DNA from: Trichoplax adhaerens
Taxonomy: Eukaryota; Animalia; Placozoa
Reading direction: 5' to 3'
DNA: 64,000 bases
Assembly (NCBI RefSeq): GCF_000150275.1
Contig: NW_002060948.1
Coordinates: 4,316,787 to 4,380,786, forward strand
Positions within the stretch are counted from its first letter, which is position 1; every line of letters begins with the position of its first letter. Shown in pieces: positions 1 through 64,000 of this stretch. The translations under genes and the position numbers were made by a program. The notes beneath the pieces are model-generated. The model had not been told where the DNA came from. It searched no databases and saw only the letters and a program-made list of their open reading frames with translations.

Positions 1-99
1 TTGCACTATCATTTATAGGCTTCGTAGAGCCGTCAGAGGTATTTAAAACTAAACATTTGCTAACCAATCGCTCTTAAGATCCGTTTTACAAAACTACTN

Positions 100-1995
100 T
101 GCACCATTTAAGAAAACAAAAATCATTCAAAGTTCAGACACAATTTACCCTACGATTCCCTTACAAAACACTATAAAAGTAATAAGCTAACTATAAAAAT
201 ACATCAAACTTCATTTCTAACATAATTTCTATCATTAATACACTATAAAAAGCTAAAAATCAACCTTTAAACATCAAGATTTAGTCATAAAAACAACATT
301 CTAACTATCTAACAATCAACACAACCTCTGCCAATTTCCATCTTATTTTCTATTTTCCTCACTAAATCTCCTAATGTGACTTCAAGTCACGTCATAAAAT
401 TCCAAAGTTTCAAATTCATAACAAAAAGTCCAAATCTCAAAAATCAACTCTTACGATATTTTTCATGAACAAAAATCCAAAAATTAAAACAGAAAGATTA
501 TAATTCAGACATAAATTAAAAATAAACCCGACCGGTTCCAAAACAGGAAAATTATATCGGACACAAACCCGACCGGTCCCAGAATCCGAAAACTATATCG
601 GACACAAATCCGGAAAAATTCGCTTTTTATGAAGATCACAGTAATCGCTTATCAAAAAAAATTTATATGACTACTACGACTACTTTTCTGACATTAGTAC
701 CGCTTAGTATTCGCGAGTATTGACAGTTGATGTTTTAGCGTCAGATTGTACTGTAACTGTACGAGTATAGACTACCTTACAGTACTTTATCGTCATGTTA
801 TAAATCCCCTTTCTCTAAGGATATGCGATTAGGGTTTTGCTACTAAGTCAAATTTCTTTACAATTTGAATAGACGATCAAACGCCCTTTCTTTAGATTAG
901 GCATTTGCTTTATAGGGCTACTTCTATAGTAATCTATATAATACCTTGTAAAATAATGAAGAAGAAAAGATGGCGACATGATGATTTGGCAGGGTAAAAC
1001 TTAAAGACACTATCACTTTCTAGGTATTTTGTATAGTAAAATAATACTAATTACATACTAAAAANNNNNNNNNNNNNNNNNNNNNNNNNNNNNNNNNNNN
1101 NNNNNNNNNNNNNNTTGTACCATTTAAGAAAATAAAAATCGTTCAAAGTTCAGACACAATTTACCCTACGATTCCCTTACAAAACTCTATAAAACCAAAC
1201 AAGTTAACTATAAAATACATCAAACTTCACTTCTAACATAATTTCTATTATAAATACACTATAATAGTCTAAAAATTAACCTTTAAACATCAAGATTTAG
1301 CCATAAAAATAACAGTCTAACTACTTAACAATCAACACAACCTCTGCCAATTTCCATCTTATTTTCTGTTTTCCTTACTAAATTTTCCTAATGTGACTTT
1401 CATGTCACGTCATAAAATTCCAAAGTTTCAAATTCATAACAAGAAGTTCAATTTTCAAAATTCAACTCTTACGATATTTTCCATGAACAAAAATCCAAAA
1501 ATTAAAACAGGAAAACTATATCGGACATAAATCCGACCGGTTCCGGAATCCGAATCCGAAAGATCCGGATTTTATAAAGATCACAGTAATCGCTATATCG
1601 CTTATCAAAAAATTTTATATGACTATCACGACTACTTTTCTGACATTTGTATCGCTGAGTATTGACAATTGATGTTTTAGCGTCAGATTGTACGGTAACT
1701 GTACGATTATAGACTACATTAGAGTACTTTACCGTCCAGTAATAAATCCCCTTTCTCTAAGGATAGGGTTTTGTTACTAAGTCAAATTCCTTTACAATTT
1801 GAATAGACGACCAAACGCCCTTTCTTTAGATTAGGCAATTGCTCTAGGGCTACTTCTATAGTTATCAATATAATACCTTGTAAAATAACGAAGAAGAAAA
1901 GATGGCGACATGATGATTTGGCAGGGTAAAGCTTAAAGACACTATCACTTTCTAGTTATTTTCTACAGTAAAATAATACTAGTTACATACTAAAC
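100..1995. repeat. Two diverged direct copies (~100-1064 and ~1115-1995) of a ~0.9-kb sequence flanking a 50-N assembly gap (1065-1114)
   Basis: Both copies begin (t)gYaccatttaagaaaaYaaaaatc and run colinearly to ...ttacatactaaa. An internal ~40-bp unit (aaaYccgaccggtYcc...ggaaaaYtatatcggacaY) is present in different copy numbers (~520-620 vs ~1510-1570). Confidence 0.85.
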
Positions 1996-2350
1996 GCTAT
2001 AAAGGACTGTACTTTTAGTCCTTTGCTACACTTGAATAGCATGCTATAATTATTGTAAAACAACTAAATTATTATAGTTTGATACACTGAAGTTAATAAT
2101 GTTTGTATTTAGTTTTAGTAAAGTAGAAAGCATAGATAAATAATATAAAGAAAAATGTACAAGTCATACAGACGATATACAGTGCCCGAAATAGAACGAG
2201 CCCGGGGTTATGTTAGATATTTATAATATTGAGGCTATTATCACAATAGCTTCAACCGTTTAACTAAGCAAAATTGCAGGCATTTGTAAAGGAGATTCCA
2301 TAAACTAGGTTAATTAAAAGCAAATCTAAATAGAACTTTGTTGTATTCTA

Positions 2351-2805
2351 TAGTAGTTTCAGCTAATTGCAGTAGTAATTAAAGTAGGGTAGCATTAAAA
2401 AGTAGGATAATCTACTGTACTTATAAGGTAATTTCATGATTACTGATGATGAAATGGGCGTACTTATACTATTTGTATGATGTGTGTATAAGACCGCAGT
2501 AGTTGGCTATATAAACTGATGTTTATGTGTAATACCTTTTAATAACCGTTAGATAATACGGAATTGCGCTGGTGGAAACCAAGTCGATTACTCAGTTTAT
2601 CTTAGCCATTTTCGACTGCTATTATGTGGGAAGAAAAGTGGATTCTTCTCTTGTCACGCGTTCTATTGATAGACAGACACTTTTAAGGTTAAACACGGTC
2701 TTCACCTGATCTTATGTCACGTTGAAGATTTGCTCAATTTTAATAATTCAGATTTTGAGTTAGACGACTGCAAACCTAAGGGGTTGTAAAACCCTAGCAC
2801 TACCA
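2351..2805 (+). mobile_element. Degenerate LTR-like interspersed repeat, family 2, copy 1
   Basis: Colinear similarity to 21503-21945 (ttcagctaatt...gtagcatta...cttataaggtaatttcatg...ggctatataa...aaggttaaacacgg...cctaaggggttg...gcacta). Ends resemble (T)GTAGTG...CACTAC(A); TATA-like ctatataa at ~2508. Confidence 0.6.
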
Positions 2806-3219
2806 GTTAATTTAAAAAAGAAATTGCAAACTTTTCGTAAACATAATCTCTGAACACAATCCTATCTGATCGATGACCGTATACCAAAATAGCGAAATTT
2901 ATAGTGTTACTATAAATGTTTAAGCGATTAAATCACCATTAATAACTATTGTAACAGCTGATATGGTGCTAATTATGTTATTAAATTAATGTTTACTTGA
3001 AAGATTGCCGTAATCTTTGCGTAACTTTTTTGTCCATTGCTGCAGTACTATTATAATTATTGCTTTAGACTTTCTGTATAATAAATCATACATATGCCAT
3101 CCGTTCAATAACGCGTAAATATATTTATGGCCATTACTGCCTATTACTAAATTTAGCAATTTGACTACAATTGCCGCATGGATATATCCCTTAACGCCTA
3201 CAGTTAAGATCTTTGCAGC

Positions 3220-4700
3220 TTATAATGATTTCTTCTTCCTATAATAAGCCTACTATAGCTAAACCAACCCAAACATCTATTGCGATTTTCCCGGTCACGC
3301 TACGATGCAAGACATGGTTTCAAAACAATAATTCTCCCGATCTATTGCACAACTGACAAAATTTTATAAGCTGTTACATTAATTATAAATTCTGAATTGA
3401 AAACGACTCCGTTAAATTAACTTAATTAGATTTTAAAATCGGGCTTTAATCATAAGTATTGTTGAAGAAACATTCGCCTTGTGTTTAGTTAAATTGTGAG
3501 TTTCATTGTTAATAACCGTACTGGTAATTTTATTTCAAAAAACATACTAGTAATTATTGGACTACATTAAATAACTCAATTTTTAGAACATTTAATACGC
3601 TTCACAATAACCGTTTGCTTGTGTTGTGCCTAGATAATATATGCAAACAAGTTTGGACGTCTACGAAGATTGAAGGTTTAAAGAATTAAGATTTGGAACA
3701 CAAGTGCTACTTTTGTGACAGTTTTCACTTGATTGTCAAATTTGTTAGGCCATACCAAACTTGAATAAATGGGAATAAGTATTTCAGTTATTGCTTCAGT
3801 AATTCTTATTGCAAAACTTAATTAGCTAAATCTATTCGGGTTAGCGCGCTTGCTTAAAGAACCTAACAGTTTCAACCAACAAAAATAGGAGTAGACAAGT
3901 TTTCCCATTGAACAACGAAAATCTTTAGTCAACTGTCCACGAATTCCTATTTGGAGTGCCATTAGTTGAGACGCTTGCGTAAGAGTATACAAGTTAAATG
4001 GATGTAGATTAGCAAAAGTGGAGTGATTGTACTATTCCGTGAGAAATGTAGACTTATAGGTTTTATATAACGTTTCAGTCCAAGTTGAAGCATAAGTACA
4101 TACAAATCGGTTTACATAATCTGTGCAAATTTCCCTATTCTAGCAAGAAATGAATTGGCATTTGTTAATCTCTGAACAAGTACTAGTAAAAAAGATATAA
4201 AATAGCAGGATATTAGCATGTAGAATTAATCTTTAACTACAACAGAACATACGTACAATCAAAATTAATGAATATTTTTGTATACACAAAATGTAAAAGG
4301 AATTAACATATGTTCATAAATCCGACTGGCATAACCGGCATAATAATTATATGGGTATCCTCCAGTAGGATAAATATAGATACCCTTCAGTAAGCAAATC
4401 TTATCCGATGCAAAAATGCTAGAGTTATCATATTATATAACTTGCAATTAAGAATCATCAATTTTCAATATTGATGATTGTATCCAACGAAAAAATTGCA
4501 GATGTTGCTATTAATTTCGTCAATGCAAGTAGCTCCATTTTGGCATTAGGATCCAATAAAATCATCGACATTAATTTCATAGCTTCCAGTGCAATCGGCA
4601 AAAGTATAACGAATAATTGGCAATCCCAGCCTAGTATTTGACTAGGAAGCACATTCATTAATAATATTAGTGTTGGTTTCACAGATAGTTCCTGTACATC
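3220..4700 (-). pseudogene. Heavily decayed fourth paralog of the EGF/FN3/TM cluster
   Basis: Minus-strand relics with stops: GCTGTICETNTNIINECAS* (~4700-4640); EINVDDFIGS*CQNGATCIDEINSNICNFFVGYNHQY* (~4580-4465); exon-like EINKCQFISC*NREICTDYVNRFVCTYASTWTETLYKT (4171-4058). Weaker FN3-like (TFANLHPFNLYTL, ~4020-3980) and TM/basic (VWVGLAIV..YYRKKKS, ~3280-3225) relics follow in the expected order. Confidence 0.7.
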
Positions 4701-5288
4701 CTAATAAGTATTGGTATGAAAATTATCCTTCGTAATATGGTAACATTATTTTATACTTACGTATGTCTAGAGTGACTATTTAGCGTAAAATTGTTGACAA
4801 TAAACAGCATCAAGAGTTAGAAAACAAAAGCTCTCAAATATTAATTTACTCTTGTTCTATCAAATTTGACAAGGGTAGTTAAACATAAATGTTAGCGGGC
4901 AGTACAGTTATATCTAGATACATCTAGTAGCCACTACCAATAAAGCATCTGCAGCTTTTCCTGAAGTGCTCCTATTAGTAGATAAAGGTAATAGTGACGT
5001 TTATTACTTACTTTAAAAGAATTACATGTAGATCGAAATAAATTAGAAGTAGTAAATAGATAAGAGGCTACTATCTATATGCATCTCTCGACTGAGTTAT
5101 AATTCTTTTCTTTTCAAATCAAATTATCCAATCTTGCTTTATTTATCTGTGCTGTTTACGTAATTTTCAAATAAATATCTTCTGGCCAACAGACATCTAT
5201 CCTCACACTACTCTATTAAAATCGGCTTAGAACTATTACCCAATATAAATCATTATACTTTTCATATTAGCTCATGTAACTCTAGGGT

Positions 5289-5840
5289 TGTGATATATAC
5301 CAATCACGAAATTCCAAATTTTAGAAAAATAAGGGCTTTATTGAATCTTATATAAAGATTAACTACACACAGCTCTACTCTAGCCGAATACTACTACTAA
5401 AGACTTCTACAACGAATTAACAGAATAATCTAAAGTTGCATGCTTTTTATACTTATCGTAGCATTCGCAGCTACAATCTGTATGGCAACCTTTTACCTTA
5501 TTTTACACATAGTAAAATTATTCTTAGTAACACTATTCTACTGCGGACCATCATTAATCCGATATGGATACGATTACAGTATTTACGTAGACATTATTCA
5601 CACCAGCCAAAGCACAATGAATTAACCATATCCTAGTATATGATTTACAGTTCTATTTTTACCTATAACCTGATTGGTAACTCAACACCTTACTGTATAT
5701 AGTCATCTGTACTCTAGCATAGAGTCTATACTACTACAGTCTATAGTTATGGCTACCAAACATCTCATAGGATAAATATCTACCGTACATTGTACAAAAC
5801 ATGACTAACAGTCTACAATCAAAATACTAGTTACATTATA
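5289..5840 (-). mobile_element. Solo LTR, family 1, copy 1 (552 bp, TSD AGGGT)
   Basis: Near-identical to 15547-16096 and 29581-30142. Flanked by AGGGT on both sides (5284-5288, 5841-5845). Ends TGTGAT...CATTATA, with the terminal CA mutated. Confidence 0.85.
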
Positions 5841-6599
5841 AGGGTATAAGAGTTACGTAGCATTATTTCAATGTACAAGTCATTACCCAATCAAAACTGA
5901 TCATTATGCAAGTATTAACATAATCTACCATCATTCTATTAGTAATTTTCATACTCAGACAATTTTCTACTACCACATATCAGCAGTGATTCTCTTATTT
6001 TTTCTACAAGTCTGATTCTAATTAATAAGTTAAGAAAATTATTGCCTCTATCTTAAATGTAGAATATTGTTACGAGCTAGGAATAGCCTTAACTTGCAAC
6101 AAGGATTGAGAGAGTAATTTCTATCCTACACTACTATTATTTGGAATACGAGTCAACTAGTTTTTCAAAGTAGGCAGGGTTTAATGATCCTACTAAATTT
6201 ACCATATCAGTATTAAAATGATCAATGCTTAATAATAGTTTAGCGGATGCATATTAAGCTATCCTACTAACACATTTCCTCTAACTTAGGAATTGTCTTT
6301 GAACCTTAAAAACTTCGGAGATGATAGATACAATCCAGTTTAACTGCTTGACAATTACTATTTTAGTCTATTTAATCCTAAATTAAGGCTATCAACTGTT
6401 AACTACTATAATTATAATTAAGCAGACCGTAAAACATTTCTGTGTTATAAACATATATAGAACATTGAAATAAAGTATACGTCATGAAGATTACTTTCGT
6501 GACAAATATTTATACTAGAAAACCATGCTCCTCATTTTCTTAAACAGAATTAGAGGTAGGGTGTGATTATTGCCTTGGGGTGAATTTATAAGTATATTT

Positions 6600-7090
6600 T
6601 TACTATATAATTACAAATCTCATTTTTTATTTACTTAAAAGAAAATATCATCATCCAATTTCTTATGTTATAGCTCTGAAGAATATATTCTGATACGCCA
6701 CATATATTTCCTTATATTTTTGCGGTATATTTACGAATCTCATTTGTTATCCATTAATAGTAGACATAATATCGAAAAAATGTCCTTTTAGGCTAGACTT
6801 GTTGCCCTTTCTAATAATAGAAATGAAAATCCCCTTTATTATTCATTATAGCAGCATCATTACGCAATTTTAAATGCTATAGCTTTACAGAATATGTCCG
6901 TCCTAATACATTTATTATCTTATTTCACTATAAAATTACAAGTCTCATTTATTGCGCATTAATAGCAGATATCACCATGCAAATTCTAGTTACTATTATA
7001 AGCTAATAATTAACTATTACAATATAAAACGATTAAATGTCTCTTGATATTATTTGCTTTTCACTTTAAATTGCAAGCTCTTGCATTTGA
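6600..7090. repeat. Diverged ~100-130 bp period tandem repeat
   Basis: A motif like actataWaattacaaRtctcatttW..cattaatag.agaYat recurs near 6601, 6725, 6816, 6926 and 7062. Confidence 0.45.
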
Positions 7091-7487
7091 ATTCACAAGG
7101 AACTCTGTGTACCTAGAATTTAACAGAAGATTTTGCGTACGCCTAACACGCATAAAGCAGGGATATATCGAGGCTGTATCACATAAAGTTTCCGTTCTAC
7201 TGAAGCTAACAACTCAATAGAAACCAGTAGCCAACAATCAATGCAACTATTGGATAAGATACGAATAGATAATCTTATAAATATTAAACTCGTATGAGGT
7301 AATCAGAACATATAGATCATTTATGAGGAACAATCTATACAAATTGAATAGTAATATATCACACGCGAAGGATTTGAATATCTTGACTTGTGTTTTCCAG
7401 ACATCATCGATTATTCGGTGAAAGAATCAATATTTCACATTCAAATATTTCCGCAATATCAGCCATGAAAGAAATCGATGTAAAGAG

Positions 7488-10400
7488 TTAGAACATAGAG
7501 CTTCGATCTAACTCAGCATACTTGCCATTATCATCGTGACTTGACTGCAAATGGATGACTCGCTTAACTTCGCCAGTTTCAGGCAAAGTTTGAAGATAGA
7601 CTTGGTTATTACGATTTGACTATGAATAAGTCAGTTATTAAGAGAGGGCATCATTATTTGCAGTCTTATCAACGAAAGACAATTTTAGCCAGTAATCGTT
7701 GGCAAAATATAAGCTAGCCATTTTGGTTATTTATGGTCTACCTGATTATCTTTTGCAGCGAATTTCAAAGTCTGATAGATATTTTCAGCTTCTGATTCTG
7801 TAAATATAATATTAAGTAAACGTGATATTGATGAAGATAATGATTTAATAGATGGCACTAAGAACCGTTTTAAGATATTGATTCATTCCACATGCAGTTA
7901 CTGTACATCTGCAGTCAGCTCTTTCCGCATCGATTTTTTAATTTATAAATTGCAAATTATATTCATTATGCAGCTTACCATGGATATAGTTTCCAGCTGA
8001 CCGATTTTGATTTTGTTCACTTCCATGCTCATTTTCATTTACTTGGTTACAAGGTGTACTTATTGGTAGACTAGGTGGATTATAACCAAATTGTAAAGCT
8101 TCGTAAACCATACTCGCTCTAGTTTCGTTGTCTAGATATGGGTGAGGACCTATTATTAGGTAATGCAAATGCTGATATAATTTAATTACCGCGCAGGAAG
8201 CTTTCATGATTATTCGAATTCTTTCACACCTGATACCGTTACTTATGATTTCATTAATTATCAATATTTAGTCTCTGTTGTGTTTTATATTTGCATCCTA
8301 GGATTACCTTCCTGTAAACTTCTGACTGGACTTACGGAAGCATACACATCATCAGCTGGAGAAGCGTTTAACGGATCAGAATTGCCATCTTGCACTGTTG
8401 CCGTTCCATTGACAGGCATACCATTATCTCTCTCATACGTTCGCATCGAAGATCCCGCATTGGCCATATCAGCCATATCAATATGTTCTATTCTATTTGT
8501 GGTATACAGTTCTAGATGCTAACAATTGTAAACCAAAAATTTAACACAGAAGGCTGCAGAATTTACATATTATTAATGAATCCTAAAACTCAAGTTTTAT
8601 CTAACAGCTATTGGAGTTCCAGGTCTTCGATTTGGGTATTCATCAGGATCATCATCATCTTCCGCTTTGAGTAACGATCAATTAAAAAATTAAAAATTAA
8701 TTTGCGGTCTATTATATTACGTGAGATTTGCAAGATTGCATTAAGTAACCATGAATCAGGTTTAATTATCACAATATACGGTATAATCAGTTTAATTTAC
8801 ATAACATCGGAGTTAATGTCATTGAACGGGCTGGTCGAGTCGGTTTATTATTGAAGCACCTTAAGGAATTTGGGTAGATAAATAAAGATAATTTTAGTTT
8901 GACATCAAAAGTGATTTTAAGTTTTAACTGCTAATTCTGGACGAATAATTCATATAAATATACATTTTGCTTCGTCTCTTGCAGAATAAAACGGCAATCA
9001 ATAATAGGATTATTACTAATAAGCCTCCACTACTAGCTCCGGCAATCATGGCGACTTGTGCCAGTACCGATACTGTCGGTTGTGGTCCTGATGTTGGAGA
9101 ATTGGCACATGTAGTTTCTATGTTAATTATAAATGTTAAATTCTTACTGTTGATCAATTAGTATTAGTAAGAGTTTTTCTTACTAAAGTCCTATATGTAA
9201 AAATAAAACAATTCTTATATTATTCCAAATTGATCTAAATCACAAAAAGCAATTCTAAATGACCGATAGAAAATGATTAAAAACCTATTTGCCCTTAAAA
9301 GATCTTCCCTAAATTCAAACCACCACTTTCGAAGTTACCCTCTTCAAAGTCGTAGGCAAAATGTTTAATTATTATTTGCCGCAACTTACCTATTACGTGC
9401 TTTACAGACTGACGGAATTCTTTATACTCATTCGTGGCTTTATTGACTTTTAATATTATTGAAACCTCGTAAGTTACGTTTATTCCAAGATGAAACAAGT
9501 TAATACTGTTGCGACCAGACTTTGGAATTGACGGTAATGTGTTCAGGTTCTGTTCGGTTAGTTTTCTGTACTGAACATGAAGATCAGCCGCTCTGTTATT
9601 TTGAAAGTTATTAATGTTCCATTCGACTTTAATCGTAGAGCAATTGAATTCAGTAATTGTTAAATTTGTGATTGATGTCGGCAGGATACTATTACCTATA
9701 ATGATGATGAATTGTTGTTACCGTCTTAACTATCAATAGCAAGTCAAGGTAGTGTAATGAATATTTTTGTTTATAGCTGCTGCTTAGGATTTACCACTTT
9801 TGTTAGTACAATTAATGCCTGTGTAGCCATTTGTGCAGTTACAGCTATATTTAAAATTCCGCACAAAATTACACTTTCCTCCATTCTTGCAAGGAGAAAC
9901 TCTACGGCATGGATTAGCATCTGCAACAGAAATGAGGACATAAAATCTATTAGCGACACGCTCACTCAATAATTAACTTAATATACTTTACTGCTATTGA
10001 TCAAATACTTAATGAATTACTAAAATTGTTTAAAAGAAAAAGTTGTTTAATTCTAATTATACTGCAGTTTATATACAGTTTATAGTACAAAAACTTTTTC
10101 AGACTAATTTCATTTATAATCATGGATTGCAAATTAACGACATCGACAAGAACTAATATATTTGCTATCAGCGCATCAGAAATCATTCGAACCCTCAGAT
10201 TCTGAGAGCGATCATTTATACCAAACAGCGTCTGGAACACTCATTACATTTACTGCTACGAAGGGCTTCACTTTATCATAACTTTGTTACAGAATTTTAC
10301 TTACCATCTGTGCAATTCTTGCCGGTATAACCCGATATACAATCGCATTTATATAAAAATCCTGCAATATCGTGGCAAGTAGCACCATTAGTGCAGGGCA

Positions 10401-13400
10401 ACCGTGAGCGACATATGGACTGAACTAAAATCGCAAATATCAAGCAGACATATTACCGAGACAATCATTAAGAAATATCAAAATTATCATGTCAGTAGCT
10501 AACCGCTAGAACATGTTTTGCCAGTGTAACCTGATGAACAGTTGCATCTGTATTCGTAGTTATTTAGGTAAATGCACGTTCCACCATTTTGACATGGTTG
10601 ACTTGAGCGACATAAATTAGCATCTAAATTAATAACATTTAAATCAGATGATTTTACGTGCAGAGTATTCACTTTGTTGCAGCAATGATTTCTATATGTA
10701 AACTATACTATCATAAACTATTTCTATCATACAGTTCTACTGAGTATTTATTTAAAATAAATGGTATAAATCAAGAAATAATAACTTAGGTGCGGATTGA
10801 TTTCGTTAAATTATAATTTCCAATTTCAACATGTACAACAATAACCATATATTATTTATAGTATGACCAGGCGATAGTTTATTTCGCTTTTAAATTATAA
10901 AATTTTGAATTATCAGGTATAAGCTTATTTCAAGCAGTATTTCATATAATATTCTCAAGTGAGATACGATAAAAGGTTATCAATCTTGCTTATTATATAG
11001 GTTCGCATGCCACTTGCTGGTTGATAGGATATTTGATAAGCACTTATTGAAAAATTTAAAAGCAATATAGCTGAGTAGGTTTACAAATAAGAATTTCTTG
11101 TTACCTATAGAACAATTTACGCCTACATAACCAGTCTGACAGGAACAGTTATATGAGTGATCTCCGTTGAAAACTTACGAGCCGCCATGTTTGCATGGTG
11201 AAATCGTTCGACATGGGTTAGTGTCTAAGATTGAGCAAACGACTTCGGTTATTAAGAATACAAGGGACTAGTAATAATAACAATTTCGATAGTATATAGT
11301 TCATCATTGAGGTTATTTAAGCACATTTTACGAATTTCCTTACTATGAGAACAATTTTGGCCGGTATAACCAGGTTTACAATTGCATCTATATCGGTATT
11401 CTTCGATATCATGGCAAGCGCCATCATTAGCACAGGGTGAGCTCGAACGACATACGAACTGGTCTGAATTATAAATATTATCTAGCTTTAATTGCTATAA
11501 TAAGCGAAAGTCTTCAATGCTATTTCTTTATTTACTGACCGATAGAGCAATTTTTGCCGGTGTAACCAGATACACAATTACATCTATATTCGTTGTCTTT
11601 TATGAAAACGCACGTTCCGTTATGATGACACGGTTTGAGTGTACGGCATAAATTAGTAACTAAATAAAATAGAAATTATTACTTTGAAAAGTTTCCAGTA
11701 ACAAGATAAAATATCCATGAATGCTTCCGACTGCACTAAGAATCGTCGTTGTAGTAGGATTATCATTAATCTTCAACATAAAATAACTGCGATTCTTATG
11801 ACAACCATAGTCGAAGGCCATGAGCTCTGATGGATAATTTTACTTCACCAAATAGCTCCAGATAACAAAGCATGGGTATTTGAATAGTATTAATATCAGA
11901 TTTATCTATTTAAGTGACTGAGCTATGATAAAACTACTCAAATTAGGTCATTAGGACTCAGCATGCTAATTTAGAGCTATACATTGTTAAATACTAACTA
12001 AAATTAAGATACTTCAAAATAGCAGGGAATCATGATTTAGCACTAAATATGCGCTCAATTGTAGTAAATCACACCATCCTAAATACTATTTATTTAATAT
12101 TATAGACAAACGTTAAATCCTAAGTAAAGAGAAAATCATTTCCCTAAGAGTAATAATTAAATTGTTTTATATTGGCGTCATACCGTCAGTACAATTCTGG
12201 CCGCCATAACCAGTAATACAATTGCAAGTATAATCATAGGGTTCTATAAATTCGCATGTTCCATTATTTTTGCAAGGAGAATTTTGCCTACAGACATTGG
12301 TGTCTTAATCATGGCGAGAAAATTTAATAATCATTATTTCAATACGGAATAAAGGAGAATAAAACAATATACCTTCTGAGCAGTTTTTTCCAGTATAACC
12401 GTTGCTGCAATTACAGCTATATGAAAACTCCGCTAAATATTGGCAGGTACCATTATTTTCGCAAGGATTGTGCTGACGGCATTGGTCAGCATCTATACAA
12501 GTGACGATAAAATTAGGTAGTTATTTCAATATTAAACATTAATCCAAGTAGCGACAATCAGTTTCTTCCATTAACTACTTAGCTTGATTAATGCAAAGCA
12601 AACACTACCATTTTTTGTCATCTATTGACTGCTGTAATTACTACCAAGGTTATCATAAATACATTTTATATTTAGTACCTATTTCACAACGGCTGCCAGT
12701 CCAACCGACCTTACATTGACAAATATAGCTGTTGTTTCCATTGATACAATCTATGGCCCCATCGGTACAAGGATTTGATTCGCACTCATTAATATCTGCC
12801 GATTAATAGTAGCAAAGCTGAGGCCAAAATCTTAATTATTGGGTAAAATTTTTTCTAGGTCGAAGAATGTACTTCGAGATTTGAATTACCTTCCGTACAA
12901 TTTGGACCAGTAAAGCCATAAACACACTGACAACGAAAATTAAAATCTCTAATATTGTGACAAATTCCGCCATTCTGACATGGCGAGATAACCCGGCATG
13001 CAAATGTATCTGATAAAATAAGCGTATATAATATTTTTCGTCAGTTGTTTTATAAGATAAGATAGAAATAAATAAAAATGCTACATATCACCTTCTGAGC
13101 AATTTGCGCCGGTATAGCCCGGCTGACAAGTGCAATTATAAGAGTAATGACCACTATATTCGCAAGTTCCGCCGTTTTCGCATGGATTAAATGAGTGGCA
13201 TATATTTGCCCCTAAAGATTTAAACCTAACAATTAATGAATTATTTGTGGCAATATTTACAGTGACAAGCTGATGAAGACTTCTTTTTTATGTCGTAATA
13301 AACATATACGAATATTTATTAAGTAATCAATTTACCAATTGTGATTGCAATCAACATTTAAATTAAATACAAATATTTATAGTACTGCTCAGCCTTAACG

Positions 13401-16400
13401 ATTTAACTTACGCGTTTCGCATTGCCTGCCTGTCCATTCTGGAGGACATTTGCATATGTACCTTCCAATATCGTCACTACACTTCGACTCTGGATGCTTG
13501 CATGGATTTGATAGGCATTCATTAATATCTAACAAAGGAAAAAATAGTTCTCACACTAATCATATAATAAGAATAATTTAGCGCTTTGATCAAAATTTGA
13601 GGTAGTCAATTATATTCTACTGTCACAATTTCACTTCTGCGACAAGGTAACGTATAGTAAAAGTCTATAAGTAACTACTGACTTAAACGCCCTTTTACTT
13701 AACGTTAAACCTACACAGCAAAAGACTGTAAAGATGAAACTTTTATTAGCAAAGATACATCTACAACTTTTTACCACACTCTCAACTCAAATATTCCCGT
13801 TTATATAGGAACCGTCTAATTTGTAAACAACAACAGTATTGTTATTATACCTTACTAGGAGAAATATCTCGAACTGAGGTGCTCCTTACATAGCTTTTCT
13901 ATCAGTAAATATTTTGAATCTCTTACTCATACTTAATCTTAATCTAAGCTCGTAGGTTGTCTAATTCAGCTATCATCAACTAGAACTTAAATCATCTTAC
14001 TGCTATCTATCACACAATAACAATCAATATCAAATATGTAATGAACTATTTACAAATATCATCCACGTTAAGGCATCACTTATCTTACCTAGCACTACAA
14101 ATATGGATATTCTCCATACTAGCTACTACTGTACTTATTAAACTATCCTAATGACAAGGCAACACCGTAACATCTACCTCGGCTACAATTTTGATCAGTG
14201 TAACCAGATGGACAGGTACATCTATACTGGTAATCACCCAAGTTAGTACATGTACCATTATTTTGGCAAGGTGAATCCGCTAAACAAATGTTGGTATCTA
14301 CAGTAATCCAATGACAACATGATAATTAAATAAAGATGGCATGGATATTTCTTTGCTAATAAAAGGTACTGTACCATCCGAACAATTGATGCCAGTAAAA
14401 CCAAATTTACAGCTGCAATTGTAAGTGAACGGATCGATAAATTGACAAATTCCTCCATTTTGACATGGTTGTACAGTTCGGCATAAATCGGTGTCTATTG
14501 CAATACCAATAAGAACCTTTTAGTTACAGTTTCATTTAAAGAAATGATTTTATTGATATATAGTTTAAAGAAAATGGTAGAATCAAGTTCCGAATTACTT
14601 TATAGGATGATTTTTTATGAATTATCGTTTCGTGATTGGAGTTGCATAATTAATAACTGTAATTTTATATTGACCTTGAGTACAGTTTTGGCCAGTGTAT
14701 TTAGGCGGACATATACAGACATAAATGTAAGCTTCGATATACCGGCATTCTCCTCCATTTTGGCAAGGATGGTCCATACGACATACATTAGTATCTGTTC
14801 ACAAATTCGTATCTTAAGTACCGTAAGTCATCATTTGCACTTTAGTGATTATCAATCAATTATGCTATTAAAAAATTGTTTCCCTAACCTTCAGAACAAT
14901 TTACGCCAGCATATCCCTGACTACAAGTGCAGTTATAAGAGAATTTTCCTAAACTGTGACATGCAGCTCCGTTTTCACATGGATCACTTCTATTACATAT
15001 ATTAACATCTACAAAGAGAAAATATTATAAAGATGTAGTGAATAAATCTCAAGTTATTAAATCTGTTCAATCATACGGCACAAGTGTATGCATTTTGACA
15101 GCCATAAATTTTTGTCGTCATTGTTCTTTGCGATTACAATTTTCCAATTTGCAAATTAGAATTCAACATACTTGTATCGCAATGAATACCAATCCAATTT
15201 CGTGGACATTGGCACCGATATCCATTAACCTCATTGATGCATGTAGCTTGGTTATTGCAAGGATTAGATACACATTCATTGATATCTAAAGTATGAATGG
15301 AACAAATAGCCCTAGCACAGGTTAAGAAAGTTTTCATTCTAGCACGCTTATTATTATTATATTGCAATAATTCGACAGATATTATCTTGCCTTGTAAGCA
15401 ATGTTTTCCTGTATAGCCAGATTTACAAGTACAATTATATTGATAAGGTTCAAGAAAAGTACAGGCGCTACCATTGCCGCAAGGTGTCGTAGTTCTGCAG
15501 ACATTAACGTCTAGATACAAGAAAGATTACATAATAATAAGACAACTGTAATGTAACTTAGTATTGTGATTGTAGACTGTTAGCCATGTGTAGTATAATG
15601 TACGGTAGATATTTATCCTAAGAGATATTTGGTAGCTGTAACTATAGACTGTAGTGGTAGAGACTCTATGCTAGAGTACAGATGACTATATACAGTAAGC
15701 TGTTAAGTTACTAATATGGCTATAGGTAAAAATAGAACTGTAAATCATATATTAGGATATGGTTAATTCATTGTACTTTGGCTGGTGTGAATAATGTCTA
15801 CGTAAGTACTGTAGTCGTATCCATATTGGATTAATGATGGTCCGCAGTAGAATAGTCTTACTAAGAATAATTTAACTATGTGTAAAATAAGGTAAAAGGT
15901 TGCCATGCGGATTGTAGCTGCGAATGCTACGAAAAGTATAAAAGCATGCAACTTTAGATTATTCTGTTAGTTCGTTCTAGAAGTCTTTAGAAGTAGTATT
16001 CGGCTAGAGTAGAGCTGTGTAGTTAATCTTTATATAAGATTCAATAAAGCCCTTATTTTTCTAAAATTTGGAATTTCGTGATTGGTATATATCACAACAA
16101 CTAATCGGTAACTAATCAGTAATACAGCACTTACAACAATTGCACATCTTTAATATAAACGAACGCTATTATAATAAGTTCGCAATATTAAGAATCAAGA
16201 GAAATACATTCCGACTTGACACTTAATATTTTACCTTCCTCACAATCCATTCCAATATATCCTGAGAAGCAGCTGCAATTGTAGATGTAATTTGTCACAT
16301 ACTTGCAGATTCCTTGATTGTTACAGGGGTTACTTGTACGACATGGATTGGTATCTATAAATTTAGCGCAGATTAAATGAGCGAGATTTTTATTAAATAA

Positions 16401-19400
16401 TCCACAGTAAGATTTGTTGTAAGCTTTACATAACATTATCCCATTTCATAGATAAATTATGTCGCTATCATCGATTATAACCGAGCTCGCAATTTCGGCC
16501 TGTCCATTCTGAAGGACATACGCAGGTGTAATTATTAAGGCTATTAAGGCAAGTAGCGTTAACGTGTTTACAAGGAGTAGATGCACAATTTTTGATATCT
16601 TAAGGTAAAAAACAAATAGCAGTAGGATGTTAGTTTGATAAAGATTATACGATTTTTGATCCATGAATGAAGTACTGACTTACTTTGAGAGCAATTTTGC
16701 CCTGTATAGCCTGACACACATATGCAAGAATAGTCATAAGCTGCGTTATCTTGGCATGTACCACCATTTTGGCAAGGTGAGCTTGAACGACATAGATAAG
16801 TATCTTATTGTCAAAACAGACACTTTTATTAGTTATGATAGAAAATGCATTAAGTGAATATTATATATTCGGCTGTCTTCTTCTTGAATGCAAGAAAGCA
16901 CTAACCATTAGAGCAATTTTTTCCTACGTAGCCAGGTAGGCAACTGCAGTTGTAGTTGTAATCTCCAGTGTAACGGCAAACACTATGATTTTCGCAAGGA
17001 TTACTTCTACGGCAAATATTGGTATCTAAATAGTACAATGCGCCCATGCATTAGGCGTTTGAATATAGCAGGATCAATAGTATTAATCGTGACATATGCT
17101 AATTAATACTTTATTACGTGACAAAGGTTTCTAAACGTTACAATATAAACTAATTCCAAAATCTCGGATACCAACGAACCGGAAATGAATAATATATTTT
17201 GTGAAAAACGATAAATCGATATCATTTCAAGCACGATTACAAATTATAATGAAAAATTTTCTGCGGATATGATGTAGCCAAGATTTTGCTATTAAATTTA
17301 TTTACCATTTTGACAATATTTTCCGCCCCACCCCTCGATACATTGACAAGAATAACCATTAACACCATCGTTACATGTTCCTTCATTAAGGCAAGGGTTG
17401 GATATACATTCATCAATATCTGGAAAAATTTAAACAATTAGTGAAGTGATGCCGTAGCTTGTTCTAATATGTAATCGCTAAATAATTTATCAGGTGAAAG
17501 TAATTGAAATCATCCTAACTATGTTCACAATGGCTGCCATTCCATCCATCCTCACACCAGCAAGAGTAAGTGTTGTTAGCATCAATACAGATAGCATCAT
17601 TCAGGCAATTGTTTATAGCACACTCGTTAACATCTAAATCATTAAGTTGAACTAAGCTTAGCACGGATTTTTGAACCCAAATTTTATCTTTTTAATTAAT
17701 AACTATAACGCGAACTAAAGTTATGATATCAAAATTAGTTGTACTTATACTCACTATATTCACAGCGACTGCCGTTCCATCCATGGGCACATTCGCAAGT
17801 GTAGCTGTTAATACCATGCGAGCAGTTTGCTCCATGTAAGCATGGATTAGAAGCACACTCATTAATATCTAAATATTAAAGTTTAAACAATATTAAAATA
17901 TATCTTCATACTGAGAGCGGAGTAGTATCAGCGCCTTAATTGACTGCAGCTTAGAATTGTAAAACAGTGATTTACCTAGCTCACACATATTCCCATTCCA
18001 TCCAAACTGACATTGACAGGTAAAGTTACTGATGCCATTAATGCAGGTAGCCCCATTTAAGCATGGATTAGAGGTGCATTCATTAATTTCTACAAAATAA
18101 TCGATATCTATGATTCATTATCTACTATAGCAAGGAAAGTGAATTAATTTTCTATGAAAGACTACAGTAAGAATGAGATTTGTCTAACGAACTCCATCAA
18201 TTATTTTTTCCTTCCGTTACAATTTTAAAAGTGAAAAGTCATCAGCAACGAAATGCACATTTTAATTCATCAAAAACAATTTATGACAAAATAATATTAT
18301 TTAGAGCAGAAGTTCTCTTATTTTAATTTGAAAATTAGCTGCATTTATCGATGTTTCTTTTGCATGATGTATTAAAGCAAAGATCCGACCTTGTTCGCAC
18401 AGACTACCATTCCATCCATTTACACAATGACATTTATAGCCATTTATCAAATCAACACATGTTGCCTCATTCCAACACGGATTAGAAGAGCATTCATTAA
18501 TATCTAAGCGAAAACATGGAGGTGCATTGAAATTATAATTATTACAAAAGCTAAAATATGTCACTAATTCAAAAATATAGGCAGTTTCTTACAGAATTAA
18601 TTAATAAATATAATATATATAATTTAATTTCATTTATAAAGTTTGAACAGTCTCCCTAACTTTGTTCACAATGATCACCAGTCCATCCAGCTGCGCAGTG
18701 ACATGTATAGCTATTATTGCCATCAATACATGACGCTTCATGGAGGCATGGATTAGAGGAGCATTCATCGGTATCTAAATAATGCATTTCAATTATTCTT
18801 TAATATTATCAATTGCTACTTGCTATTAAAATGAATTTCTATGGCTAAAACTATACGTATTCAAATTGAAAGTAGCTTTATTTAAAGATGGATTGGGATA
18901 GAAATTTAATATGTGAAATAAATGAGCGAAATGCATCAAGGAAAAATCATTTTTTATCAATAAAATTAAATATATCATACTTCGTTCACACCGTGCCCCT
19001 TCCCAGCCGGCTAAGCAATGACAGGTATAGTTGTTAATCAAGTCAGTACAGTTAGCTTCATTTAAACATGGATTAGAGACGCAGTCATCAATATCTATAG
19101 TAAAATATGCAATTGAGAACTTAGAAATAATTGCGGCTGCCATATTACCAAAATTTATATATGTCTAACTTCGATCACATTGATCCCCTGTCCAGCCAGT
19201 TAAGCATTGACATGTATAATTATTGATGCCATTAGTACAGTTAACTCCATTTAAGCATGGATTAGAAGAGCATTCATCAACATCTGCGCCAAATTAGCAA
19301 GAAAATTACCGAACTGTATTAAGTATTATTGAGGAACTTTTAATTATGTTACTAACTATGTTGGCATTGCTTTCCAGTCCAGTCAACTAGACAATGACAA

Positions 19401-22400
19401 GTATATTTATTAATGCCATCGGTGCAGTTAGCTTCATTTAAGCATGGATTCGAAGAGCATTCATCAATATCTACGTCATTTAAGTAAATAAATTACTTAT
19501 CAATATTTTATATTACTAAAATTAATTATCTATCTAACTTTGTTCGCATCGATTTCCAGTCCAGCCAGTCAGGCAGTGACAAGTATAGTTATTAACGCCG
19601 TTAATGCAGCTGGCTCCGTTTAAACATGAACTGGAAAAGCAGTGACTAATTTCTAAGTCAAATAAGAAATAAGTTATAGGGCAATATTGTACTTTACTAA
19701 GATTACTTATAATGTATCTAACTTTGTCCACATTGATATCCAGTCCAGCCGGTTTGACAGTGACAGGTGTAACTATTAATACCGTTAGTGCAATTGATTG
19801 CATTTAAACATGGATTAGAAGAGCATTCGTTAAAATCTAGACGAAACATACAAAGTCGTAAAAGATTACCGTAACTGTTTCAGAAAAGTCAATAGTTAAA
19901 TAAATGCTGTGAAGTACAGTACATGTTGAAAGTTATAAAAAATATATACTACCTTGGCCACAACGGCTGCCTGTCCATCCTTTTGAACAGAGACATGTAT
20001 AACTGTTGACTCCATCAACGCACGTTGCTGAGTTTAAGCATGGATTGGAAGCACACTCATTGTCACCTGAATTATACAAGTATTATAAATTGAATCATCG
20101 ATTTCGATATCTAAAAGTAGTTCTAGAGTCAGATAAAAGTTATACGAACTAAATTAAATTGTTCTATTTATTGATTTATAACTTTAATACGATACTGATT
20201 AAGACATATGAAAGGACATCGTTATAATTGAAATCAGTCACGTGCTTTAGTTTGTTACTAGTATGCAACCCTTGTTTAATTTTAAATGTGTATAAATGAC
20301 TACTCACCAGCAATACAAGATATACCATAGTACGGACTAATGCATGTAACTGTAAATTTTACAGAGAGGGTTAGTACTGTTCTAGGTTTCGCAGCTAGTG
20401 TTTTTTGCACTGTTGTGCCAGCATCAATCGCTAGTGGCTCGTCAATTTGACCGAGAAATTCATACGTATACGGAGGAGTATCACCATCTCGATCGTAAAT
20501 ACCTATTTTGACCTGAAGATTTCTCTGTACAGGTATTATTGCAAGGTATATATCCAAATAAAATAGTTGGCGCATTTAATCTCATAGATCTAAAGGCATT
20601 ATTTATACCCTATCGTATCAATCTATAATTTATTTATAAAAAATACTGGTTATCTGTTCAAAATTTTCTCAAATTTATAATCGGATATCAGTGATAGTAG
20701 CTACATACTATATATTGCGATCTTTTAAAGCTTACCGGCCAATCTCCATTAAATGGAATAGTAACAGGCAATTTAACACGCCCATCTTCAGTTAATTTAT
20801 GTTTGCTTAAATTGTAACCGCTATGGACAAAGTAATTAAATACCATTGTGGTAAAAGACCAATATTGCGTTGGATTAGAAGTAGTACCCAACTGGAACCG
20901 AAATTCGTATTCGCAAGCGTTTAACTTAGTTCCATCACAACGTTTACGATCAGTGATTTTATCCCCAGGATTGGTAAAAATTCCTAAATCCATAGTGAGA
21001 TTGCCTTGTTGATTTCCGAAGCATAATTCGTCTTTTAACTAAAAATTAATGTTAAAGACACGAAAGAAAATTAATTAATCATGTTGTTATCTCGTTTGGA
21101 GCACTGATGTATATTAAACAGTTATTAATTCAATTATGGCTATCTAGCGAAACCCGCTTAAATTTCACGAACAGCACTTTAAGTTAACCTGTAAACACCC
21201 TAAAGGTTCACGAGCTTCTACAGAATACCCTTATAATTAAATTGAACCCTACCTTATATACAGAATAAAACGATTAAAAATACATGAAAAGATATATGTG
21301 AAACACCTTTAATTTTACGAAAAAGTATATGGGATAAGATTGCAAATAAATAAAAATGAAAGTATAGATGGAAGATTTGATAAATACGTTAAGCACTTTT
21401 GATATAGTATCTCAAAAGATACAGACTGTATTCAATAAAAAATAAGATGCAAATTTCAATTATTTTCTTGAAATACTTATGAGGCCATTGCTCTTTACTG
21501 CGTGTAGCTTTTCAGCTAATTATGGTAGTAATTTAAGTACGGTAGCATTAAGAAGTGGAATAGTCTACTATGCTTATAAGGTAATTTCATGAAACGGTGT
21601 ACTTATACTGTTTGTACTATGTGTGCATAATGCTGCAGTAGTCGGCTATATAAGGTAGTGTTTTTGTGTAATGCCTTAATACGCGTATAACTATTAGATA
21701 ATATGGAAATGTTCTCGTGGGGGCTAAGTCGATTATCCGGATTATCTTAGCCACTGTCGACTGTTATTATGAGGGAAGAAAAGTGAATTCATCTCCTGTC
21801 AAGTGTTCTATTGATAACGATACTTTCAAGGTTAAACACGGTATTTACCCGATCTTATGTCATGCTAGAGATTGTTCGATTTTAATAACTCAGATTTTGA
21901 GTTACATGATTGCGAACCTAAGGGGTTGCAAAACCCAAGCACTAATTAATTTGGCGCTGCGAGTAAACTACGCGTACATTGAAAGTATTGAACTTACAGT
22001 TAGGTATATAAAGAGCTACGTTCTTCTATTAATTATTTATAATTACAGAGAGCTTATACCTATTGATAAACTTTGACGATATGATGCGAGTATAAAGTAT
22101 GACGTAATCTGCAGCTATAATTACGAATAGATATTGTATCTGTATTACATAACGGCATCAGTTACCACAAGTCTTGATTTTATCTTAGTATTACGTTGAA
22201 TAATTGCGCAAGATTACTAGTAATTACTTGGTTATTAATTTCATATCTCTCTTTGATGTTCTGCCAAACTATTTTCGAACTATTATTATGTTTATACTTA
22301 ACTACGTTGAATGTGCTTGCTTTACAATAAGGTAAATAAAGTGTATCATTCTTCTTCCATAAATAATTAAGAAGAGCTTATACCTATAGATACACTTTGA

Positions 22401-24690
22401 CTATATGTTACGTCTGCACATTATGATGTAATCTACAATTACGAATACACAGATTCCTTATTTTATTAGGCTATCAGCTAAACTTGAATTTTATCTCTAT
22501 AATACATTAACTAATCGTTTGCTTCAAAGAGCTATCCGAACTGGAAACATAAGCAACAGTTGATATTCAAGCATTCTTATAAGGTTAGACGTGTTGTGGA
22601 GTATGAACGAAACAAGATGCTCGGAATTTAGATGATCCACGTTAGTTCAAGCGAGGCTCATTCTATAAGACTTTTGTGAGTAACTGTAATAATTCGTACT
22701 CTCAGGATAAATTATAAGAACGAAATTGAATGATTTGATCCAAAGAAAATCATATAGCGGAATAATCTGATAAAAGCTTATGTTCGACAATTACGGATAG
22801 TTCATGCAATGAATAGATTAAAGCTTTACTGCATTAATTCATTAGGTGCGGTAAACTCCTATCTAAAATACAGCATATAGTATTCCACAGAAAATCTACT
22901 GACCACTTCTTTTACAAAATAGCACGGTCAACAGACAAGAGCATTCCTACGTTTTACTTATTATTAGTAGATCATTTATTACAAATTAAGCTATCACCCG
23001 GAAGCTCGTTTACTACTTCGCTGATAGGTCCCTACAGCGGCTGAATAAGAGCTTTGTTCAGTAATTTATTTTAAAAATTAATTGATTTATTATAAAAAAA
23101 GGCGTTGCTAAGCATGACACAATCTATGCAAATATTGCTAGTGCAAGTTCCAAAGAAGATAGCTCTGATGCGCATATGTAAAATGTTGATCAATTATAGT
23201 TTTTACAAATCCACGCATTAATTTGTACCAGTGCTCTTTATGATTGTAAACAGTATCCTTTTAATAGACTACAACCTTTAGTTAGTAAGTTGAGTGATAT
23301 TTGAATAATTCTAGTAAATCAAGTGAAACTGAAAAAACCTAGCATGTGTATATTATGCAGTCCAGTAGTATATATTTTACATATGAAACTGCATCAATTT
23401 ACTGCAAGAAGTTTATGTATCCATATTTCATAGCGGGGAAAAAACACCGATTTAACATCAAATCTAATTAATTAAACTAATAAATCTTAGTTTGCGCTAT
23501 GTATGCAATTAAAGAGCCACTACGCTACTATGAAGTTATGGAGAAGCTCTATTATGTAACAAGATTGATAAATCTTTTACTGCTTCTATACAGCTGTAGA
23601 TGGGTTTTAATATATTACTTTGCTATGTACTGATAGCCTTATTTCCGTGCATTTAAAGTAAAATCGATATACTCAATTCATGATAATTTACCCCTTTTAG
23701 ATATAACAGTCAAGTACTGATAGACTAAAATTTTATCTAACATTCAAACTAAAATGTTATCTATGGCAAACATACATGACGCTAGAATAGCATTGCCCTT
23801 GTAATAGAAATTTTACTATTTGGTTTGCTAAAACAGCAAAATTAATAAACAAGTATAGCGTTACTGATTATTTATGCAGTAGTTATTTAGGGTAAAGCGG
23901 CGCAAGTAAGAAAATAGATGCGAAAAAATTTATAATCTGAGTGGTAATGTGCTAAATCAAGTTTCAGCTGCATTCTAAAATACGCTATAATGACTAAAAA
24001 TTTAGAATTCGAAGTGATTCCGCTTTTGCATATTAAATCACTTAAATCTCTCTAAAATATGCCTGACAAATTATATATCTTTCTTTTAATCAGGAAATAA
24101 AATTTTGTTATGAAGGAAATTTGCCAATGAAATTCAGAATGTTCAAAATCTGACTAAATCGTAAACTCTAATTGATCCATTGCTATAAAGTATTGCAATA
24201 GAAGTTTTGTCTGTTAAAAGCCAAAACTTAAAGCAATTAATCAGTGAATAAAAGGTTACATAGACAAAGACCTGAAAGCCATTTTCGGGAGTAAGTAAGA
24301 AAATTGGTGATAAAATGCGATTACATTAAAAATAAATTACTGATTGAGTTTAAAGTAAAACTTAGCTTTTGAGATAAGACATTCAATCACGTAAACGTTT
24401 TACTTTTCGTGCATTCTAATGATTGCTAGTAAATACAGAATGCACGAATTTATTCCTTAACCCTAACGTAATTTACTCTTATTATCTAAATAAGTATCTA
24501 CAGATCTTGCATAAAGTTAATGGAATTAAGCGTGATATAAAATTCATTAACAGAGGATAAAAACGTAAAATTGATTTGAAAGCCAAATTAGATTTCCGGA
24601 CAAAACAAAATTTTTACTCACCAATATGATAATAAATGATAGATGGATGTAAAATATGGTAGACTTTATTCCATCCATGTTTTTAGCCAT
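7488..24690 (-). CDS. Gene A: Delta/Jagged-derived type-I membrane protein (SP, C2/MNNL, truncated DSL, ~34 EGF, FN3, TM, tyrosine-motif tail); ~44 exons
   Basis: Exon 1 24622-24690 ([29 protein letters not shown] donor, phase 0). Exons 20736-21038 and 20308-20524 form the C2/MNNL. 34 single-EGF phase 1-1 exons lie between ~20066 and ~9795. FN3 9390-9695; TM 8964-9117; six tail exons end ...[12 protein letters not shown] (TAA 7488-7490). Splice phases join in frame except for one exon with an internal stop (11175-11177). Confidence 0.82.
8964..9117 (-). other. Gene A transmembrane exon
   Basis: [51 protein letters not shown]: hydrophobic run followed by a basic stop-transfer sequence; AG/GT boundaries. 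Confidence 0.85.
9390..9695 (-). other. Gene A fibronectin type III exon
   Basis: [24 protein letters not shown]...LHVQYRK...[21 protein letters not shown] shows the FN3 W, Y and L-x4-Y pattern; 306-nt phase 1-1 exon. Confidence 0.75.
15547..16096 (+). mobile_element. Solo LTR, family 1, copy 2 (550 bp, TSD ACAAC), in an intron of gene A
   Basis: Starts TGTAATG and ends ATCACA, with ACAAC on both flanks. TATAAAAG at 15937 and AATAAA at 16043 give a U3-R-U5-like layout and define the LTR orientation. Confidence 0.88.
20308..21038 (-). other. Gene A N-terminal C2/MNNL domain plus DSL remnant (two exons)
   Basis: [35 protein letters not shown]...[11 protein letters not shown]|[13 protein letters not shown]...[16 protein letters not shown] matches the Notch-ligand N-terminal pattern (..F.N..G....CxG..C...F......PF...WPG.....awD) and the start of the DSL (V.C...YYG..C). 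Confidence 0.8.
21503..21963 (+). mobile_element. LTR family 2, copy 2, followed by a PBS-like site (probable 5' LTR remnant) in intron 1 of gene A
   Basis: Similar to 2351-2805 and starts TGTAG. TGGCGCTGCGAG at 21952-21963 lies a few nt after the repeat end and resembles the complement of a tRNA-Ser 3' end. Confidence 0.6.
22020..22500. repeat. Diverged direct duplication (~22020-22190 and ~22348-22500)
   Basis: Shared agagcttatacctatWgataMactttgacKatatgWtRcg...tatgaYgtaatct...aattacgaata core at 22049 and 22373. Confidence 0.6.
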
Positions 24691-25032
24691 ATCAATATGT
24701 TGATTCCTGATTAAAGGTGCTGCTAAAGTAGGTAAACAAGTGGTTAATTCAAGGTTGCATACTATTTGTTGCTCCGAATAGTTTCTATATAGAGTGTGTG
24801 CAGTACATTGGAACCAATTTATATATATTATTTATGGCGAAGAAGCCCTCCCACTTCCTTGCGAATTGTTTTGTCTGCGAAAAATACCATTCATTACAAC
24901 TAAATGTTGACTCTAAAGAAAGTATTAAAAGAATAAGGCCCCAAAAATTATAGACTATAGATCAATTTAGGATGCTTCCGTATAATAATTGATCCCTCTA
25001 TATGAAAATAAGGTAAATTATAAATTTTACAG

Positions 25033-25720
25033 GGCACCGCCGGCACTAAAAACGATGCTTCAATCCAGTTATGAGGAATAGCATGATGGGATATAGGAAA
25101 TACAGAGTTTTACGCGATTTCATGGTAAAAGATAACAGCTATTCAATTTGGAGAATTATTCAAAGTCTTATAGTTCATATTGTCATGACGTTGTTGATTT
25201 ATTATATATTGCTCAGTTGGAACGTCTCCAGGAGTTTTCTACCCAGGAAGTGACAATAGCATATGCCTCCAAGATAGTTTTCGAAACAATCTCAATCGCC
25301 GGTACAATGGAAAATACATTGAATTCAATTAGAGGGTTGACAAAATTGTTTAGTAAATCCGGAGATTTAATTTACATCGCTTAGTAATTTTAGTTCGTCA
25401 TACTTTATCTACAGGGTTGAATAAAAATGAATCAGCTACGGTATGCTCTATATAGCCAATGGATAAATGCACAAACAGTAGATATTCTAGCAAAAAAATA
25501 CAAACATAACTACTATACTTAGGAAAGATAGATGCACCCATTTTAGTTCCCTTGGAAAATATATCAATGGCAGAATTCCATTCTTATGCCAAATCGAGTG
25601 AGCTAATGCAGGTCATTCAATAGTTTTTGCTTATGAAATTGAATGAACAAGGCATGGATTGTCCTTATCCCTAAAATTATATACCGCGATTAGTAGAAAA
25701 TTCTTAATGGCAACCTGTAA
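25033..25720 (+). pseudogene. Possible decayed two-exon coding relic of unknown family
   Basis: After ttttacag (25032) and ttatctacag (25414), frames read as protein-like text (APPALKTMLQSSYEE*...YCHDVVDLLYIAQLERLQEF...; ...LLYLGKIDAPILVPLENISMAEFHSY...) interrupted by scattered TAA/TAG codons. No family recognised. Confidence 0.3.
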
Positions 25721-27508
25721 TAATCTCAATTTATTCCGAATTACTGGTGTATCATACTTAAGGAGAACTACAAGAAGCAGGTTTATTTCAGATCTTTTCT
25801 CAAAAACTTTACAAAATTTCACTACCAAAAGTAATAGTCATATTAAAACTGATTATACATGTTCCATTCTTCGTACGTATGTTTATGCTTGTTCAGTAAA
25901 ATAAGAAAATAATGGATTGCAGAACAATAATGAATACTTTTTCGCTACTGTTTTATACTCTAATTTAAATACTTTCGATCCAAGCGTAAAAACGAGTCGT
26001 AAGTTCCTATTGTCCTATATTAACCTCAGGGCTTTGAGTCAATCGTAGATTGTCGCTTTGAACATTGTAGATATTTTTTTACGGTTTTATCAGTTACATA
26101 CACCGAAACTGTAGCCTAAATTAAGTCATTTAAGATAGTACACAGTATATGTGTACATGGGACTGATTACTATTAAGGTTACATTACAGTTTAGGAAAGT
26201 TGCGGTATCATCGAAAAAATTATCTTAGGAATTGCCTAATCAACGAAATTTCCGAATAGCGCTCAAAACAGTTAATTGTAAGCAGTACTACTATAAATTT
26301 CAAACGTCGTGTTCCGTAATGTAAAATGATTTAAACTATCGAACTACCAAGTCAAAAAGCGCCACAATAACACTCTAACTTTCGATATATTATTTAAGCA
26401 AGTATTTAATCAGAAGGTAAGCATGTGCTGGAATGCACCGATATAATGTTATCTGCACATTTACGTAAACAGTTAATGATCGGCATAATGGAATTTGTGT
26501 GCCATGCATTGAGTTTTGGACTTCCTACGATCTACGGCTACGTATATAATCATCATTTGCAGCAATAAGGATTTTCAATGCATGTCTGATAGTCATCTAT
26601 TTATTTACAATAATTTCTTGATATCAAAATGAAGCTATAAATTTCATATACACGTCTGATAATTAAACCTAGATATCTGCTATAATATCGACAAAAGTTA
26701 ACCTTATCTGGCATAAATATGGCGAAAATTATTGTAAGCCATGTGTTGTTACTTTTACCTAGAATTAGCAAAAGATGGTTTCAATTTGACTTTATATCTG
26801 TAAGTCCTATTCAATAAAAGGGTAAAAGTGCAAATATCGGCAATCTGCAGGGTTTCACAATGGAAAGATAGCATTATGTTTGAACATTGCTAATTAATCA
26901 GGCATGATAGAATGCTTTACAATGATTTAATTGAAATATGTCTCGGGAAGGTTGCCTATATTACAAAGTTACGACTACGTGATTTCTGTTATGGCAGGAT
27001 GCATATTTTAATCTTCGCTATCCGAAATACTTTGAGAAATTTTGTGCGATATCACCGCTGTAAAAATAAAGATAGTAGTTAAGATAGAAAAATTTACTTT
27101 AATATTATGTATTCTATCGTTGTGACATTAACTATACCTGCATTATAAAAATTGATTATAATATTGTATATATATCGGTAACGAAAATTACTAGCAGCTT
27201 TCTAGCTAATAGTATCATCTTACAATATTATCAAATACCAAATCACTGCACTAACAAGACAATAACAATGTATTCGTATCACAGCCAGACTAGCGATCAA
27301 AATTTTTTCTCGAAATTGATACAGAAATCGAAATAACAGCTTGACGAACACTTAACTACTGGTATTTGATAGTCAAATTTAGATTTAAGGACTAATCAAT
27401 AGTTACGTTAGCGCTTATATAGTCATAGATACTGTAGAGTATGGCATTGATAATTTCCATACTTTTTTAATCGGATTTCACATTCTAATTTACTAGTAGA
27501 ATTTTGAT

Positions 27509-30500
27509 CTAACGATCATACGTAATATCGGAATTGGTATTGCTATTATTAATTGATTGTAAATGGACAATTTCCTGCATTTCAGCTAAACTAGATAGAT
27601 CTTGAACGTAGTTTTCAACAGTATTTTCAGAATCCATTCCCTGTCAACAAATCAGTTTTTAGGATATAACAATTATTATTAGCTGCTGATAAGGAAATGA
27701 AACTGCACGTCGTGAACAGGTACAAGATGTAAATCAAATGAATCAGCTATTAGGCATTTACCTGGGCAGCATTTTGAAAGATCAAACGTTGATAATTTTT
27801 TCTAGTTTCTGGCACTATAAATGGAGTAATCAGTAAACACTTTTAGTAGCTATTAATTAATTTTATTACCAAATGCATTTATAATGCAACGTACAGTATG
27901 TATAGGTTTCATTTCTCTGATTATGGTTGTTTTCTTGTTTATGCTGCTGTTCATTGACAAGGTTAGGACGCTCACTTGTGCTTGTTACTAGGTTATGGGA
28001 ATTATTTTTAAAATCTAACCCTTGGTATATAGAATCTAAATGCATGTGAAATTAATTAGGCAGTATTGAGATTGCTATAATCTTCATAAGAGGGCGCAGC
28101 ATACTTTTATAATTATATAAATTATTTCATATATATCTCAGTTACTTTACAGCAATAGTCATTTATTAATTAGTGGACAGATTCCTCTTTAATTTTGTTA
28201 ACTTACCTTGCTGTGATAGGCTTACAAATACTTCAGAGTCATGACGATCAATACCTTGATTATGAAATCCACCCTGAATAGAGTTGCCAGCACTGTTTTG
28301 AGGAGCTGTTGTTCCATGGACAGGGGGCTCCTCAGTCTGGTATAGAAGATTCGCTGATTCTTGCGTATCATTACAATTTACTGCATTTGCCGATTCCTCA
28401 TGGTTTTCTTGACTTGTCGTATACTGTGAACAAGATTATTATACAAGAATGGAAATATTAAAATATATGATAGCTCGGGTTAAAATTATAAACAAACTCT
28501 AGCTTACATTCCCATGATCTTCCTCTGAGTTAACTAAATATAGATTAGAGATTGTTAAATATACTGCTTAAATAACCATTTTACTTTGGGATAGCGAAGC
28601 CAGATATAATTCATCATAAACACATTTTATAGATATATTAACTGCAAGAATCGATGATTTACCGATGATATTCATCTCTGTTTCTGAAAGGACCTTTAGA
28701 GGGTTTCGAGAGAAGCATCTTAAGAAATGTATATAAAGAAGCGTTTATTTTAGTTCGATAAACAAACGAGACCAAGATTGTAACTGTTACATTCTTGATG
28801 AATCATTCTTATAGACTTACAGTTTCTTTCTTCTCTTGTAGATTAATACAGCAGCCAATACCAAAATTATAAATGTAGCTAATACAGCAGCTCCTACAAT
28901 CGCTAAAACCTGCTCCTGATGATTTATGCATTCTGATTCTAAATAATGTATTATTATCAGTTTTTTTGATAATGATTAATTCAAGTTCTTAATATATAAA
29001 TTATAATGAATCGGAAAATAAGATTGTTTCTATGTCTCTTAATATTTTGTATCTTAATGCTATAAAGTATTAATTCGTCTTGTATAGCAATCATTTTAAA
29101 GATTGCCATCTAATCTTATTTACATCAAGTTATTGGTAATAGAACTTACCTATTGCATGATTTATAGTCTTATTATATAGTATAAATACACCAGGATTCG
29201 TTGTAACATTTAATACCACCGAAAACATATAAACTACTCTTCTTTTAAGATCCGTTATATTTATTCTATTCATATTAGACTTTGGCAATGATTTAAGGGG
29301 CATCATTTGTTTTGGTAATATGCTGTATTCTACGTGAAAAACACTGACATTATTCTTGTATAAATCATTGATCCACCAGCGCACCTGAACCGCGGAACAA
29401 TTTAAATCAATAACCGCTAGATTTGTCAGTAGCGTTAGTAGATTATTGTTCCCTACAGATGATAAAAGGCATTTCCAGTTAGGGTGTTGAACCAATCTCG
29501 AACCGTATATGAAGTTAATATAGAAGTCAAACGCGCATAAGGAATATTACACTTTACCATTTTTATCATGTTTAATGTTATGTGATATATACCGATCACG
29601 AAACTCCAAATTTTAGAAAAATAAGGGCTTTATTGAATCTTATATAAAGATTAACTACACACAGCTCTACTCTAGCCGAATACTACTACTAAAGACTTCT
29701 ACAACGAATTAACAGAATAATCTAAAGTTGCATGCTTTTATACTTTACGTAACATTCGCAGCTACAATCCGCATGGCAACCTTTTACCTTATTTTACACA
29801 TAGTAAAATTATTCTTAATAACACTATTCTACTGCGGACCATCATTAATCCGATATGGATACGACTACAGTATTTACGTAGACATTATTCACACCAGCCA
29901 AAGTGCAATGAATTAACCATATCCTAATATATGATTGACAGTTCTATTTTTACCTATAGCCTCAGTAGTAACTCAACACCTTACTATATATAGTCATCTG
30001 TACTCTAGCATAGGGTCTAAACCACTACAGTCTATAGCTATGGCTACCAAACATCTCTTAGGATAAATATAGAAGTTACGCTACCGTGCATTATACTAAA
30101 CATGGCTAACAGTCTACAATCACAATACTAAGTTACATTACATGTTATATAGTAATTTGTTAAATTAAACAACAGTTATATTCAAAGTTTTAATTCTAAC
30201 TAGTAAAAATATTCAAGTAATACTGGTTTCTCCTTATATTTATCATTAAAAAGAGCAGTAAATTAATGGAACTCCTAATTTCAGAGTACTTCATTGCAGT
30301 AAAACTGTTTTTCGAGCAGTAAGTTTTCTCTTTAATTCATTCAATGCATGAAAATAGTAATCCTACGACAAATTTGACGGCTACTTAATATTATAAATGA
30401 GTATTTTAGTACCGCTGTTATGCATAGTGAGCTTTAAGGCCAGGTTCAATTAAAATGATTCATCATGTCTGATTCTAGTCATATATCAACTTAGTAACCT

Positions 30501-33500
30501 TCTGATACAACAAATTAAGCAGTATACAGTAAAGTATTAAATCTAAATATCTAGCTTGCGCAGTACTAATTCATAATTAAGAAAAATGTTGCAGCTACAG
30601 CATAGCTGACAACGAATGCAAACTTGTTCAAAACAGGTTTGAGCTCTTTACAGTTACCGCTCTCTCTGCATTCACTTATTTCGCCTGTAGTATCCTCATT
30701 GATATACAGATTTGCTTTATGTGTTTCTACTTATTTAGATTTACTTTTAAGATAGTTTAAATGTAGCAGATCAGATTTACTTACCAGTACTTTCGGTATA
30801 GGCCGACGTAGTTGCTGAAATTGCTGGCTTTCTAGTCACATTGGTGTCATGGCAAGTATTATCTACAAAGCAATATTTAAAGCCTTTAATACTAGCCATT
30901 TCTTACTCTAAGTTATCGCTAGATAAATTGCACTATTATGCGTATAAATTGCTACTGCACAGTTTTTACTTTGCCGTAAATTCATATGTATTTGTAACCA
31001 AATTTCAAGATAAAGTTATGATATTACCGAAGGTGTAATTTTGAGCTTTAGAGCTTATAAATGAGATTTCACCGCTCGTAGCTAAAAGCGCTTTAAGAGT
31101 AATAGTATAAACCATGCTTTCATTCACATTATTGATCAATAAATGACCGGCCAACGGCTTAATTTTTACTTTGCGTACATATCCGTTACTCTGAAACTGA
31201 TCAAGTATGTGCCAAGCAATATTTAATATTAAACTATAATTATTAGGATTATTAATAACCCAAGACACTTCGAGCGTCGAACAGTTGAGTGACCGAAAAG
31301 ACATGGCATTAATGTCTATATCAACATCTAAACCTATTAAAAGTTGAAATTTTACTCACGTTAGATTTTCTAGAATTGTTGCTAAATGATAAGATGAACA
31401 CATACGGAAAGTGTTAGCTTACTATTATTTTTGCAGACGTAGCTGCCATTTTCCTCTTTACAGCATATCCCGTTGACACATGAGGATAGACATTGGTATA
31501 TCAGAGTCTCACAATATGCACCAGTATAGCATTGTCGACATAGACATTTATATCCAAAACCGTCATTGTGATTTTTGCAAGTACCTCTATTGAAACACGA
31601 GCTAGAGTTACATTGTTCTACACAAGTCTGACATTGGATACCAGTATAACCTGGTAAGCATTGGCATTTAAATCCTGATTTAGAATTTGCGCAGGTTGCA
31701 TTATTATAGCAAGAATTATTAACGCAGAAGTTTAATTTACAGCCACAATTTCGACCAGTATATCCTTGAAAGCATGAACACTTGTAACCTTCGACATAAT
31801 CTTCGCATGTTCCATTTATGCAGGTGCTACTATTGCATTGGTAAATTTTATTTTCACAGTAAATTCCACTAAATCCTGATAAACATGAACAATTATAACT
31901 GCCCATCCAGTCGTTGCAGGTTCCATTATTTTGACATGAATTGGTATTACATAGCACAACAGCAGCTTCACAGTTTTCAGCAGTATATCCATCAGTACAA
32001 TTACACTTGTAACTTCCTGATAAATTTATACACAGGCCGTTATTATTGCAAGTTTTAGAATTACATTCATTAATATCATGTTCACAGTTCGTTCCATTAT
32101 AGCCAGTTCTGCAGATACATATATAATTGCCTATTCTATCAATACAAATCCCATTATGTTGGCATGGATCAGATTGGCATTCAGCAATATCAGTTTCACA
32201 GTTTTGACCAGTATATCCATCTGTACAGTTACATTGGCAATTGTTAGAGTAATTTATGAACAGACCGTTATTATAGCAAGTTTTAGAATTACATTCATTA
32301 ACATCATATTCACAGTCCGTTCCATTATAACCAGAAGAGCAATTACATGTGTAACTACCTATTTTATCAATGCAAGTCCCATTATGCTGGCATGGGTTAG
32401 ATTGACACTCGACAATATCAGTTTCACAGTTTTGACCAGTATATCCATCTGTACATTTACATTTATAACTTCCTAATAAATTTATACATAAGCCATTGTT
32501 ACTGCAAGTTTCATAATTACACTCATCAATGTCATGTTCACAGTTCGTTCCGTTATAGCCGCTAGAACAGTTACATATGTAGCTGTTTATTCCATCAATA
32601 CAAATTCCATTACGTCGACATGGATCAGAATGACATTCTCTAGTATCAGTTTCACAATTTTGACCAGTATATCCATCTGAACAATTACATTTGTAACTTC
32701 CTACTAAATTTATACATAAGCCATTGTTATTGCAAGTTACATAATTACACTCATCAATGTCGTGTTCACAGTTTGTTCCGCTATAGCCACTTGTACAGTA
32801 ACATATGTAACCGTTTATTCTATCAATGCAAGTTCCATCACGTCGGCATGGATTAGAATGACATTCTGCAATATTACTTTCACAATTTCGGCCAGTATAC
32901 CCACCTGAACAGTCGCATACATAACTTCCCGATAAATTTATACATAAGCCGTTATTATTGCAAGTTTCATAATTACACTCATCAATGTCGTGTTCACAGT
33001 TTGTTCCGTTATAGCCACTAGTACAATTACATATGTAACTGTATATTCTATCGATACAAGTTCCATTATGTCGGCATGGATTAGAATGACATTCTGCAAT
33101 ATTACTTTCACAATTTTGACCAGTATATCCATCTGTACAGTCGCATATATAACCTCCCGATAAATTTATACATAAGCCGTTATCATTACAAGTTTCTTAA
33201 TTACATTCATCAATATCGTGTTCACAATTCGTTCCATTGAAACCACTAGTACAGTTACATGTGTAACTGTTTATTCTATCGATACAAGTTCCATTATGTC
33301 GGCATGGATTAGAATGACATTCTGCAATATTACTTTCACAATTTTGACCAGTATATCCATCTGTACAGTCGCATATATAACCTCCCGATAAATTTATACA
33401 TAAGCCGTTATTATTACAAGTTTCATAATTACACTCATCAATATCGTGTTCACAATTCGTTCCATTGAAACCACTAGTACAGTTACATGTGTAACTGTTT

Positions 33501-36500
33501 ATTCTATCGATACAAGTTCCATTATGACGGCATGGATTAGAATGACATTCTGCAATATTACTTTCACAATTTTGACCAGTATATCCATCTGTACAGTCGC
33601 ATATATAACCTCCCGATAAATTTATACATAAGCCGTTATTATTACAAATTTCATAATTACATTCATCAATATCGTGTTCACAATTCGTTCCATTGAAACC
33701 ACTAGTACAGTTACATGTGTAACTGTTTATTCTATCGATACATGCTCCATTGTGTTGGCATAGATTAGATTGGCACTTAGAAATATCTGTATATAAACAA
33801 AAAAAGGCAAGCAGCATAGTATATTTAGTTTACTCACTCACTAAAATGGTATGAAAACTAATACATTGTTTCTTTCTTACAGCAGTTTAACTATAATTAG
33901 TTATGTATGTAACAATGCTGCCCTAATTCCATTTATTTATACATTTAAATACCGTGATAGCCTCAGTAATCAATTTTCAATTTTTTAAATGAACATTTAT
34001 ATTTTGATACCTGATTACGTATTGCGTAATCAGTCAACTTAAATAGCAATTTCAAAATACAACATATTTAAATCACCATTATCGCATCTCGTTCCCGTAA
34101 AACTGTGTAAGCAGGAGCAATTATATCCATTAGCGACATTGTAACAAGTACCATTTACACAAGGATTTGATTTGCATGCATCTATTTCTGCGAAAGTAAT
34201 ATTCGTAAGAGAAAGCCTTAGTTTAGAGTGGGCCTTTTATAAAACAATCGGCTAGAGCCTAATAAATGTAATATCTAAAACAGAAAAGTGGTGGTACTAG
34301 TTCTACATCAGGTTTTACGTATGGGTAGTTTAACTATCGTACGTATCTAGTTTACTTCGCGAGTGATCAACAATATAGTATTCTTGTTTGCAACTTTTAT
34401 ATCTGCACAACAAATAAAAGAATGCAAACCAACAACTTAAGCTGATATGAAGACTCATTCGTGTGAATACCGATGATATGCCCGATAATTATAATTAGTT
34501 AATGAATTGGTAAACCTGTACAATATCCTCAAATCTCGGTGAATTATGAGGATGAAATAGATGAAAACATTTTCAAAATCTAATAAATAAATCCTCGAAC
34601 CTGTTTCACAAAGTTTACCAGTTCGTTGCGGAGGACACATACAATTGAAACTATACGTTCCATTAACGCAAGTTGTATTAGAATGACATGGATTAGACAA
34701 ACAAGGATTATTTCCTACAATACGCAGAATTAAATAAATTTATAATCAACTTCAAATCGCCTCAGTTTTAAGATATTCTATTATCTAATGATGTTGGTTT
34801 GAAGTAAGCGAAGTAGGGACAATGCAAGTAACGAAATTTATGGCGATGGCAGTCATCAATTTAATGGATATCATATCAATAATATTATTTAGAAAGTCTT
34901 GTACGTATTTACTTTTTTCGCAACGGCTACCACTAAATACGTTAACACACGACACCAGAAAGTTTACGCGGAGGTTAGATTTTTTCCGATATATCCCATT
35001 TATTGTTATGTTATGGTTAGTACCAGCATTGATAGAAAATAGGTGTAAAAAATCGTTCATCAGCCTATACGAGAAATTAGGCGATGTGCCGTCTTGATCC
35101 CAAACGGAAACATTTACACGCAAATTGCCCTTTAGAAAATTAAATACACGTTTAAAACTTCAATTAATGGAGCTAGCGTTGTTTCTTTTTCTATGTGGCC
35201 GAACTGTAATGTCGTTGCCAGCAAAGAAATTCATTCTATAGCTTATTAAGGAAAGTCACTCACTGCTTTAAATTAATTACATGAACCACTTGGTCAGGTA
35301 GTAAGTAATAAAGGTGCTTATTCTTAGATATCCTAAAGAAGCCAGCACCCAATTATTATCGATAATGCTGTAAATCATTTTCTTTAACATGCAAAATTGC
35401 AAGCATCAACTCTTCATGGATACTGACTATTCCCTTTGCCGGTAAGTAAAATATATTATACGTCGCAAAAACAGTTCAATTAGTTTATTATGTTAAACTA
35501 TTTCTAGTTTAACTAATTATATTGATCTACCAATACACCATTTTTCTGCATCACAAATACATACTATCTACTCTTGATCATCAATCATAAAAGATCATAG
35601 ATTATAGTCTCAGTTTTACAGTAATTACTATACTTACCGACCACTCATCAATAAAAGGGATTACAATAGGATTTCTGATTGTACCGGCATTATTGAGGGC
35701 TTCATTAGGCAGAAATTTATATGCTAAATAAGTATTACGAAGTATTTTTGAAGTAAAGCTCCAGTATCTGGTGAAATTAGACGGAGTTCCGAGGGAGAAT
35801 CTGAGCTGTTTATCACAGATCTCAGAACTAGGATTAAAAGTGTTTTGTTTGTCACATTTTATACCCTCATGATCTTTTTGTCCATTAGTATCCAGCCAAT
35901 ATAACGTCATCGTAATAGTCCCACGCTGCACTGTGTCAGTTCTTCCAGTCTTTATTAAAAAAAATTCAATTTATTAATAATTTCACATTTCCGACTACAC
36001 TAGCTAATCTTAATGATTAAGAATGATTTAAAATTAGTTCAGCAGCATTTTATAGCAATAAGTCTTAAAATGGCAAAAAATCAAAGGATTTACATGTGAT
36101 GAAACGAAACTATTAGGGCCCATAACTGGCCTTGAGTTAGAAAAGTGAGATGTAATACTTGTTTGCGCAATCTATTACATCTAATAAATAAGTAAATGAT
36201 TATATATTATATAGCACATTCGCTACATATTTTATACTTATAATTGAAATTTTATTGACTTAAGGATTAATTCATTACTATATTGCATTTTGCTAGATTG
36301 AAATTTAATATTTCGTTTCGAATACATTTATTGCCTTATATGTTATAAGCTGAATTAAATGTTAATCTTAGCCTTTAAATTGAATTTCAGGCTAGTTTAG
36401 AATTATTTCATCTACAATTTTAGCTGATAGTGTTATAGGAGGTATGGTTATGTTTAATTATTTTAATTAACAAAAATAGACCGAAAGATGCACCTCGTAA

Positions 36501-36962
36501 TTACCCAGAAACTGGTTAGAAATGGGTAAACTCCTAATCATTCTATAACCTCTATAAATGCCTCAAGAACGGTGCAGATCTGTTTGCATTATTCTCAGCT
36601 CAATTTATGAGTAGACACGTAACAAGATTTTCGAAACTATTAATTCATCAATATTACTTTTATGAAAATTAAAAGTGCACAATTTCATTGTCATTTTTAA
36701 TGTAAAAAATTCGGTCTTGTTAAATTCATATTTCAATAGATGGAATGTTGGTTGATAAATTAAAAATTTGCATTTACGAAAAATTTATCAGTTCCTATCA
36801 AAGCATTGTCTAAACTGATTTATACTTGTTGCTAAAATATCTAACGGCTAACTTATATTACTAATAGTAAATTTGAATCAATCTAGTTTGACTTTAGCAT
36901 ACCTGTGATGTTGCAAGAAGGAAGTAAAGCATCAACATTCCTCGATAGAAGACAATTGCCAT
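27509..36962 (-). CDS. Gene B: paralogous Delta/Jagged-derived membrane protein (SP, C2/MNNL, truncated DSL, ~22 EGF, 2 FN3, TM, tail), disrupted by a nonsense codon; possible pseudogene or null allele
   Basis: Exon 1 36903-36962 (MAIVFYRGMLMLYFLLATSQ). C2 exons 35638-35949 and 34913-35129; two single-EGF exons; 2364-nt EGF exon 31423-33786 with in-frame TAA at 33197-33199. FN3 31028-31327 and 29150-29452; TM 28821-28938 (VLAIVGAAVLATFIILVLAAVLIYKRRKK); tail ends ...SDITYDR* at 27509. Confidence 0.8.
29150..31327 (-). other. Gene B two FN3 exons (31028-31327, 29150-29452) with a Thr/Ser-rich linker exon (30785-30862)
   Basis: SLNCSTLEVSW...NNVNESMVYTITLKA and DLNCSAVQVRW...ITDLKRRVVYMFSV; linker DNTCHDTNVTRKPAISATTSAYTEST. 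Confidence 0.72.
29581..30142 (-). mobile_element. Solo LTR, family 1, copy 3 (562 bp, TSD TGTTA), in an intron of gene B
   Basis: TGTGAT...CATTACA termini, TGTTA on both flanks, near-identical to the other two copies. Confidence 0.88.
31975..33780 (-). repeat. Coding tandem repeat, 228-bp unit (two cbEGF, 76 aa), ~8 copies
   Basis: The DIDEC anchor recurs at 33667, 33439, 33211, 32983, 32755, 32527, 32299 and 32071. The 5' units are nearly identical. Confidence 0.92.
34913..35949 (-). other. Gene B N-terminal C2/MNNL domain plus DSL remnant (two exons)
   Basis: GTITMTLYWLDTNGQKDHEGIKCD...ICDKQLRFSLGTPSNFTRYWSFT...NPIVIPFIDEWS|GNLRVNVSVWDQD...VNFLVSCVNVFSGSRCEK. Confidence 0.78.
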
Positions 36963-39900
36963 GCTTAACTTTAGCTACAGACTATCATGTATTAACGTAA
37001 AAGATCAGCTTGTCAATTCTGCTCTACCAATCCTACTGTCCGAAATTTCTGATAAGTTATAGCTTGTTAAACTTCGGAACGGCATTATTATTCGCTACGG
37101 AAGCGATGTAACATTCAAGGAAGTTAGCATAAGTAGGCTGCATAGTTTCTATTCCAATGTTTAACTAAGGATGACGTAATGAGCCAAAAGCATTTACTTT
37201 CGAAAGCGGTAGGATATGAATGGCGATACGTAGTCTCTAGTTATAAAAATAAGTAATTACCTTGACTTATCTTGCTTTATTAAATTGTCGCATGCGTATT
37301 TCTGTCGTGAGATGATAGATGGAAGAGCTAACTATAAGATCATAGAATATCTACTTCCAAAATTTGGAGCTGATTTTTCGTCCTATTTCCGAGAATGAAA
37401 TCAGCAAGATCCATAAATGATTAATTCTTATATAACATAGGTATGTACAAAGATTACGAACTATAATAGCATAGTTCCCGTAAATTATTTAAAGCAGTAC
37501 GGTAGATGATTTCATCGCTCTAAAATATGTAAAATAGCTTTAATAACAACTACTTTCCTGCCTACTTATAATGGAAGAACAGACAGTTGAAGCAAGCTGC
37601 TTTAATCTAAAGTAATTCATAAGTTCTTATCATCACAATTAATCAGAACTAGGACGATAACTTCTACTATAAAGGTACCATCATTGTGTAGCCGTAGTAA
37701 GTCCTAATTACGTAATGGTTCCTTTAATTATTCATATTCAGCTACTTTAACAAATCTAATCCTAACATATTCTATGAGATATGGCCATATTGTTCGTCTA
37801 TATTATAAAATTCAATTCATTAACTTCCATGAGCTTATAAAGTAGACTCGACAGAAGAGATAGACAAAATCCTCAATTATTCGTTAGCAATGTTTTACTG
37901 CAAGACGTAATATTACTTTCTGGCTCATAGTAAATGAATTATAAGTTCTGTTATGAATACAGTACTATTTGCCATAGAATAAATTATCTGAATGAGCTCT
38001 ATTCCCTGAATTAATACATAATTATAGTCTTTAATAAGCAAGAATTAATCAGTTAGGGCCTCTATAGAAAGAAACCTACCCCAAAAAACAGTTAATTACT
38101 TAAGATATAATTCTCAGGAATTCTTCTACAGTAATTGAGACCTTTCAAACAAACTAAGTAATCTAGTTGAAAGTGCAGTTGGTAAATTAAGTTTTTAATA
38201 AATAGTAGTATAAATACAGAACTGATTAAAGTTAATTTTCGTTAGTTTCTACTTTAATTATTTTAAATAGTACGGTAATCAATTACGACACATGAATTTG
38301 GGGATGAATTTTCATTTTATCGGTTCCGTCATAGTGGAAAAACAATGCAGTTATGTTTCAATTAGTTACTTCGATAAATAAGTGCTTACGCCCAGAATTT
38401 TAGCATATGATTTACATAAAAGTCATATTTACACATTACGGCTAGATAAGACAGTAACGTTCATGAAATTGATCACTAGAAGCGACCAGTGGAATAATCA
38501 ATTCTTCTAGTAATGGTAAAGCTACAGCGGTTTTGTCATTTTGCAAAGTGCCCGGGCAGTTTGCAAAATGACCGACTTCGCATACGGTCACGTTCAGATA
38601 TACATTAAATGAACTGATGTCGTTTTATTTGCGCACAAATTTCCAGTTATTACCGCATTCATATTAACTAGTCCACGAAGAGCCTGCATTAATTTTATGT
38701 TTTAGTAAAGTACTGTAAGAGATTTCAAGGTTTGCCACTTATCTATGCGTTCAAAGGCAAATGTTGAAAGTAATTGATAGAAATTAATAGAATATAAAGT
38801 TTAGAAGAAAGCAGTCTCAATTGGTCTTCTTCATCATTTCGTACTGCTAAATAGAGAACATAATATTGTTAATCATTAAATTAATATCTCAAGGTATTCA
38901 TATAATTGTCAATAGAATGCATGTTATTAGTGAAATTATTTTCTGCATTTCCAAAGATAAACTAATTTGTAACCTACAGAATTTCATATTACCTGGTTAA
39001 AATATAAAATTATTGACTCTCTTAAAATGAAATAAACAAAATATGCCAATATATGATTATTGCATGGTCACCAGTTTTATTCGTTACTTGTTGACACAGA
39101 TGTAGCTTCATTTACCACCATACTAAGTGATTCCATTCTTAATCAAGTCAGATATGTTTCTCTGAAAAGAATAACTCTCTATCTCTCGTGGAAAATCGTA
39201 CAATTATTGGTGGCTGTTAATAATAGCTATTATTGTTTAATTCTAAGAAAAGTCAGCATTTAAGTAATTACTTTATTCTTTATGGCGATTGCAACAAGTT
39301 TTTCGTTATACACGTAAAGTAAAAGAAATGATCTATGAAATCAAGCGTAAATATCCCTTATTAATTAAAAGTCAAATGAGTTTACTTCGACAATTCATAG
39401 TGATGAAAGTCTGGATTCACTAAAGCATAAACGACTACCATTATGCATGCCCATAAGGATAGAATTAATAAGCTAACGAACTGTATTAGTACAAGATTTC
39501 TTATGAATGTTAGAGACTTTATTATTGACCAGAATTGTTGCAATTTTCAATTTTCTATTACTTACTACTGGATTTATTATTTAAAATCTAAAAAATTGCC
39601 TTATATGTGATTATTTCAGTCTATGATGAACAAAGTTTGCAGTGATATTAACCTTTTCTGAATGAATACTATTAAAGCGCTGAAGTACATAGTAACAAAT
39701 AATATTAAAGGAAAATGACTTTCTGTAAGCGTTAAATGGATTACAGCATAAAGCTGCTTAAAAGTATGATGACATAGACACTAATATCATAAACAATACG
39801 ATCAACATTTATCTGCTTTCAAACCTCGACCAGCTAATTCGTAAAAGCTAGGGCTTACAACCTTAATTTATAAAATTAGAGCTGTCTGAATACTTTTACA

Positions 39901-41250
39901 TTATATATGGCTACCTGTAACTACAATATGAACTATCAGAATTTATAACTTGCATGAAATATAATTTACATCATGCTGCAATAATGTTTTATGTTCTTTT
40001 AATAAACTGTAATCATGCTCAATTGCGATTGTTAACAATACGGATAAATTACTTAATGTACACAGTTATAATAGACCATCACTCCTGTCAATTCAATTTA
40101 CACCTAACGAATTTCGTCTCTGAGTGCTATACAATTTCCTAAACATTATCAAATCAAATTTTCACCTGGGCTTGGAAGATTAAGGCTCCTTCTTTACGAC
40201 TAATTTCATTGCAGCCTATTGCTTTCTGCTATTTATACATGAGATGTGACTGAAATTGCACGAACATCTTATGGAATAAAATGAAAACATTTTACTTATA
40301 GTATTTAAAAAGGAGATCATGTTTAACATTAATAGCAGAAAATCAGGCCTGTAGCTCTTTTTCACTTTTTCCTATACCATACTATAGCTTAGCGAGCACT
40401 TTTAGGATATTATAAATTTATCCATGTAATTTAGTTAATTAAAGCTTTGTACGATGCATGACGAGTTAAGCCCAGTAAAAGGCATATCTTAGGTTTACAC
40501 TTTACACTAATCTTTTATTCTGCCTGTAATAGTTTGTATTTTTACTACAAAATAAAGGGTTAATAGAAATCGACAAGTATCATCCATAGCTGATAATAAG
40601 CAAGCCAAGGTAACAATTATAATTTAAGCTTATGTGGAGTTTTGACAACACAAGCGTTCTTAGTTAAAGAAAATAATTCGATAGATTAGTTTTCATTTAA
40701 ATAAGATACTGTCTAACTAAGCGCGACATTAGGCTTTCACAACCCTACGTGATTATTCAATGTACTTTTCTAATTAGCGTTGTCTTCTGTAGAATTTAAC
40801 GCTATATAATACATAAATTGTTCTTCAATTCTTCAAAAGGCTGTGACACATAATCTTAGTATGAACAAGTTATACTATCTGTCGTATACTAGTAACGTCC
40901 AGATGTTAATAAAGGTATAAGATTGGAAGGAAATCTCATTCTTATTGACATTAGTTATTGTTAAAATTTAAGATTTAAAAATTTTTAGGGCAGTAGATAT
41001 AATAATAATGAGCAAATGTAAACGAAAATCTAATGTTAATTAATAACAAAATATCCTTTCATAGAGTCTTATCTTATTCTAGCAAGAAGCGTAGATGGCA
41101 CTTTGCTTTTCTCGCTCATAATTTTTTAACGTCGTTACAAATTGGCCCCCATTCGAAGGTTTACTTTGCAAACTATTCTACTTTAGATTCCAAGCTAGAA
41201 ATAGTTAAAAGCGAATTAATCCTGTAATTTACACTACGGTGTTAAATATA

Positions 41251-44200
41251 TTATTCGTTGCTGCTAATCATGCGACTAATAAGTTCATCGTGATGATCGG
41301 AACCGGAGTCAGATTCATCAGAGCTACTGCTATCATCACTATGATCGATTTCAATTCTCTTAGCTGCAGGTAAACGTCTGGAAATAATCGCATCAATTCG
41401 ATCTCTTGCATTACTTTTATCTGCTTCAGGTGCATCAGATTCATCTGATGATTTTGATGAATCAGAAGAAGATGCAGAAGAATTTGAACTATCATGATTT
41501 TCTTGATTATTCTCTTGCTCTTCCTTTGATATCGGAACTTCAGCGAGCCCCTCTAAACTACTATCGGTTTGTTTAATATCTTGTTCTACATTGGGATGCT
41601 GTTTTTGATTTATCTCTGGGACATCCTTAGATTCACCTACAGCAATATTAGAATTCTCACTACTTTTTCCATAACCATGCTCCTTTTCATTTATTTTTAG
41701 AACTTCTTTAGGTTCATCTACATTATTATTCGCCTGCTCACTACCTCTTCCATTACCTTGCTCATCTGTCGACTGCTCCATATTCTCAGGGCTTTGAATA
41801 CTGGCTCCCTTTTTGGACAATTGCTGATAGACATCATCTACAATTTCTGGTTCACTTTTAATTTGTTTCGCAGGTTTTTCATTTAGCTCTTCCTTCAAAA
41901 GTTGTGGCGGAGAGTGACTTATCGAAGATGTAGTTAGCGTAGGTTGTTCTTGAGCCTCTTCTTCGTTGCTGCTGCTATTTTGTTCGTCATCGCTATCATC
42001 ATCGGACGATTTGTCTGAGCTATCGTTATTGTTATCAGGTTTATCCTCACTTGATGATTCATCTGAACTATCACTACTTCTTTCATCTAGTTCCTCTTCC
42101 TTTGGTGGTGGTGCTTTAACTACTATATAGTATCAAAAAATCACAGCACTATCATTAATATCCTATAAATTACCGTTTATACTCTTCTTTTTCCTACTAT
42201 AACAAACCTTTCGCTTCAAAATCTTTGACAGAATCCCCGCAATTATCGTCGCTATGCGATTGTTCTGTAGATTTAGATTCATTAGAACTACTATCATTAT
42301 TCACTTGATCGCTACTGACTTGTTTTGATGTTGTTCCTACACCAGCTGGATCGATATTAGGATTAGATATAGCACTATTGTTGTCCTGCTGAAATATTGG
42401 AATAAATTACAAAGAGTTATAATGAAATTAACCCGTACACTCAAATTTCTTCTTAGCAACTAAATTAACGATATCTTCCAATCTTTCTTCAAAATTTTAG
42501 CTTCCAGAAAGAGATTTAAGTATTACCATAGCTGCAAAATTTAATCGCATACGTAATTTTATGATATCCAGGACTGGAAGTATCTCTGTATCAATCTCTG
42601 ATACAACGAGCACAGTAAAATTTAAAGTATGCTGCTCTACTCCTGAATTTTTGATAGTTATACTAATATATAATTTAATGGTAATACCAATGGTAACCCA
42701 TCCTCTAATTACATTTATGCAATATTTCTAACCTCGTCCATATCAACTTCAGTTGTACGAGTTTGGTCAATTTCAACATATTCTTGCTCACTTAGATCAT
42801 TCAGTGTCGGAGTAGAATAGAGTTCTAGATAATTTCCATCAACGGCGTCTTCATCGTCACTACTGGCGTTGTCTTCTATAATAGTGCTCTGTTTCAATGT
42901 AAAGATAAACAGTTTTGTAGACATTCTAAAATTTGTATGATTTTTTTTGTTACTGAGTAAACGGACATGGTTTTGAGTTAGCTTAATGATTTACTGCGGT
43001 ATCTAGCTGCTATAACTGCAAAATAGCAAAGGAAATTAAAAAATATAGATCGCTTAGCGGTGCAGTAGACAAACCGTAATTGAGAATGCTGTAAACGTAA
43101 ACTGGATATCTACTGGTATAACACAATATATTAGTTTACTGTTCTTAGAAATTATAAATGAAAACGCAATTTGAACAGCATATTTAGGCAGTAACGAAAC
43201 CGAGTATTAAATACATTCTTTCATTGTTATTTGCAAAAATAATAGTCGCATCTAGAAGAAAGAAACTCGTTCTACAATAGATATAAATGCGTATTACCAA
43301 TATATAGCAAAATGAGCAAAAATTTTATTTTATAACTGCAAATAACGGAATATAAGAAAATTTAAAGAGATAATCAAATTTCGTTTATGTTTAACTCACT
43401 ATAGACCAAGCTTAAAAATACTGTAGATTTGGTAGACGGACTTAAATTTATATCACCTTGGATTTTTTTCCAATAAAATATTTACAAATTTAATTAAAAA
43501 GTTTAGCATTAAATTTTATTGAGTTAATTTAGCTATGTTACCTCAATAACTTCCGTGTCTGTCACTGCCGTATCATTATTTGTTGAACTTAGCTGATGAT
43601 TTCCTCTCTGTAGATGATTTTAATAATATATTTAAGCACAGTATAATTTAAATTCTGTCAGTTTTACTACCTCTATATTCTCCTCTAATAACTATCTGAT
43701 ATAGGTATTCATACACGATTTAATATAAATTTAATGCAATCAACATTTCTACAAGTTAAATTATGTTATCTCATACGTAGCTTGTTATAGAAGGGCTGTC
43801 TAAGCTAATGCATATAAGGTATAAGTTAACGTTACATATAATAATTACTATCCCGTATATTGTGCGCAACGTATGTTACGAGATCAATAACCGATTGCAT
43901 TACCTCAGCATTTCCTTGTTTTATTGTTACTAAACTGTGGCTACTTTCTCGGCCACTATTGACTTGCTGGCTATCCGATGTCGTTGTACCTTCACTAAGA
44001 CTGTCATCTTGCATAGCTGCTGGATTAAAATGAGCCAATGGCGCATCAGCTTCTTCATCCCTGTCAGCTTCATGAAGCATGGTAGTACTCTATATAAAGA
44101 AATTGTCTCAGAGAATTGTGAAGAAATTTACACAAGTAATAGAGCAATAAGCAATTTATGCTGCGACTAAAGGTGTAAGTTATTTTATTTACCGTATAAT

Positions 44201-47200
44201 TGAGGTTTTCGATAGCTAATGAATAATGATGATTGTCTAAATAAGATTTGATATCAATAAGGTGTTGGTATGTTGAAAAGACAAAGTACATTAAGTAAAT
44301 CAGGATATTATAGCAATTAATGGATAGGATGAAGAAATATTGCATATACTTGTACTTAATGATTTTATACCATACCTTCTGGATCATCTATAGGCTTGGC
44401 TTGCTTTAATGTTGGCATCATGTAATCTTGAGTCTTACTATTATTCATTTGATGTTTCTTGGTACATGGTAAACGAAGACCGCTACCAATGATTAAATTA
44501 TAGCCAGTTTAATTATTTAGTTAAGTAAAATGAGTCCCTTTTCGTAAAATACATTAAGTTCTTTTGTAATAAAAGTAAAATACTTACTTTCGACGACGAC
44601 GGTAGAGATAAACTACAACCAATATTACAAAAAACACAGTAATAGTAGTAAAAACCGAGACAACAGCAGATACAGTAGGAGATGCAGCATTTGCAACTTG
44701 TCCTGGACAACTATCTGTTATTTATATTAAACAGTATTATTAAAATGCTCGCAATTTGCAAAAAACGTTTAATAGCAGTAGTTAAGTACAAAAATTAAGA
44801 AGTCTATATTTGTCTAAGATTACTCCATATATATACATATTACTATCCACATACTTAATGTGTAATTTTTGGTTACGTCGAACTGATATTCAGCCTTGAT
44901 AGCATTTGCTGCAATTGCTGTAATACCAAAAGTGTAACTAAACCCTGCCCTGAGCTGTGGAATTACAGCATTCCTAGCTGTTGACAACAACCTTCTGCTA
45001 GACCACACAATGTGTGAAGTGATTTTCCAGCGAAGAATGATAGCTGTTACAGGGTCGTTATTGATATTAGTTAACTGCCAAACAGCTGTAACTGTCGTGC
45101 AGTTGTGAGGCTCGATGGTTATGCTACTGATAACCGGAATTTGTTCTATTACATAAGACAGATGGAAGAAAGTTGTGTTATAAAAATTAATGCTACAAAT
45201 ATTTCAAATGTTTACAACTGTAAAGAATACAAGAACAGAAGTTATTATATAAAAATAATCTTCCGTTCACAGTTATGTACTACTATACGCACTTGGTTGG
45301 CATGTGTATCCATTAACTCCATCAATACAGTTTTCATTTCGCAAGCAAGGATATGATGCACATTCGTTGATATCCGACTGGCAATATAACCCAGTATAGC
45401 CAGAAGAACAACTACAACGATAACTATTGATTAAATCCAAACAAATTCCAAAGCTGCAGGGTGAGCTAGCGCATTCATTAATGTTGATTTGGCAGAAGGT
45501 ACCGCTGTAACCTGCACTACAACTACAGTTATACTTGTTGACTAAATCTATGCAATAAGCATTGTTAAGGCAAGGATTAGATGCGCATTCATTGATATTA
45601 ATAGTACACTGGGCGCCAGTATAACCGTTTTTGCAATTACATGAGTAGCCATTTGCTAAATCGATACACGTTCCACCATTAGCGCAAGGCTGGCTCTGAC
45701 ATTCGTTGATATTGGTTTGGCAACTTGCACCAGTAAATCCAGTTCTGCATGCACAACTATACGAGTTTATTAAATCACTACATGTACCTAAATTCATACA
45801 GGGTTCTGACTGGCATTCATTAATATTACTTTGGCAGCGATCACCATCAAAGCCAGGATAGCATGAACAATTATAGCGATTAGGTAGATCAACGCATATA
45901 GCAAGGTTCTGACATGGACCACTTGCACATTCGTTAATGTCAGTTTGACAAATACCTCCTGTATAACCAGATCGACACGAACAGGTATAACCATTAACAA
46001 TATCGCTACATATTCCAGAATTTTGGCAAGGATTACTTTGACACTCGTTAATATCAGTCTGGCATGTAATTCCAGCATAGCCCAATGCACAAGAACAATT
46101 GAATCCATTTACAAGATCCATACAGTTTCCAGAATTTAGGCAAGGAGAACTTGCACATTCGTTAACATTGGTCTGACAGATTACTCCAGTATATCCTGCT
46201 ACGCACTTGCATCTGTAACCATTGACAGAATCTGTGCAGGTTCCCCCATTCATACATGGTAGGCTTACACATTCATCAATATTACTCTGACAATAGATGC
46301 CGGTAAAACCGCTACGACAGGTACAACTATAGCCATTAACAAGATCATTACAGGAACTACCATTGATACACGGACTAGATCCACATTCATTAACATTGAT
46401 TTCACAATGTGTGCCAATAAATCCAGCTTCGCAAGTACAGTTATAACTGTTAATTAAATCTAAGCAAGTACCGCCATTAATACAAGGACTACTACCGCAT
46501 TCATGAATGTTAGTTTCGCAGTTTTTACCAGTAAAGCCAAACATGCAGGCACATTTATATTGATTAGGATAATCATAACAAATTCCACTATTAAGACATG
46601 GATTGCTATCGCACTCCATTAACTCTGTTTCGCAGCGATCGCCAGCATAGCCAGGCAAGCATGTGCAATTGTATGCGCTAACCTGATCGACACATGTAGC
46701 ATTATTGAGGCACGGAGTAATACTGCATTCATCGATGTTGATTTCACAATCATATCCAGTAAAACCTGCAGCACAGCTGCAGTTATAGTTATTGATTAAG
46801 TCGAAGCATGTGCCTTCGTTGATGCACGGCATGCTATCACATTCGTTGATATCAATTTTGCAAAGTGAGCCAGTATATCCAGGCATACATGAGCAATTGT
46901 AGCTATTAATGTCATCAATACATATACCTTCATTCATGCAAGGATTAGACTGGCATTCATCAATATTCGTTTGGCATAAAGTGCCCATATATCCATTTAA
47001 GCATGTGCAGTTATATCCAGCCACTAAATCAGTGCAACTAGCATCATTTTGACAAGGATTACTGAAACACTCATCAATATTGACTTCGCATATGGAACCG
47101 GTATAGCCAGAAATACATGTACAATTATATCCGTTAACAAAATCATGACATATACCACTGTTAAGACAAGGATTACTGTCGCATTCATTAACATTTAGTT

Positions 47201-50200
47201 CACAATCAGTCCCCGTATAACCAGCTAAACAAGAGCAATTATAGCCATCAATACCATCGATACAGGTGCCTGTAATCTCACAAGGATTACTAGCACATTC
47301 GTTCATATTCGTTTCACAATGATCTCCAGTAAAGCCAGGCATACAACTACACTGATATTCATTGATAAGATCCATGCACTGGCCGTTATTAATACAAGGT
47401 TGGGAAGCACATTCGTTAATATTTGTTGAGCATATATTACCACTGAAACCAGCTTGACAAGTACAGGTATAGTTATTAATCCTATCAGTACAAGTTGCAT
47501 TATTCAAACATGGACGGGAATTACACTCGTCGATATCTACAAATAAAAACATTCCGGAAAATTCATTAATTTACCCGAACATTAGCTGCCCTAGACTTGC
47601 CTTATAAATTACACAATCATTATCTACAAAGCTGGCTAACTGACTTGTATTAGCTGATGAGACTTATATTAATGTTCGACAATACGATACATGATATAAC
47701 TGTGAATGTTGCATAGGTGCGCCATAACTCAAAAGAACTAGCTGGTCAACATCTGCCTTACTACAGTAATTTAATTCGTAACAATAACTGGCACCAAGTT
47801 TATCAATCCTGCCATAAATAATGTAAGGTTTTAATTGATGAATTAAACTACATCAGCCGATATGCAACTCTTTGCAAAATCAAAAATATCTGAATTTGTA
47901 AACAATCATTAGAATTCTATATTCACTAGCGAATGTTTAAACCTGTCTTCTTACTTATTTCACATTGATCCCCTCTAAAGCCAGCAGCACAGGAGCAATT
48001 ATAATGATTTGGTGCTGAATTTATACAGGTGGCTTCATTTAAGCAGGGGGAAAATCTACAACGATTAATATCTATATCGTATAAAACAGACGAAGTATGC
48101 TAGATTTAGTATAATTAAAAATAATAAACAACACCATATCTTCAGTTAAGAAAAAATCAAACAAGATTCAAAGTTTTAAATACTCTCTGTTACCGTCTTG
48201 ACAAGTAAATCCAGACCAATTATCCGTACAATTGCACTGAAACGCATTCAACAAATTGATGCACTGGCCGCCATTTTGGCAGGGCTGATGGTGGCATTCA
48301 TTGACGTCTATCCGTAGAATAGCATTAGTTAGTAAAGATGCTTAAAAAAATCCACTTTTCCACAAAATACTAATAACCGGCACTATAAATAATTTATTTA
48401 GCATAATAGCAGACTGACCGTATTCACAATCAGTCCCGTTATATCCAGGTATGCAATCACATCGATATTGATTGGCTCCGACATTAACACATGTTCCACC
48501 ATTTTGACATGGGGTGATTCTGCACCTGTTATGATCTAATGAAAAAGTGTATGAAATAAATTTATCTTTGATCAGGTCTAAATAAATATTTTTCGGCCTT
48601 AGTGTGTTGTAGAAACATCTTAGATTCCTAATTAAACCATGAATTCATCTTAGAGGGGTACACTAATATAAATTTTAGTCGGTTAGCATAGCTAATGATA
48701 GAACTACTGTTAACAGCAATTGTAATATTGTCATTGAATTTTATTCTCCATTTTATTGGGACTAGTAAATTATAATTCATTTCGTATTACTGTTATTAAA
48801 TTATTCAGCTGGATTCTAGGCAGTATTCTAAAGTTACTGGGCTATTGGATCGTAATGTATAAGTCTGATAAAAAAAAAATAATTGCCCACCAGATCAACA
48901 TTTAAGTACCAGTGCTGCTTAATTTATTCTGTATTTACAAGCTGTAATATTCAACGTGATATAGGGCTTGATTAATCCAGGCAAACGTTGATCTGGTGTT
49001 AATATTTTTGCTATGAAAATTATCCGCATTAGTAGTCAAAGTACTGAACTTGTATAGTTTCCTACTTCAGGCGCTATAAACAATATCCTGTTCGGACCAC
49101 GAAGTTTATAGAACTACATCATGCAGAAGCTGCCAATTCTAGAAATACACACTCATACAATATAAATGATGGCCTAACAAAAGCGTAAGCCAGAAAATTT
49201 TTCTGGCTAATTCTATAAACTACATATCTTAGCCTCATTTTTCCATTATCGCAAATAAGTTCAGTTTCTTATCACTTACCGTGTTCGCACTCAGTTCCAT
49301 TAAAGTTATCAAGGCATACGCAGACATAACCATTAATACTATCCGAACAAGTTGCATTATTAGAGCATGGATTAGAAATACACTCGTCAATATCTATAAG
49401 ATGGCAATAGTTATAGATATGTTAGGATATAAATAATTGAAGTCATAGGCTTGCATAGTAGCTATCGATAACATAATATTGAATTCAGTCAAATAAGTCT
49501 AAAATTACTCGTTTCGCAGAGTGATCCCGTAAATCCGGCTTGGCAAGAGCAGTTATAACTGTCTGGGAAAATATTACTACAAACGCCTTGGTTCAAGCAT
49601 GGCCTTAAACGACATCGGTTATTATCTGCAAAAAGTGCCGTAATCAGATAAACAGCGTTACTATTGCTTCAGAAATATATAGATGCTGTGCAATCCGTAA
49701 TTTCCTGACTTAAAATTATACAAATTTAACTGAACATGGTCTCATAAAAAATACTGCTTATGAATAAATTATCCAGAAAGTAGGAGTAATACCCTTCTAA
49801 GAGTAGATATATAGCACTTATATCGCTATATGCCTAGAAAATGATCTCATAATTAATCGTTGATTGTTACAAATTAAAGCCTAAAGAAAGTATTTTTGGA
49901 GACAATTCTTAAACCTCAATACAGCAGTTGTTATAAAATTCTACAAACTCAAAGTCTTTTTGTTTTGATATGGAAATAAACGTTATATAATTAATACCCA
50001 CTAATTAAAGAAAATCGGTTCAGATTCGAGAAACTCGAGCACAAAGGACAAGTGTTTTATGAATAATTGCTTACTACAGCGATAACATCCTTACCATATT
50101 GGCAGTTTCCGCCGCTATAATTTGTACGACAAACGCAATCATTGCCATTAGCACAGTAACCATTTCCTAAATAGAAATAATTTGATATTTAATTGAATTT

Positions 50201-53200
50201 TAAAATACTATACTGTATAGCAGCATAAATTTGTATAGAATATTACCAGTACATCCATCTTTTAACACACAGCTGGAGCACGTATTTCCGGACCATCCGC
50301 TGTTACAACTGCAATTTAGTTTAAATAAGAAATAGATACCAGTATAACCATTAGCCAACCAAAAATGTTTTATTCGAAATGTTATTAATGAAATACATCG
50401 TTTTTTTTAACGTTTTGAAACATACTAGCATTGGCCAGGTGAATTTGTGCAGTTAGCATGAGATAAATCACAGCCTGTTCTACAAATTGCTTTAAAAATA
50501 TCAAAATAGCTCTTATTATACAAGTTATAAATAAACATTTTTAGCCAATACACAAGAAGATAAAATTTGATTCATAAATAGCAAATGCTAACATAACGCC
50601 TTTATTGCTTATATTCTGTACCTGTTTGACAGCTTGAACCTGTCCATCCTGGTACACAAGAGCAATTGTAGTAATCAATAAAATTATTACATGTAGCCCC
50701 ATTAAAGCAAGGCGTCGATGAGCATTCATCAATATCTAGAGCAATCAACATTATACAAAGGCTTTAGATAAAATTATACTGTGAATACTTTTTTACTATT
50801 TCCTTAGATTTTAATATACCGTGCTATTTCCATTAATGCTACCCTATTTTATACGTGACTTAAACCAAGAGTTTACAGCTTAACAAGATTAAGTTTGCAT
50901 TCTGCTTGTCATACGCTGGTACAGAAACTTACCTGTCTCGCAAATTTTTCCAGTATATCCTTCTACACATTTACATTGATATGTATTAATTGCTTCATTT
51001 ATGCACGCGCCATCATTTTTACAGGGATTACTACGGCATGGATTTAAATCTAATGTAGTTGAATTAACATATGCTTAGTTCACATCTATAAATGATAATT
51101 CAACTAATCAGTGCATTTTTACAGGCAATACCGATTGATCAGCTCTCAAAATTGATCTTAAAATTTAATAGTAAGCGCAAACGAGATGCTGATTCTAAAA
51201 TAGAAAATCTTAACAAATCATATTTACCATTTTCGCAATTAGCACTTGTATAATTTGATAGGCAATCACAAGTATAATTAAATGGCCCTTCATAGGAACA
51301 TATTCCTCCATTAAGACATGGTCGACTTACCCTACAGAGATTCATATCTGCAGTAAAACAAGACGAATTATTTATCGCGACTGATGTTTTAGAATTACTG
51401 ATTATGGTGATCACTGGATAAAAAATAACCTACCAGTTGCACAATGAATGCCAGTATATTGCGGTAAGCATTGACAAGTGTAGTAATCAATAAGATTATT
51501 ACATGTTGCGCCGTTTATACAGGGACTTGATGAACATTCATTAACGTCTGTAATTTAATTAGAGTAACAGCATGACGTTAAGTTAACTTTTAGCATCTCA
51601 GAAATTAATCAATGAACTATTTAACTAAATTTCATTTAAATTTCTAAGCTATGACTGGTGGATAGTTTTCAAATTAGTTACGATAAAGTAGAAGCAATCG
51701 AAAGCTAAAAATAGCGATAACGATTATTATCATTTGTAAATTTATTAGAGTAACGTAGGACATTAGCTTAACTTTGCTCTTGAAGAAATTAATCATTAAA
51801 CTAATAAACTATATTTTACTTCATTTGCAAATCTATGGTGGACAGGTAATTTCAAAGGAGTTACTGTACAGCAGAAAAAATCTAAGCATAAGATAATAAT
51901 AATATTAACTATTGTCGCCTATCTGATAACATCTGTACTATAACTAAATTCATGTGGAATGTGTTTTTAATTTAATTCACAATAAAATCGTATAAATTTT
52001 ACATAGAATATTTAATTTCGATAGAGCTATTCTCACCTGTTTCACAGTTAGTGCCCGTATAACCTGGGAGGCATGAGCATCTATAGTGATAATTGCCGAG
52101 GTAATTGCAACTGCCTCGATTTTGACAGGGCGACATGGTTCGGCAAAGATTGGAATCTTTAACATCACATATATAGAAAGCAAATAGTTTACATCAATTA
52201 TATTATAAGCTAAATGAATGGCGAAAATTACATTTTATTCAAAATATCGACTAAATAATGCTTAGCATTAATTCAATAACTATATACATATATGTTACGG
52301 TGTAGGTATGTGGCGATGGCATCGTATACGCTATCAACCAGATTAAATTGTTATTATTCCAAAATTACTTCAAGTTAATTACATCAATATCCAAAATGGA
52401 AGTATAACATCACACGCATTATTTATATATTTATTTTTTCTATCATCCGAATCTAAAAGTTAACTTATAAAGCGCGCATACCATTTTCGCAGTGAGCTCC
52501 TGTAAACTGTTCTGGACAAAGGCATGTATAACCGTTAATATTATCCATACAAGAAGCATTAGTATGTTGACAAGGATTTGAGGAACATTCGTTGATATCT
52601 ATGAGATTTAAAAATTAAATGAGACTTTTTACTTTAAGCATACTAATTTCGAAGAGTTAAATTTCATAGTAAATGTAAAACATGTAGTACGTATAATGTG
52701 CTCCAATAGCATTAATTATATCTTGATATTATAAATTTCTTTGAATTAAACTAATCAAACTCATTATATGAAAGTTATCTCTTCGCTGCATCGTGCCAAA
52801 AGCTATATCACACCAGAATTTTAATGCATTAAAAACTTCATTGACAAAATATCATCTTTTGAGTATAATTATCAAAATTATGATTTGTGAGAAATTTTAT
52901 AGATAAATTCTAAAGATGCATATGTCACTAAAACAACATTTAGACAAATTAGCAAATTTGTAAATGAGGTCAATAATCATAATGAAAATCGACTAATCTG
53001 GATACATAAATTCACAATACTAGTTTAACTCAGTTTAATTTCGAACTCTATGAGACTGTCTCGTTAAAATAATATTTCAATCAAGAGCTGTCTTCATTTA
53101 AACAAATATCCACTAGGAATGGTTATTTTATATATCTATCAATATATCTTCAACAAGTGACTACCTATACCAAACCAGACTTAAATTTTAATGGAAGTTA

Positions 53201-56200
53201 TTCAACGTGAAATCTAATTAGTCAATTGCTATGATCACAAGTGAATTTTCTTAATAAATTATCAAATTTTACTGCAGAAATTTAATTAACCTAGCATAAA
53301 ATACATAAAATATATATTTAAAGGAGCTTCTAATCTAAGAAAGAGCATTATATCTAAATTGACGGCGAATAACTCAAATTGAATAATAATACGGTGCAAT
53401 TCCATGAAATACGCATTTTATTGACATTTAATAAGTAGATTAATTACCTGTACCGCAATGCAGCCCAATATACCCAGGGACACATGAACAGTTATAACCA
53501 TTCAATTGATCGTTACAAGTTGCGCCATTTAGACAAGGGTTAGAGTCACACTCATCGATATCTGTCCAATTATTACAATAGAAACAATAAAATTAACAAA
53601 TATACTATAATAAAGCTGAAGACGTGCTTACATAATGGCTAACTTAAAGTTTTAATTGTCTATTATTTGGTATAAATCCAATATGCTTTGACTCTATGAA
53701 TTGAAGATAGCACTTACTTTGTTGGCAGTTCTTGCCAGTATATCCAGTAATACATGTACATTGATAATTAAAAGGGCCTGTAGAAATACACGTTGAGCCG
53801 TTTTGACAAGGATTGGCTTTTCGACATTGATCAGTATCTGATACGGCGATAATTTAGGGAGATATTAACAAATTTCATTGATGCATTAGGTTAACAGAGC
53901 TTTAACAAGAAATTTTAAAAATACAGACAGTCAAGGAAGTGCAGCATAGTCAAAGATTATCACTAAGGTATCTTGATATTAAGATGAAAAATAATATTTC
54001 CACAATAATACCATTATCACAATGGATTCCTGTCCAGTTTGCGGGACAATTACAGTTATATCCATTTATTTTATCTACACATGTAGCATTCTCATGTCGG
54101 CAAGGATTTGAAACACATTCATTAATATCTATATCAAATAAGCATGAAAAATGATCACTATTTTAAAGGCACAGTTCTCTAATGTAATTAATTTATAAAA
54201 TTTTGTGATCAGAAGACCTATCAATTACTATAAATAAATGAAACTATCGATTATAAGTAGGCAGAAAACTAACATAGTTTTCAGTATCTTAAGATAATCT
54301 AAATGGAGCACATTTATGTCTGGTAATTGATACATCTAGTTAGAACTAAAATCGCCAAATAGATCTATGATGACGTTAGAACTTCTGTCTTAATGTGATA
54401 GCTACTACATATTAATTATTCTTATTCTACCAATTTTTTTAATTTAACCCAACATTATTGATAGTATTATAAAATTATATAAAATACTTAATATAACTAT
54501 AGTGTAGTTCTTATCTTAAACTCAGACAATTGCATAACAACTGGCAGTAATTGGAAAGTCTAGCTGGCAGAAAGGTAAAATCGGCAAATTTTATCAAATA
54601 TTTTCACTCTTTAACTATTTATTGATAATTACATATTGTAGTGAATAGGCTTTTATAGGCATAGCGGATTGTTCTACTCTCTAATGCTACCATAATTTAT
54701 GTAACTACTGTAATTAGCTGAAATCACTACTCTTACGAGAGGAAAAAGTTAATTTAAATAAAATATGTTCTACATAATCTAACGAAAAGTATTAAATTTG
54801 AAATCTTTGGTCCGCATTCATTTATACTATTGCCATATCTATCAGACAGACAAATTACACTTACTCGATTCGCAATGAATGCCACTATACCCAGGTTGGC
54901 ATGAACAGGTATATCGTAAAGGGAAATTATTGCATGTTGCATTATTCTGGCAAGGATTGGAGTTGCATTCATTAACATCTGCGTATTAGAGTAGAAATTG
55001 TTATGACAATTTCGCAGAAAATCAGAATGAAATGGTAATATTACTTAAGAGTAAATACGAATAACCTTCTTCTCAAGATATTTTAACAAGTTATAATAGC
55101 AAAATTCTGTGTACATTGCATGCTTTACCTTGTTCACAATTTATTCCTGTGTATTCTACTGGACAATTGCAATAGTAAGTATAGGCTCCAGTTACTGTGC
55201 AAACACCACCATTTTTACAAGGTGAAGTAAGTCGACATTGATTCGCATCTAAATTTTATTTTGGATTATGATTAGTAATGGATAAACCAAAATTAAATGC
55301 CTTCATAATTCTTAGCCATTGCTTGGCTGTTTTCAAAGCTCAGCCAATTTTTTCATAAGATACCTGTTTCGCAAAGAGTTCCTGTCCAATCGAGAGGGCA
55401 CTTACATAAATATCCATCAACTTGATCTATGCAAGTTGCATACGGATGTTGACAAGGATTGGAAGTGCATTCATTAATATCTAATCACAAATAAATTAAT
55501 TGCATTAGGTTGTAATGTAATTACTATTTTATGACTACATTTAATCTGGAGTATTAGAGTTTTTCAGTTTAAAACATAAAAACATGGTGAATTCATATTT
55601 CAGCAAAATTGTACTTGTCTGGCAAGCAGAACCCGTAAAACCATTTTTACAAGAACAAGTATACGAATTAAGTCCGTCTTTACAAGTTCCACCATTGGAA
55701 CACGGAGTTCCAACGCAGTCATTGATATCTATAACAAAAGTAAACATAACCATAAGGTAAGAAGTATATTATTAACGCAAACTTTAAAAGTAGTAGCCAG
55801 ATTTTATCGTTATCTTATGGTTATGTGAAATGTGAGCGATGGTTTGTATTCCTTTCATTTATCCAGCACTGCCAGTCAGAAATAAGAAGTTTATATCATA
55901 ACTCACTTTGACTACAATTTTGACCAGTATATCCTGTAGCACAAGTACAATTATAGGAAGCGAGGCCAAGATATTTACAGGTAGCGCCATTTTGACATGG
56001 CGAATATGCGCGGCAATAATCGCCATCTGTTAAAATAAGGAAAATATGTATTCATCTATTTTTTGATGGCAAGATATTGTATCTACTTGCATCAGTTTAC
56101 AGTAAATTGAATATACCAGATATTTTTTTATATACAGTTACGTTAGCTTTACTAATAAAATCAAATTATGGCACTTAGAGTTTATTGTAGCATGCTGAGT

Positions 56201-59200
56201 TTTAAAATTTTAAAGTATTTCTAGAATCACAGATCTTACCAACTTCACAACGTGCACCAGTCCATTGTGCAGGACAGGCACAAGTGTAGCTATTTACTCC
56301 ATCATGGCAAGTGGAATAAGGGTGGACACAAGGATTCGATGCGCATTCGTTTATATCTGCAACAGAAATATTAAAATGATGATTATGTTCAGTATTATAG
56401 GATAACACGATTTCCTGCAATCATGATTCGATAATCAAGTCAGCGAGCGAAAGTGACTGGTTAGAAAACAGAAAAACAATCTTACTTGTTTGACATGTAC
56501 TACCAGTGAAGCCAGTCGATGTACAATTGCACGTGTAACTGTTAGATCCAAGAATACACTGCCCGCTATTAAGGCATGGAGTTGATGAGCAAACGGTAAC
56601 CTCTGAGAAATTAATAAAATTTACCTTTAAGAAAATCTTTATCTATATTTCATGTTATCTATCAGTTTATCTGTCACCTAATTCAATACAGATCCGCTAC
56701 ATACTTTCTGTAAAGACGATGAACTACATGTTATTAATTAACAAAATTTACCATTAAGAAAATCTACCCCTACAGTATATTTTACGTTATGTATATGTTT
56801 CATCTGTTATTGAATTGAATACTGATCGACTAAATAACTGCCATAAAGAGAACAAACTACAAGTTAGATCTAAAGGTTTAATGAAATACTCGCTACTTAC
56901 GGTCTTGACAATTTATTCCTGTGAATCCAGCTGGACAATTGCAGTTGTATGTTAAATCTCCAGTCGATATACATGTCCCACCATTTACGCATGGCGAATC
57001 TTTAACGCAAACATCTTTAACTTTTATAAACCAACAGTATATAAAAACTTATTACTTACTAATTCTTTAAAACATAATGGCTTCCTTTGCTCATAAAATA
57101 AAATTTATATCAAGGAAATTCTCACGTTTTTCGCATCGGGTGCCAGTCCAGTCGCTAGGGCAACTGCATGTGTAGGAATTAACATGATTATGACATGTCG
57201 CGTATACATGCTGGCATGGATTAGATGCACATTCATCAACATCTGAAATTGCATTCATGAAATTTGTTACAATGATACATCATTACATTCCAGCAATTGT
57301 ATTTACTTGGATTATAATTTTACTTAATAACGACGAATTTTGACCAATGGTTTATGTATCTCCCAATCAAAAACGGTACTAAAATCTCTGCAATGCGTAG
57401 TTTTACAACAGCAGACCCTGTAGACTTAGTTGTATGATCTATAATATTTGCATCATTTAACTGAGTTATACCATGACTTATCATAGACCAATAAAAGGCT
57501 AGATTGCAACTATCGAGGTTCATAGCTATTTGAAAATCAAATTTTAACCCATAAATTTACAGTATTCGATATTATCAGCTTGTAATTCCACTATGAACTG
57601 TAGTAGAACTATACAATTTGTAAAGATGCTATAAAATACCGGGTGTGATCTAAAAATTTAACAATTTTTTTAGAAAATGCCTAAAGCAAACTAAAAATTG
57701 CAAATGATTTAATTTACTACCCTATCACTTACTCTGTTGCGTGCTTACACAATAGCAATCTCAATCAATTTAGTTCGGTATCATATTTATCTATAGCCTA
57801 ATTATTATGAATCACGTTATGTATTTTTAACTAACGTAGTTGTTATTTAAGAAAACATTGAATGTAGCTCTTGATTAGAACGTGCATCGTATTGTAAGAG
57901 GGTATAATTATCGCAATTTACCATCTTGGCAATTTCTGCCACTGTACCCAGAAGGGCAAACGCAAGTATAATTGAGAGGAGATGGCACGCATGTACCTCC
58001 ATTGGTGCACAAAGTAAATACACGACAAGCATTGATATCTAGAAAATAATAAATGTTTATAAATATAACTTAAGTGCTTTATCAGTACCTTAGTATTTCA
58101 ATACAGACTTCTTGATTTGTAAATTAGATCAAGCAATTTATATAGCATTAGCTATTTATTTTCTATTAAGTGATTAATGTTACTTCCTAGTTGTTACTGT
58201 AGGATACTGTATACTTTAGGATAATAAGGCTCGGAGAATATTAATCTCATAGTAACTTACCAACTTGACACTGGGCTCCTGAATAGTATGTTGTACAAGA
58301 GCAAGTATAACTATTAATTCCATCGGTACAGTTACCGTTGTTTTGGCAAGGATTAGATGCACATTCATCAATATCTAATAAATTCCATTAAGTAACGTAA
58401 ATTACATAAAATTTGAGAAATTAGAACTAAAGTGAAATACTCGTGTAAATAAGATAGATAATAACATTACTGACAGACTTTAATCATTAAATTATTTTTA
58501 TTACTTGTCTCGCAGTGTAAACCAGTAAAACCACCAACACAAGAACAATTATAGCGAAATGGCATATTAACGCATGTTGCACCGTTCACGCAAGGGTTAG
58601 AATTACACTCATCAAAATCTGCAAAATATGCGTTCGATAACTGAATCATGAGTCTAAACAAGCCAAGTTGATAACAACTGACTATGTGCTTCTTACCTTG
58701 TGAACAATTTTGGCCTGTGTAGCCTGTAGGACACAAGCAACTATACGTATAGATGCCAGTGTAAGTGCAGACGCCGCCATTAACACATGGAGAGCTAACT
58801 CGACATAGATTACCATCTAAGTGAAATTATAGAATATTACGAATAAAGCTCTTTAGAAATCAATTATATTAGTTAAAGATATCAGAGTAACAGAATAATC
58901 GGACATTAATACTTTTCGTACCATTTTCACAGCTGGTTCCAGTCCATTCTGCGGGACAATTGCAAGTATATGAATTTATTCCATCAACGCACGTAGAAGA
59001 TTGCTGACATGGATTAGATGCGCACTCGTCGATATCTATTCGTATATCAATTTAATGCCATTTTAGCAAAATCAAACTCAATGCATGCCGAATAAGTAAG
59101 GCAATAATCGTAACAGCTGAAATATCCCACGCGTGTAGATTACTTAAGGATAAATATTATAAGTATCTTTGCTTTGTTAACGAAGAATATTCAATTTCAG

Positions 59201-62200
59201 ATAATCGGATTTTGCTTACTTATTTCACAATTTGTACCATTAAATCCAGTAGCACATACACATGAATATGCATTAGGGCCGGTGTTATTACACGTGGCAC
59301 CATTCAAACAGGGCGAACTCCGGCACGTATTTAAATCTATAAAAATGGCATTACTTTTAGAATGTAGCTGATATTAATTGTCTTTGTGCAGCAACTTTTG
59401 TCGATAATAAGAAAAAGTATCATTCCTAAAATCTAAAAATAAACTTTATATATGATCTTAAGGAAAGCAGTAATCTTAAAATTACACTGTAGTATTGTAG
59501 TTATATAAAATTATTAATAGATGAAGAACTCCATGTAAGAAGGCACTTTCAAGTCCCGGATGTAGATAGCTTGTTCTTATCGTACCTGTATTACAGTCTA
59601 TCCCAGTCCAAGTACTTTCACAATCTACACTAACATTTATTCTAAATTGCGATTTATCGGAAATTGGCCTTGTCCCTATCATAGTAGCTGTTTCAGAAGC
59701 TCCTGGTACAGTATTAAAGCGTTGGGTAAATCGATCAATAAGACTGTCTGTACTACCTACGTAGTTTTTGTCCATTGCAGTCAAATGAACATTGACAAAA
59801 CCCTGACATTCAAGAACAAGAAACAGATATCAGATAAATACTACTATATTAATTCAAAGATCATATTTCAACTTTAGAATGTAATTTCTTTATATTTACT
59901 CTATATTTTTCATTGATGGATCCACGGTACGGATTGGTAATATTGTCAGCAGTTAGAGCTTGACCAACTGTAAATTGTATCGAAGATGATGCATTCCAAA
60001 CATTCGTAGTTAGTGAACCGTAGGTGCAAGGGCTGCTTACAGTTAAATTATTGCCACATAAAGTGAAATAATATCCACAAGAACCACCATTGCAGAGTGT
60101 AGTATTCCAGTGACTTTGATTATTATTTATATAGCTTTGAAATTCGTAACTGATGTAGGCATGCACATCAGCTTCTACATAACACTATAAAGTGAAGATG
60201 TAAAGTTACATATTTCAAAAGGCATGCATTTCCTCAAAAATATAAATATTAAAAACAAAAGGCCTACGGATAAAATTAGAATTACGAACAATTTCCACTA
60301 TGTCAATTAGACTTAAAAGTATACATTTGATATGATAAATATTAATCATTGCACTACTTTAGTTATCATAAACTGATCAAGGTAAATTAAAGAGGCTAAT
60401 TGAAAAAATGATATTGACCATGATCCTTCAAACATCGATCTAAGCCTAAAAACACCTTTTTATCCTTAGCTGAATATTATTTCAAATACAAAGGTAAAAT
60501 GATTTGTATCTTAGACGGAATCATGAAACGTAACCTAAATCTAAAAATCGAATTTACTATCTAATTGCAATAAAATTTAAATCGAAAGAAAACGTTAGTG
60601 GATAGTAATTGCTTTTATTACAATTCATTTTGATTCTAATGTTAACGAAAGATAAGAACTACCTATTAACAGGAAGACTTCACTTCATATACAACTGGCA
60701 AATATCATCAGCCATCTTACAAGTTACTATAACTTCCTAAGCAATACAGTAGGAGCTTCTGCTAACACCGTAGTGATTTATATTATCGTCTATTTCCAAA
60801 TGCAGCATAGATAACAACTGACTACATTATTCAGATACTTTCAGTCTACATAACTATTAAAATCATCATGAAAGCTAAGATATCTCTACTAATATAGGAT
60901 CTCTTATATTAACGTCAACAGCTGTTAAAGCTAGTTAATCTCACTAACGTTATGCTAATTGTTATCGAAAAAATTATTCGGCCAGCACGAAAACTCTGAT
61001 TAATTAAATTGGAATATCGCATTTGTCTATGATGATAAATTAATATCACTAGCATCGCTAATAACTAACGTAACATTTAATCTTGTCGTCTAAAAAAGTG
61101 TACTTAGAAACGTAATAGCTTCAAATTATCGACTGCAAAGCATTAATGACCAACATTTTAGACTATAGGATTCACAAAATGCGAGTAATAACATCGAAGA
61201 TTGGCTTATTGCATTTAAAAAGACTTTTGCTTATTAGAAATTTAGCATTCTGTTACAATCACAAGAGCACGAAATTGATGGATTCATTTTCTGAAGCACT
61301 TATTAATTTAAGCCTTACTGTTTTAGCTATTATTTCTAGGCAATTCTAATAATTAATTATAAGCACCTAATACTAAATCTATAACTTTATAATCATTTTT
61401 AGGTCATCTCCTGACTGGAATGCTGATGGAGAAATTAGTATTCGGCAATCCAATGTTTAGAATCCTTACAATCATCTACTAAATTGTAAAAATCAAAACA
61501 TCTGTTCACTGCTGAACTGCACAGCCGATAATTATAATTAAAGATTAACTTCCAGGACTCTTTCTAGCTACGTCTATAGTACATAATTTAAGAATTAACT
61601 TGATAAATAGTTAGGATATATCAGTGAGATTAAAGCATTTGTATTAAACTAAAGTTAAATTGCTTAAAGCAATTATCTTACTTATCTTAAAATTACATAT
61701 CAATAGAAAAATTAACTTTTATAGATAATTCGGGGTTAAATTAAAATGCTCAGAAAGGGTAAGTTATCCGCTCGGGACTTATATCTAACTGTAGTTGTTA
61801 TTCAGAGACATTATAGCTGTCGGAATATAATTTATTATTCATAGACCCTCGGATCTTGCCCAATCATAGTCAATTATAACATAATTAATAGTCAAGCAAT
61901 GCATGAACTGTTATTTTTCTAGCTAATAAATTAATCAATGGCGTTTTTATCAGTTTCTTTCTTCATATTCATCAACAATTGAGAACCGACCCGTGCATCT
62001 ATCAAATATTAAATACTCAATGACATAACTGATTTTAAGAACTACATTAAAATTTACAGTAATATCCAGGTGGTCAATAAGTTTATAGCCACGATAATAC
62101 TAGCTTACAAATTCATTTTATCTTAGATTAAGGTAATCTGTATTACTAATTTCCTGTAATGGGCTATATTTAAGCTTGCTTGAGAAAAACATGTAGAAAT

Positions 62201-62513
62201 TACTACATGTAAAAAGTATACGATAATGAGAGAAATTCTTATCACTTTGTTGGTAATCTATGTAGTAGCTACAATCATGAACAGTTTCTAGTAGAATTAT
62301 ACGTAAATTTTCAGGAAAGCTTTTGGAGATCGAATGTGTGATTCATGATTTTAATAGATTATTAAGGATTAGAAGATGCGATTTAAACGAAGAAAAGAAG
62401 ATAGTAGGAACCTAACTGTAATAGTTTAAATTGAAACTGAACTTTATTCTATGACTTACCAAAGTTGCGATAGTTAAGAATAAGTAAAGGGCGACAAACA
62501 AAATTTTCCTCAT
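41251..62513 (-). CDS. Gene C: giant Delta/Jagged-derived type-I membrane protein (SP, C2/MNNL, truncated DSL, ~50 EGF including an internal DOS pair, FN3, TM, ~500-aa acidic tail); no disabling lesion seen
   Basis: Exon 1 62460-62513 ([24 protein letters not shown]) joins CYVEA-DVHA in exon 59900-60184, then exon 59586-59802. 29 single-EGF exons plus three DOS exons lie at 47956-59335. 2244-nt cbEGF exon 45293-47536; FN3 44855-45145; TM 44588-44714; seven tail exons including a 23-nt micro-exon (44193-44215) and last exon 41251-42122. Confidence 0.85.
44588..45145 (-). other. Gene C FN3 exon (44855-45145) and transmembrane exon (44588-44714)
   Basis: [21 protein letters not shown]...IILRWK...[17 protein letters not shown], then [40 protein letters not shown]. 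Confidence 0.8.
45293..47536 (-). other. Gene C intronless exon of ~19 calcium-binding EGF repeats plus a truncated one
   Basis: Corresponds to the 759-aa ORF: repeated (D/N)I(D/N)EC.S.PC.N.G.C.D..N.Y.C.C..G(F/Y)TG..C, with O-glucose (C-x-S-x-P-C) and O-fucose (C-xxxx-S/T-C) consensus sites. Confidence 0.93.
50095..50489 (-). other. Delta/Jagged DOS-type EGF pair split over three small exons in gene C
   Basis: Exons 50426-50489, 50247-50308 and 50095-50166 splice to [66 protein letters not shown]. Confidence 0.82.
54650..54730 (-). mobile_element. Fragment of the 5' end of LTR family 2, in an intron of gene C
   Basis: The reverse complement gtagtgatttcagctaattacagtagt...ggtagcattagagagtagaacaatccgctatgcctataa matches the starts of 2351 and 21503. 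Confidence 0.6.
59586..60184 (-). other. Gene C N-terminal C2/MNNL domain plus DSL remnant (two exons)
   Basis: [14 protein letters not shown]...[13 protein letters not shown]...NPYRG...|[11 protein letters not shown]...LIDRFTQR...[16 protein letters not shown] resembles Delta-like PCTYGSAVTPVLG, NPIRF and LISRLATQR. Confidence 0.85.
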
Positions 62514-64000
62514 ATTTCGTCTTATTAAAGCTCGTCAGTGCAGCTACGAAACGATATTTAGCAACTATAATCGTTGTTCGTCTTCTTTAATGTAAAGTGA
62601 TTCGGATGAACCTAAATTTAACCAATTGTTGATTTTACAGCAATTAGTTTCTAATCGTTTTTCCTCGGAATTTGTTATTAAAGAATAAACCACACCTATA
62701 ATCACCTATTAAAAATTGATTAAAATTAAAATTAAAATTTAAGAGTTAATAACGTATCATAATAAAGCCCAAAGTGGACGCATTGCAATCTAATTTTACT
62801 GCACCTAGTGGCGAGCAAATTATTCAGATCTTTATGAAATCAACAGGTGAAGCTCATATGTTTACTAATTAAAAAAATCAACGGTAAAGAAACAGCTGCT
62901 ATTTTATATGATAGTTTGCGATAAATGTTATTCATTCCATCCTTTATTCCAATTCTAGATGTTATTTATTGTTTAGAAGATTTAAATAGGCTAATATCTA
63001 ATATTTTCAAGTAAGCACATATCCGCAGATTCTTATGTTACATTATCGGTACAATAATGAACACAACAGCTTACACATAATTCGGTTGTAGTTTTATAGT
63101 TTTATCTACCTCTTACATTTGTGATTTCGTGGATTTTCAAATCAAATTTGTCGTACTTACTAGATTAATAAGGTAGACATGGCTATCATGTTATCTTAAA
63201 CGGAATTTTATCGCCGGATAACTTCCAGATTGATGTTTAGTTAAAAACTGAGAACAACAAAAATAAAGTGGTAGTGCATGGAACGATCATAGAAACAGTA
63301 CATTATAAAATCAGGTAACGCTAACGGCGACCTTACTAATAGTAATGATTGGTTGGATATTATAAAATAGAATAAAGGAAAATTATGTGTATTATTAATG
63401 ATATAATTCACGATTATCAGTCTCTATCAATCAACGAGACTTAACTAGTAGTATCAAATGTCATTCAGGTTTGCTAATTGTTTTTAATGAACATAATAAC
63501 CATTATGACTACTATCTGCATAGTTAATTTTTTATGGAAATCGATTCTAAAGTCGTACTATATTGGAACAATCTACAAATTATAGTTGCTATAAACGATG
63601 GCTTCAATGGTACCAGACTTTACAGCTCAAAAATCTAAGACAACATTCCCTTTAACGACATAGAGTCATAAAACAAACAGCTTATAAAGTGGTTTTTAGT
63701 GAAAGTTTATAGAATGTACAGAGACATTCATTAAACAACAATGTTAGATTTAATCTGTTATGGCTATAAGGTGATCATGTTTTAAATACATATCTCGAAT
63801 ATAATCGTAATTATGCTAACTAAAATAATACCGAGAATGAGCTATATCTATTTCGTGAGATAACTTAGGTTAAAACTGCAGTTTAATTAACTGCATTATT
63901 TTTTATCAAATATTTGGAAATGATAAGGAGCTAAGTTAATTATTAAATATTATGCATTATTCATTTTGTCTACCAGAGAAGAAATAATCAAACATATCAC

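Follow-up and report, generated by a model that had tools for sequence, protein, structure and literature searches.

Three predicted giant membrane glycoproteins of Trichoplax adhaerens with probable DSL-ligand ancestry

What kind of protein is encoded by three neighbouring genes of Trichoplax adhaerens that place a Notch-ligand-like tip on a long series of EGF repeats? The genes lie on the minus strand of a 64,000-nucleotide stretch of DNA, which we refer to as the window, and we call them A (7488 to about 21038), B (about 28800 to 36962) and C (41251-62513). We found no publication in the literature that describes them. An earlier account made from the letters of the window (the sequence-only reading) had seen a same-strand trio with common exon phases and domain order, and our exon models for A, B and C agree with it, all three genes being on the minus strand. 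Each gene runs from a signal exon through a C2 exon and a 217-nt exon 3 to the EGFs, after which come FN3 (one or two domains), TM helix and tail. The answer that we favour as probable is that these are giant membrane glycoproteins derived from DSL ligands.

The exon layout is closely shared. Exon 2, expected as a C2 exon of about 300 nt, measured 303 nt in A, 312 nt in B and 285 nt in C, with phase 0 to 0 in each, and the 217 nt claimed for the third exon were found in all three genes, with phase 0 to 1 and AG/GT borders. The EGF numbers proposed (about 34, 22 and 50) were recovered by the spliced models, which gave 34 for A, about 22 for B and about 50 for C. A strict six-Cys EGF pattern matched the minus strand 33, 19 and 48 times in A, B and C, respectively, and the plus strand not once. 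Single-EGF exons are almost all 114-120 nt long with phase 1 to 1, and phases are consistent throughout. The variation predicted among the paralogues is also present, both in FN3 number (one in A, two in B, one in C) and in the tips, with heads that are just 18-26% identical in pairwise comparison. By motif count, the EGF rods of all three genes carry many consensus sites for Ca binding, O-glucose and O-fucose. The spliced models were used to check reading frames, to count motifs and to build the head tree, and the Pfam, PDB and AlphaFold searches took single exons or database proteins as input.

Models of this length could be artefacts made of several shorter genes or of decaying pseudogenes, with C2, EGFs and FN3-TM not forming one protein. 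RNA bears on this directly in gene A, which is transcribed in its 3' half. Spliced contigs from four runs of four studies cover the gene over 7400-12795, and one contig of 2343 nt joins the 3'UTR, tail, TM, FN3 and EGF exons. Single mRNAs running from C2 through EGFs and FN3 to the TM had been claimed, and the part from the EGFs to the tail is confirmed in single contigs of gene A within that interval. The cytoplasmic tail (7488-8857), about 235 aa long, is split over six exons (8857-8801, 8664-8606, 8518-8306, 8147-7979, 7797-7742 and 7619-7488), whose joints come from spliced RNA of the four runs; the stop codon occupies 7490-7488, with 7488 as its final base. Upstream are the TM exon (8962-9117; exon model and spliced RNA), the 306-nt FN3 exon (9390-9695; Pfam, AlphaFold2/Foldseek and RNA joints) and 34 single-EGF exons of 114-126 nt with phase 1 to 1 (9795-20066), which spliced RNA confirms from 12795 downward. 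One intron of this EGF region is of the GC-AG type, with its donor after 15391. Exon 3 (20308-20524) holds the rest of C2 and the first DSL loop, and exon 2 (20736-21038), which ends with '...GDWP' before GT, holds the first part of C2 (MNNL). A tentative signal exon followed by GTGAGT is predicted at 24622-24690.

Chaining the exons gave open frames of 1888 codons over 44 exons in gene A and 2781 codons over 45 exons in gene C. The single break in these two frames is a reference TAA in gene A (11175-11177), at the third Cys of the EGF in exon 11224-11105. In all RNA contigs, from four runs of four studies, 11175 is changed T>A and 11176 T>C, giving TGT (Cys), and because of this we rejected the TAA as a pseudogene mark.

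Gene B has the closest tie to public annotation. Its signal exon (36903-36962, MAIVFYRGMLMLYFLLATSQ, phase 0 end) is exactly the one with which XP_002113804.1 (TRIADDRAFT_64025, 'expressed protein') begins, and this annotated protein links the signal exon to exons 2 and 3, which carry C2 and the first DSL loop (34913-35949; exon 2, 35949-35638, 312 nt; exon 3, 35129-34913, 217 nt). The junction of exons 2 and 3 agrees with the annotated model P0006. The EGF region (31423-34714) consists of two single-EGF exons (34714-34601 and 34187-34077) and a 2364-nt exon (33786-31423) with about 20 EGFs, in which a 228-nt (2-EGF) unit forms a tandem array of 7.9 copies that are 88% alike. The reference assembly has an in-frame TAA at 33197-33199, where sister repeats have TAT (Tyr) in DIDECNYETC. 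Within 28821-31333, the exon model places FN3-1 (31333-31028), a linker exon (30862-30785), an optional exon from 30684 that has a hydrophobic stretch and then a stop at its end, FN3-2 (29452-29150) and the TM exon (28938-28821).

Gene C starts at 62513, the A of its ATG, in a signal exon (62460-62513) that ends in phase 0 and is followed by GTAAGT. C2 and the first DSL loop occupy exons 2 and 3 (59586-60184; 60184-59900, 285 nt, and 59802-59586, 217 nt). The exon chain then passes through 24 single-EGF exons (50622-59336) to a Delta/Jagged-type EGF1-EGF2 (DOS-like) pair (50095-50489; exons 50489-50426, 50308-50247 and 50166-50095), whose EGF1 has an internal phase-2 intron at a position that matches the canonical Trichoplax Delta. 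Further EGFs (45293-49625) comprise five single-EGF exons and a 2244-nt exon (47536-45293) with about 20 EGFs of the calcium-binding type. They are followed in the chain by an FN3 exon (45145-44855) and a TM exon (44714-44588), together spanning 44588-45145, and by a predicted cytoplasmic tail (41251-44482) that is acidic, rich in Ser and about 520 aa long, in which six exons lead in phase into a terminal exon of 290 aa. The idea that a 293-aa acidic frame at 42132-41254 is a gene of its own was set aside because the frame chains in phase with the predicted tail exons.

The artefact reading draws on the public annotation, which at gene B consists only of a 246-aa fragment, on the reference stops in A and B, and on the large EGF exons of B and C, for which there is no matching annotated protein in a range of 0.55-1.75 times the query length. 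As protein queries, these exons retrieved only EGF-rich proteins from other animals, and no identical Trichoplax protein, among targets in that range; the range probably hides full-length models, so these searches are uninformative on annotation and on the stop in B. Against an artefact stand uninterrupted frames over 44-45 canonical exons, exon phases that are compatible throughout, and gene A RNA contigs that link EGF, FN3, TM and tail and remove the stop. We give this reading a very small chance. The pseudogenes that had been claimed for the locus are not supported either: the sole candidate is the one reference nonsense codon in B, and when the window was searched by local BLAST with head, FN3 and tail peptides, no relics of these exons turned up between the genes.

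We then considered what the head is. It had been identified as a Notch-ligand C2 tip, and both profile searches and the fold of a paralogue bear this out. A profile made from 13 exon-2 peptides matched the C2 of Drosophila Delta (7alk, E=6.6e-7) and DLL4 (E=0.005). Pfam MNNL matched 7 of the 13 head-family members (best 1.7e-7); gene C scored E=0.0017-0.0019, and the heads of A (E=0.06) and B (no match) by themselves were sub-threshold. TRIADDRAFT_62484, which is 39% identical to exon 2 of A, is closer to A and B than any other relative. Its AlphaFold2 model has a pLDDT above 90 over residues 50-225, and the top 20 PDB matches of the model are the C2 domains of Jagged1/2, Delta, DLL4 and Serrate. 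The assignment of the A and B heads to C2 is supported through transitive profile links and this paralogue's model. In other animals, the exon-2 profile retrieved ligand-type proteins with MNNL and/or DSL, and fn3 occurred in 0 of its 20 longer matches there, as had been claimed for canonical ligands. Exon 2 of A or C appeared in no protein from the representative protein search, and the heads are seemingly missing from its predicted proteomes. The whole genome contains 15 matches to the exon-2 head, and at least six head-bearing genes stand in tandem on one strand within about 105 kb.

The DSL domain had been described as absent, which is correct apart from a remnant. PF01414 (DSL, six Cys) has no above-threshold match in the window and a single one in the whole genome, in the canonical Delta (scaffold C1403); a first DSL loop (C-x5-G-x2-C) is nevertheless kept at the end of exon 3, which stops two residues past the second DSL Cys. 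The head genes also have an intron after '...WP' in common with the canonical Trichoplax Delta, the only canonical MNNL+DSL Delta genome-wide. Gene C has its Delta/Jagged-type EGF1-EGF2 (DOS) pair 24 EGFs away from the head, and the minus-strand frames of genes A and B are all free of a DOS-type Cys pattern.

These remnants could mean that A, B and C are non-canonical Notch modulators, either cis-inhibitors in the manner of DLL3 or DOS-type co-ligands in the manner of DLK1 or C. elegans OSM-11, which would touch Notch through C2, and in gene C also through the DOS pair, without the usual activation. The retained C2 and first DSL loop, the intact EGF1-2 pair of gene C with its Delta intron position, and a genome with a single canonical MNNL+DSL Delta are consistent with such a role, as is a protein-atlas lead in which the neighbour cluster is vertebrate DLL3, with Pfam MNNL and EGF and no DSL. 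In solved ligand-Notch complexes, however, the C2-DSL-EGF1-3 surface is contiguous, and in gene C it is interrupted by the 24 EGFs between head and DOS. Both DSL and DOS are missing from A and B. We also know of no Notch modulator with FN3 domains or a long stalk. We regard this role as rather unlikely.

The FN3 domains distinguish the bodies of these proteins. Their membrane-proximal position had been claimed, and Pfam, a PDB profile search and AlphaFold2/Foldseek all agree with it. Pfam fn3 scored 24.2 bits for A (E=4e-5, just below the cut-off), with E=6e-4 for C and E=0.01 for FN3-2 of B, with no match for FN3-1 of B. In a search of the FN3 profile against the PDB, 16 of the 18 top matches were FN3 domains, including the six best. 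The AlphaFold2 model of the gene A domain has a pLDDT of 86.7 and a TM-score of about 0.7 to FN3 structures; its top Foldseek matches are all FN3 domains, and the fold matches include an FN3 of Tie2. This type of FN3 was found in the genome only in A, B, C and one SRCR-EGF-FN3-TM gene, and it is absent from the upstream neighbours L004 and L005. TRIADDRAFT_55383 likewise has head, EGF, FN3 and TM. The protein-atlas leads, all of low score, belonged either to an fn3 family or to a Delta-like one, and none combined the two. No Cys-rich or VWC region of the Jagged/Serrate kind is apparent after the EGFs: in the exon chains FN3 comes directly behind the final EGF, and the genes contain no other Cys-rich open frame. 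The claimed absence of LNR repeats holds in a genome search with PF00066, which gave no match in the window, and that of ankyrin repeats agrees with tails that are acidic, of low complexity and without repeats.

The sequence-only reading had also proposed inward signalling through tyrosine motifs, and the tails give this no support. YxxPhi motifs are not enriched over shuffles (A, 4 versus 2.1 expected, P=0.13; C, 3 versus 1.0, P=0.06), and the tails of A and C contain 0 ITIM, ITAM, ITSM or NPxY motifs. BLAST of these two tails against each other and against the region of B showed no similarity. The YxxPhi tyrosines may serve endocytosis or phosphotyrosine docking, judging from the motif.

Rapid divergence had been claimed as well. 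In the head tree, A, B and TRIADDRAFT_62484 group with support 100/98, C groups with L004 and L005 (98/95), and the heads of the A/B/C type form a clade apart from the canonical ligands (98/94). Both deep head subclades also contain genes on other scaffolds. The heads fall into two old subfamilies, and rapid divergence is therefore not supported. This bears on the earlier suggestion that the genes encode receptors for immunity or allorecognition and evolve under diversifying selection, which takes its appeal from the tandem cluster of at least six same-strand head genes in about 105 kb, the large differences in EGF number, the recent 228-nt tandem expansion and one reference nonsense codon in B, and a homologous body with an SRCR head elsewhere. 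The age and dispersal of the two subclades argue against it, as do tails of A and C that have no ITIM or ITAM and RNA that contradicts the reference stop of gene A. Compared with RNA of a second organism label, about 2.7 kb of gene A differ by 5 synonymous changes and by 3 that are non-synonymous, with no sign of positive selection. There is no evidence specific to immunity, and we consider receptors of this kind quite improbable.

We conclude that A, B and C are probably DSL-ligand-derived giant type-I membrane glycoproteins that, as far as sequence can tell, would most likely serve in adhesion or recognition and not as canonical activators of Notch. The C2 tip would bind lipids or a partner and would be held far from the membrane by the long EGF rod. 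Canonical trans-activation of Notch is not expected because DSL, the binder of Notch EGF11, is missing. In solved ligand complexes C2 touches Notch EGF12, so some Notch binding is conceivable, most of all where a DOS pair is kept, as in gene C. An FN3-type body like theirs stands behind the SRCR head of another gene, and A and B belong to a different head subfamily from C, which suggests that heads and bodies were probably recombined by exon shuffling, in a direction that is unrooted. As a tentative extension, the placozoan ligand C2 might be a free-standing recognition module, shuffled onto unrelated bodies and independent of Notch, with lipids or glycans of prey or of neighbouring cells as examples of a target.

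Trichoplax is usually credited with a single Delta and said to lack Jagged (PMC2770060, PMC12166595, PMC10580291). Counting A, B, C and their family, its ligand head is present about 15 times, without DSL and joined to other bodies. If these heads still contact Notch, its regulation in placozoans would be more elaborate than has been supposed; otherwise, the C2 tip would have a function independent of Notch that is testable in a very simple animal. Should C2 be a Notch-free recognition module, the role of the ligand tip would be older than, or independent of, Notch signalling. The three genes also offer a clear case of exon-phase-compatible domain shuffling, with EGF exons of phase 1 to 1 and an apparent recombination of heads with bodies.

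Canonical DSL ligands, including the single Trichoplax Delta (G000:C1403:1208815-1216400), resemble A, B and C in their N-terminal C2/MNNL, EGFs and one TM helix, in the 'C-x3-YYG-x2-C' start of DSL and in the intron after '...WP', and the canonical Delta shares with gene C an EGF1-2 pair with the same phase-2 intron. Unlike these ligands, A, B and C keep only the first loop of DSL, carry 22-50 EGFs where the ligands carry 6-16, and have one or two FN3 domains before the membrane; gene C has 24 EGFs between head and DOS, and A and B have no DOS. DLL3 (MNNL), DLK1/2 and the C. elegans OSM-11/DOS proteins (DOS) also have parts of the ligand head without a functional DSL, but DLL3, DLK1/2 and OSM-11 are small and have neither FN3 nor giant stalks, and we are aware of none among them in which C2 and DOS are dozens of EGFs apart. 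Tie receptors and tenascins, like A, B and C, have EGF repeats and then FN3 at the cell surface, whereas A, B and C are without kinase, Ig and fibrinogen domains; to our knowledge, no Tie receptor or tenascin has a ligand-type C2 head. The other DSL-less head genes of Trichoplax share with A, B and C both the head family and the one-loop vestige of DSL.

Genes A, B and C, the three paralogs of the window (C1409:4316787-4380786 in the genome searched, which comprises 105.6 Mb in 1414 contigs at about 31% G+C), carry their coding signal on the minus strand throughout; the six-cysteine EGF pattern gave 100 matches on this strand and none on the plus strand of the window. The sequence-only reading had proposed a shared exon plan, and the exon coordinates and phases bear this out. 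Exon 2 lies at 21038-20736 in gene A (303 nt), 35949-35638 in gene B (312 nt) and 60184-59900 in gene C (285 nt). Exon 3 (20524-20308, 35129-34913 and 59802-59586, respectively; all on the minus strand) is 217 nt long in each gene, beginning in phase 0 and ending in phase 1. Signal exons ending in phase 0 were placed at 36962-36903 (-) in gene B and 62513-62460 (-) in gene C, and a tentative candidate for gene A was predicted at 24690-24622 (-). Nearly all single-EGF exons are 114-120 nt with AG/GT borders and phase 1. The sole GC-AG intron in gene A is at 15385-15391 (-), with donor AAG/GCAAGA; its other introns are GT-AG. Chaining the exons yielded 1888 codons in 44 exons for gene A, from exon 2 to the stop at 7490-7488, 2781 codons without internal stops for gene C, and a frame through the transmembrane (TM) exon with one stop for gene B, the start of which is identical to the 246-aa Trichoplax adhaerens protein XP_002113804.1 (TRIADDRAFT_64025, "expressed protein"). 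The chained models contain 34 EGFs in A, about 22 in B and about 50 in C, as estimated earlier; FN3 domains number one, two and one, and the heads share 18-26% identity, in agreement with the unequal FN3 numbers and divergent tips described previously. The stalks contain tandem arrays: a large exon of gene B holds 7.9 copies, 88% alike, of a 228-nt two-EGF unit (31967-33769), and gene A has an array of a 187-nt exon-plus-intron unit (19144-19792). These arrays are two different routes to a longer stalk.

RNA contigs from four runs of four studies were compared with 7400-13399, the 3' part of gene A. They contained 19 spliced joints; among the 15 listed, 14 were GT-AG on the minus strand and the remaining one was apparently a base off beside a variant. 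The joints agreed with the predicted EGF exons and delimited the FN3 (9695-9390), the TM segment (9117-8962) and six tail exons. A single 2343-nt contig spanned the 3'UTR, tail, TM, FN3 and EGF exons. Thus gene A is transcribed, and the predicted joining into one mRNA held from EGF to tail; the C2 exons lie outside the stretch covered by RNA. The same contig extends 738 nt past position 7400, representing either a long gene A 3'UTR or a run into a neighbouring transcript. The reference has an in-frame TAA at 11177-11175 within an EGF exon, where all four RNA runs read TGT, the expected cysteine. Two explanations fit the TAA: an error in the reference, or an allele missing from the RNA. In a run labelled as a second organism, gene A was about 99.7% identical, with five synonymous and three non-synonymous exonic differences.

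The head had been read as a Notch-ligand C2. An exon-2 profile of the three genes matched the genome at 15 sites, including three just upstream on the same strand. A profile of 13 head peptides matched the N-terminus of Drosophila Delta (7alk, E=6.6e-7) and DLL4 (E=0.005-0.007) in the PDB, and Jagged1/2 at chance level only (E=0.7-1). Pfam MNNL, the ligand C2 family, matched seven of the 13 peptides (best 1.7e-7); taken singly, gene C scored 0.0019 and gene A 0.06, and gene B had no match. The closest relative of the A and B heads (32-39% identity) is TRIADDRAFT_62484, the model of which, folded with a 62-row alignment, had pLDDT above 90 over residues 50-225; its top 20 PDB matches were the C2 domains of Jagged1/2, Delta, DLL4 and Serrate. 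From the family profile, Pfam MNNL and the relative's model, we conclude that the A/B/C head is a Notch-ligand C2.

The FN3 assignment was likewise upheld. Each FN3 domain occupies one exon. Pfam fn3 scored gene A slightly below its cut-off (24.2 against 25 bits), with gene C and the second FN3 of gene B weaker; a four-row profile found FN3 domains in 16 of 18 listed PDB chains, including the six best, and an AlphaFold2 model of the gene A domain (pLDDT 86.7) reached a TM score of about 0.7 to FN3 structures. In each gene a clear TM helix is present, with basic residues after it; the tail of gene A and the predicted tail of gene C are acidic. The architecture of the three genes is established. 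In gene B, an in-phase exon at 30569-30684 (-) encodes "...CKELKPVLNKFAFVVSYAVAATFFLIMN" up to a stop; if used as an alternative last exon, it could terminate the protein after the first FN3 and yield a short-anchored or GPI-type isoform.

The proposed phosphotyrosine-motif tail was not supported. The gene A tail has 11 tyrosines in 235 residues, with YASV, YEAL, YQTL and YAEL, and that of gene C has YLEL, YVEI and YQQL; YxxPhi motifs were not in significant excess over shuffled tails (P=0.13 for A, P=0.06 for C), and no ITIM, ITAM, ITSM or NPxY occurred in either. The A and C tails gave no cross-matches between genes, with gene B considered as far as its TM exon.

Elsewhere in the genome, the FN3 type of the window (four domains) occurs once, in an SRCR-headed gene at C1394:967800-977300 (-) that contains SRCR domains, EGF triplet exons, FN3 (E=1.4e-10 to the window's) and a TM helix and has YEELYYPG in its tail. 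This gene resembles A, B and C in body type and differs in its head; its exons also have a three-EGF periodicity. In a head tree, twelve DSL-less heads stood apart from canonical Delta and from the ligands of other animals (support 98/94). Genes A and B grouped with TRIADDRAFT_62484, a C2-TM mini-protein (100/98), and gene C with two upstream genes, L004 and L005 (98/95). Genes A/B and C thus have their body in common and differ in head lineage, a pattern that points to exon shuffling, or to replacement of the body, in this family; the tree, being unrooted, gives no direction. The heads of L004 (C1409:4308217-4308489, -) and L005 (4272588-4272869, -) are near-identical, with zero branch length, which points to recent duplication or gene conversion; neither gene has the window's FN3 type. 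Between them, the head L009 (4287006-4287290, -) has an in-frame TAA in exon 2 and is possibly a pseudogene or another reference error.

Previous studies describe Delta and EGF+VWC, with no Jagged, in Trichoplax (Gazave et al. 2009, PMC2770060) or treat a single Delta (Najle et al. 2023, PMC10580291; a 2025 survey, PMC12166595). Our literature search found no paper pairing MNNL with fibronectin type III or citing the three gene identifiers. Against 1.84 billion representative proteins, the head profile gave 204 matches at E<=1e-3. The 20 longest from other animals were mostly ligand-type, with MNNL and/or DSL; some had fibrinogen or VWA bodies, and none had fn3. Three other-animal proteins, P0069, P0095 and P0085, carry fibrinogen-C or VWA bodies behind MNNL and/or DSL heads, so mounting a Notch-ligand head on a foreign body is not solely placozoan.

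Calcium-binding and O-glucose consensus sites occur in 14 of the 34 gene A EGFs and O-fucose sites in 16; of 49 EGFs counted in gene C, 34 carry the calcium-binding, 34 the O-glucose and 26 the O-fucose consensus. The C2 tip would thus be held out on a long rod, partly calcium-stiffened and probably O-glycosylated. Over the whole genome, Pfam DSL exceeded its threshold once, in canonical Delta, and it had no match in the window; an LNR search of the window was also negative, as the sequence-only reading had stated. Its claim of no DSL stands for the domain, with the qualification that exon 3 keeps a DSL-start motif, C-x5-G-x2-C, two residues before its end; the other four DSL cysteines are missing. 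Because there is no DSL, these proteins are unlikely to be canonical trans-activators of Notch. A modulator or co-ligand role toward Notch is possible, above all for gene C, which carries an EGF1-EGF2 pair of the Delta/Jagged type, split over three exons (50489-50095, -), behind 24 inserted EGFs; a search for this pair in A and B found none.

No gene of the genome other than canonical Delta (C1403:1208815-1216400, +) combines Pfam MNNL (105 bits in Delta) with DSL (71 bits); about 5.7 kb separate its MNNL and DSL exons, and its model lacks at least one small C2 exon from this interval. The exon-3 motif is the counterpart of the Delta DSL start (VCDRHYYGPGC), and gene C and canonical Delta have in common a phase-2 intron within EGF1. 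The MNNL exon of canonical Delta ends "...FTWP/GT" in phase 0, and the corresponding intron of genes A ("DWP/GT") and B ("EWS/GT") sits at the identical position.
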